From an uncultured Alphaproteobacteria bacterium (GTDB taxonomy: Bacteria; Pseudomonadota; Alphaproteobacteria; Rs-D84): DNA of 34,711 nucleotides. The translations under genes and the position numbers were made by a program. Shown piece after piece: positions 1-34,711 of the stretch; positions within the stretch are counted from its first letter, which is position 1; every line of letters begins with the position of its first letter. Where the stretch lies: positions 1 to 34,711 of the forward strand of contig CALXXY010000006.1 in assembly GCA_944392815.1 (NCBI GenBank), given 5' to 3'. The notes beneath the pieces were generated by a model. It was not told where the DNA came from. It saw only the letters and a list, made by a program, of their open reading frames with translations, and made no database searches.

Positions 1-412
1 TGCCATTGGCTTTGGCGATTGCTATGCCTTCCCGCTGGCGGGTTCGTATCAAAGTCCTTTCAAATTGTGCAATAGATGCCAATATAGTCAATATCAACTG
101 GCTGGTGGCATCATCTTTGTCTGGCGAAAAATGCAGGTTTTCTTTGATAAAATGAATTGAAACACCCTTGGCCAGAATTTTATTTACTAAATCTATTAAA
201 TCAAAAGTATTTCTGGCCAACCGCGACAGTTCGTGGGCATATACTTCATCACCTTCGCGGATATAGTTTAACATTTCTTGCAAAGCAGGTCTGTCGGTAT
301 TTTTACCAGAACATTTATCTTCAAAGATACGATCGTATTTATCAGAATCCTGTAATTGGCGATCCAGATTTTGACCGATTGAACTGACACGAGCATACAA
401 TACGATTGCCAT
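1..412 (-). CDS. Serine recombinase (resolvase/invertase family), runs off the left edge of the window
   Basis: Not in the ORF track. Manual translation from ATG at 412 gives MAIVLYARVSSIGQNLDRQL...FEDKCSGKNTDRPALQEMLNYIREGDEVYAHELSRLARNTFDL...IAQFERTLIRTRQREGIAIAKANG. It has the YARVS catalytic Ser, SRLAR and E-R..I..R..EG motifs, with AAGGGG RBS upstream. Confidence 0.93.
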   Translation of the reverse strand, partial: MAIVLYARVSSIGQNLDRQLQDSDKYDRIFEDKCSGKNTDRPALQEMLNYIREGDEVYAHELSRLARNTFDLIDLVNKILAKGVSIHFIKENLHFSPDKDDATSQLILTILASIAQFERTLIRTRQREGIAIAKANG

Positions 413-479
413 AACATTCCCCTTTTGTTTAATAAATCCAAATAGAGTATTTAAGTTCAGCTGTAACCTGGCTCGAAAG

Positions 480-558
480 TGTCTAAAAGTCAAGCTTATT
501 AAGGGGTTTATTTAGACAGGTATTCCAATGTCCAATTTAGGTATAGGGTAATTAGATA
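480..558. promoter_or_regulatory. Putative res-site subsites upstream of the resolvase
   Basis: Inverted half-sites TGTCTAAA (480-487) / TTTAGACA (511-518) and TGTCCAATTT (529-538) / TAATTAGATA (549-558) resemble the TGTCY-type half-sites of Tn3/gamma-delta resolvases. Confidence 0.5.
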
Positions 559-583
559 TTCAAATTTTATACAAAATATTACC

Positions 584-610
584 TGGGGCAACCGTGGGGC
601 AACTTTGCCC
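584..610 (+). repeat. Tandem 9-bp direct repeat TGGGGCAAC x2 plus partial inverted copy (integrase arm-site-like)
   Basis: TGGGGCAAC at 584-592 and 595-603 and TTGCCC at 605-610, all GC-rich in AT-rich DNA about 180 bp inside the att core. Confidence 0.5.
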
Positions 611-784
611 ATCCAATAAAATCAATATATATCCATATACAATCAGGAACAACTATCTGAAAAAAGAATATTTATTTCGCCCCGATATTCAAAATTAAAC
701 ATTAATCAAATAAAATCACTTTATTAAATATAATACTTTGTTTTTACAATAAAAATTTTATTAAAAATTCAAAAAAGTTGTTTT

Positions 785-829
785 CTCATAACCTGAAGGT
801 CTGTGGTTCAAATCCACACTCCGCAACCA
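785..829 (+). other. 3' half of initiator tRNA-Met(CAT): att core duplication, not an intact tRNA
   Basis: CTCATAA-CCTGA-AGGTC-TGTGG-TTCAAAT-CCACA-CTCCGCA-ACCA gives anticodon loop, T arm, acceptor 3' strand and CCA. Upstream is A/T tract with no D arm or acceptor 5' strand. Confidence 0.88.
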
Positions 830-837
830 GTTAAAAT

Positions 838-866
838 GAAAAATACACCCATGCGGTGTATTTTTT
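838..866. terminator. Bidirectional intrinsic terminator (tRNA / ABC-F)
   Basis: AAAAATACACC-CATGC-GGTGTATTTTT hairpin with A/T tails on both sides. Confidence 0.8.
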
Positions 867-2481
867 ATTCTTCTGAATTCACATTATAATAATATTCCAA
901 TTTTTCGTGGTCGTAATCCTCTATACGGCCCGCCGGCAACACCAACATACGTGTAATCCCAATTTGTTCAACAAAATCAGGATTATGGCTGACCACCAAA
1001 ATAGTTCCCGCAAAATCGCGAAAATTTTCACCGATTACCACCTGGGTTTCTGGATCCAGATGATTTGTCGGTTCGTCCAAAATCAACATATTTGCACGCC
1101 GCAATAATAATTTACACAATGCCACGCGCGCCCGTTCGCCCGGCGACAACGACGCGACTGTTTTAAATACATCATTACCAAAAAACAAAAAATTTGCCAA
1201 TGCTGCGCGCAATTGTAAATCGCTGTATTCAGATGCAACCCCGCCCACATTTTCCAACACAGTTTTATTTAAATCCAATTGTTCCAATTCCTGGGCGTAA
1301 TACGCGATATCAGTTTTTGGATTAATATCAATCACCCCACGTTCAGGCATCAAAAATCCCATAATTAATTTTAACAAAGTTGATTTACCAACCCCATTTT
1401 CACCAACTATTAAAAATCTTTCACCCGATGCGATATGAAATGATAATTTTCTGTACAATAATTTTTTCCCGGGATATCGGAACCACAAATCATCAACCAT
1501 AATTGGAAAACGCGCGCCATCACGCAGTGGCGTTAAATCCATTTTTACCCGTTTATATTCCGCCAACGCGTCTGTACGACGTGCCAACAATTTTTCCAAT
1601 TGTGCGGCACGCACATGCCCGGCGCGTTTCATACTGTGTGCGGTTGGACTGGCGGCATTGGCACGCGCCACAAATTCAGATAAATGTTTTATCTGGCGTT
1701 CTTCGTCCTTGATTTTTGCCGCCTGCCTGATGCGCAATTGTGCAACTTTAGATTTATAATCATCATAATTACCATCAAATACAGTTATTTTTTTGGTTGC
1801 TTTGTCTATAAACAAAATCTTGTTTACGATTTCGTTTAAAAATTCAGTATCATGACTGATAATCAAAACACTGCCACGCCAGTGACGTAAATAATCACAC
1901 ACAAACGCGCGACTGGCCGCGTCCAGATGATTTGTTGGTTCGTCCAATAATAAAACATCAGCCACAGAATATAATAATCGCGCGAATGCAACCTGGGATT
2001 TTTGGCCGCCCGACAAATTTGACATTTTCATATCTATTAAATCTGTCAAATTCATATTTTCAATAATATCCAGCATAACATTTTCTGCATTATACGCGTC
2101 CAAAATTTCCAATTTTTCCTGGGCAATATTAATATCATTTTGCACCGCGATATCATCTGGATTATCAGCCAGCGCAACATACAAATCATGTAATTGCGAT
2201 TCAATCTGTTTAACAGGCCGCGCAGACGCAATAAAATCCCACACAGTCACATCTGGATTTTTTATTTCGATAACCTGTGGCAAATAACCGATTGTTGCGC
2301 CATCTGTATAAATATTTCCATAATCAGGCGTAATTTGCCCCAATATAATTTTAAATAAAGTTGTTTTACCGGCACCATTAACACCAACTATGCCGCATTT
2401 GGCACGCGATGGAATGTTAAATTCCGCATTGTCATATATGACATTTGTCCCAAACGAAAGTGTCAGATTTTCTGCCCGCAT
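865..2481 (-). CDS. ABC-F family ribosome-associated ATPase
   Basis: Two NBDs (GVNGAGKT, LSGGQ, LLLDEPTNHLD; GENGVGKS, LSPGE, LILDEPTNHLD), inter-domain linker GNYDDY, no TM segments. Confidence 0.93.
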   Translation of the reverse strand: MRAENLTLSFGTNVIYDNAEFNIPSRAKCGIVGVNGAGKTTLFKIILGQITPDYGNIYTDGATIGYLPQVIEIKNPDVTVWDFIASARPVKQIESQLHDLYVALADNPDDIAVQNDINIAQEKLEILDAYNAENVMLDIIENMNLTDLIDMKMSNLSGGQKSQVAFARLLYSVADVLLLDEPTNHLDAASRAFVCDYLRHWRGSVLIISHDTEFLNEIVNKILFIDKATKKITVFDGNYDDYKSKVAQLRIRQAAKIKDEERQIKHLSEFVARANAASPTAHSMKRAGHVRAAQLEKLLARRTDALAEYKRVKMDLTPLRDGARFPIMVDDLWFRYPGKKLLYRKLSFHIASGERFLIVGENGVGKSTLLKLIMGFLMPERGVIDINPKTDIAYYAQELEQLDLNKTVLENVGGVASEYSDLQLRAALANFLFFGNDVFKTVASLSPGERARVALCKLLLRRANMLILDEPTNHLDPETQVVIGENFRDFAGTILVVSHNPDFVEQIGITRMLVLPAGRIEDYDHEKLEYYYNVNSEE

Positions 2482-2570
2482 AGCCGAAATTGTATAAAAT
2501 TAATTTTGTATAACAAGTGTTTTTGATATAATTATAAACAACCATTAAAAAAACAGGGGGGATACAAAAC

Positions 2571-2903
2571 ATGAAAAAATTAATATCTGTTCTGTGCGCT
2601 TTATTTTTGGTCGCCTGTGGCGATACAGACATTTCCGGCACATGGACGCAACCTGTACCGGGCATGGCCGGATTGAACCAGGGATTCACATTAAACACCG
2701 ACGGCACGGCGTCATCTGTCAATATGGCAACACTGGCATACGATACATGGCGTCGCGATGGTGATACAATAATCATGACAGGCCGCAGTATTGGAAATGG
2801 TCAAACCATAGAATTCACCGAAACATACACAATTGAACAATTAACACCTGATACATTGGTACTGCGAAACGGTGACGCCACATTTACATATTCACGTGAA
2901 TAA
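2571..2903 (+). CDS. Lipocalin-like domain lipoprotein
   Basis: Lipobox LVAC and motif GTWTQPVPGM...ASSVNMATL.Y..W...G.SIGNGQTIEF typical of Bacteroidales lipocalin-like proteins; GGGGG RBS. Confidence 0.75.
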   Translation: MKKLISVLCALFLVACGDTDISGTWTQPVPGMAGLNQGFTLNTDGTASSVNMATLAYDTWRRDGDTIIMTGRSIGNGQTIEFTETYTIEQLTPDTLVLRNGDATFTYSRE

Positions 2904-2928
2904 AAAACGCCCAAATGGGCGTTTTTTA
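2902..2928. terminator. Bidirectional intrinsic terminator
   Basis: AAAAAACGCCCA-AA-TGGGCGTTTTTTT between convergent genes. Confidence 0.8.
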
Positions 2929-3558
2929 TTACTGATTCTGTATAAAGCATTTTTGCAACGATTGCCCATGATCATGCTGGTCAACGCGTTTATTACGAAT
3001 TTCTTCGGCGGCCTTGATTTTTTGTTTCACTAATATTAAATCAGGGTGCGCCTGTAATTCAGCATTTAATTCAGTAATCGCGGCATCTATATCAGACGCA
3101 TTTTGCACAAATATTGGCGTGATCGAATCCGCCGCTGTGTATACAGCATTCATTAATTCAGGGGTAAAATCATCAATCACAGATAAATATGCGCGAATAT
3201 GTTGGTCTTCGTGTGATAAAATCGCGTTGTATGTGCACGATTCCGGCATATGGCGAATATCAATCTGAACCAAAAAATTACTGTATCCAACGGTCGCGTC
3301 CACAGATTTTAATGACACACAATACCCATCTTCGATATTTGTAATATCGGCAACGATATCATAATTATCAACCAGCGTCGCCAAAACATTACCATGTAAT
3401 AAATCCATATGTTGTAATGGTTGAACAACTTCTTTGGACCATTCCGGCACGTCCAACGTAATTTTTGGTGTTAATTTATACGGTAAACAATCATCATACG
3501 CACGCGCAGCAATCGGAAAAACACAAACCAACAAATATAAAATTTTAATAAATTTCAT
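2929..3558 (-). CDS. Secreted hypothetical protein with HExxH motif (DUF922-like putative Zn protease)
   Basis: N-terminal signal peptide (ARA cleavage), C.Y.AILSHEDQH motif, four Cys; starts 3 bp after the virB4 stop. Confidence 0.6.
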   Translation of the reverse strand: MKFIKILYLLVCVFPIAARAYDDCLPYKLTPKITLDVPEWSKEVVQPLQHMDLLHGNVLATLVDNYDIVADITNIEDGYCVSLKSVDATVGYSNFLVQIDIRHMPESCTYNAILSHEDQHIRAYLSVIDDFTPELMNAVYTAADSITPIFVQNASDIDAAITELNAELQAHPDLILVKQKIKAAEEIRNKRVDQHDHGQSLQKCFIQNQ

Positions 3559-3561
3559 ATT

Positions 3562-5979
3562 TTATAAATCGCCCGCCCCTTGCTTTTTCAAATATTCAGC
3601 AACAAAATTGTTTCCATATTGTGCATATAATTCTTCGGCCAATAACACAGACGACCGCCCCGATTCAAACAAACGCAACAAATTCCCCAAACCACCCAGT
3701 TCAGTATTTAAAATCACAGATTCACCGGTGACCGGCCGCGACAATAACACCGCACGTTTTAAATTTGGATATGCCTTGCCCTGGATAAACGCCATTTCCA
3801 ACGGATTTAAATTCCAGTATTGATAATCAGATGCGTCGGCCGCCGGATTGCGGAAAAACAGCACTGTTTGCGCCTGGCCACGAACAACATCGCCAATTCC
3901 CAATTTATCCAAAACATTTGCCCGCTGGAACGCAACCATGTACGCCTGGCGATTTTTACGTCCCTCTTGCAATCCTGTGATAAAATTATCACGGAACATT
4001 TTATTTTCCAACATAGGCGCCGTTTCATCAATCATAATCAACGACGGATTTCCACCGGCCACAGTATTATTATTAATACGATGTAAAATATATGAAATCA
4101 CGGCCGGCGCCAAAGTTTCGTCCTGTAAAATATCGGTAAAATCGAACGTGGTTAAACGCGAATTCAAATCCAAAGTATCTGAATTTTCATTAAAAATATC
4201 GCCATACTGCAATGGATCAACCCATTTTTTCAACGCAGGCCGCATATTCCCAGCGGACGAAAAACAACTTTCCCATAAATTTTTCAGCATTCTGTCTTTG
4301 TCCGACAAATAATCAAAATTCACCGACACAGCGCGCGCAATTTCATCGGCCGAATTGGAATCACTTTGCCCCGAAATCATCGCAAACCACCGCCGCAAAA
4401 ACGCGCGATTTTCCGGTGTGTCGGGCATTTTTAATGGATTCAAATGTGTTTGGAACGAATCCGCGGACGCGTCTTTTTTATCTTTGCCCACCATTGTCAC
4501 ATATTTCCCACCAACGGCCAAAGTAAATATTTCGGCACCTTTGTTCCGGTCAAAGAAAAACGCCTTTAATTTTTTATGCCGCAACGATTGCGCAATCAGG
4601 AAACTGAACAAAGTCGTTTTACCGCCACCCGTTGGTCCAATTGTCAAAGTATGCGCCACAGCGGCCGGTTTGTCCGATACATGGAATTGAAATTGATATG
4701 GCGTTCCCTGGGCGGTTGGGAATACAACCAATGGCCCCGGTCCCCAATCACAGTTTGCCACCCCACGTGGTGTACTGGACATAGGCACACTAATAGCGGC
4801 CGTACGTGACAACATTTTAAAACTGCGCGGAAATGTATCAAATCCAGGAATTTGCGCGAACCAAGAAACCTTGGCTGCGAACGATTCCACAATCGGCGAC
4901 ACACCGAACGATGCGGCCACTTTGTTAAATTCGTCGATATATTTTTCCAATTCAGAAATCGTTGCACCAAATATCAAAAACAGCGGATAATAATTCACCA
5001 AACTTTGATTTCCGGAAATATTTTCGTCCATTGCGGATTCAGCCGCCGAAATCTGTTCAGTTGCAGATGTTTCTTTTTCTTCGGTTGTGGCGCGACGTTG
5101 ACGCAAAACATTTTCTATATCGGCCGCCCCCATAATTTGAAATCCATTCATACAAATCATTTCTGTTTGAATGGTGTATACAGAATTAAAAAACTCTTCG
5201 TCCAGATAATCAGGCGATGTTTTAAACGAAATTGCCGCAGCAAAAGATTGACGCCCTTCGCCTGTATATTTAATAACCCCATTTGATAAAAATTCCACAT
5301 CATCAACAGTTGTCACATCTGCAATGTTTTGATCGGCTGCTATCGGCGCGGGCTTGGTAATTGGGGATAAAATACGTCCAAAAAACCGTGCCATATTATC
5401 AGTGCTGTTATTACGCAACAGCCGCGGCCGATACGCCGCCAATATGGATTCAATATAACTGCCGTATTGATTTAATTTATCACGCGCAGACGCCCCACCA
5501 ACCGACAACACAATATAATAATTATTTGTAAATATGCGCAGTCCCTGGGCCCGCCATTTATTATAAATTTTTTGTAAAACCGGCTGGTCAAATTCATAAT
5601 TAGTATTTTCACCAACCGCATCACGCACAGTGTAAAAACGAATAACAACGTTTGGGTCGCGTATTTGATTAAATAATTGGGTACGCAAATCCAAAAATTT
5701 TGCGCGCGTTTCATCGTCCTGCATACTTGTTTGCACACCATCAACATGATAAACACGCACAATCGACCCATCGGTCAGCGTCATAGAATCATCGGTATAA
5801 ACAGTTTTAAATGGCAAATATTGTGCATAACGCGCATATCCAAATTTAGGAAAAATCCGGCGTGTTAACGCAGGCACAAACATCATCAACACGATGAACA
5901 AAAACACCACCACCATAACCATAATGGTTGCCGTTAATGGAAATTCACCGCCTGCAAAATGTTCAAAAAATCCGTTCAT
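3562..5979 (-). CDS. virB4: Type IV secretion ATPase VirB4/CagE family
   Basis: 805 aa; WG..P...F.T..GTPY.F.FH motif, Walker A GPTGGGKT, FFFDRNKG, Walker B IMIDE, RK.R; directly downstream of a VirB3-like gene. Confidence 0.9.
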   Translation of the reverse strand: MNGFFEHFAGGEFPLTATIMVMVVVFLFIVLMMFVPALTRRIFPKFGYARYAQYLPFKTVYTDDSMTLTDGSIVRVYHVDGVQTSMQDDETRAKFLDLRTQLFNQIRDPNVVIRFYTVRDAVGENTNYEFDQPVLQKIYNKWRAQGLRIFTNNYYIVLSVGGASARDKLNQYGSYIESILAAYRPRLLRNNSTDNMARFFGRILSPITKPAPIAADQNIADVTTVDDVEFLSNGVIKYTGEGRQSFAAAISFKTSPDYLDEEFFNSVYTIQTEMICMNGFQIMGAADIENVLRQRRATTEEKETSATEQISAAESAMDENISGNQSLVNYYPLFLIFGATISELEKYIDEFNKVAASFGVSPIVESFAAKVSWFAQIPGFDTFPRSFKMLSRTAAISVPMSSTPRGVANCDWGPGPLVVFPTAQGTPYQFQFHVSDKPAAVAHTLTIGPTGGGKTTLFSFLIAQSLRHKKLKAFFFDRNKGAEIFTLAVGGKYVTMVGKDKKDASADSFQTHLNPLKMPDTPENRAFLRRWFAMISGQSDSNSADEIARAVSVNFDYLSDKDRMLKNLWESCFSSAGNMRPALKKWVDPLQYGDIFNENSDTLDLNSRLTTFDFTDILQDETLAPAVISYILHRINNNTVAGGNPSLIMIDETAPMLENKMFRDNFITGLQEGRKNRQAYMVAFQRANVLDKLGIGDVVRGQAQTVLFFRNPAADASDYQYWNLNPLEMAFIQGKAYPNLKRAVLLSRPVTGESVILNTELGGLGNLLRLFESGRSSVLLAEELYAQYGNNFVAEYLKKQGAGDL

Positions 5980-5982
5980 ATT

Positions 5983-6279
5983 TTATGCCGCCAACCGCCC
6001 TGGTATTTTCTTTTTCAACAACTGTATTTTTGCAGATATAATCTGTCCCAATTGCGGATCACGTTTTGAATAAATGGCCAAAATCGTGTGCACCACAATC
6101 ACAGATATCAAAAAATACAGCGGGGAAATATTTGCATCTGCCCCAGACACAGCCAAATCAATAACAAAAATGACGATAAAGATAATGAATTGCACGGCAA
6201 AATTAATCACCGCCAGCGAATACGGCACGTAAAATATACGCGCAGGATTTGCCAATGCTTTCAGTACCTGTTGTCGCAT
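5983..6279 (-). CDS. virB3: Type IV secretion VirB3-like membrane protein
   Basis: 98 aa, KAL..PA.IFYVP N-terminus, two TM helices, KRDP motif; 3 bp upstream of virB4; GGGGAGGGG RBS. Confidence 0.75.
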   Translation of the reverse strand: MRQQVLKALANPARIFYVPYSLAVINFAVQFIIFIVIFVIDLAVSGADANISPLYFLISVIVVHTILAIYSKRDPQLGQIISAKIQLLKKKIPGRLAA

Positions 6280-6311
6280 TTTGGATTGGGCCCCTCCCCC
6301 TCGTTGGTTGA

Positions 6312-6340
6312 ATTATAACAATTTCAACAGTTTTCAACAA
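6312..6340 (-). promoter_or_regulatory. sigma70-type promoter for virB3
   Basis: TTGTTG-17 bp-TATAAT with an extended -10 TG on the minus strand; overlaps two TTTCAACA boxes. Confidence 0.55.
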
Positions 6341-6550
6341 GTATAAAAAGCATTTTCAAAAAATTGTTAAAAATGTTGAAAACATGTATATTTTTCAACT
6401 GTTTAATAAACACCTGATTTTTTCAACACAAAAACAAATATCCGCAGAAAACCTGGATTTTTTTGTTGAAAACCTGTTGATTAAAAGTTTAAAACAGTTT
6501 TCAACAAAACAAACAGCCCCAACAAAAACAACAAATAATTAATATTATTA
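6321..6550. repeat. Array of DnaA-box-like 9-mers (TTTTCAACA), candidate oriC
   Basis: Exact TTTTCAACA at 6331, 6420, 6498 (+) and 6374, 6464 (-); near matches at 6321, 6353, 6365, 6392, 6475. Followed by GCCCC, CAA-type trinucleotide repeats and a pure AT tract. Confidence 0.65.
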
Positions 6551-6551
6551 T

Positions 6552-6579
6552 TTGATTTTTCACAAAAACCGTTTATAAT
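6552..6579 (+). promoter_or_regulatory. sigma70-type promoter for rpmJ
   Basis: TTGATT-16 bp-TATAAT, then AAGGA RBS at 6592-6596. Confidence 0.55.
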
Positions 6580-6602
6580 GGCCACACAACAAAGGATTTG
6601 AC

Positions 6603-6737
6603 ATGAAGTTCTTAAGTTCATTAAAGGCCTGGAAAAAACGCGGTAATGTAAAACAAATTCGCCGTGGTAAACAGGTTATCCTGATTGACCCTAATAATCC
6701 AAAATTAAAGGCAAAACAGGGCTTCAGAAAAAAATAA
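6603..6737 (+). CDS. rpmJ: 50S ribosomal protein bL36, zinc-independent (type B) form
   Basis: Below the ORF-track cutoff. MKFLSSLKAWKKRGNVKQIRRGKQVILIDPNNPKLKAKQGFRKK (44 aa) has the MK..SSLK..K.R.....RR......NP..K..QG pattern, no Cys, and its own promoter, RBS and terminator. Confidence 0.85.
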   Translation: MKFLSSLKAWKKRGNVKQIRRGKQVILIDPNNPKLKAKQGFRKK

Positions 6738-6749
6738 TTGTATATGAAT

Positions 6750-6778
6750 AACCCCTGAACATGGGGTTTTCTTTTTTT
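6750..6778 (+). terminator. Intrinsic terminator of rpmJ
   Basis: AACCCC-TGAACAT-GGGGTT followed by TTCTTTTTTT. Confidence 0.7.
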
Positions 6779-6792
6779 ATGGGGAATTTTTC

Positions 6793-7719
6793 ATGAAAAG
6801 CGCGGAAATATTGTCCATTATTGATAAATACATAAACAAATATAATTCTGAAAAATCACCGAAATATGAAACAATATATCAATTACCGTCCAGTGATGCG
6901 GCGATATTGGGTTCTGGTTTTGTCCGCGACGACGCGTCACGCGTATCGTTTTGCTTTTACAGATTATCCCCCCAGGAATATGACGATGGTGGCGCACAAA
7001 GTTTTGCAGACGCCACTTTTTACAACGGAAATTCATTAAAAGATGGCAAAATCAAACTGGAATTAAATGTAAATATGCCGGTTCGGGTCGATGGTGATAA
7101 AACGTATCTGGACAGGGCTATGATGGCGGAATTGGTGACACACGAATTGGCGCATGCATACCGTAAATCCAGGGAATTGGCCGCAGGACATTATAAATTT
7201 GATTTTTCATTTTTGAATTTTGTTAAACGCAAAAAATCAAATAAAAAATATACCACGTTCCAACGTGCTGTGGCATATGATCGTACAATGCCAACCGGCG
7301 GCGCAAATGACATTTACGAAAAAATGCGCTGGGTTGGTTATGCCCTGGTCGAAGACGAGGCATACGCCCAACTGGCCGGGATTCAAACATTTTTGGCCGC
7401 TGGCGGCAATATCCGGGACAGCCGCGGTAAACAATTGATTGATATAGTCAGTACTTATCTGGACGAAATAGAAAAAAACGCAACACCCGACGATTGGCAA
7501 AAATGTATGAAAACAATATCATATATTCCGGCCCGACAGGGTGAAACCCCTGCGCGTTTTGCGCGTCGTTGGATTGCATATTATCGCGACAGAATTGCCA
7601 AATTTAACACGCGCGTTGAAAAAATGTTAAATAAACATCGCACAGATAAATTTAAAACCGCTACAAAATCTTTGATGATTTCCGATATGATTCCGGCAAC
7701 GGGCCATGAACGCGATTAA
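6793..7719 (+). CDS. Hypothetical protein with zincin-like metallopeptidase motif
   Basis: 308 aa ORF with GGGG RBS; VTHELAHAY (HExxH) and downstream EDEAYAQ as a candidate third ligand; no signal peptide. Confidence 0.6.
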   Translation: MKSAEILSIIDKYINKYNSEKSPKYETIYQLPSSDAAILGSGFVRDDASRVSFCFYRLSPQEYDDGGAQSFADATFYNGNSLKDGKIKLELNVNMPVRVDGDKTYLDRAMMAELVTHELAHAYRKSRELAAGHYKFDFSFLNFVKRKKSNKKYTTFQRAVAYDRTMPTGGANDIYEKMRWVGYALVEDEAYAQLAGIQTFLAAGGNIRDSRGKQLIDIVSTYLDEIEKNATPDDWQKCMKTISYIPARQGETPARFARRWIAYYRDRIAKFNTRVEKMLNKHRTDKFKTATKSLMISDMIPATGHERD

Positions 7720-8396
7720 AACAGCGAAAAATTATTCATAAATGCCTCGCGCAGGGCGGTGTCGACCTCGGCCCCGGATAATCCGCCACCACGCAGATAT
7801 TCAATTTGTGGTGCGGTGGCGTGATATATTGACGCACTGTGATCCGCCACCGCCGGCACAGCCGATATTCGTTGGGCCGGCATAAATTCCATACGTGCAC
7901 TTTTATCAGCCAACGCAGAAAAACGAATATCAGACACAGCATTTTCGCAATTTTTTTCAATTTCTGCGGTTGCGGATAATTTAGATAAACTGTTTTTTTC
8001 GGCAATTAATTTTGTATCAACCATTATTGTCGTGTCATTTGCCGCGTGAATTGCCCTGCATTCAAATTGCAAATTGTTGTTATTTGTCAACATAATGTGC
8101 CCACGACATTCAGAATTTTTCCCGGCATTTTTTATAAAAATGTGTAAAAAGGCCGGCTTTTTATTTTTTACACGAACGGATAAATACACAGGTTGTTTGT
8201 CAACAAAAATATTAATATCCAACCGGCAATTACCGGTAATTTCGCCAATATATATGATATGAATTGGGCGCGGATAATTTTCCCGAAAATCGGTTCCAAC
8301 AATTGTCGATAATTCGGGACAAAACACGCCATCGCGGTAAACAACTGTTTCCGCGTCAAAAGTTTTTATATTGAATTCGTTCCACATGTATGACAT
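7716..8396 (-). CDS. SufB/SufD-like beta-helix protein (short)
   Basis: C-terminal V.ADHSASI....QIEYLRGGGLS..E....L..AF matches the SufB/SufD C-terminus. Confidence 0.65.
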   Translation of the reverse strand: MSYMWNEFNIKTFDAETVVYRDGVFCPELSTIVGTDFRENYPRPIHIIYIGEITGNCRLDINIFVDKQPVYLSVRVKNKKPAFLHIFIKNAGKNSECRGHIMLTNNNNLQFECRAIHAANDTTIMVDTKLIAEKNSLSKLSATAEIEKNCENAVSDIRFSALADKSARMEFMPAQRISAVPAVADHSASIYHATAPQIEYLRGGGLSGAEVDTALREAFMNNFSLF

Positions 8397-8423
8397 ATTA
8401 TTGGCATTATAAAGGAAATAAAC

Positions 8424-9503
8424 ATGGGATTCAATTGCGGAATTGTTGGATTGCCGAATGTCGGTAAATCTACATTATTTAATGCGCTGACACAAAGTGC
8501 CGCGGCCGATGCACAGAATTATCCATTTTGTACAATCGAACCGAACACAGGCCGTGTTGTTGTGCCGGACGCAACATTGCATAAATTGGCCGATGTGGCA
8601 AAATCACAAAAAATCATTCCGACCCAATTGGAAATAGTGGATATTGCCGGCCTGGTGCGTGGCGCTTCTGCTGGCGAAGGGTTGGGGAATAAATTCCTGG
8701 GCAACATATTATCAACGGACGCAATTATTCATGTGGTACGTTGTTTTGAAAATGATGATATTGTCCACGTAAACGGAAAAATTGACCCATTGGCCGATAT
8801 AGACACAATTGAAACAGAATTAATGTTGGCCGATATGGAAAGTTTGGATAAACAGATTAAAAATCTGGAAAAAAGGGCGCACGGCCTGGATAAAAATGCG
8901 ATTAAATTATTGGCCGACGCGAATCAAATTCGTTCTAATTTGGCGGCCGGCGTTCCCGCCCGCAATGGCACTGTGGACGCGCGTCCATTTAATTTATTAA
9001 CGGCAAAACCCGTTATTTACGTATGTAATGTGGACGAAGCGTCCGCCGCAACAGGCAACAAATTTTCCGACGCTGTACGCGATAAATACGGCGATGCGGC
9101 GCCTGTATTGGTTATTTCATCAAAAATAGAAATGGAAATCGCCCAGATAGTTGACCCGACCGAAAGAAAAATGTTTTTGGACGATTTGGGATTATCTGAA
9201 TCCGGATTGGATAAAATAATCCGCACAGGATATGCCACATTGGGACTGCAAACATTCTATACCGTCGGCCCCAAGGAAGCGCACGCCTGGACAATCACAC
9301 GTGGCATGACCGCACCCCAGGCAGCCGGTAAAATACACACAGATTTTGAACGTGGATTTATTCGTGCAGAAATAATTTCACCATCTGATTTTATTGAATT
9401 GGGCGGCGAAGTACCTGTGCGCGAGGCCGGAAAAATGCGCCTGGTTGGCAAAGAATATATTATGCAGGACGGCGATATTTGTCATTTCCTGTTTAATAAT
9501 TAA
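8424..9503 (+). CDS. ychF: Ribosome-binding ATPase YchF
   Basis: GIVGLPNVGKSTLFNALT, NYPFCTIEPN, DIAGLV, C-terminal TGS domain (AAGKIHTDFERGFIRAE). Confidence 0.97.
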   Translation: MGFNCGIVGLPNVGKSTLFNALTQSAAADAQNYPFCTIEPNTGRVVVPDATLHKLADVAKSQKIIPTQLEIVDIAGLVRGASAGEGLGNKFLGNILSTDAIIHVVRCFENDDIVHVNGKIDPLADIDTIETELMLADMESLDKQIKNLEKRAHGLDKNAIKLLADANQIRSNLAAGVPARNGTVDARPFNLLTAKPVIYVCNVDEASAATGNKFSDAVRDKYGDAAPVLVISSKIEMEIAQIVDPTERKMFLDDLGLSESGLDKIIRTGYATLGLQTFYTVGPKEAHAWTITRGMTAPQAAGKIHTDFERGFIRAEIISPSDFIELGGEVPVREAGKMRLVGKEYIMQDGDICHFLFNN

Positions 9504-9514
9504 CTGTATAACAC

Positions 9515-9539
9515 AGGCCGGTATTTACCGGCCTTTTTT
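9515..9539. terminator. Intrinsic terminator
   Basis: AGGCCGGTA-TT-TACCGGCCT-TTTTT between convergent genes. Confidence 0.8.
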
Positions 9540-9547
9540 ATATTTTT

Positions 9548-9901
9548 TTATTGAATTATTAAATTTGAATCCAACACAGTTTGAATCATTTCCACCGTCG
9601 GCATTCGTGCCGGATATACGAATTCAAATTGTTTATTTAATGGAATTATATTTTTATCGTCAAACGGAATTTTTTCCCCGTCATTATACACAGTATATAT
9701 TTTATCATTCCAACGAATATTTTGTTTATGTTCCGTTTCAGTTTTTACCCCAATTTGAAAACGACGCATTGTCGAATGACTGCGTGCCAAAACAGACATT
9801 ATATGTGCGACACTGACTGCACGCCCACGCATTGGCACAAAATATCCCAAAATGCGCCCATCGTCCGGTGATTTAAAAAGATACGTATGTCTGATTTCCA
9901 T
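9548..9901 (-). CDS. Hypothetical protein, last gene of the mre-topA-dnaG operon
   Basis: 117 aa ORF starting 1 bp after the dnaG stop and filling the gap to the terminator; no recognised motif. Confidence 0.6.
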   Translation of the reverse strand: MEIRHTYLFKSPDDGRILGYFVPMRGRAVSVAHIMSVLARSHSTMRRFQIGVKTETEHKQNIRWNDKIYTVYNDGEKIPFDDKNIIPLNKQFEFVYPARMPTVEMIQTVLDSNLIIQ

Positions 9902-9902
9902 T

Positions 9903-11519
9903 CTACATTGACACCAAAGTATCCATTTTCTGGCGGGCGTCCGCTATTTTTGCGTCCAATGCCGCAATTTCGTCACGCACGTTTTCCCCCGCCAACAATT
10001 TTGATGTTAACGATTTCTTTTCAGATTGCAACCGTTCGATGTATTTTTGCAGTTTTAATGACACTATATATTTTTCGGCCGATTTTTCGTCCATGGTCAT
10101 ATCCGCCACATTGCCGTCGAAATCAATATTCATTGTTGCCAAAAAATCACCATATCTTTCGGCAATTTCCGGATATTTATTTACAATGAAAATAACAGTA
10201 TTTTTTGTTATATCATCAATTTCAGGCAACGCCATACGCGGTATATTTTGATTTTGTTTTTTCCATTTGTGCCAATTGTTAAAAATGCGCTGGCTGTATT
10301 CATTATCATATTCGGCACGCAGGGCCGCATCGGTAATTTTTTCAATTTTTTGTTTTAAAAATTTTTCTGCCTGGCTGCGTCCACCCGGTGTGGATACATT
10401 AAATCCGGCGTTTGCCAGGTTCCACAAAAAATCAACCAGCCCTGTTGCACCATCTATGATTTTTTGCATTGCACCCGCGCCAGATTTTTTTAATACCTCG
10501 TCCGGATCTTTGCCACCGGTCACAAAAGCAAAACGAACATCAGATGTATCACGTAAAAACGGCATAACTATGTCGCATGCACGTGCGGCGGCCTTTTGCC
10601 CGGCGGCGTCACCATCGAAACAAAACACGATATTGCGATTTGCCTTGCACAACATGGATATATGATCTTCGGTCAGGGCCGTACCCAATGGCGCAACAGT
10701 TTCCGGAAAACCATTGCATTGCATTTGAATGGCGTCAATTTGACCCTCGACTACTATGCTGCGGTTGGCGCGATGAATTGCGTCACGTGCAAAATTAAAT
10801 CCAAATATAGTACGCCGTTTATGAAATAATTCTGTATCCGTTGTGTTTATGTATTTAGGTTCACTGCCGTCCAATGACCGCCCAGAAAACGCAACAATTT
10901 GCCCGCGTGCGTTAAATATAGGAAACATTAATTTATCGCGGAAAAAATCATATAACCCATAATCGCCACGTCTGCACATACCTGTGGCCAGTAAATTATC
11001 CTGTTTTACATTAATAAATTTATTCGCGATTAAGTTATTTTTGGGCGCGTATCCTATGCGATATTTTTTTATCATATCATCGTTAAAACCGCGTCCACGA
11101 ATATAATCCAATGCCACAGAACCAGCCGGTTCAAACAATAATTTTTGATAAATATCACACGCCGCCGACATTATTTGATAATAAGATTCTTCGCGTGCCA
11201 CCTGTTCAGCGGGCTTTGGCTTGTAATCAGGCATTTTCAATCCCGCCTGGGCGGCCAATTCTGTAATTGCTGTTTTGAAATCCACATTTTCAGATTTCAT
11301 AACGAACGAAATAATATCGCCATGTTCGCCACAACCAAAACAGTGATAAAAACCTTTGTCTTCGTTCACGGAAAAACTGGGCGTTTTTTCATTATGAAAT
11401 GGACAACAGCCCCAATAATTTTGACCCTTTTTCACCAATGGAACACGCCGTCCAACAATATCAACGATTGACAGACGTTCACGTAATTCATCGGTAAAAT
11501 TTCTGTCATATTTCGGCAT
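9903..11519 (-). CDS. dnaG: DNA primase
   Basis: CPFHNEKTPSF...CFGC zinc finger, PKYINT, TOPRIM VEGQID and FDGDAAG, KDPDE. Confidence 0.97.
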   Translation of the reverse strand: MPKYDRNFTDELRERLSIVDIVGRRVPLVKKGQNYWGCCPFHNEKTPSFSVNEDKGFYHCFGCGEHGDIISFVMKSENVDFKTAITELAAQAGLKMPDYKPKPAEQVAREESYYQIMSAACDIYQKLLFEPAGSVALDYIRGRGFNDDMIKKYRIGYAPKNNLIANKFINVKQDNLLATGMCRRGDYGLYDFFRDKLMFPIFNARGQIVAFSGRSLDGSEPKYINTTDTELFHKRRTIFGFNFARDAIHRANRSIVVEGQIDAIQMQCNGFPETVAPLGTALTEDHISMLCKANRNIVFCFDGDAAGQKAAARACDIVMPFLRDTSDVRFAFVTGGKDPDEVLKKSGAGAMQKIIDGATGLVDFLWNLANAGFNVSTPGGRSQAEKFLKQKIEKITDAALRAEYDNEYSQRIFNNWHKWKKQNQNIPRMALPEIDDITKNTVIFIVNKYPEIAERYGDFLATMNIDFDGNVADMTMDEKSAEKYIVSLKLQKYIERLQSEKKSLTSKLLAGENVRDEIAALDAKIADARQKMDTLVSM

Positions 11520-13792
11520 TATTTTTTAGTTTTCCTGGTAAATTTACGCGTTGACGGCTTTTTATTATTTATTAAATCGATGGCCTCGTCCAAACTGGGT
11601 TGTGCGTTAACAGACACATTAACACGATTGGACGAAATATATGCGCCATATCGGCCGGTTGGATAATAAAATATAGATTTTCCGGTCACTGGATTTTCGC
11701 CCAGGTTAATGGGCTCGGCCTTTTTGATGCCGTTTTCCAATAAATCACGCGCCACGTCCAGTGTAATTGTTTCCGCGGTATATTGTTTTGCTGGCACGTT
11801 TTTTGTGCCATTTGTCACATATGGTCCAAACCGCCCAACACGGAAAGAAATCCCATCACCCAAATCAATATTTGTTGATTTTGATTTTTCAATATTTCCC
11901 GGATTTGATGTATCCACAGCCGTTTTATCAGTATCGGTTAAACGCATAGTATAATTACATTGTGGATAATTTTCGCACCCAATAAATGCACCGAATTTGG
12001 ATAATTTTATACCCAATTTTCCACCACACTGCGGACATTTATCATTACCGTCTGGGAATAAATGATTGTGCATAATATCATTTACAGCGTTAATAATATC
12101 GGTTGTTTTAACGCCGCGCGCCCCATCAATCATTTGTGATGTCGGCCCCCAGAACGCGCGCAAAGCGTCCAATTTATCACGTTTGCCATTTGATATATCG
12201 TCCAGGGTATCTTCTGTTTTTGCGGTAAAATTAACATCGACTAAATCGTTAAAATATTTTGATAAATATGCAGAAATAACCCACCCGCCCGGCGTTGGGT
12301 GAAAACGACGTTGTTTATCCTGTTCAACATATTTACGATCAACAATTGTTGACATAATGGTTGCATATGTTGATGGACGGCCTATGCCCAATTCTTCCAG
12401 TTTTTTTACCAGTGACGCTTCGGTATATCTGGCGGGTGGCTGGGTAAAATGTTGTTCAGGCAACAATTCAGTCACAGTAATTTTATCGCCCACGGCCAGT
12501 GGTGGCAATTTTGTTTCATCTGAATCTGTGGCGTCATCTTTATCTTCGGTATACACGCGCATAAAACCATCAAACGTACGTGTGGTTCCAACTGCGTGGA
12601 ATATTGCCACATGATTATTTGTTTCAATATCTGCGGACACACTGTCAAATTCAGCATTTGTCATTTGACATGCAATTGTTCGTTTCCAGATTAAATCATA
12701 TAATTTTGCTTCGTCCCCGGTCAGTTTTGGCGCCGCCCCATCAAAATGGGTGGGACGAATGGCCTCGTGCGCTTCCTGGGCGTTTTTAGATTTTGTCACA
12801 TATACGTTTGGTTTTTGTGGTACAAACGCGTCACCATACGTTTTGCCTATGTACGCGCGAATTTCGTTCACGGCATCAACAGATAAATTTGTGGCGTCGG
12901 TACGCATATATGTGATTAATCCCTGTTCATATAATTTTTGCGCGGTCGACATAGTTTTACGCGACGAAAAATATAATTTACGCGCGGCCTCTTGCTGCAA
13001 AGTACTGGTGGTAAATGGTGCCGCCGCCCTGCGCGAAGTTTTACGTTTATCAACCGATATTACATTTGCAACAATTTCTGGTTCCCCGATTTTTTCCAGG
13101 ATTTCATGCACATACGCGTTATTTTCAATTGTCATTTTTTCAATTTTTTTACCATTAAAATTTGACAATTGGGCATCAAAATTTGCACCACTGTGATTGC
13201 ATTTTGCCGTCAACGACCAATATTCAACAGGTTTGAAATTTTCGATTTCACGTTCCCTGTCGACAACCAATTTCACGGCCACAGATTGCACACGTCCCGC
13301 GCTGCGCCCCAAATTGCGCCGCCATAATAATGGTGAAATACCAAAACCAATTAAATAATCCAATGCGCGCCGCACCAGATATGCGTCCACCAGATTTTTA
13401 TCTATTTCGCGTGGGTGTTCAATTGCGTCCAAAACAGCATGTTTTGTAATTTCATGAAATGCGACACGATAAACTTTTTTGCCATTTAACGCATGTTTTG
13501 CATTTAATATATCCAAAATATGCCATGCGATTGCCTCGCCCTCGCGGTCAGGGTCGGACGCCAAATACACAGCGTCTGCGCGTTTTAATTCAGTAATAAT
13601 TTGTTTAATTTGTTTTTCTTTGCCTGGCATAATTTGCCAACGCATTGCAAAATCGTGTTCTGTATCAACACTGCCATTTTCAGGAACCAAATCGCGGACA
13701 TGGCCAACCGACGCGATAACGCGCCAGCCATCGCCCAAATATTTTTCAATTGTCTTTGCCTTTGACGGTGATTCAACGATAAGCAAATTCAT
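11519..13792 (-). CDS. topA: DNA topoisomerase I
   Basis: MNLLIVESPSKAKTI, DPDREGE, SAGRVQS, ITYMRTD, zinc ribbon CPQC...C...C. Start reassigned to ATG 13792, just after the rodA stop and with an AGGA RBS. Confidence 0.97.
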   Translation of the reverse strand: MNLLIVESPSKAKTIEKYLGDGWRVIASVGHVRDLVPENGSVDTEHDFAMRWQIMPGKEKQIKQIITELKRADAVYLASDPDREGEAIAWHILDILNAKHALNGKKVYRVAFHEITKHAVLDAIEHPREIDKNLVDAYLVRRALDYLIGFGISPLLWRRNLGRSAGRVQSVAVKLVVDREREIENFKPVEYWSLTAKCNHSGANFDAQLSNFNGKKIEKMTIENNAYVHEILEKIGEPEIVANVISVDKRKTSRRAAAPFTTSTLQQEAARKLYFSSRKTMSTAQKLYEQGLITYMRTDATNLSVDAVNEIRAYIGKTYGDAFVPQKPNVYVTKSKNAQEAHEAIRPTHFDGAAPKLTGDEAKLYDLIWKRTIACQMTNAEFDSVSADIETNNHVAIFHAVGTTRTFDGFMRVYTEDKDDATDSDETKLPPLAVGDKITVTELLPEQHFTQPPARYTEASLVKKLEELGIGRPSTYATIMSTIVDRKYVEQDKQRRFHPTPGGWVISAYLSKYFNDLVDVNFTAKTEDTLDDISNGKRDKLDALRAFWGPTSQMIDGARGVKTTDIINAVNDIMHNHLFPDGNDKCPQCGGKLGIKLSKFGAFIGCENYPQCNYTMRLTDTDKTAVDTSNPGNIEKSKSTNIDLGDGISFRVGRFGPYVTNGTKNVPAKQYTAETITLDVARDLLENGIKKAEPINLGENPVTGKSIFYYPTGRYGAYISSNRVNVSVNAQPSLDEAIDLINNKKPSTRKFTRKTKK

Positions 13793-13796
13793 AATC

Positions 13797-14942
13797 CTAA
13801 CTTCCTTTGGCAGATAATTGTTGATCTTTGTGAATATGCGCATTTTGGCACAGGCCGAATCCGAACATCAGTGATAATAAACTGCTGCCGCCGTATGACA
13901 TTAACGGCAAAGGTACCCCGACAGTCGGCACCAACCCCAGAACCATGGAAATATTTATAAAATAATAAATGAAAAAGTTCAACATAAATCCAAAACACAC
14001 CAATTGCCCAAACCTGTTGCGGCATGTTTTTGCGCACCAAAACAGTACTAAAATAATTGTAGTATACAGCATAAGCAACGCAAACGCCCCAACAAAGCCA
14101 AATTCTTCGCCCAACATAGTAAATATAAAATCAGTTTGTTTTTCCGGCAAAAATGATTGCTGTGATTGTGTGCCTGCCATATAGCCCTTGCCCAGCATAC
14201 CGCCCGAACCAAACGCTATTTTTGCCTGATTAATTTGATAACCTGCGCCCTGGGCATCGTGATCGGGGTTGATAAAAGTAATAATTCTGTCGCGTTGATA
14301 ATCATGCAGCCCGCCAAACCACATCAGTGGCGCGGCCATCAGGCCCAAAATTATCGCGATAATAAACCATTTTTTTTGCGCGCCAACGATATAAAACATT
14401 CCGACCGTAATCATACCCAGTGACAATGCTGTGCCCAAATCCGGTTGGGCCACAATTAATAAAAACGGCACCAGCAACATAGCCGCCGGCAACGCATAAT
14501 TTTTTAATTGTGATAATTCAACTGAATTCAGCCATGCAAAATATCGCGCCAATGCCAACACCAACGCTATTTTAATCAATTCAGATGGCTGCACATGGAA
14601 AAATCCCAGATTCAGCCAACGTTGCGCCCCCATGCCTGTGTGTCCAACAAAAGTCACCAAAATAATCATAATCAGCGCGATTGCGTATATAACATATGCT
14701 GATTTTATCCATGTTTTGATATTTGTGAATGTGGCAAAGAAAAATACCCCAAATCCCAACACGATTTTAACCAACTGGGATAACGCAAACGGCCGCCATG
14801 CGCCACCACCCGCCGAATACAACACTACAATAGATATTGCCAAAATCAAACACATTGGGATAAACATAGCCCACGAAAAACGCCCCAGTTTTTCTGGAAA
14901 ACTCATCATACTGGCATTTGAAACACGTGTTTGCCGTGTCAT
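13797..14942 (-). CDS. rodA: Rod shape-determining peptidoglycan glycosyltransferase RodA
   Basis: SEDS motifs GAQRW, QPSE, QPDLGT, LPEKQTDFIF, PLMSYGGSS; follows mrdA. Confidence 0.96.
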   Translation of the reverse strand: MTRQTRVSNASMMSFPEKLGRFSWAMFIPMCLILAISIVVLYSAGGGAWRPFALSQLVKIVLGFGVFFFATFTNIKTWIKSAYVIYAIALIMIILVTFVGHTGMGAQRWLNLGFFHVQPSELIKIALVLALARYFAWLNSVELSQLKNYALPAAMLLVPFLLIVAQPDLGTALSLGMITVGMFYIVGAQKKWFIIAIILGLMAAPLMWFGGLHDYQRDRIITFINPDHDAQGAGYQINQAKIAFGSGGMLGKGYMAGTQSQQSFLPEKQTDFIFTMLGEEFGFVGAFALLMLYTTIILVLFWCAKTCRNRFGQLVCFGFMLNFFIYYFINISMVLGLVPTVGVPLPLMSYGGSSLLSLMFGFGLCQNAHIHKDQQLSAKGS

Positions 14943-16714
14943 TTTTTATCCCCCAATAAAACACGTATAGTTGCCGCCACCGCGCGTGCAGCCGGGCCAC
15001 TGCCCCCGCTGTGTTCAGTTATCGCGCATACAGCATATCGTGGATTGTCTGTTGGCGCATATCCGACAAATAACCCATGATTACGCATATTCCATTTTAA
15101 TTGTTCGTTGGTTAATACCCCGCTTTCGCGTTCAGCACGTGAAATACTGCGCACCTGGGACGTACCGGTTTTTCCGCCCATACGCGCACCATTTACGTTG
15201 ATTGCACTGCCCGCGGCGGTTCCCCCGCGTTTTGTCACCTGTTCCAGGCCACTTAACACAGCATTAATATTTTTTTGCTGCAATCCCAGATTTTTAAATT
15301 TCGGGACATCGCCGGTTAAAATTAATCGCGGTACAACAACACGATTTGATGCAGTACGCGCCATCATAACGGCCAATTGCAGACAATTTGTTAATATAAA
15401 TCCCTGGCCAATACCAGAAATAATTGTATCACCATGAACCCAGTGATATCCGATTTTTTCTTCTTTCCAATATCTGTCTGGCATGATACCGGGCATTTCG
15501 CGGGATAAAACGCCATTCATATATGTTTCTGTAAATCCCAGTTTAATGGCCATATCTTTTATGGCATCAATACCTATGCGCAACGCCAATTGATAAAAAT
15601 AGATATCGCACGAATGCTTTAACGCGTCACGCAAATTTACCCAACCGTGACCATCGGGCACCCAACAGTGATAACGTCTGTCACCATAATCCCAGTGACC
15701 TGGACAATATATTTTTTCATTTGGTGTAATCGCCCCAGATTCCAACGCAGCCAGCGCAACAACTATTTTGAACGTGGATCCGGGCGGATACAGGCCTTCT
15801 ATCGCCTTGTTCATAAACGGTTTCATAAAATCATTTCGCAGCGACGATAAATATTCGTCTGCGTCATCACTGGAAAATAAATTTGCGTCAAAACTGGGGG
15901 CGGACACCATGGCCAAAATGTCACCATTTTTAATATCCAGCGCAACACCACACCCAGATTTATGTGCCAACAATGCATCATACATAGTGCGCTGGGCGTC
16001 GGCATTTATGGTTGTGCGTACATTTTGCCCAATAACAGGTGCACGAAATTGGGATTTATCTTCGCCGGTCACCCGCCCAACCGCATTTGTAATCATCACA
16101 GTTTGCCCCGGAATTCCGGCCAATTCGTCATTAAACCTGCGTTCCAGACCTGTAATCCCAGTTGTCATAAATGGTGCGTTTGGCACAGGTTCGTCCGGTG
16201 CGCCCACATATCCAAATATTTGTGCGCCGGCCGGCCCCATTTCGTATACGCGTGCAAATCCGCTGCGCACATGCATACCGGGAATATTTTTCGCCTGCAA
16301 CGGGGCCAATTCCGCCCAATTAGAATTTTCGCTGATTAACACAGGTTGAAAACGCGGCTGTTTTTTTATTTGTGCATAAATTCTGTCGACGCGTTTTTTT
16401 GATAATTTTAATTCGTCCGCAACAGTTTTTATAACTTCGTCCAGATTTTCTGTTTCTTCGGGAATAATATATATACGATATATTTTTGTATCGCGCGAAA
16501 TATCCGCCCCAGACGCAGATAAAATACGTCCGCGTTCAGGCATATTAATTTGAATTCGAAATGAGTTATTTTGGCTTTTTTGTGAATATTCGCGATAGTT
16601 AAATAACTGCATTTGCAGCATGCGCAACACCAGCGCAGATGTCAGTATTGCCCCCGCTGTTAAAAACAGCGCACTGCGACGGTCAAAGGTTCGTGCGACT
16701 TCTTTATCTATCAT
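14939..16714 (-). CDS. mrdA: Penicillin-binding protein 2
   Basis: N-terminal TM, PERGRI, transpeptidase SxxK (GSTFK), SCD and KTG motifs. Confidence 0.95.
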   Translation of the reverse strand: MIDKEVARTFDRRSALFLTAGAILTSALVLRMLQMQLFNYREYSQKSQNNSFRIQINMPERGRILSASGADISRDTKIYRIYIIPEETENLDEVIKTVADELKLSKKRVDRIYAQIKKQPRFQPVLISENSNWAELAPLQAKNIPGMHVRSGFARVYEMGPAGAQIFGYVGAPDEPVPNAPFMTTGITGLERRFNDELAGIPGQTVMITNAVGRVTGEDKSQFRAPVIGQNVRTTINADAQRTMYDALLAHKSGCGVALDIKNGDILAMVSAPSFDANLFSSDDADEYLSSLRNDFMKPFMNKAIEGLYPPGSTFKIVVALAALESGAITPNEKIYCPGHWDYGDRRYHCWVPDGHGWVNLRDALKHSCDIYFYQLALRIGIDAIKDMAIKLGFTETYMNGVLSREMPGIMPDRYWKEEKIGYHWVHGDTIISGIGQGFILTNCLQLAVMMARTASNRVVVPRLILTGDVPKFKNLGLQQKNINAVLSGLEQVTKRGGTAAGSAINVNGARMGGKTGTSQVRSISRAERESGVLTNEQLKWNMRNHGLFVGYAPTDNPRYAVCAITEHSGGSGPAARAVAATIRVLLGDKK

Positions 16715-17165
16715 CACACACCCTTTTGATTAATGCAGTAATTGGAATATACAACGTTGACGCCCATGCAAACAGCCATACAGCGCGAATTAAATTCGAC
16801 AAATTAAAACCAAATATAGACAGCACCAATGTTGAAACACCGAAAAACAGCATAAATACATACAATGCATTTTTGTCTGCATGTGTTAAATCAAAAAATG
16901 TTTGAAAACCGTTTATTGCGTAAAACACGCAATACATCACAGTCCAATAAATTAATGTATCGAACCTGTAATCTATTAAAAAACAAAATAATAACGCAAC
17001 CGGTGCAAACCACGGCACAGGCCGTACAAACGAACAATAAAATATGGGAATCATGGCCAAAATACCGGCCGGATTCCAAAACGGCACAGACAACCGCCAC
17101 AGCAAAATTACTGTGATAAATGGGAATGCAGCCCGTAAAAATTGCACCAGTTTATATTTTATCAT
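16704..17165 (-). CDS. mreD: Rod shape-determining protein MreD (divergent)
   Basis: Multi-TM hydrophobic protein of ~153 aa between mreC and mrdA; call rests mainly on synteny. Start taken at ATG 17165. Confidence 0.7.
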   Translation of the reverse strand: MIKYKLVQFLRAAFPFITVILLWRLSVPFWNPAGILAMIPIFYCSFVRPVPWFAPVALLFCFLIDYRFDTLIYWTVMYCVFYAINGFQTFFDLTHADKNALYVFMLFFGVSTLVLSIFGFNLSNLIRAVWLFAWASTLYIPITALIKRVCDDR

Positions 17166-17982
17166 TGTATGTGTTTGGTGTATCAAATTGCAAAACAATC
17201 ACACGTGACAAAGCGCCTGGGCGCGTTATACGTACATCTGATTCATTTATCATATCGCCAACAATAATCCCATTTGGCAAAACCCCGCTGATATTGCTGG
17301 TTATTAATATATCGCCCGCAGATGGTGTAAATTCAGGATTGCTGAACAATCCAACAGTTGGTGTATCGGTGCCATTTCCGCGCAGAAAACCGTAAACCTC
17401 GGACCCGGCAACACGCACGGCGACATTTGTGTTTGAATCAGTTAATGCCCGCACACGTGAAAAATTATCCGCTGTATCGGTTATTACGCCAACCAATGCC
17501 CCACTGGTGGATATAACCACCATACCATTCGATAAACCATGTTTTGCGCCCTTGTTAATAAAAAACGTGCTGTGATGAAATGCGGTATTATCGTATGTAA
17601 TATCAGCCACAACAGCGTTTCTGGGTTGACTGGCCACCAAATCCAGTTCCTGGGTTAATTTTTTATTTTCCGCCACTGCAACATGGCAAATCCCCTGGTC
17701 ACGCAGTGCGTCGGCCAATTGCGCGCGTAATTCGGCATTTTCAGCGCGTAAATTGGACAATTCACGTATATTATCAATACCCGCCCCAACCGCGCGCACA
17801 GGCCATGTAATTACGTCGCCCACCCAATTGGCCACAGGCAACACAATATGTCCCAACCCATTCATAATGGCATAATCGGGCTTTGCAATCATAATGTAAA
17901 TAAACAACACAGGCAACACCGCGGCGGCGGCAGCGGATTTAATAATTTGACGTAATCTGGCGGACAGTTTATTTTGGTTCAT
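17152..17982 (-). CDS. mreC: Rod shape-determining protein MreC
   Basis: TM plus coiled coil (LRAENAELR), INKG..HG...GM.V....LVG, GD.LITS..SGV.P.GI.VG. Confidence 0.92.
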   Translation of the reverse strand: MNQNKLSARLRQIIKSAAAAAVLPVLFIYIMIAKPDYAIMNGLGHIVLPVANWVGDVITWPVRAVGAGIDNIRELSNLRAENAELRAQLADALRDQGICHVAVAENKKLTQELDLVASQPRNAVVADITYDNTAFHHSTFFINKGAKHGLSNGMVVISTSGALVGVITDTADNFSRVRALTDSNTNVAVRVAGSEVYGFLRGNGTDTPTVGLFSNPEFTPSAGDILITSNISGVLPNGIIVGDMINESDVRITRPGALSRVIVLQFDTPNTYNDKI

Positions 17983-18120
17983 CGGGCATAAGTGTAGACA
18001 CTAAAATCCAGATATTCAATAAAAACTTGATTTTTCATTTAATTATGTCAAAATAGCCCACGTGTTAAACAAACCGAAATGGCAATGGCATTGCCATCAG
18101 GGAAATGAAAAGAGGTAAAA

Positions 18121-18324
18121 ATGCCAAAATTAAAAACAAAATCGTACTTGAAAAAGCGCGCATCTATGACTGCGACCGGTAAAATCCGTGTTGCCAGAAA
18201 TGCTCACAAAAAATTGTTGCGTCACAAATCCAAACGTGCAAATAACGCTGGGTCAAAACCGCAATATTTAAATGATAACATGACGGGACAGGCAAAAATC
18301 TTGGCCCCATATGGTTTGAAATAA
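18121..18324 (+). CDS. rpmI: 50S ribosomal protein bL35
   Basis: MPKLKTKS..KKR...TATGK...K.L.PY; upstream of rplT; GAGG RBS. Confidence 0.93.
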   Translation: MPKLKTKSYLKKRASMTATGKIRVARNAHKKLLRHKSKRANNAGSKPQYLNDNMTGQAKILAPYGLK

Positions 18325-18339
18325 TAAAAGGGGGCAATT

Positions 18340-18708
18340 ATGGCAAGGGTTAAACGCGGAACAACCGTTAAACAAAAACACAATAAAATATTGGCACGGG
18401 CCAAAGGTTATCTGGGCCGTCATCATTCGACATATCGTGCCGCCCGTGAAAAAACTGAAAAAGCGGGCCAGTACGCATATCGCGATCGTCGCGTGAAAAA
18501 ACGTGAATTTCGCGGTTTGTGGATTGTTCGTATTAATGCAGCCGTGCGCAGCAATGGTATGACATACAGCCAGTTTATGAATGGCCTGAAAAAGGCCGGC
18601 GTTGCATTGGACAGAAAAGTTCTGGCCGAAATGGCATATGCTGGTGACGCAAATTTCACAAAATTGGTTGAAACAGCAAAACGATTTATCGCCGCAGACG
18701 CTAAATAA
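18340..18708 (+). CDS. rplT: 50S ribosomal protein bL20
   Basis: MARVKRG...AKGY.G...YAYRDRR.KKREFR.LWI.RINAA...LDRKVLA. Confidence 0.98.
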
Positions 18709-18740
18709 GGCCTTGGCGGCAGGTATTTTATTTTGTATTA

Positions 18741-18768
18741 TAAAAGCCGTCACATGACGGCTTTTATG
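18741..18768 (+). terminator. Terminator hairpin between rplT and pheS (possibly conditional)
   Basis: TAAAAGCCGTC-ACAT-GACGGCTTTTA. Confidence 0.75.
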
Positions 18769-18790
18769 TATTAAATAACGGGGTAATGTT

Positions 18791-19738
18791 ATGCAGGAAC
18801 AAATAAAAAACATTAATACACTGGAAGAATTACAATCATTGTACACGGCAACGTTTGGCAAAAACGGTACTATGACGGCCAAACTGAAAAATATGAAAAA
18901 TCTGGACAATGACGCGCGCGCGGAATTAAATCGTGAAAATACAGAACTGCGTGAATTGTTTAAAACGCGCCAGACGGAAATCGAAAACGCGGTCATGATG
19001 GCGGCACTGCAATCACAAAAATTGGACGTGACATTGGCGCCATTGCCTGAAAATCGTGGGACATTGCACCCGTTAACGCAAACATTGGCGGACGTATCGT
19101 CGATTTTGGAATCGTTTGGATATACAATGTGGACCGGACCCGAGGTCGAAGATGATTGGCATAATTTCACGGCATTAAATACCCCGGAATATCACCCTGC
19201 CCGTGATATGCAGGACACGTTTTTCCTGGAAAACGGCAATGTTATGCGTACGCAAACATCTGCGATTCAAATCCGCAGCATGGAAAAAATTGGTGCGCCA
19301 ATAAAAATGTTTGGTATTGGTGCCACATATCGCAAGGAAATGGACGCCACCCACAGCCCCATGTTTCATCAGATAGAGGGCCTGTACATAGATAAAAATA
19401 TAACTATGTCTGATTTGATTGCGGACGTACGTGAATTTTTGAAACGCTTTTTTGAAATGGACGATGTGAAATTGCGTATTCGTCCATCGTATTTCCCATT
19501 CACAGAACCCAGCATAGAAATAGATTTAATGTGGCAAAACAAAAAATGGCTGGAAATTATGGGGGCCGGCATGGTGCACCCGAATGTTTTGCGTAATTGC
19601 AATATTAATCCAGACGAATACCAGGGCTTTGCATTTGGATTTGGTTGGGACAGATTGGCGATGTTAAAATATGGTCTGAACGATATACGTCAATTTTATG
19701 ATGGCGATGTGCGCTGGCTGAAAAATACAGGTTTTTAA
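18791..19738 (+). CDS. pheS: Phenylalanine-tRNA ligase alpha subunit
   Basis: HPARDMQDTF, RTQTS, THSPMFHQIEG, RPSYFPFTEPS, GFAFGFG.DRLAML. Confidence 0.98.
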   Translation: MQEQIKNINTLEELQSLYTATFGKNGTMTAKLKNMKNLDNDARAELNRENTELRELFKTRQTEIENAVMMAALQSQKLDVTLAPLPENRGTLHPLTQTLADVSSILESFGYTMWTGPEVEDDWHNFTALNTPEYHPARDMQDTFFLENGNVMRTQTSAIQIRSMEKIGAPIKMFGIGATYRKEMDATHSPMFHQIEGLYIDKNITMSDLIADVREFLKRFFEMDDVKLRIRPSYFPFTEPSIEIDLMWQNKKWLEIMGAGMVHPNVLRNCNINPDEYQGFAFGFGWDRLAMLKYGLNDIRQFYDGDVRWLKNTGF

Positions 19739-19753
19739 TCGGGGGATAATAAA

Positions 19754-22057
19754 ATGAAATGGACATATGATTGGTTAACTGATTATTTAAAAACAGATTG
19801 CACGGCCGAGCAAATCGCCGATACATTGACACGCACCGGACTCGAGGTCGAAGATTTATCCGCACCAATCGCCCCGATTGCGGCAAAAATTGTTGAATGC
19901 AATCCAATGCCCAACAGCGATCATTTGCATATATTAATGGTTGATGATGGCACCGACACTTTGCGCCAGGTTGTCTGTGGCGCACCAAACGCACGTGTTG
20001 GATTAATATCTGCGTTGGCGTTGCCGGGTTGTGTGATTCAGGGCAATGAAATTCGTGCCGGAAAATTGCGTGGCGTTATGTCAAATGGCATGATGTGCAG
20101 TGCCGCTGAATTGGGTACGGGCGACGACAACAGTGGTATTATCGAATTGGATAAAAATACACCAATCGGCACGCCTGTTGTAAATGTGGAAACAGTATTT
20201 GATGCAGGCATCACCCCAAACCGTCCAGATTATCTGGCTGTGCGCGGCATTGCGCGTGATTTGTCTGCGTGTGGGGCCGGCGAATACATTGTACCGAACG
20301 ATGAATTATTAACACCGGTTAAATCGGCACGTGCTGTGCATATTAAAACGGACAAATGCCCTGTGTATCAGTTCTGTGAAATCCACGGAATTACGGTCAC
20401 GGACAGCAATCCAAAAATAAAATCACGACTGATGGCGATTGGTATTAATCCGAAAAATGCGCCCGTGGACACAACGAATTATATTTGCTATGACATGGCG
20501 CAGCCCATGCATTGCTTTGACGCGGACGAAATAGTTGGCGACATTACTGTACGTATGGCAACGCCCGGGGAACAATTCACAGACCTGTTTGGCGCAACCC
20601 ACGAATTAATTGATACAGATATGGTAATTGCTGACGAACGCGGCATATTGGCGTTGGCTGGTGTTGTTGGCGGTGCACGTGGCATGACAACCGACAAAAC
20701 CAAAAATATTATTTTGGAAAGTGCATATTTTAATCCTGTATCAGTGCGTAAAACATCAAAACGTTTGGGGATATCAACAGATTCATCATATCGTTATGAA
20801 CGCGGTATTGACCCAACAATCACAGGAATCGCACTGTCCCGCGCGGCTGGTATAATTATGGACGTGTGTGGCGGAACGATTGTCGGCACAGGAATCGGTG
20901 GTGAAATTCCATGTGCAACGCATGAAATTGAATATACACCTGATTTATTTGAATGTAAAACAGGCGTTAATATGCCCGCGCAAACCCAGCGTGAAATATT
21001 ACAAAAACTGGGATTTGATATTCGTGAATCAAATCAAGTGTGGTACATCACACCACGGCCTGCGCGCGTAGATGTCGTGATTGCTGAAAATATAGTATCT
21101 GAATTAATTCGTATATATGGATACGATAATATTGCGCGCGTCGCTGTGCATAAACCATCTGACAGTGCCGCACATCATGATTATTATATTAACACCAAAC
21201 GTGAATTGGCCGCCCGTGGTTTGAACGAGGTTAAATCATTCGGATTCGGCAATTCCAAAACAGAATCATTGCTGTCGGACGCGCCAATTGTAAAAATTGC
21301 AAATCCAATTGTGAACGACATGGATACAGCGCGAAATACTCTGTTGGGCAATATGCTGGAATTCGTACGCAATAATGAAAAACGTGGATACCCAGATTTA
21401 AATTTATTTGAATTGGGTACAGTGTTTGATGGTGACGCGCCCGGGGCACAACACACACAAATCTGCATTGTGCGCACGGGTGACACGGCCCCACGTCATT
21501 GGACTGGGCGCAATCGTGCCAGCGATATATATGATGTGAAATCAGATTTAATTGCATTGTTGCACGGTCAAAATTTCACAGTCACAACTGATAATCCGCC
21601 ACGTTGGGCGCACCCATTCAGATACGGTGCCATATACCAGGGCAAAGGTAAAATTGCTGAATTCGGCGAATTATCACCAATTGTTGCACATGCGTTGAAA
21701 ATTAAAACACGCGTAAATGTTGCAATCGTTGAAAATGCAGACAATTTGCCGTCTGCGCGCAAAGTGCACGATCCCATATTATCGGAATTTCAACCGATAA
21801 CACGCGATTTTGCATTTATTGTGGACACAGATACCCCGGCCGAAAAATTAACATCTGTGGCACGCGGCACAGATGCGCGTATATCGGACGTGGTTGTATT
21901 TGATGCGTTTGATTTACAGAACGGTAAAAAATCCATCGCGTTTACAATAACTATTACGCCGATGGAAAAAATGTCTGATTCTGATTTACAGAATTTGCAA
22001 ACAAACGTTATCGCGAACGTAGAAAAAAAATGCAACGCACAAATCCGCGATAAATAG
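19754..22057 (+). CDS. pheT: Phenylalanine-tRNA ligase beta subunit
   Basis: GLEVE, VVCGAPN, TPNRPD, QPMH.FD, RYERG.D, C-terminal FDX-ACB domain (RDFAF, KKSIAF). Confidence 0.97.
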   Translation: MKWTYDWLTDYLKTDCTAEQIADTLTRTGLEVEDLSAPIAPIAAKIVECNPMPNSDHLHILMVDDGTDTLRQVVCGAPNARVGLISALALPGCVIQGNEIRAGKLRGVMSNGMMCSAAELGTGDDNSGIIELDKNTPIGTPVVNVETVFDAGITPNRPDYLAVRGIARDLSACGAGEYIVPNDELLTPVKSARAVHIKTDKCPVYQFCEIHGITVTDSNPKIKSRLMAIGINPKNAPVDTTNYICYDMAQPMHCFDADEIVGDITVRMATPGEQFTDLFGATHELIDTDMVIADERGILALAGVVGGARGMTTDKTKNIILESAYFNPVSVRKTSKRLGISTDSSYRYERGIDPTITGIALSRAAGIIMDVCGGTIVGTGIGGEIPCATHEIEYTPDLFECKTGVNMPAQTQREILQKLGFDIRESNQVWYITPRPARVDVVIAENIVSELIRIYGYDNIARVAVHKPSDSAAHHDYYINTKRELAARGLNEVKSFGFGNSKTESLLSDAPIVKIANPIVNDMDTARNTLLGNMLEFVRNNEKRGYPDLNLFELGTVFDGDAPGAQHTQICIVRTGDTAPRHWTGRNRASDIYDVKSDLIALLHGQNFTVTTDNPPRWAHPFRYGAIYQGKGKIAEFGELSPIVAHALKIKTRVNVAIVENADNLPSARKVHDPILSEFQPITRDFAFIVDTDTPAEKLTSVARGTDARISDVVVFDAFDLQNGKKSIAFTITITPMEKMSDSDLQNLQTNVIANVEKKCNAQIRDK

Positions 22058-22067
22058 GGATTCTTGC

Positions 22068-22114
22068 CTGTTGTATATATGCGATATGCTCGATATATTG
22101 CAAATATACAACAG
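22068..22114. repeat. 20-bp imperfect inverted repeat abutting the RBS of the first OMP gene
   Basis: CTGTTGTATATATGCGATAT-(7 nt)-ATATTGCAAATATACAACAG, 18/20 complementary. Confidence 0.8.
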
Positions 22115-22124
22115 GGGGGAAAAA

Positions 22125-22859
22125 TTGAAAAAATATTTATTTTTAATTCCAGCAATATTTGCATGCGCACCAGCAATCGCAAATGATATGAATCCGTATT
22201 TTAAATTAATGCTGACGGGGTCAGTTGTAAACAACGATTTAAATGTTGTTGGCGATTATTCGTTTGGCGGCGTGACGCATTATATAAACACTATGTCAGA
22301 TGACACGCACAGTGACTTTGCATTTGGTGTAAATACCGGATTTGGTGTAAAAATGGATTTGCCATGCGGCGGCGCATTACGTATGGATTTAACATTTGAT
22401 TGGACGGCCGATGCCACAGACAATAATGATTTTGATTTTGCAGTAAAAACACCATATACACATAATTTCGAATCGACTACATCTATGTACGATATTATGT
22501 TGAATATGTATTACGATTTTACAAATCGCAGTCCATTCACACCATTTATTATGGCGGGCCTGGGTTATGGTCATATGAAAATAGAAACTTTGACCACAGG
22601 CACAATCAAATCACCGGGTGATTTGAATATCGCGACCGACATGAAATCTGATAATTTTATATGGAATATTGGCGCGGGCGTGTCATACAGAATGTCTGAT
22701 AATATATCAATTGATTTGATGTACAGATACACAGATTACCAGGACACAAATAAAAATATGTCGTTAATGGTACTGGGCCTGGGGGCACCAATGATGGTTG
22801 ACGCAGATTTCGACGTCAGCAAACATGAATTTATGCTGGGTATGCGATACGCATTTTAA
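22125..22859 (+). CDS. Outer membrane beta-barrel protein (opacity/porin, OMP_b-brl-like)
   Basis: TTG start after GGGGGA RBS, signal peptide, N.YYDF....FTPFI.AGLGY, WNIGAGVSY, DLMYRY, C-terminal G.RYAF. Confidence 0.88.
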   Translation: MKKYLFLIPAIFACAPAIANDMNPYFKLMLTGSVVNNDLNVVGDYSFGGVTHYINTMSDDTHSDFAFGVNTGFGVKMDLPCGGALRMDLTFDWTADATDNNDFDFAVKTPYTHNFESTTSMYDIMLNMYYDFTNRSPFTPFIMAGLGYGHMKIETLTTGTIKSPGDLNIATDMKSDNFIWNIGAGVSYRMSDNISIDLMYRYTDYQDTNKNMSLMVLGLGAPMMVDADFDVSKHEFMLGMRYAF

Positions 22860-22862
22860 CAT

Positions 22863-22895
22863 AAAAAACACCGGTAAATACCGGTGTTTTTTTTT
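22863..22895. terminator. Bidirectional terminator between the convergent OMP genes
   Basis: AAAAAACACCGGTA-AA-TACCGGTGTTTTTTTTT. Confidence 0.85.
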
Positions 22896-22914
22896 ACCAC
22901 AAGGATACAGGTAT

Positions 22915-23649
22915 TTAAAATGTATACCGTGCACCCAACATGAATTCATGTGTTGCGATATCGAAATCGGCATCGACTGGCAAAATTGCTTTCAACCCAA
23001 TGATGTTTAATTCGCCATTTGCGTCCACTGAACCATAGTTTGTATAACGATACATCAAATCAATGGCCAGGTTTTCTGTTAATTCATACGCAACACCGGC
23101 ACCAACGCCCCATACGAAATTATCGGCATTAATATCTTTGGAAATATCAATGACACCATAGTCTGATATACCCGCAGCAGCGGTACTCAGTGCGATGTGT
23201 CCATACCCCAATCCCGCGGTCAGGAACGGCACAAAACTGGTTCCTGTGTCAAAATCATAATACAGGTTAAACATTACATCATACAGTGATGTTGTTGATT
23301 CGAAATTATGCACATACGGCTTTTTTACTTCAAAATAGAAATCATTGCCGTCTGTTGCATCAGATTTCCAATCGAACGCAAATTCACCACGCAGTGCACC
23401 ATAGCCCAAATCCAGTTTTGCACCAATTGCCGCATTTGCGCCAAATGCAAAATCACTGTGTGTTTCATCGGCCAGGGTGTTCACATAATGCGAAACGCCA
23501 CTGGACGAATAATCGGAAATAACCGTCATATCGTTATTCACCACGGAACCAGTCAGACGCAGTGCAGCATATGGACTGATTTCAAATGCCATCGCAGGCG
23601 CGCTGGCCATTGCAACACCCATACCGATCAAAGCAAATGATTTTTTCAT
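22915..23649 (-). CDS. Outer membrane beta-barrel protein, paralogue of 22125-22859
   Basis: ATG 23649 after AAGGGG RBS, signal peptide (AMA), same barrel motifs, C-terminal GARYTF. Confidence 0.9.
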   Translation of the reverse strand: MKKSFALIGMGVAMASAPAMAFEISPYAALRLTGSVVNNDMTVISDYSSSGVSHYVNTLADETHSDFAFGANAAIGAKLDLGYGALRGEFAFDWKSDATDGNDFYFEVKKPYVHNFESTTSLYDVMFNLYYDFDTGTSFVPFLTAGLGYGHIALSTAAAGISDYGVIDISKDINADNFVWGVGAGVAYELTENLAIDLMYRYTNYGSVDANGELNIIGLKAILPVDADFDIATHEFMLGARYTF

Positions 23650-23676
23650 GTTTAACCCCTTGTTTTGTATTTTGTT

Positions 23677-23855
23677 AAACAAAACCGCACAAATTATTTT
23701 GGGCGGTTGGAGGTTAACGACAATGTTTCGGTATTGTGTTGCTTATTCAGTACACTCACAACCATCCAACCACGTGTTGGAGAATTTCGTCCGCATGTCG
23801 CGAACGCCGAAACCACAGGGTCGTTACACCCCGCCACGGGAACACCCCGTGACGT
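23677..23855 (-). ncRNA. Unclassified structured RNA (sRNA or cis-regulatory leader of the OMP gene)
   Basis: GC-rich intergenic block with at least five helices and G-U pairs favouring the minus strand; upstream TTGTGT-16-TATATT promoter with extended -10; ends in a hairpin plus U tract. Confidence 0.65.
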
Positions 23856-23899
23856 TATTTAATATACCACAAAGGAATATAAACACAACAATAAAAATC

Positions 23900-24550
23900 C
23901 TAGGCATACTTGCACCAGCGTGCAACCGGGCATTCATTGCATTTCGGACGAATTGCCCGACAAATATACCGGCCATGTAAAACCATTACATGATTTACAA
24001 TCGGGTGATATTTTTTTGGAATAATTTTTAATAATTGTTCTTCGACCTTTTCGGGGGTATTCGCGTCTGCGCCAACCCAACCATATCTGTGTGCGTTGCG
24101 AAAAACATGGGTGTCCACCCCTATGTTCGGCGCACCCCACAACACATTCATAATAACATTGGCCGTTTTTTGACCGATGCCGGGCAATTTCATCAATGCG
24201 TCACGATTATGATATTTTTTTGGAAATTTATAATTGTCATCTGCGCCGCCGCCATCATTCATTAATACCGCGGCCAACCCCATAATACTTTTCGCTTTGT
24301 TATTAAAAAAAGACAACACACGAATATGCTGTTTTAATCCATCTTCGCCAATGGCAATCATTTTCGCGGGTGATGGCGCCACACGAAATAATTCCGGTGT
24401 CACTTCGTTAACTTTTTTATCAGTCGCCTGGGCCGACAAAATCACCGCCACCGCAAAAGTAAATTCATTCACGGAATACAGTTCCGACCGTATGTTCATA
24501 TTAATAACAGTCGGAACATATTTAAAATAAATTTCTGGTGTCAGTTCCAT
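23900..24550 (-). CDS. nth: Endonuclease III
   Basis: ILSAQATD, HhH motif LPGIGQKTAN, VDTHV.R, [4Fe-4S] motif C.AIRPKC..CP....C. Confidence 0.95.
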   Translation of the reverse strand: MELTPEIYFKYVPTVINMNIRSELYSVNEFTFAVAVILSAQATDKKVNEVTPELFRVAPSPAKMIAIGEDGLKQHIRVLSFFNNKAKSIMGLAAVLMNDGGGADDNYKFPKKYHNRDALMKLPGIGQKTANVIMNVLWGAPNIGVDTHVFRNAHRYGWVGADANTPEKVEEQLLKIIPKKYHPIVNHVMVLHGRYICRAIRPKCNECPVARWCKYA

Positions 24551-24553
24551 CAA

Positions 24554-24937
24554 TTATTCAGAAAATTTAAATCCAGCCAGGCGCCCTTCGCATAATTTTT
24601 GACAATCTGTATTGCAAATATTACGTACCTCGTCCGCGGTGTCGCCTGTTAATTCAACGGTATCAACCCATATGTTTTTATGTGTGGCGTCCGATGCAAA
24701 GCACATACAGCGTGCAGTATATGTTTCGCTGTTTGTTTTTTCGTCACGGACGACCTGGCCATTAATTGATTCGAAATCAGATGAAAAACTTTTGGTGACA
24801 CCAATTCCCGCACATTGCGACGTAATCGTCACAGTTTTTTCATCTGTGTCCAATGTGCCGACATAAAAACCAGCCATAAACACCAACAACACACCAATAA
24901 TTCCAAATAACCAATGCAAAGAACTGTGTATATGCAT
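24554..24937 (-). CDS. Hypothetical membrane-anchored Cys-rich protein
   Basis: 127 aa, one N-terminal TM helix, six Cys, AGGGG RBS; lies in the ileS-nth operon. Confidence 0.7.
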   Translation of the reverse strand: MHIHSSLHWLFGIIGVLLVFMAGFYVGTLDTDEKTVTITSQCAGIGVTKSFSSDFESINGQVVRDEKTNSETYTARCMCFASDATHKNIWVDTVELTGDTADEVRNICNTDCQKLCEGRLAGFKFSE

Positions 24938-24951
24938 GATTTTCCCCTTTG

Positions 24952-27900
24952 TTATGCTTTTTCTATTGCGATTGATAAATCGTATCCTTCGATGGTTGTA
25001 TTATACACACCATTTTCGTTTTGCGACATATTTTTTATTAATGCGTCACGCATAATACGGTCGCGATGCTGTTCAATCGCCGCCGCCAATGCAGGCGTGG
25101 CATTATACATCAAATTAATACGGTCAGACACGTCCAGCCCCATTGTTTTGCGTGTGTCCTGGATAAATCGCAATGCGTCATTTGCCAATCCTTCGGCAAC
25201 AAGGTCGGCTGTCACATCTGTGTCAATAACCACAACGGCCGTATTATCCGGTAATGCCGCACCGGTAATACCATCACGCACAGTTAAACGATTTTCAAAT
25301 TCGTCCGCATTCAATGTGTATTCACCAACAACCAGTGTATCGCCCGAAATCGTGTATTCACCGCGTTTTACAGCCGGGATAATTTCACGCAATGCGCCAC
25401 CCAAACGCGCACCAATTTTCGGTGTGATTAAATATATAAATGCGTCGGCAACACTGGATACATCACGCACAAATTCCACAGATTTAACATTTAATTCATC
25501 ACGAATAATGTCCGAGTATTCGGATAAATCGGCCCCCGCCACGGTCATATGTGCCAATGGCAAACGGTTGCGCAATTTGTATTGTTCGCGCAATTGTTTT
25601 CCAACCGACACAACAGATTGCACGCGCCGCATATCAGTCACAATTTGTTTGTCGTAATCCATCGCGGCCGGGAAAGTTTGCAAATGCACACTGTCGCCAC
25701 CCGTTAAATTACGCCAAATGTATTCAGAAATAAACGGTGCAAATGGCGCCAACGCGCGGCACAGCGTGGTCAACACTGAATACAATGTATTAAACGCGTC
25801 CTGGTCTTCGTCCCAAAATCTTTCGCGACTGCGACGAATATACCAGTTATTTAACACGTCCAGGAATCGCACAAATTCTTTGATTGCCACATCGGGCTTG
25901 TATTCGTCCAGTGCCGCACCAACAACTGAAATTAATTCATTTAATTCCGCGATAATATATTTATCCAACGCGTTTTCAGATGCAGCACCACTTTGCGCAA
26001 CGATATTTCCCGCATTTGCATATAACGTAAAGAAATGATACGCATTCCACAGCGGCGTTAATATAGTTTTTGTTGATTCAGCAAAAACTTTGCCGGCCAT
26101 ATCGATACCAACCGGTTCGGCTTTCAAAAAATTCGACCCCAGTATAAATAAACGCACTGCGTCCGCACCGCACTTTTCGATTTGTTCAGACGGGTCTGTA
26201 AAATTCCCCAATGATTTAGATAATTTTTTCTTGTTATCATCTACAACCATTCCATTCACAGACACTGTTTTAAACGCAGGACTGTCGAACAACGCGGTCG
26301 CCAAAACCATCAGCGAATAAAACCAACCACGCGTTTGATCTTGGCCTTCTATAATATAATCTGCCGGGAAAGTTGCATTAAATTTGTCTGCGTTTTCGAA
26401 CGGATAATGCAATGACGCCCACGGCATAGACCCAGATTCCACCCAGCAATCTAAAACATCTGGAATACGTGTCCAGCCGTCTTTTTCCAATTTATCCAAC
26501 GTTGGCCGATGCAGGTCATCGATTTTCACGCCAAAAAAATCCTCGATTTCTTTGACAGAACCAAAAACTTTGTATTCGCCGTCACGCACCCATATTGGCA
26601 GTGGTGTTCCCCAAAAACGATTGCGCGACACAGACCATGGGCGTGCACCCTCTATCCACGTGCGGAAACGTTCGCCGGCCGACGTCCAACGTACTTTTTT
26701 GTTATTTTCAATTAATTTTTCGCGGATTTTTGGCACATCGATATACCAAGAATCGGTCGCGCGATAAATTAATTTTTCTTTACTACGTGGCCCATACGGA
26801 TATGAATGTTTGTGTTGTTCTTTTTTAACCAAATGTCCATTTTCACGCAGGTGCTGAATTATTTTCGGATTAGCCACGAATATATTTTCGCCCGCCCAAT
26901 CACGCACGGTATTATCAAAATTTCCATAATCGTCCACGTTTAAAATCACGGGAAACGCCGCATCAATATTTTTGGCTGCCCAAAAATCATCTTCGCCATA
27001 TGCAGGCGCTATGTGCACAATTCCGGTACCATCGGCGTCCGATACATAATCGGCCGGGATAATTTTGTATAATAAATCAGACACGCCCGCATAGTAATCA
27101 AACAATGGCGTATATTTTTTCCCAACCAAATCAGTGCCCATAATTTCACCGATTTTTTCGGCGTTTTCAAATTGTTTGGCATACGCGGCCAGTCGCGATT
27201 CAGCAATGATATACACCGCGCCATCACTGTCACGCATACGCAGATATTTCATACCTGGATTTACCGCCAGCGCAGAATTCGCCGGCAATGTCCACGGCGT
27301 TGTTGTCCATGCCAACGCGCGTTCGCCTGTTTCCAATTCAAACCAAACAGTAATCGCGTCATCGACAACGTCCATGTATTCACTTGACGCCTCGGAATTG
27401 GATAACACAGTACCCAGTTTCCAATCATATGGATTTACGCGATAATCTTTGTACAATAAACCGCGATTATATAATTCCTTGATCGCCCACATCACGGATT
27501 CCATATAGTTTTTATCCATGGTGCGATATCCGTATCCATCACCAACATCAACCCAGCGGCCAATACGTTCAATAAATTTTTCCCATTCGTGCGTATATAT
27601 TAAAATATCAGACCGGCACATATCGCAAAATGCGTCAATACCCTGCTGTGCAACGATATCTTTGGCCTGTTTGCCCTGTTTTTTTTCAACAGAATTTTCG
27701 GCGGGCAAACCATGACAGTCCCAACCCAATTCGCGCACAACATGACGCCCGCGCATAGTTTGATAACGTCCAACCATATCTTTGACGGCGGACACACCCA
27801 AATGCCCCCAGTGCGGCAAACCATTTCCAAACGGTGGCCCGTCATAGAACGAAAACGGGTGTCCTAATTTAGTTTGATTTAACGATTTATGAAAAGTATC

Positions 27901-27978
27901 ATCATTGCGCCAAAACGTCAGGACTTCGTGTTCCAACGCTGGGAAATCTGCCTTGGGTTCTGTTTTGCGATATGCCAT
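24952..27978 (-). CDS. ileS: Isoleucine-tRNA ligase, type 2
   Basis: DGPPF.NGLPHWGH, GWDCHGLP, WTTTPWTLP, SRNRFWGTP, EGQDQTRGWFY, KLSKS; long type-2 C-terminus without a Zn finger. Start reassigned to ATG 27978 (GGAG RBS). Confidence 0.97.
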   Translation of the reverse strand: MAYRKTEPKADFPALEHEVLTFWRNDDTFHKSLNQTKLGHPFSFYDGPPFGNGLPHWGHLGVSAVKDMVGRYQTMRGRHVVRELGWDCHGLPAENSVEKKQGKQAKDIVAQQGIDAFCDMCRSDILIYTHEWEKFIERIGRWVDVGDGYGYRTMDKNYMESVMWAIKELYNRGLLYKDYRVNPYDWKLGTVLSNSEASSEYMDVVDDAITVWFELETGERALAWTTTPWTLPANSALAVNPGMKYLRMRDSDGAVYIIAESRLAAYAKQFENAEKIGEIMGTDLVGKKYTPLFDYYAGVSDLLYKIIPADYVSDADGTGIVHIAPAYGEDDFWAAKNIDAAFPVILNVDDYGNFDNTVRDWAGENIFVANPKIIQHLRENGHLVKKEQHKHSYPYGPRSKEKLIYRATDSWYIDVPKIREKLIENNKKVRWTSAGERFRTWIEGARPWSVSRNRFWGTPLPIWVRDGEYKVFGSVKEIEDFFGVKIDDLHRPTLDKLEKDGWTRIPDVLDCWVESGSMPWASLHYPFENADKFNATFPADYIIEGQDQTRGWFYSLMVLATALFDSPAFKTVSVNGMVVDDNKKKLSKSLGNFTDPSEQIEKCGADAVRLFILGSNFLKAEPVGIDMAGKVFAESTKTILTPLWNAYHFFTLYANAGNIVAQSGAASENALDKYIIAELNELISVVGAALDEYKPDVAIKEFVRFLDVLNNWYIRRSRERFWDEDQDAFNTLYSVLTTLCRALAPFAPFISEYIWRNLTGGDSVHLQTFPAAMDYDKQIVTDMRRVQSVVSVGKQLREQYKLRNRLPLAHMTVAGADLSEYSDIIRDELNVKSVEFVRDVSSVADAFIYLITPKIGARLGGALREIIPAVKRGEYTISGDTLVVGEYTLNADEFENRLTVRDGITGAALPDNTAVVVIDTDVTADLVAEGLANDALRFIQDTRKTMGLDVSDRINLMYNATPALAAAIEQHRDRIMRDALIKNMSQNENGVYNTTIEGYDLSIAIEKA

Positions 27979-28002
27979 GTTTGTGCACTCCATTGCTATT
28001 AT

Positions 28003-28025
28003 AAAAAACGGGCGCCCATGCGCCC
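28003..28025 (-). terminator. Attenuator terminator upstream of ileS
   Basis: GGGCGC-ATGG-GCGCCC-GTTTTTT on the minus strand, ending about 25 nt before the ileS start. Confidence 0.8.
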
Positions 28026-28054
28026 CAGCCACGTGCAGAAGCGCATGTGCCAGT

Positions 28055-28087
28055 TTATCTTATAATAATTATAACTTTTTTGTTCAT
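28055..28087 (-). CDS. ileS leader peptide MNKKVIIIIR
   Basis: ATG AAC AAA AAA GTT ATA ATT ATT ATA AGA TAA: four tandem Ile codons immediately upstream of an antiterminator/terminator and ileS. Confidence 0.8.
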   Translation of the reverse strand: MNKKVIIIIR

Positions 28088-28098
28088 CTGTTTATTTC

Positions 28099-28174
28099 TG
28101 GTGCCGGTTATAGGACTTGAACCTACGACCCCCTCATTACGAATGAGATGCTCTACCAGCTGAGCTAAACCGGC
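28099..28174 (-). tRNA. tRNA-Thr(CGT)
   Basis: GCCGGTTTAGCTCAGCTGGTAGAGCATCTCATTCGTAATGAGGGGGTCGTAGGTTCAAGTCCTATAACCGGCACCA: full 76-nt cloverleaf with encoded CCA. Confidence 0.97.
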
Positions 28175-28288
28175 GCACGCGCATATATTAATATATGTTT
28201 TTGCGGATTTCCAGTACTAAATTGATACGAAATCAGTCCTGTTAAATTTTATCGCAATGCGCGGTAAAATATGCGCGTGGTTATATAT

Positions 28289-28690
28289 ATGTCTGAAATT
28301 GTCTGAAATTTTATCGAATTATTGGTTGGTGGGGGTAAAACTGGCATTGGCCACGGCGGTCATATTTTTAAAAATGTTCAATATGAACAGCCAACAAAAA
28401 CAATTAACCCCGATAAGCGTCGTATTAAATTTCTTGTTAAGTGCTATTTTATCCAGTTTTATTTTGGACAGTGAATTTACCATCATGGACTTTTTTGTCA
28501 TAAGGCGACGAAAATTATTCTGTTGTGTTAATAGATAATGGTGTGGTGGATACAGCCGCCCTGGAAAAGATTGGCAAAACAGAATTGTGGTTAATGGCAC
28601 AATTGCACGCACAAAAAATCCGTGATCCTGAAAATGTATTCATCGCGCAATACCATAACGGTAAAATGCAGGTTATAAAAAGAAATAAAA
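28289..28690 (+). pseudogene. DUF421/YetF-family membrane protein pseudogene
   Basis: N-terminal part (QLTPISVVLNFLLSAILSSFI) and C-terminal part (GDENYSVVLIDNG...LEKIGK.E.WL..QL...VFIAQY.NG) are in different frames with the middle missing; a 10-bp tandem duplication GTCTGAAATT follows the ATG. Confidence 0.7.
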
Positions 28691-28716
28691 AACACCGGTA
28701 TTTGCCGGTGTTTTTT
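28687..28716. terminator. Bidirectional terminator (yetF remnant / mnmG)
   Basis: AAAAAACACCGGTA-TT-TGCCGGTGTTTTTT. Confidence 0.85.
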
Positions 28717-28721
28717 ATACT

Positions 28722-30371
28722 TTAATTACCGCATTTTATTTTGCGTAAAACAACCATTATGCCGGCCGGCGTCATACCCGGAATGCGCCCCAGGTCGGCA
28801 ATATTTTCCGGCCGCGTGGCGGTTAATTTTTCCACCAGTTCATTGGTCAGTCCCGGCAAACCCCGGTATTCAAAATGCGTCGGGATTTTTAATTCAGCGT
28901 CACGCCGATATGCCGCAATTTCCCGTTCGTTGCGCTGGATATACCCGGCATAGAATTTATCATTTTCGCGAATTTTATCTGCACGATATGCATATTTTTC
29001 GTCACGCGCAGTTGCACTGATTAACCCGCAATCCACCGCCATATCACCCAACCGCGCAATCGCATTATCCGCGCGCAGGCGTAATCGATATTCCGCGCGT
29101 GATGTAAACATGCGATACGGTTCGTCCACCCCCAGCGTTGTAATATCATCAATTAAAACACCAATCATGGCGTTTGTTCTGTCCAGTTGCAGGGGCGCGC
29201 ACCCCAACGCGCGCGCCGCGGCATTTGCGCCCGCAACAATGCCCTGGGCGGCGGCTTCTTCGTACCCAGATGTGCCGTTAATTTGCCCGGCAAAAAATAA
29301 TCCTGGAATATCTTTGGCCTCCAGTGTATCACGCAACGCGCGTGCATCAATTGCATCATATTCAATCGCATATCCATATCGCACAACACGCGCGTTTTCC
29401 AATCCTGGGATAGTGCGAATCCATGCGTCCTGGATATCTGCGCTGAAACTGGTGGAAATGCCGTTGGGATAAATTAAATCGCTGTGCAACCCCTCGTGTT
29501 CCAGAAAAACATGGTGCGACGTGTGTTCAGGAAAACGCATAACCTTGTCTTCTATGCTGGGGCAATACCGCGGGCCAGTACCACGAATATCCCCATTATA
29601 CATTGGTGCGGCCGATATATTTTCACGTATTAAATCATGTGTTTTTTGCGTCGTGTGCGTTATATAACATACCGCGTCATAGTTATTATCTGGATTTGGT
29701 GCACTGAACCAATCGTGGGGCGCGTCGCCCGGTTGCACTTCGCACACAGAATAATCTATGGACGATTTATCAATACGTGCCGGCGTACCCGTTTTCAGGC
29801 GCATGATTTTAAATCCAGCCGCCACCAACGCCCCAGATATATTCGTATCCGCCGCCTGGTATTCCCCATTATCCATAATGCGCCCAGACGGAATTTTTTC
29901 TGCACCACGCGTCACCAAACCGTGCAAAAATGTTCCCGTGGTCAATACTATTGCGCGCGCGGCATATTTGCTGTTGATGCACATTTGCGCGACGTCCAGC
30001 GATTTTACCATTTCAAATTGCACGGTTAAATTTGGATAGTCATGCAAAATTTTGACAATTTCATTATGGTATAATTCGCGGTCAATTTGTGCGCGCAGTG
30101 CCTGGGTTGCCGCACCATGCGACGCGTTTAATGTACGGAAATGAATCCCGGCGGCGTCCGCCGCGCGACCCATAATTCCGCCCATGGCGTCGATTTCGGC
30201 AACCATTTGTGATTTGCCCGGCCCCCCAATACTTGGGTTGCATGACATCGCCCCCAGGTCAGATTCGCGTTGGGTTATCAATAATGTTCGCGCGCCACGC
30301 CGCGCAGATGCACATGCGGCCTCGACCCCGGCGTGTCCGCCACCAATAACGATTACGTCAAAATTTTTCAT
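28722..30371 (-). CDS. mnmG: tRNA uridine-5-carboxymethylaminomethyl(34) synthesis enzyme MnmG (GidA)
   Basis: [69 protein letters not shown]. Confidence 0.97.
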
Positions 30372-30374
30372 TTA

Positions 30375-31103
30375 TTAAAAACGTCCCATACCGCCGTTAA
30401 TGTGTAATACCTGGCCATTGATATACGACGCTTCGTCGGACGCCAAAAATACACATGCCGCCGCAATATCGGCCGGTTCGCCAAAGCGTCCCGCTGGAAT
30501 CTGGGCCAGATATGTTTGTTTTAAATCGTCAGACAAAACATCAGTCATCGGTGTTTTAATAAATCCAGGTGCAATGCAGTTTGCTGTGATACCGCGGGAT
30601 CCAACCTCGGCTGCGATGGATTTTGTCATTGCAATCATACCGCCCTTGGACGCGGCATAGTTTGCCTGACCCGGTCCACCAATTGCGCCGATAATGGACG
30701 CCATGTTAATAATACGCCCGCTGCGTTGTTTCATCATGGGCATAATAACCGCGCGACACATTTTAAAACAAGACCGCAGATTTGTGTTAATAACATCATC
30801 AAACTGGTCATCGGTCATACGCATTAACAAAGTATCTTTGGTAATACCGGCATTGTTTACAACGATGTCAATTTTGCCGGCTGTATCAATTGTGGATTGT
30901 ACTAAATCAATGGCACCACCGTCAGACGCCAAATCAACAGGAATTTTGATATAAGAATTATCAAATTGCGCGTCCAGTTTATCCATACTGCGCCCAGACA
31001 CAACAACCGTTGCTCCGGCCTGTTTCATTTGCTTTGCAATTGCGCCACCGATACCACCGGTCGCGCCAGTAATTAATGCAACTTTGCCTGTTAAATCAAA
31101 CAT
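30375..31103 (-). CDS. fabG: 3-oxoacyl-ACP reductase
   Basis: TGATGGIG, NNAGITKD, YAASK; adjacent to fabD. Confidence 0.96.
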   Translation of the reverse strand: MFDLTGKVALITGATGGIGGAIAKQMKQAGATVVVSGRSMDKLDAQFDNSYIKIPVDLASDGGAIDLVQSTIDTAGKIDIVVNNAGITKDTLLMRMTDDQFDDVINTNLRSCFKMCRAVIMPMMKQRSGRIINMASIIGAIGGPGQANYAASKGGMIAMTKSIAAEVGSRGITANCIAPGFIKTPMTDVLSDDLKQTYLAQIPAGRFGEPADIAAACVFLASDEASYINGQVLHINGGMGRF

Positions 31104-31104
31104 T

Positions 31105-31980
31105 TTATATCTCCAATTTTTTTGCGTTCATATCCGGACAAATACGTGGGGTCAACCCAGTCAATACCGCGCCGGGGCCAACCTCGATTGTTTCAGTAAT
31201 TCCCAATTCGTGCATTTTTAACACAGATTCGCGCCAATGCACACCATGTGTGACCTGGTATATTAATGCTTCTTTGATTTCGGCTGGGGCAGTCATGGGC
31301 GCGGCCGTTTTGTTGGAAATCAAAATCGCATTCGGTGTTTTGATTTCGATTTTTTCCAACGCTTCGCGCATGTCAATCGCCGCGGGCGCCTGAATCCGGC
31401 AATGCACGGGCACAGACAACGCCAACGGCATAGCGCGTTTTGCGCCCGCCGCTTTGGCCAGTTCCAATGTTTTTTCGACGATATCGCGTGCACCGGAAAC
31501 AACAACCTGACCCGGGGAATTATCATTTGCCACATCGCAATCAGTTTGTGCGCAAATTTCACGTACCGTGTCAATATCCAAACCCAAAATCACGGCGGTC
31601 AATCCAGCCCCAACCGGCACAGCGCGCTGCATAGCGTCCCCGCGCAGACGCAGCAATCGGGCCGTATCTGCAATTGATAACGCGCCGGCCGCACACAGTG
31701 CTGTATATTCACCCAAACTGTGCCCCGCGACGTATTTCGTCAATTCAATTCCCGACGCGCGCAACATGGCAATCGACACAGCCATAATTGCGGGCTGAAC
31801 ATTTGTGGTTAATGTTAATTCGTCCATCGGACCGTTAAAAATTATATCCGACAATTTTTGATTTAACGCATCGTCAACCTCGTCAAACACGGCGCGTGCG
31901 TCTGGATTTGTATCATACAATTCGCGTCCCATACCCACGGTTTGCGATCCCTGCCCCGGGAAAACCAGTATAGATGACAT
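31105..31980 (-). CDS. fabD: Malonyl-CoA-ACP transacylase
   Basis: FPGQGSQ, QPAI, GHSLGEY, EVGPG.VL.GL. Confidence 0.96.
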   Translation of the reverse strand: MSSILVFPGQGSQTVGMGRELYDTNPDARAVFDEVDDALNQKLSDIIFNGPMDELTLTTNVQPAIMAVSIAMLRASGIELTKYVAGHSLGEYTALCAAGALSIADTARLLRLRGDAMQRAVPVGAGLTAVILGLDIDTVREICAQTDCDVANDNSPGQVVVSGARDIVEKTLELAKAAGAKRAMPLALSVPVHCRIQAPAAIDMREALEKIEIKTPNAILISNKTAAPMTAPAEIKEALIYQVTHGVHWRESVLKMHELGITETIEVGPGAVLTGLTPRICPDMNAKKLEI

Positions 31981-32006
31981 ACATACTCCTTTTTATAATC
32001 GGGATA

Positions 32007-32035
32007 ATTATAGAATTGAAAGCCCTAATTCGCAA
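32007..32035 (-). promoter_or_regulatory. sigma70-type promoter for fabD-fabG-mnmG
   Basis: TTGCGA-17 bp-TATAAT on the minus strand, followed by AAGGAG RBS. Confidence 0.65.
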
Positions 32036-32038
32036 ATA

Positions 32039-32608
32039 TTATCTGATGGGTACGATTTTTTTAATATTTGCGGATTTTTCCGTGTCGCGACGCATAGAAA
32101 ATTCGCACCCACAGTATTTTTGCCTGTAAAAATCAGACGCACGATTTATCTCGCACCGCAACCCCTCGTCCCATTTAATGGGAATGTATTGGTCAGACAA
32201 AGCGGAATACCCTGCCCTGTCTACTTGGGATTGGTCTTTGTGGCGCGACACACCAAACACAGATGTCACAGCATCATACCCATGTTCAGCAGCCCACCGG
32301 CGGGCATATTCGAAACGAAATTTAAAACACGCGCTGCACCGCGGACCGCGTTCGGGGGCTTCCTCCATTCCGCGCACAGCGTCGCGCCATGCCGCATGGT
32401 CATATTCGCCAATCGCGTATTTCGCGCCCAATTGTTCACAGTACCGTATTTGTTCCGCCAATCGTTTATCATATTCTGCGGCCGGAAAAATATTAGGGTT
32501 AAAAAACAACACAATAAAATCATCAACCCCGGGTATTTGCCCGTCGGCCAGTTGTTTTATCGCGCCCGCGCTGCACGGCGCACAGCAAGACATTAAAACC
32601 AGTTTCAT
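32039..32608 (-). CDS. queH: Epoxyqueuosine reductase QueH (DUF208)
   Basis: CCAPC, FFNPNI.P..EY..R, E.G.RC..CF..R, S..K, YRQ.YCGC.FS. Confidence 0.92.
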   Translation of the reverse strand: MKLVLMSCCAPCSAGAIKQLADGQIPGVDDFIVLFFNPNIFPAAEYDKRLAEQIRYCEQLGAKYAIGEYDHAAWRDAVRGMEEAPERGPRCSACFKFRFEYARRWAAEHGYDAVTSVFGVSRHKDQSQVDRAGYSALSDQYIPIKWDEGLRCEINRASDFYRQKYCGCEFSMRRDTEKSANIKKIVPIR

Positions 32609-34611
32609 TTGTTATTATAAACAGTTCCAATTTGCGCGTCGTCTGGCAATTCGATAATGTTTTTATCATCGTCGCCCACGCCAATTTCCACGCCACTGCA
32701 CATCATGCCATACGATTCCACCCCCGCCACAGTGCGTTGGGAAATCGGTTTTTTTTGCCCGGGCAACACGGTGCCCACAGGTGCCAAAACACCAATCATA
32801 CCATCGTGCACATTTGGCGCACCACACACAATTTGCAAATCATGATGTTCGCCATCATCAACGGTCAGAATATGCAAATCATCGCGCGTCGGGTGATTTT
32901 TTACAGCCACAATTTTTGCGATAATTGGCTTTGGCGTGTCATCAGATTTTGGTGCATACTGCGCCGTCAGTTTCGCAACAGTTTCATCATCTATGCGCGA
33001 AAACAGATTTTCTGGCACAACAAATTTTGCGCCGTCCACGACGCGTGGCGCATATTCGTCTGGCCACGACAAATCCAAATCAGAATCCACGAACACAGCG
33101 CGCATTTTTTCGGCCGCCCCCGGTATAAACGGCGCAGACACACGCGCATACAAATCAATTAATTGAAAACATTGATTTAACACCGCGCCGGCCGCGTCCA
33201 TGTCACCATTTTTCACCAATGTCCACGGTTCACGCACAGTCATATATTCGTTGCCAATCGCATACAGCCCGCGCAGCGCGACGATTGCCGCGCGAAATTC
33301 GCACGCGTCCAGCGCGTCTGTTAATTCACGAATTTTTTCGTTTATTTGTTTTTCTAACGCCGCATCACGCACACCCGCGGCCGGCACAGTATCGCCAAAG
33401 TTTTTGTTTGTTAATTTGCAAACGCGTGATACAAAATTCCCCAACATACCGTTCAGGTCTTTGTTCACAACATCTGCAAAACGTTCAAACGTAAAATTAG
33501 TATCGTCTGTTTCTGGGGCCGACGCCATTAATGCATAACGCCACGCGTCCGCCGGCGCGATGGAAATGGCATCGGATAAAAACACGCCACGATGTTGCGA
33601 TTTAGAAAACTTGCCACCTTCGAAATTCAGGAAATTCATGGATTTCAGCATATCAACAGTTTTCCAACCGTCATTCACGGCCAACTGCTGTTCCGGGAAA
33701 AATACAGCGTGGAATTTCACATTGTCTTTGCCCATGAATTGCGCATAATAACAATCATCATTTTTCCACCAAGACGCCCAATCATCAGTTGCTGCCTGGG
33801 AAATAGAAACGTATCCCCACGGCGCGTCAAACCAAACATAGAACACTTTGTTTTCATATCCAGGTTTGTTAACCGGAATTCCCCACGGTAAATCGCGTGT
33901 GATTGATGTATCGCGCAATTCATCATTTGCCCAGCCCTGGGCAATGGCGGCGGCGGTGTGTGACCATTTTGGTGCGTGTGATTTTAACCATTCGCGCCAG
34001 CTGTCCTGGACACGTGACGCCAAAAAGAATAAATTTTTTGTTGGCCGCATTTCGATATTTGTACTGCCCGATATAACACTGCGTGGATTGATTAATTCAG
34101 ACGCGTCATACGTTGCACTGCATTTGTCACATTGGTCACCGCGGGCCCGGTCATATCCGCATTTGGGACAAGTGCCCTCGATTTGTCGGTCGGCCAAAAA
34201 CATATTGTCATCGACTGAAAACGGTTGCAGTGTTTCGCGTTCGTCGATTAATCCCAATGTGTCCAGACGTGTAAATAAATCCTGAACCAATTTTTCCTGT
34301 AATTGGGTATGAGTGCGTCCATATAAATCAAAAGACAATTCGAAATCATTCACCGCCCGCAAATGTTTTTCATAATATTTATTATTGTATTCCAACACGG
34401 GCATATTTTCTTTCATCGCACCAACAACAGCGGTCGCACCATGTTCGTCCGCGCCACAGATGTATAATACATCGCGCCCACGTGCACGGCAAAAACGTGC
34501 ATATATATCAGACGGCAACCAACACCCCACCAAATGTCCCAGGTGTAAATCACCATTCACATATGGCAAAGCAGACGTAATTAAATATTTTTGTTTTTTG
34601 TCGGCAGTCAT
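32605..34611 (-). CDS. metG: Methionine-tRNA ligase with C-terminal OB-fold tRNA-binding domain
   Basis: LITSALPYVNG..HLGH, GADEHG, CPKC...GDQCDKC knuckle, YVWFDAP, GKDN, KFSKS. Confidence 0.97.
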   Translation of the reverse strand: MTADKKQKYLITSALPYVNGDLHLGHLVGCWLPSDIYARFCRARGRDVLYICGADEHGATAVVGAMKENMPVLEYNNKYYEKHLRAVNDFELSFDLYGRTHTQLQEKLVQDLFTRLDTLGLIDERETLQPFSVDDNMFLADRQIEGTCPKCGYDRARGDQCDKCSATYDASELINPRSVISGSTNIEMRPTKNLFFLASRVQDSWREWLKSHAPKWSHTAAAIAQGWANDELRDTSITRDLPWGIPVNKPGYENKVFYVWFDAPWGYVSISQAATDDWASWWKNDDCYYAQFMGKDNVKFHAVFFPEQQLAVNDGWKTVDMLKSMNFLNFEGGKFSKSQHRGVFLSDAISIAPADAWRYALMASAPETDDTNFTFERFADVVNKDLNGMLGNFVSRVCKLTNKNFGDTVPAAGVRDAALEKQINEKIRELTDALDACEFRAAIVALRGLYAIGNEYMTVREPWTLVKNGDMDAAGAVLNQCFQLIDLYARVSAPFIPGAAEKMRAVFVDSDLDLSWPDEYAPRVVDGAKFVVPENLFSRIDDETVAKLTAQYAPKSDDTPKPIIAKIVAVKNHPTRDDLHILTVDDGEHHDLQIVCGAPNVHDGMIGVLAPVGTVLPGQKKPISQRTVAGVESYGMMCSGVEIGVGDDDKNIIELPDDAQIGTVYNNK

Positions 34612-34626
34612 TTTATACCCTTTGTT

Positions 34627-34657
34627 AAAAATATATGGGCGCCCAACGGGGCGCCCA
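34627..34657 (-). terminator. Attenuator-like terminator upstream of metG
   Basis: TGGGCGCCC-CGTT-GGGCGCCCA-TATATTTTT on the minus strand, ending 15 nt before the metG start. Confidence 0.7.
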
Positions 34658-34686
34658 GGAATCCCGTCAGAATGATTTTATCAAGA

Positions 34687-34707
34687 TTAATTGTACATTC
34701 GTATCAT
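34687..34707 (-). CDS. Putative metG leader peptide MIRMYN (may extend beyond the window)
   Basis: ATG ATA CGA ATG TAC AAT TAA; the stop lies 29 nt before the terminator hairpin, the same spacing as in the ileS leader. Confidence 0.55.
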   Translation of the reverse strand: MIRMYN

Positions 34708-34711
34708 TTTT

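What the first reader, a model, noticed from the sequence alone, without database searches (positions are those of the whole stretch)
18650..34711. System-level: a possible lineage-wide set of ribosome-sensing attenuators on aminoacyl-tRNA synthetase genes
All three synthetase loci in the window (pheST, ileS, metG) have a terminator directly before the RBS, an overlapping antiterminator and upstream cognate codons, and two share stem sequence and spacing. Inference: this organism may regulate synthetases generally through minimal leader-peptide attenuators, a functional analogue of the T-box regulon, perhaps spread by leader duplication. This is the best candidate for an undescribed system here.
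Basis: inference. Interest (0 to 1): 0.75.

Follow-up and report, generated by a model that had tools for sequence, protein, structure and literature searches.

The report
Leader-peptide attenuators on tRNA synthetase genes
In this tiny gut bacterium several aminoacyl-tRNA synthetase genes, among them ileS and metG in this window, are preceded by a conserved mini-gene rich in codons for the matching amino acid plus a switchable terminator, which looks like a way to tune each enzyme to the charging of its own tRNA; pheST has no such mini-gene.

Summary
The three hairpin-plus-T-run sites are real. The system-level idea is largely right, but not for all three genes. ileS: a 10-codon ORF, MNKKVIIIIR*, is followed by an antiterminator helix and a GC terminator. 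This layout is kept in 24 of 24 genus genomes and in 78 of 78 metagenome loci with enough upstream DNA. metG: a mini-ORF M(I)RMxx*, an ACGGG:CCCGU antiterminator and a terminator occur in 11 of 25 relatives. pheST: no leader ORF in 0 of 22 loci. Its hairpin is the rplT terminator, overlapped by a conserved promoter-like site.

Elsewhere in the 927-kb genome, thrS (…TTTTTPxGV*), cysS (…FYCCCR*), hisS (…HHAxxG…*), serS (…SSPLGE*) and lysS (MKxxIKK…*) carry conserved cognate-codon leaders. Shuffling the amino-acid labels among 19 synthetase genes never reached the observed match (0 of 100,000). No T-box or other Rfam family was found.

The organism is Candidatus Enterousia (order Rs-D84, Alphaproteobacteria), reported to lack amino-acid biosynthesis pathways. 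The kind of mechanism is known (E. coli pheST; leader CDSs before Caulobacter trpS and ileS). A seven-gene synthetase regulon with mostly leaderless mini-ORFs and a reusable "cognate run + CCCC/GGGG hairpin" cassette was not found in print. How ribosome position sets the switch, and in which direction, is inferred, not shown.

The parts
28099..28174 (-). tRNA-Thr(CGT), directly upstream of the ileS leader in this genome. It probably supplies the promoter: a TAATAT box at 28190-28185, read by eye.
   Evidence: ARAGORN; Rfam RF00005 at 69.2 bits. Some relatives have the tRNA here. Others have a -10-like box 6-8 nt before the leader ATG instead.
28055..28087 (-). ileS leader ORF ATG AAC AAA AAA GTT ATA ATT ATT ATA AGA TAA = MNKKVIIIIR*. 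The Ile codons lie at 28072-28061.
   Evidence: M..IIII[KRE]* is present in 24 of 24 genus loci and in 78 of 78 metagenome loci with at least 130 nt upstream, 76 of them with an in-frame ATG.
28017..28047 (-). ileS antiterminator helix. The 5' strand at 28047-28035 (CAUGCGCUUC..GC) pairs with 28029-17, which includes the 5' arm of the terminator.
   Evidence: It is the minimum-energy fold before the terminator's 3' arm exists in 24 of 24 genus sequences. It is the RNAalifold consensus. On 69 distinct sequences 96.4% of cells pair and 3 pairs show changes on both sides; shuffles reach the observed values 2-11 times in 500, and slid controls pair at 32-58%.
28003..28025 (-). ileS intrinsic-terminator-like hairpin GGGCGC-AUGG-GCGCCC (28025-28010) plus U6 (28008-28003).
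   Evidence: A GC hairpin abutting the T run folds in 66 of 69 distinct relatives; in the other 3 my cut began too far upstream. C-G to U-A changes are compensated in both the terminator and the antiterminator (L069, L358).
24952..27978 (-). ileS coding sequence. The start is the conserved ATG at 27978, with GGAG at 27991-27988.
   Evidence: NCBIfam TIGR00392, E = 3.5e-229. All genus homologues align from residue 1 at this ATG.
34687..34707 (-). metG mini-ORF ATG ATA CGA ATG TAC AAT TAA (MIRMYN*). The conserved core in relatives is ATG CGA ATG nnn nnn TAA (MRMxx*).
   Evidence: The motif is present in 11 of 25 loci examined. The contig ends at 34711, so the promoter is not visible here.
34627..34667 (-). 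metG antiterminator strand ACGGG (34667-34663) pairing with CCCGU (34650-34646), and the terminator UGGGCGCCC-CGUU-GGGCGCCCA (34657-34636) with a U-rich tail (34635-34627).
   Evidence: The ACGGG...CCCGT pair co-occurs with the mini-ORF in 10 of the 11 loci that have it.
32605..34611 (-). metG coding sequence.
   Evidence: NCBIfam TIGR00398 at 451 bits.
18709..18790 (+). rplT-pheS spacer. It is not a leader-peptide attenuator. It holds a promoter-like TTGGCG-17-TATTAT (18713-18741) and the hairpin GCCGTC-ACAT-GACGGC + T4 (18746-18765). A start 6-8 nt after the -10 box would fall inside the hairpin's 5' arm.
   Evidence: Both elements are conserved in the 22 genus spacers with full sequence printed (read by eye), with compensatory stem changes such as GACCGTC/GACGGTC and GTCCGTC/GACGGAC. 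No Phe-rich ORF in 0 of 22.

Best explanation
The window holds two members, ileS and metG, of a lineage-wide set of ribosome-sensing leader-peptide attenuators on aminoacyl-tRNA synthetase genes of Candidatus Enterousia / order Rs-D84. The set has seven members in this genome: ileS, metG, lysS, thrS, serS, hisS and cysS.

Proposed mechanism (inferred, not shown):
- A very short ORF is transcribed either from a promoter whose -10 box lies 6-8 nt before its ATG, giving a leaderless mRNA, or just behind a tRNA gene. It carries codons for the amino acid that the downstream enzyme charges.
- In ileS, metG and lysS the ORF is followed by an antiterminator helix. Its 3' strand is the 5' arm of a GC-rich intrinsic terminator placed 16-35 nt before the synthetase start codon.
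- When the cognate aminoacyl-tRNA is scarce the ribosome stays on the cognate codons. The antiterminator, which forms before the terminator's 3' arm is made, persists, and RNA polymerase reads into the synthetase gene.
- When charging is ample the ribosome reaches the stop codon. There it covers the antiterminator's 5' strand wholly (lysS, 2-8 nt after the stop) or at its base (ileS, 11 nt after the stop). The terminator then folds and transcription ends.

Shown: the ORFs, their cognate coding, their conservation, and the competing helices. Inferred: translation of the ORFs, termination at the hairpins, and the direction of control.

pheST is outside the set. Its hairpin is the rplT terminator, overlapped by pheST's own promoter-like site.
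For: Specificity of coding.
- The cognate amino acid is the top-scoring residue in the intergenic ATG ORFs before thrS and hisS and ties for top before cysS (with Ile) and serS (with Phe); for ileS, where the print shows too little, it was top in the wider scan.
- Only 0.1-0.9% of all 826 called genes reach each of these scores for that residue. Shuffling labels among the 19 genes never reached the observed sum or count (0 of 100,000).
- Other run-containing short ORFs precede unrelated genes: rmlC-type epimerase, methyladenine glycosylase, DNA methylase, HC2.

Conservation, strict motifs: ileS 24/24; thrS 23/24, where the one miss (L020) starts at a contig end; cysS 19/21; hisS 19/22; serS 8/24; metG 10/23 plus this genome.
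- lysS: 28/28.
- thrS: 80/80 named Enterousia and alphaproteobacterial MAG loci have at least 3 Thr in 7 codons, 76/80 at least 5.
- ileS: 78/78 metagenome loci.
- Thr codons vary at third positions while staying Thr.

Structure.
- ileS antiterminator and terminator.
- lysS antiterminator GUGCG(A)CC:GG(A/G)CGCAC is predicted in 28/28. Energies are comparable to the terminator where both were folded.
- metG ACGGG:CCCGU forms before the terminator's 3' arm in 9 of the 10 sequences folded (not in L083, which lacks ACGGG).

Context.
- No T-box or other Rfam family at E <= 0.1 on 17 synthetase loci, nor at gathering score in the window.
- Passages of PMC12306168 say the order Rs-D84, to which the genus belongs, lacks amino-acid biosynthesis pathways. 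Synthetases are thus among the few amino-acid-specific genes left to regulate.

Precedent.
- Leader CDSs before trpS and ileS in Caulobacter, seen by ribosome profiling (passages of PMC4117421).
- The trpL leader of the S. meliloti trp attenuator is leaderless (passages of PMC10117765).
Against: - No experiment bears on this. One RNA-library contig, from a 90-95% identical relative, bridges tRNA-Thr, the leader and the ileS 5' end. Contigs cannot show a transcript, and DNA carry-over is possible.
- At full length the terminator state is the more stable one for ileS whatever ribosome mask I applied. The model therefore needs a kinetic trap.
- A ribosome at the ileS stop codon would cover only about 2 nt of the 11-nt antiterminator strand. 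A ribosome on the Ile codons reaches neither helix.
- If the weakly supported hairpin A is real, the geometry would favour the opposite sign, stalling giving termination. Hairpin A pairs at 88.6%, but slid registers pair at 82-84%.
- In metG the antiterminator strand lies about 20 nt beyond the stop codon, out of reach of a ribosome on the 5-6 codon ORF. No consistent anti-antiterminator was predicted.
- Covariation is thin because the stems hardly vary: with 24 sequences the shuffles did not separate.
- Met and Lys leaders carry few cognate codons (1 internal Met; 1-4 Lys), and AAA is common in AT-rich spacers.
- thrS, serS, hisS and cysS have no canonical terminator. A short GC hairpin overlaps the ORF end and is followed by a conserved promoter-like site. 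Their output may differ.
- metG and serS leaders are missing in about half or more of the genus.
Confidence: 0.72

Rival explanations
1. Ordinary punctuation. The hairpins are just terminators of the upstream unit (tRNA-Thr before ileS, rplT before pheS, an unseen gene before metG), and the short ORFs are chance products of AT-rich spacers.
For: - Hairpin-plus-T sites close to starts are common in this compact genome: 236 in my scan.
- Ile, Lys and other runs occur in 123 intergenic short ORFs, most before unrelated genes.
- In some relatives metG follows a tRNA and a terminator with no mini-ORF.
- For pheS this reading is the best one.
Against: - Cognate specificity gave 0 of 100,000 in the permutation test.
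- ORF, run and helices are conserved in 24/24 and 78/78 ileS loci and in 80/80 thrS loci while the flanks diverge.
- Triple-compensated changes link the antiterminator and the terminator.
- In most genus members the ileS leader has its own -10-like box and no tRNA upstream, so the hairpin is not simply a tRNA terminator.
Confidence: 0.05
2. The leaders do sense cognate charging, but the output is not classical intrinsic-terminator attenuation. Candidates are Rho-dependent termination controlled by ribosome occupancy of the C-rich leader, interplay with the second promoter found downstream of the thrS, serS, hisS and cysS leaders, or control of mRNA stability or translation. The sign of control could even be feed-forward: ample charging gives more read-through.
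For: - thrS-type leaders end in a 4-5 bp CCCC/GGGG hairpin inside or abutting the ORF, with an imperfect U-rich tail. A conserved TTGCGN-17-TATAAT follows in thrS, TGnTATAAT in hisS and TTGCAT-17-TAAAAT in cysS.
- In family f2 the thrS leader stop codon sits in the hairpin loop, after Pro.
- A Rho gene is present.
- For ileS and cysS the simple footprint geometry fits 'ribosome at the stop gives antitermination' at least as well as the classical sign.
Against: - ileS, metG and lysS have textbook GC stems plus T runs placed too close to the start codon (16-35 nt) for another promoter, together with a competing helix.
- lysS geometry fits the classical sign well: the stop codon lies 2-8 nt before the antiterminator strand.
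- Positive feedback on an essential synthetase would be unstable; this is reasoning, not data.
Confidence: 0.18
3. The short ORFs encode small functional peptides, for example membrane peptides, that merely neighbour the synthetase genes.
For: - The thrS leader has a hydrophobic N-terminal half and a conserved ...FFTTTTTTPLGV end.
- The cysS leader MTIRFINFYCCR is conserved along its whole length.
- A leader peptide with a function in trans is known for peTrpL (abstract of PMC7298713, listed).
Against: - In ileS only the Ile run and the last residue are kept; residues 2-5 vary freely.
- In thrS the 'PxG' residues vary exactly where the hairpin loop lies. In family f2 the peptide stops at Pro while the RNA hairpin is kept.
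- The same cassette carries Thr, Ser or Ile according to the downstream enzyme.
Confidence: 0.05

Closest known systems
E. coli pheST attenuator (pheM leader peptide), the classical synthetase-gene attenuator
   Same: A short leader ORF rich in the cognate codon, an antiterminator/terminator pair, and a synthetase operon downstream. It lies between rplT and pheS.
   Different: Here pheST itself has no leader ORF (0 of 22). The device sits on ileS, metG, lysS, thrS, serS, hisS and cysS instead. The ORFs are shorter (5-20 codons) and mostly leaderless.
trp, his and other amino-acid biosynthesis attenuators, including the leaderless trpL of Sinorhizobium meliloti (passages of PMC10117765; abstracts of PMC6614838 and PMC1183508, listed)
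   Same: Ribosome-mediated choice between an antiterminator and a terminator. A leaderless leader ORF in an alphaproteobacterium.
   Different: The targets are synthetases in an organism reported to lack the biosynthetic operons. ileS and lysS show a three-element layout (ORF, antiterminator, terminator) without a well-supported 1:2 hairpin. thrS-type leaders lack a canonical terminator.
Leader CDSs before trpS and ileS (CCNA_03934) in Caulobacter crescentus (passages of PMC4117421)
   Same: Small translated ORFs directly upstream of synthetase genes in Alphaproteobacteria, called leader peptides by the authors.
   Different: In the passages I read they are only noted, and one is used as a negative control. 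Neither codon content, structure, regulon nor distribution is given there. I could not compare sequences. The paper's supplements were not opened and may hold them.
T-box riboswitch regulon of Firmicutes and Actinobacteria
   Same: The functional logic is the same: many synthetase genes, each answering to the charging of its own tRNA through an antiterminator/terminator choice in the 5' leader.
   Different: The sensor is different: a translating ribosome on cognate codons, not direct binding of uncharged tRNA. There was no match to any Rfam family, which would include T-box, at E <= 0.1 on the 17 loci or at gathering score in the window.
His leader peptide before hisS paralogues and hisZ in Bacillus (section on hisS of PMC2965389); survey by Lopatovskaya, Seliverstov and Lyubetsky 2010, Mol Biol 44:128 (title seen in a reference list; the paper is not held)
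   Same: Predicted leader-peptide attenuation of synthetase genes outside the E. coli paradigm.
   Different: The Bacillus case is a single gene family in Firmicutes. The content of the 2010 survey could not be read, so overlap with what is described here is unknown.

Membership tests
Ribosome-mediated (leader-peptide) transcription attenuator | A short ORF with a start codon in the 5' leader, on the same strand and upstream of the regulated gene | tested here: met
   ileS 28087-28055 and metG 34707-34687. The same holds for thrS, cysS, hisS, serS and lysS. Not met for pheS.
Ribosome-mediated (leader-peptide) transcription attenuator | Enrichment of codons for the amino acid tied to the regulated gene, beyond chance | tested here: met
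   Permutation 0 of 100,000. Per-gene background is 0.1-0.9% for ileS, thrS, cysS, hisS and serS. It is weak for metG (background 10.5%) and lysS (6.8%) in this single genome; those two rest on conservation.
Ribosome-mediated (leader-peptide) transcription attenuator | An intrinsic terminator (GC hairpin plus U run) between the leader ORF and the gene | tested here: met
   Met for ileS, metG and lysS. Inconclusive for thrS, serS, hisS and cysS, which have only a short hairpin with an imperfect U-rich tail.
Ribosome-mediated (leader-peptide) transcription attenuator | A mutually exclusive antiterminator helix, conserved and supported by covariation | tested here: met
   ileS: 96.4% paired, 3 pairs with double changes, shuffles 2-11 of 500. 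lysS: 28 of 28 predicted. metG: 10 of the 11 loci that have the ORF. The covariation is modest because the stems are nearly invariant.
Ribosome-mediated (leader-peptide) transcription attenuator | Ribosome position (stalled versus at the stop codon) selects the helix: region 1 or 2 lies within the ribosome footprint | tested here: inconclusive
   Fits for lysS, where the stop is 2-8 nt before the antiterminator strand. Only marginal for ileS at 11 nt. Not met by simple geometry for metG at about 20 nt.
Ribosome-mediated (leader-peptide) transcription attenuator | Leader translated; read-through rises on cognate amino-acid or charging limitation | not testable with these tools
   Only assembled RNA-library contigs were on hand. 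They show neither ends, nor strand, nor translation.
T-box riboswitch | Match to the T-box covariance model (specifier loop, T-box sequence) | tested here: not met
   No Rfam match other than tRNA on 17 synthetase loci at E <= 0.1, or in the window at gathering score.
E. coli-type pheST (pheM) attenuator, for the pheS locus | A Phe-rich leader ORF between rplT and pheS | tested here: not met
   0 of 22 genus loci. The 77-91 nt spacer holds a promoter-like site and one hairpin.

The most novel reading that the evidence does not exclude
An order-wide regulon, a functional counterpart of the T-box regulon built from leader peptides. At least seven synthetase genes of genome-reduced, amino-acid-auxotrophic Alphaproteobacteria (order Rs-D84 and some neighbours) are each gated by a mostly leaderless mini-ORF carrying the cognate codons.

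It comes in two architectures:
(i) ORF, antiterminator, then a terminator abutting the RBS (ileS, metG, lysS).
(ii) A portable cassette, 'cognate run + CCCC-loop-GGGG hairpin overlapping the ORF end', that has been re-coded for Thr, Ser and Ile. It feeds into a second promoter region, and its output mechanism (Rho, promoter interplay or a minimal terminator) is not any textbook case.
Probability: 0.45. Interest if true: 0.78.

Novelty: new variant of a known kind. Interest (0 to 1): 0.62.

Why it matters
Control of aminoacyl-tRNA synthetase genes is well understood only for T-box leaders in Gram-positive bacteria and for a few E. coli genes. How Alphaproteobacteria, and especially genome-reduced symbionts, match synthetase levels to charging is largely open.

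If these leaders work as proposed, one lineage has solved the problem seven times over with the smallest possible sensor, a 5-20 codon leaderless ORF. That offers:
- a natural series for studying how codon choice, ORF length and helix placement set attenuator sensitivity;
- a probable case of a regulatory cassette being re-coded from one amino acid to another;
- an annotation rule (short cognate-run ORFs before synthetase genes) for thousands of gut MAGs;
- compact amino-acid-specific sensors for synthetic biology.

The Met leader (M-R-M) would be an unusual case of sensing through both the initiator and an elongator Met codon.

Tried and rejected
- The search of earlier findings was not open.
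- The Lopatovskaya 2010 paper is not held. A possible earlier description of synthetase attenuators outside Gammaproteobacteria therefore remains unchecked.
- The first RNAalifold run on thrS used a fixed cut that truncated the hairpin and returned no structure. It was repeated.
- With only 24 ileS sequences the covariation counts did not separate from shuffles. I enlarged the set to 69.
- Hairpin A of ileS, which would be the 1:2 helix of a classical four-region model, is not specifically supported: slid registers pair almost as well.
- Masked folds meant to imitate ribosome positions always ended in the terminator for ileS. Thermodynamics alone does not show a switch.
- For metG no consistent helix linking the mini-ORF to the antiterminator was found ([script error], 63).
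- My regular expression for the lysS terminator matched nothing. In one search the cut ended inside the U-rich terminator loop in 15 of 28 loci. The lysS terminator is therefore machine-checked in only 13 loci (9 fold to the terminator, 4 keep the antiterminator) and read by eye for all 28.
- The class-wide pattern scan is not specific on its own. Five of the seven outside-order genomes with a match had it inside long GC-rich ORFs, and the reversed control pattern also matched in many genomes.
- Laying RNA-library contigs gave only relatives' contigs. One (X16 record 6) bridges tRNA-Thr to ileS and another (X19 record 18) spans the leader and the ileS start. No ends, strand or levels can be read. 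Stretches without cover mean nothing.
- Other short ORFs with residue runs (IIII before an rmlC-type gene and before a 1811-aa ORF, HHH before a methyladenine glycosylase, SSSSS before a DNA methylase, FFFF before an HC2-like gene, PPPP before an unnamed gene) were checked and set aside as background.
- Structure prediction, fold search, complex prediction and the protein-homology searches were not needed and not used.

Full report
**What the window is**

The 34,711-base window is the whole of contig C6 of a 927-kb assembly in 18 contigs, 96.8% complete. Close relatives fetched by their ThrRS are named Candidatus Enterousia or uncultured Alphaproteobacteria/Rickettsiales MAGs from animal and human guts. 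Passages of PMC12306168 place the genus in the GTDB order Rs-D84. They describe genomes under 1 Mbp that lack pathways for amino-acid biosynthesis.

NCBIfam names the genes of the finding:
- pheS 18791-19738 and pheT 19754-22057 on the plus strand, preceded by rpmI and rplT.
- ileS on the minus strand, ending at 24952.
- metG 34611-32605 on the minus strand.
- A tRNA-Thr(CGT) lies at 28174-28099, directly upstream of ileS.

**Checking the observation**

All three loci have a GC hairpin followed by a T run shortly before the start codon:
- 28025-28010 (ileS) and 34657-34636 (metG) in the consensus scan.
- 18746-18761 (pheS) in my own scan.

The feature is not rare here. The region holds 37 terminator-like sites against 25.7 +/- 4.7 in shuffles. 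Genome-wide, 236 such hairpins lie within 70 nt of a long ORF. The hairpins alone say little. What matters is what lies upstream of them.

**ileS**

Between the tRNA and the hairpin lies ATG AAC AAA AAA GTT ATA ATT ATT ATA AGA TAA (28087-28055), which reads MNKKVIIIIR*.

The ileS start is the ATG at 27978, from which all homologues align. The upstream GTG listed is not the start.

Conservation of the mini-ORF:
- 24 of 24 genomes of the genus sampled.
- 78 of 78 metagenome loci with at least 130 nt of upstream DNA. Two of the 80 fetched were too short, and 76 have an in-frame ATG.
- Residues 2-5 vary freely. The four or five Ile codons, usually ATA ATT ATT ATT, and a final Lys/Arg/Glu codon are kept.

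Downstream helices:
- RNAalifold's consensus is a helix between UGCGCUUUGGC and GCUGGGGCGCA. The latter contains the 5' arm of the terminator, so this helix is an antiterminator.
- It is the minimum-energy fold of every one of the 24 genus sequences as long as the terminator's 3' arm is left out (-12 to -19 kcal/mol).
- On 69 distinct sequences 96.4% of cells pair, and three pairs show changes on both sides. Shuffles reach the observed values 2-11 times in 500. Slid controls pair at 32-58%.
- In L069 and L358 a C-to-U change in the shared strand is matched both in the terminator's 3' arm and in the antiterminator's 5' strand.
- A GC hairpin abutting the T run folds in 66 of the 69.
- A further hairpin (A), just after the stop codon, is not specifically supported.

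**metG**

Only 100 nt of upstream DNA exist before the contig end. They hold ATG ATA CGA ATG TAC AAT TAA (34707-34687). An AU-rich spacer follows, then ACGGG (34667-34663), and then the terminator, whose upper stem and loop contain CCCGU.

In relatives the ORF is ATG CGA ATG nnn nnn TAA (MRMxx*), often 6-7 nt behind a TATAAT-like box. The motif is present in 11 of 25 loci examined, and 10 of those 11 also have the ACGGG...CCCGT pair. The other relatives have either a tRNA plus a terminator, or a plain promoter-like site, before metG.

The leader is real and conserved but patchy. Its cognate content is a single internal Met codon plus the initiator.

**pheST**

The 82-nt rplT-pheS spacer has no start codon or ORF over its TTT triplets. 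In the 22 genus loci with a full spacer printed it shows a conserved TTGnCG-17-TAnTAT promoter-like site followed at once by the hairpin, whose stem shows compensatory changes. The one further locus (L199) sits at a contig end and shows only the -10-like box and the hairpin. No Phe-rich short ORF was found in 0 of 22 loci.

A transcript starting 6-8 nt after the -10 box would begin inside the hairpin's 5' arm. The simplest reading is therefore this: the hairpin ends the rpmI-rplT transcript, and pheST's own transcripts lack a complete terminator. This part of the finding is not supported.

**The rest of the genome**

I located 19 synthetase genes with Pfam searches of the assembly and named them with NCBIfam.

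Leader ORFs ending 60-86 nt before the gene:

| Gene | Leader peptide |
|---|---|
| thrS | MKKYCVFFVTTTTTPTGV* |
| cysS | MTIRIINFYCCCR* (behind tRNA-Ser) |
| hisS | MICNKTILFAHYHAHRAGCL* |
| serS | MMIKFISLYVSQSPFGVRF* |

Statistics:
- Restricted to intergenic ATG ORFs, 5 of 19 genes have at least 3 cognate residues in a 7-codon window.
- Only 0.1-0.9% of all 826 called genes reach each score for the same residue.
- Shuffling the amino-acid labels among the 19 genes never matched the observed sum or count (0 of 100,000).
- Twelve genes scored zero: valS, leuS, gltX, argS, tyrS, trpS, two proS, glyS, aspS, alaS, pheS.

Other short ORFs with residue runs precede unrelated genes and serve as background.

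**Conservation of the other leaders**

Strict motif counts in the genus:

| Gene | Loci with motif |
|---|---|
| thrS | 23 of 24 (the miss begins at a contig end) |
| cysS | 19 of 21 |
| hisS | 19 of 22 |
| serS | 8 of 24 (several relatives have serS abutting the upstream gene) |

- In 80 named loci fetched by ThrRS, 80 have at least 3 and 76 at least 5 Thr in 7 codons. Thr codons differ at third positions.
- lysS lies behind tRNA-Gly in this genome. It has a 7-16 codon ORF, M-K-x-x-[IL]-K-[KR]-..., with 1-4 Lys in 28 of 28 genus loci.
- The lysS stop codon lies 2-8 nt before GUGCG(A)CC. That strand pairs with GG(A/G)CGCAC, the 5' arm of a strong terminator placed some 20-40 nt (by eye) before the start.

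Beyond the genus:
- thrS leaders occur in families f2, f5 and f6 of the order. They were not found in f3 and f4.
- They also occur in two genomes of other alphaproteobacterial families, G374 and G118, 110-130 nt before a thrS of about 60% identity.
- In family f6 the ileS leader reads ...IIxRIP... followed by a CCCC-loop-GGGG hairpin.

**Two architectures**

1. ileS, metG, lysS: ORF, antiterminator, and a canonical terminator 16-35 nt before the start codon. That leaves no room for another promoter.

2. thrS, serS, hisS, cysS:
   - The cognate run abuts a short GC hairpin that overlaps the end of the ORF. In thrS this is ACCCC-nnn-GGGGU, which encodes the conserved Pro-x-Gly. In hisS it is CGCCC-nnnn-GGGCG.
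   - A U-rich stretch follows, and then a conserved promoter-like site: thrS TTGCGN-17-TATAAT, hisS TGnTATAAT, cysS TTGCAT-17-TAAAAT.
   - In thrS a second hairpin, GCGN...NCGC, covaries (read by eye).
   - thrS and serS share the whole layout, and family f6 uses it for ileS. The cassette looks portable and re-codable.
   - In most loci a -10-like box lies 6-8 nt before the leader ATG, which implies leaderless mRNAs. The S. meliloti trpL attenuator is a known precedent (passages of PMC10117765).

**Mechanism**

The most likely mechanism for the first architecture is classical ribosome-mediated attenuation. Scarce cognate aminoacyl-tRNA holds the ribosome on the run. The antiterminator forms first and blocks the terminator. 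A ribosome that reaches the stop codon covers or undermines the antiterminator's 5' strand, and the terminator forms.

- lysS fits this geometry well.
- ileS fits only marginally. The strand begins 11 nt after the stop, so a terminating ribosome would free just the base of the helix, possibly giving the terminator a toehold.
- metG does not fit by simple footprint arguments.
- At full length the terminator state is always the more stable for ileS. The switch must therefore be kinetic.
- If hairpin A is real, the sign could be reversed.
- For the second architecture the output is open. It could be a minimal terminator, Rho (a rho gene is present), or interplay with the downstream promoter.

These steps are inferred. 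Nothing here shows translation, termination or the direction of control. One RNA-library contig from a related strain bridges tRNA-Thr, the leader and the ileS 5' end. That is compatible with co-transcription but proves nothing.

**Comparison with what is known**

The kind of mechanism is textbook: trp, his, and E. coli pheST (recalled).

- Synthetase-gene leaders have been noted in Alphaproteobacteria. Ribosome profiling in Caulobacter found a small CDS before trpS and mentions an 'ileS leader CDS' (passages of PMC4117421).
- A His leader before hisS paralogues was predicted in Bacillus (hisS section of PMC2965389).
- Five full-text searches found no description of these things: a thrS, cysS, lysS or metG leader peptide; a multi-gene synthetase regulon of this type; or any regulatory analysis of Enterousia.
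- No Rfam family, T-box included, matches the loci.

I therefore class it as a new variant of a known kind: a known sensor principle applied as a regulon to synthetases in a genome-reduced lineage, with unusually small leaderless ORFs and a re-codable hairpin cassette.

**Verdict**

- Observation: partly confirmed.
- Interpretation: partly supported. It is right for ileS, and for the system as a whole thanks to genes outside the window. It is plausible for metG and wrong for pheST.
- Interest 0.62. Confidence in the main explanation 0.72.

Noticed in passing
window 18709-18790 (+): The rplT-pheS spacer combines a conserved promoter-like site (TTGGCG-17-TATTAT) with a hairpin placed so that a transcript started there would lack part of the hairpin's 5' arm. 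It looks like a terminator for rplT that its own downstream promoter escapes. It is conserved, with compensatory stem changes, in the 22 genus loci with a full spacer (read by eye).
   Followed up: partly
G000 C2:107321-107182 (L008), C3:97757-97618 (L014), C3:21218-21344 (L003), C2:135534-135653 (L009): The thrS, hisS, cysS and serS leaders each end in a short GC hairpin followed by a conserved sigma-70-like promoter motif (thrS TTGCGN-17-TATAAT, hisS TGnTATAAT, cysS TTGCAT-17-TAAAAT). These genes may have a regulated upstream promoter and a basal downstream one.
   Followed up: partly
L317, L321 (family f6 ileS upstream); L325, L326, L329 (family f2 thrS upstream): The 'cognate run + CCCC-loop-GGGG' cassette carries Ile codons before ileS in family f6. 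In family f2 the thrS leader ends ...TTP* with the stop codon in the hairpin loop. The RNA hairpin, not the peptide tail, is what is conserved.
   Followed up: partly
L331 (G374) and L332 (G118): thrS leaders of the same type (MFVYSLITTTFTTTTP*, MIVFIAKFITTTTTTP*) occur 110-130 nt before thrS in two alphaproteobacterial genomes of other families (1.4-1.7 Mb). The device is therefore not confined to the order.
   Followed up: partly
G000 C2:180050-180300 (L015), upstream of aspS: About 250 nt of GC-rich, apparently structured sequence (GGGGGCGGGGACGATGATG...GGTGGCACCGCGCAG...) precedes aspS. It has no cognate-run ORF and no Rfam match at E <= 0.1. It is unexplained.
   Followed up: no
G000 C1:207467-209664 (L013), C1:211479-212756 (L010), C1:221019-222455 (L011): There are three ProRS-type genes: a type II-like, a type I, and a weaker ProRS-like gene directly followed by an asparagine synthetase A / AsnRS-like gene. 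That is unusual for a 0.93-Mb genome. Neither ProRS gene scored (type I and type II-like; the ProRS-like paralogue was left out) has a Pro-rich intergenic leader.
   Followed up: no
window 22071-22859 (+) and 22915-23682 (-): Two convergent genes for outer-membrane beta-barrel proteins weakly resemble the rickettsial adhesin Adr (NF052636, 59.6 and 37.9 bits, both below the cut-off).
   Followed up: no
window 28722-30371 (-); G000 C1:17072-19129; C5:10633-13044: Several translation-related proteins are shortened relative to their family models: MnmG 549 aa matching positions 1-470 of 616, AlaRS 685 aa matching 1-694 of 847, ValRS 803 aa matching 3-744 of 860. This is in line with genome reduction.
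   Followed up: no
window 28685-28718 (both strands): A strong bidirectional terminator-like palindrome (ATAAAAAACACCGG...CCGGTGTTTTTTAT) lies just downstream of the stop codon of mnmG (-), between it and the tRNA-Thr/ileS unit.
   Followed up: no

Follow-up and report, generated by a model that had tools for sequence, protein, structure and literature searches.

The 250-nt gap between nth and an outer-membrane protein (OMP) gene in the window (the whole 34,711-nt stretch of DNA analysed) is the site of a minus-strand RNA whose structure is far beyond chance. This RNA is a new family with a switch- or attenuator-like logic, and it falls within no named family. The unit in which it resides (promoter, four-way-junction RNA and terminator) is present in at least 10 copies in the 0.93-Mb genome. 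We consider this unit to be probably a dispersed, portable promoter–leader cassette, which works as a two-state terminator/antiterminator switch responding to an effector.

All features of the locus discussed here lie on the minus strand. The nth gene (23900-24553) encodes endonuclease III (HhH-GPD), and the OMP gene (22915-23649) encodes a 244-residue outer-membrane β-barrel (Pfam OMP_b-brl, 5.2e-15), with its Shine-Dalgarno sequence AGGGG at 23656-23660 and its ATG at 23647-23649. The gap contains a putative −35 element, the hexamer TTGTGT (23883-23888), which lies 16 nt upstream of the −10. The −10 reads as an extended element, TGgTATATT (23861-23869), with TATATT at 23861-23866 and TG ahead of it. 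It is followed by a 5′-terminal hairpin, P0 (23832-23854), in which 23846-23854 pair with 23832-23840. Two long-range stems then close a junction. The 5′ strand of P1 (23820-23831, partner 23711-23721) consists of P1a, GGG, and P1b, TAACGAC/GTCGTTA (23820-23826 with 23715-23721), and that of P2 (23807-23816, partner 23723-23731) includes GTTTCGG/CCGAAAC (23807-23813 with 23725-23731). Three arms emanate from the junction: P3 (23788-23806; CGTTCGC/GCGGACG, 23800-23806 with 23788-23794), which is of variable length; P4, with the core TCCAAC/GTTGGA (23776-23781 with 23765-23770); and P5 (23735-23764), whose stem is formed by 23758-23764 and 23735-23742, and whose 16-nt loop (23742-23757) is more strongly conserved than any other unpaired stretch in the RNA family. 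We call the 5′ strand of P4 a1 (CTCCAAC, 23776-23782) and its 3′ strand s1 (23763-23771; GGTTGGATG in the window copy, GGTTGGAGG in most copies). A copy of a1, termed a2 (CCTCCAACC, 23705-23713), lies near the 3′ end, where the 4 nt at its 5′ end pair with P1a and the 4 nt at its 3′ end belong to the 5′ arm of an intrinsic-terminator-like hairpin (23677-23708; 23698-23708 with 23683-23693) that has the T-rich tail TTTGTTT.

The minimum free energy (MFE) fold of 23649-23860 gives this multi-stem architecture (−75 kcal/mol, z-score −3.81), and only 1 of 200 dinucleotide shuffles folds equally well. The original prediction of a structured RNA of about 180 nt, running from promoter start to terminator end, was thus borne out by the fold, and by the paralogues and covariation described below; every stem it listed and its TATATT −10 are found where it had placed them. 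The window copy diverges slightly from the rest of the family: it has one U-C mismatch in the helix between s1 and a2, its P5 loop is off the family consensus at 3 positions, and its terminator is weaker than those of its paralogues. The terminator escaped a simple scan because its loop exceeds the 8-nt limit of that scan.

A DNA search of 61 related genomes found the 3′ half repeated several times per genome within the genus (28/61 genomes, including the organism's own), and BLAST did not find it in 24 genomes of other genera of the order. A more sensitive blastn search of the organism's own 927-kb genome returned 7 further copies of the whole unit, at 63.5-67.4% identity. The dispersed, multi-copy nature of the family is not visible from the window alone. 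The aligned copies have in common a promoter-like block, the 5′ hairpin, the two long-range stems, the three arms, an invariant CTCCAAC / GGTTGGAG hairpin, an invariant 16-nt loop, the a2 box and a CCACC...GGTGG hairpin with a T-run. Folded singly, 8/8 copies of the genome give the same architecture. The long-range stems escaped RNAalifold when it was applied to the raw MAFFT alignment, which is not a structural one. A consensus structure was set by hand on alignment A1, and a covariance model, R1 (180 positions, 49 pairs), was built from it. In the window copy, the OMP start codon is 27 nt beyond the end of this model.

In the own genome, R1 gave 16 matches at E up to 1, of which 10 score 109.5-166.6 bits; two strong matches were outside the seed (142.8 and 109.5 bits), and two were weaker (38.2 and 32.9 bits). 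In the genus, it matched 95/101 genomes (74/76 of the high-quality ones), with 150 matches and a further 889, often at least 26 per genome. Across the order, 103/121 genomes and 13/20 genera had matches (87/91, 1/4, 12/19, 0/1, 1/2 and 1/3 genomes in families f1 to f6, respectively). In the class, searched with one genome per family, 8/151 genomes had matches, 6/149 when only other families are counted, with E from 3e-12 to 8e-4 and in genomes of 1.1-2.5 Mb; the four out-of-order matches that were aligned have the same architecture. One genome contains core-only copies, in which the match is limited to model positions 27-144. The relatives identified through nth are Candidatus Enterousia or uncultured Alphaproteobacteria metagenome-assembled genomes from animal guts. 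Enterousia is described, in PMC12306168, as a genus of the uncultured order Rs-D84 with reduced genomes of less than 1 Mb and a lifestyle that is probably partner-dependent.

Covariation was analysed in two large alignments: A4, with 81 copies (79 distinct) mostly from the genus and from 74 loci, and A3, with 48 copies from other genera and families, representing 46 of the 51 loci L167-L217 (L194, L204, L209, L216 and L217 were left out as overlapping, weak or truncated). A smaller alignment, A2, contains 13 copies from nth loci. Standard pairs fill 94.1% of the paired cells in A4, compared with 70.9% in shuffled alignments, and 93.0% in A3, compared with 64.1%; 0/500 shuffles reach the observed value in either. 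Both sides have changed in 43/49 pairs in A4 and 46/49 in A3, and compensatory cells number 897 (251 in shuffles) and 615 (182), respectively. When the structure is slid along the alignment, only 31-48% (A4) and 33-49% (A3) of cells pair. Within A4, P0 has 8/8 pairs changed on both sides (96.5% of cells paired), P1b and P2 each have 7/7 compensatory pairs (98.2% in both), and the P5 stem has 5/5 (97.3%). P3 is the least well aligned helix (74.2% of cells paired in A4, 70% in A3). Helix 8, the terminator, has 94.7% (A4) and 93.7% (A3) of its cells paired. These pair counts lean towards the R1 structure because the alignments were fitted to R1; the independent single-sequence folds agree with it.

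No Rfam family matches this RNA. At gathering thresholds, the 4227 models of Rfam 15 (including 6S, T-box, c-di-GMP-I/II and self-cleaving ribozymes) give only a tRNA at 28102-28174 in the window and only tRNAs at 18 homologous loci; at E up to 10, the region 23550-24000 gives five chance-level rows, with a best E of 1.9-3.8, far below gathering. This agrees with the expectation that the RNA would match none of TPP, cobalamin, SAM, lysine, T-box, SRP, RNase P or tmRNA. The original prediction had also left room for an atypical 6S RNA. 6S RNA forms one long, irregular hairpin interrupted by a central bubble, and a genome usually has one gene for it. The length of about 180 nt is the only feature that speaks for it, there is no 6S match at E up to 10, and we regard this identification as having a negligible chance of being right. 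It was rejected on the four-way junction, the at least 10 copies per genome, and the terminator and gene start directly downstream. Titles and abstract openings of the papers found on Enterousia and Rs-D84 mention no RNA element of this kind, and the words ‘RNA’, ‘riboswitch’ and ‘repeat’ are absent from PMC12306168.

The alignments contain a second set of covarying helices. Reading across lineages, a1, s1 and a2 vary in concert: the trio is CUCCAACC, GGUUGGAGG and CCUCCAACC (a1, s1 and a2, respectively) in the genus; CCUCCUGC, GCAGGAGG and CCUCCUGCC in L211, L213, L214 and L206; UUCCUAC, GUAGGAAG and CUUCCUAUC in L173, L177, L181 and L185; and CUCCAAAC, GUUUGGAG and CCUCCAAACC in L200. Three variants outside the order have s1 GGCAGGAAG, GACCGGAAG and GGUCGGGGU, with a2 CUUCCUGCC, CUUCCGGUC and ACCCCGACC. 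The partner of s1 can be either a1 or a2. In A3, for example, the P4 pair at columns 151-226 is AU in 22 copies and GC in 15, and the s1:a2 pair at columns 226-373 is UA in 18 and CG in 16. A pair unique to the alternative helix, A4 columns 203-297, is GC in 54 copies, UA in 17, UG in 2 and something else in 6. Pairing of s1 with a2 is accompanied by an alternative hairpin, H-alt (23720-23737; ACAAT 23733-23737 with ATTGT 23720-23724 in the window copy), which encloses the 3′ strand of P2 and has the general form CNAU...AUNG around it. Its second pair (A4 columns 260-285) is AU in 45 copies, UA in 30 and something else in 1, and H-alt is 94.2% paired in A3. Judging from its topology, H-alt should be incompatible with P2 because there are no linker residues. 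Taken together, s1:a2 and H-alt have 96.4% (A4) and 93.6% (A3) of their cells paired; 0/500 shuffles reach either value, and slid controls give 29-60%. A further hairpin, H5alt (GGGG around the P1b 5′ strand with CCYC), shows a marginal excess over shuffles with slid controls at 77-81%, and is a tentative third alternative.

In both A4 and A3, a2 and the terminator 5′ arm have 4 alignment columns in common. The covariation indicates that the RNA would have two folds: state A, with the junction and the terminator, and state B, with s1:a2, P5 and H-alt, from which the terminator would be excluded. The switch-like architecture originally suspected was therefore upheld, in that a second, mutually exclusive helix set covaries, and the covariation in homologues exceeds all 500 shuffles and all slid controls (79 + 48 distinct copies). 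The antiterminator first proposed, GGCGG (23831-23835) with CCGCC (23702-23706), did not survive: its cells are paired at 67.6%, against 66.7% in shuffles, and 76/500 shuffles reach the observed value. The conserved alternative helix is instead the one between s1 and a2.

State A is the more stable fold. Full-length folds forced into state B are 8-20 kcal/mol less stable than state A, and when the RNA is truncated before the terminator 3′ arm, A is still favoured, by 1.8 kcal/mol in the window copy and by up to 12.8 kcal/mol in others. H-alt forms spontaneously in the forced-B folds. Since state A is thermodynamically favoured, state B would need help, which counts against the switch proposed below.

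The following mechanism would account for these features. A σ70-type promoter would start an RNA of about 175 nt, which would by default fold into state A, the thermodynamic ground state: P0, the closing stem P1/P2 and the four-way junction with arms P3, P4 and P5 would form, followed by the intrinsic terminator, so that the gene, whose ribosome-binding site lies 10-30 nt beyond the terminator, is off. In state B, s1 would leave a1 and pair with a2, the second a1 copy, which overlaps the terminator 5′ arm; H-alt would replace P2, the terminator would be blocked, and RNA polymerase would read into the gene. We infer that the two states control termination and that an effector, conceivably a small molecule, a protein or a second RNA, shifts the balance to state B.

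Upstream of the 79 distinct A4 copies there is a conserved tTTg −35-like block and a −10-like block; 52/79 upstream regions score at least 9/12 against TTGACA/TATAAT, and in 48/79 copies the best −10 ends 3-4 nt ahead of the model start. With the −10 in this position, transcription is predicted to begin at the base of P0, around 23852-23856. By sequence, a G+C-rich hairpin with a U tract is present as in an intrinsic terminator (helix 8 is 94.7% paired in A4, with T-runs in the alignments). In 119/142 copies, the start of a co-oriented ORF falls between −45 and +60 nt relative to where the model ends; 88 of these 119 have a Shine-Dalgarno sequence and ATG, and the median gap is 23 nt; only 3/142 copies have no downstream ORF. 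Three general features of riboswitches are found: a covarying structured domain (43/49 and 46/49 pairs compensatory), an expression platform with mutually exclusive structures (s1:a2 overlapping the terminator 5′ arm), and a location in a 5′ leader (a co-oriented ORF start near 119/142 copies).

The genes downstream of the element show no common metabolic theme and offer no hint of a ligand. The association with an OMP gene, part of the original prediction, holds for the window copy, but OMP genes are one among many downstream contexts, and homologues do not always precede OMP or transport genes: most downstream proteins are unclassified or XRE-type regulators, and OMPs are few. From 131 distinct downstream ORFs, 103 were scanned against Pfam (short or run-off fragments, array-internal ORFs and near-duplicates were dropped by eye). 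Of these, 14 encode XRE-type helix-turn-helix proteins (HTH_3, HTH_31 or HTH_19) and 2 encode OMP β-barrels; PAP2, ABC exporter, Stealth, DsbA, hexapeptide transferase, Gly_rich_2, DUF285, Ephrin_rec_like and SMC_N are single cases, 5 have below-cut-off matches only, and 73 have no match. By a crude rule, 58/117 downstream proteins are signal-peptide-like, compared with 118/507 control ORFs of the own genome.

A few copies depart from the common layout. Those at L177, L181, L182 and L186 lack a terminator and run directly into a Shine-Dalgarno sequence and ATG, with a2 positioned 8-10 nt before them. In these lineages a2, which is anti-Shine-Dalgarno-like, may act by sequestering the Shine-Dalgarno sequence of the gene, but most of the predicted folds do not show this: in MFE folds of the 4 copies, a2 pairs with the Shine-Dalgarno sequence in only 1/4, the Shine-Dalgarno sequence is unpaired in L181 and L182, and in L186 it is partly paired with a partner other than a2. 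Other copies form tandem arrays with no gene between units: 4 units in each of L059 and L086, and 3 in L063. The spacers measure about 67 nt in both L063 and L086, whereas those of L059 are shorter. The later units of L086 have each retained a promoter (TTGATA-17-TATAAT), a terminator and what is left of a ribosome-binding site. Each array is followed by a small protein gene (63-123 aa); one of these genes matches HTH_3/HTH_31 and two match nothing.

Each array unit has a near-consensus promoter and a terminator and would release an RNA of about 175 nt, and so the arrays fit a stand-alone small RNA gene better than a simple leader. Under this alternative, the element is a multi-copy sRNA gene whose product acts in trans, as a protein sponge or through its anti-Shine-Dalgarno-like CCUCC, and the downstream genes are mere neighbours, or else the terminated leader has a second job. 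The promoter and terminator that each unit carries, the gene-less arrays, the high copy number (up to at least 26 per genome) and the single invariant loop all favour it, as does the terminator-forming state being the ground state, because of which short RNAs should abound. It is at odds with the start codon found at a fixed short distance in 119/142 copies and with the fusion of some terminator-less copies to a Shine-Dalgarno sequence and ATG. Pairing inside a single molecule is the simplest explanation of the three-way covariation; the own genome contains neither extended complements of the P5 loop nor s1-like Shine-Dalgarno sequences outside the elements, leaving the putative sRNA no complementary targets there; and neither Hfq nor CsrA was found in the genome (96.8% complete). 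RNA-library contigs that cross the terminator into the coding region, described below, weigh weakly in the same direction. We find a stand-alone sRNA gene unlikely, although the gene-less arrays and the stable terminator state make a stand-alone or dual role conceivable. A switch acting in cis best fits the constant placement of copies ahead of genes, the presence of a terminator, the way in which the expression platform changes between lineages and the covariation of two mutually exclusive folds.

The window locus is itself variable among relatives. Of the 80 nth-relative loci, 7 have the element after nth on the same strand (L087, L113, L114, L124, L137, L148 and L157) and 3 have an OMP homologue (L087 with 91% identity, L117 and L123 with 51%). 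In the close relatives L088, L096 and L100, nth and pheT are adjacent and convergent, with about 65 nt between them, which makes the leader and the two OMP genes of the window look like insertions. The apparent insertions flank a palindromic terminator at 22858-22892. Several copies elsewhere adjoin tRNA genes. Such variable presence (element 7/80, OMP 3/80), the direct adjacency of nth and pheT and the proximity to tRNA genes are what would be expected if the element were primarily a mobile or recombinogenic repeat, either MITE-like or serving as shared homology for swaps of surface-gene cassettes, with RNA structure being secondary. Against this, the copies of a single genome share only about 65% identity, yet every helix is kept by compensatory changes, which argues for selection on the RNA and not for recent transposition. 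Furthermore, Pfam found no transposase among the 103 downstream proteins, and the orientation of the element to the next gene is fixed. We judge this explanation to be very improbable.

The OMP gene of L117 has a similar promoter, but its 5′ UTR, about 95 nt long, is plain and lacks the element. That this 51%-identical homologue works at the same locus without the leader, that P0 is at the predicted 5′ end and that the element is linked to highly expressed envelope proteins could also be explained by a constitutive 5′-UTR module: one that does no switching, whose 5′ hairpin and compact fold protect the mRNA or set its translation level in the manner of the ompA leader, and that spreads as a good expression signal. 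A static module, however, would not be expected to place a conserved terminator (94.7% of cells paired) between promoter and gene, and selection for a second, exclusive helix set has no role in it. This reading, too, seems very improbable to us.

Transcript data are consistent with the terminator/antiterminator switch that we favour. Three metatranscriptome runs, from two studies, each contain a single contig of low depth in this region. These contigs span 23458-23809, 23505-23698 and 23531-23802, and thus connect the leader interior and the terminator with the beginning of the OMP gene. They hint weakly at transcripts that read through from the leader into the OMP gene; the runs are represented by Logan contigs, in which transcript ends, strand and level are unreadable and DNA carry-over is possible. 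A probable DNA run covers the region in full, and the three RNA runs leave nth and most of the OMP gene uncovered, which proves nothing.

The gene content of the host narrows the range of signals to which such a switch might respond. GGDEF, DAC and RelA/SpoT domains were not found in the genome (96.8% complete), so the messengers sensed by c-di-GMP, c-di-AMP or ppGpp leaders are apparently not made by the organism. It has only one NusG (a single NusG N-terminal domain match) and thus no specialized paralogue of the kind that RfaH- or LoaP-type antitermination employs. The absence of these domains and the single NusG make the usual second messengers and RfaH/LoaP-type factors unlikely effectors. 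A leader peptide is not suggested either: the 17-codon upstream ORF (23743-23796) noted at the outset is present in the window copy, but it is unconserved, with ATG-initiated ORFs passing through the s1 region in 54/107 copies and in frames split 24/16/14, unlike the conserved short ORF over segment 1 of a leader-peptide attenuator.

The element shares features with several known systems and differs from each. c-di-GMP-I riboswitches occur in many copies per genome before genes for surface or secreted proteins. The element resembles these and other terminating riboswitches in its covarying 5′-leader domain, exclusive terminator and antiterminator, lineage-varying expression platform, many copies and downstream envelope genes. 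It differs from them in that it has no Rfam riboswitch match and a host genome without GGDEF, its antiterminator uses an internal P4 strand and not the 3′ strand of P1, and it has its own promoter in each copy and gene-less tandem arrays. Attenuators of the trp type have four segments with 1:2, 2:3 and 3:4 logic, and the chain of a1:s1 and a2:terminator versus s1:a2 is likewise a four-segment one; the element, however, has no conserved leader peptide to free segment 2, and its segments sit in a refolding four-way junction (P2 versus H-alt). Like T-box leaders, it is a multi-copy structured leader of about 200 nt with a choice between terminator and antiterminator at its end, but there is no Rfam T-box match and the downstream genes are neither aminoacyl-tRNA synthetase nor amino-acid genes.

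Two other comparisons concern the alternatives discussed above. The AbcR and CcsR ‘cuckoo’ RNAs of alphaproteobacteria are short, tandem hairpins with anti-Shine-Dalgarno motifs and are Hfq-dependent. The element has CCUCC-type motifs, tandem copies and an alphaproteobacterial host in common with them, but Hfq was not found in that host, there is no Rfam match, and the CCUCC pairs intramolecularly. The E. coli ompA 5′ UTR begins with a 5′-terminal hairpin, as does the leader of the window OMP gene; it has no terminator or four-way junction and is not a dispersed family, whereas the element has all three attributes.

To our knowledge, almost nothing is known about gene regulation in Rs-D84 or Candidatus Enterousia. 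We tentatively suggest, as a possibility and not as our expectation, that this new class of RNA switch is the main regulatory device of an uncultured, partner-dependent lineage of gut Alphaproteobacteria, in which one cassette, present in 10 to at least 26 copies in about 0.9 Mb, places a variable surface proteome and XRE-type regulators under a single signal, and in which terminated leaders and arrays may feed back in trans. The cell surface is the interface with the host or partner, and an element that precedes many genes for secreted proteins, outer-membrane proteins and regulators would be a central point for its control. Its small size, its abundance and the clarity of its two-state covariation also make the element a convenient test case in the search for a riboswitch ligand or RNA-binding regulator that is new.

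Close relatives of this bacterium have pheT and nth (endonuclease III) as direct, convergent neighbours, and the stretch 22071-23899, which lies between the two genes here, is therefore a hot spot at which genes for surface proteins insert. It holds two outer-membrane β-barrel genes: one on the plus strand (22071-22859), which begins 13 nt past pheT, and one on the minus strand (22915-23649), which carries the leader. A palindromic terminator (~22858-22892) is flanked by both. Immediately upstream of nth lies a minus-strand ORF of 127 aa (24554-24937), for which a Pfam search returned no match. The sole Rfam match across the window is a tRNA gene on the minus strand (28102-28174, 69.2 bits).

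Many copies of the element are followed by a gene of a small Cys-rich secreted protein family, both in the window's own genome (C4:1-263, C3:90246-90686, C4:89509-89937 and C1:75691-76131) and at other loci (L060 and L023). These proteins have a signal peptide and then the motif ..VTKCVALNS..; no Pfam family matched them.

In some copies (L210:1501-1690, L167:1501-1679, L199 and L206) a mini-hairpin (GAAUAAGGC...GCCAAAUAAG) is inserted into the conserved loop of the P5 arm and divides it in two, so that the two strands with AAUA make up a conserved internal loop and not a simple terminal one.

In the copy at C2:2741-3134 (L042:1703-1894), also in the window's own genome, the P2 closing stem pairs poorly, and the downstream gene is cut short at 64 aa, whereas the paralogue of that gene on C4 exceeds 87 aa; copy and gene are possibly a decaying cassette. 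Genome G133 carries “core-only” copies (L189:1501-1625 and L193:1501-1617), which match model positions 27-144 and lack both the 5′ hairpin and the terminator, but nonetheless have signal-peptide genes 26 nt downstream.

tRNA genes (L086:2077-2150, L063:1824-1897, L045:1764-1850, L047:2711-2872 and L219) adjoin several copies of the element and likewise two of its tandem arrays, and may mark island-like integration sites.
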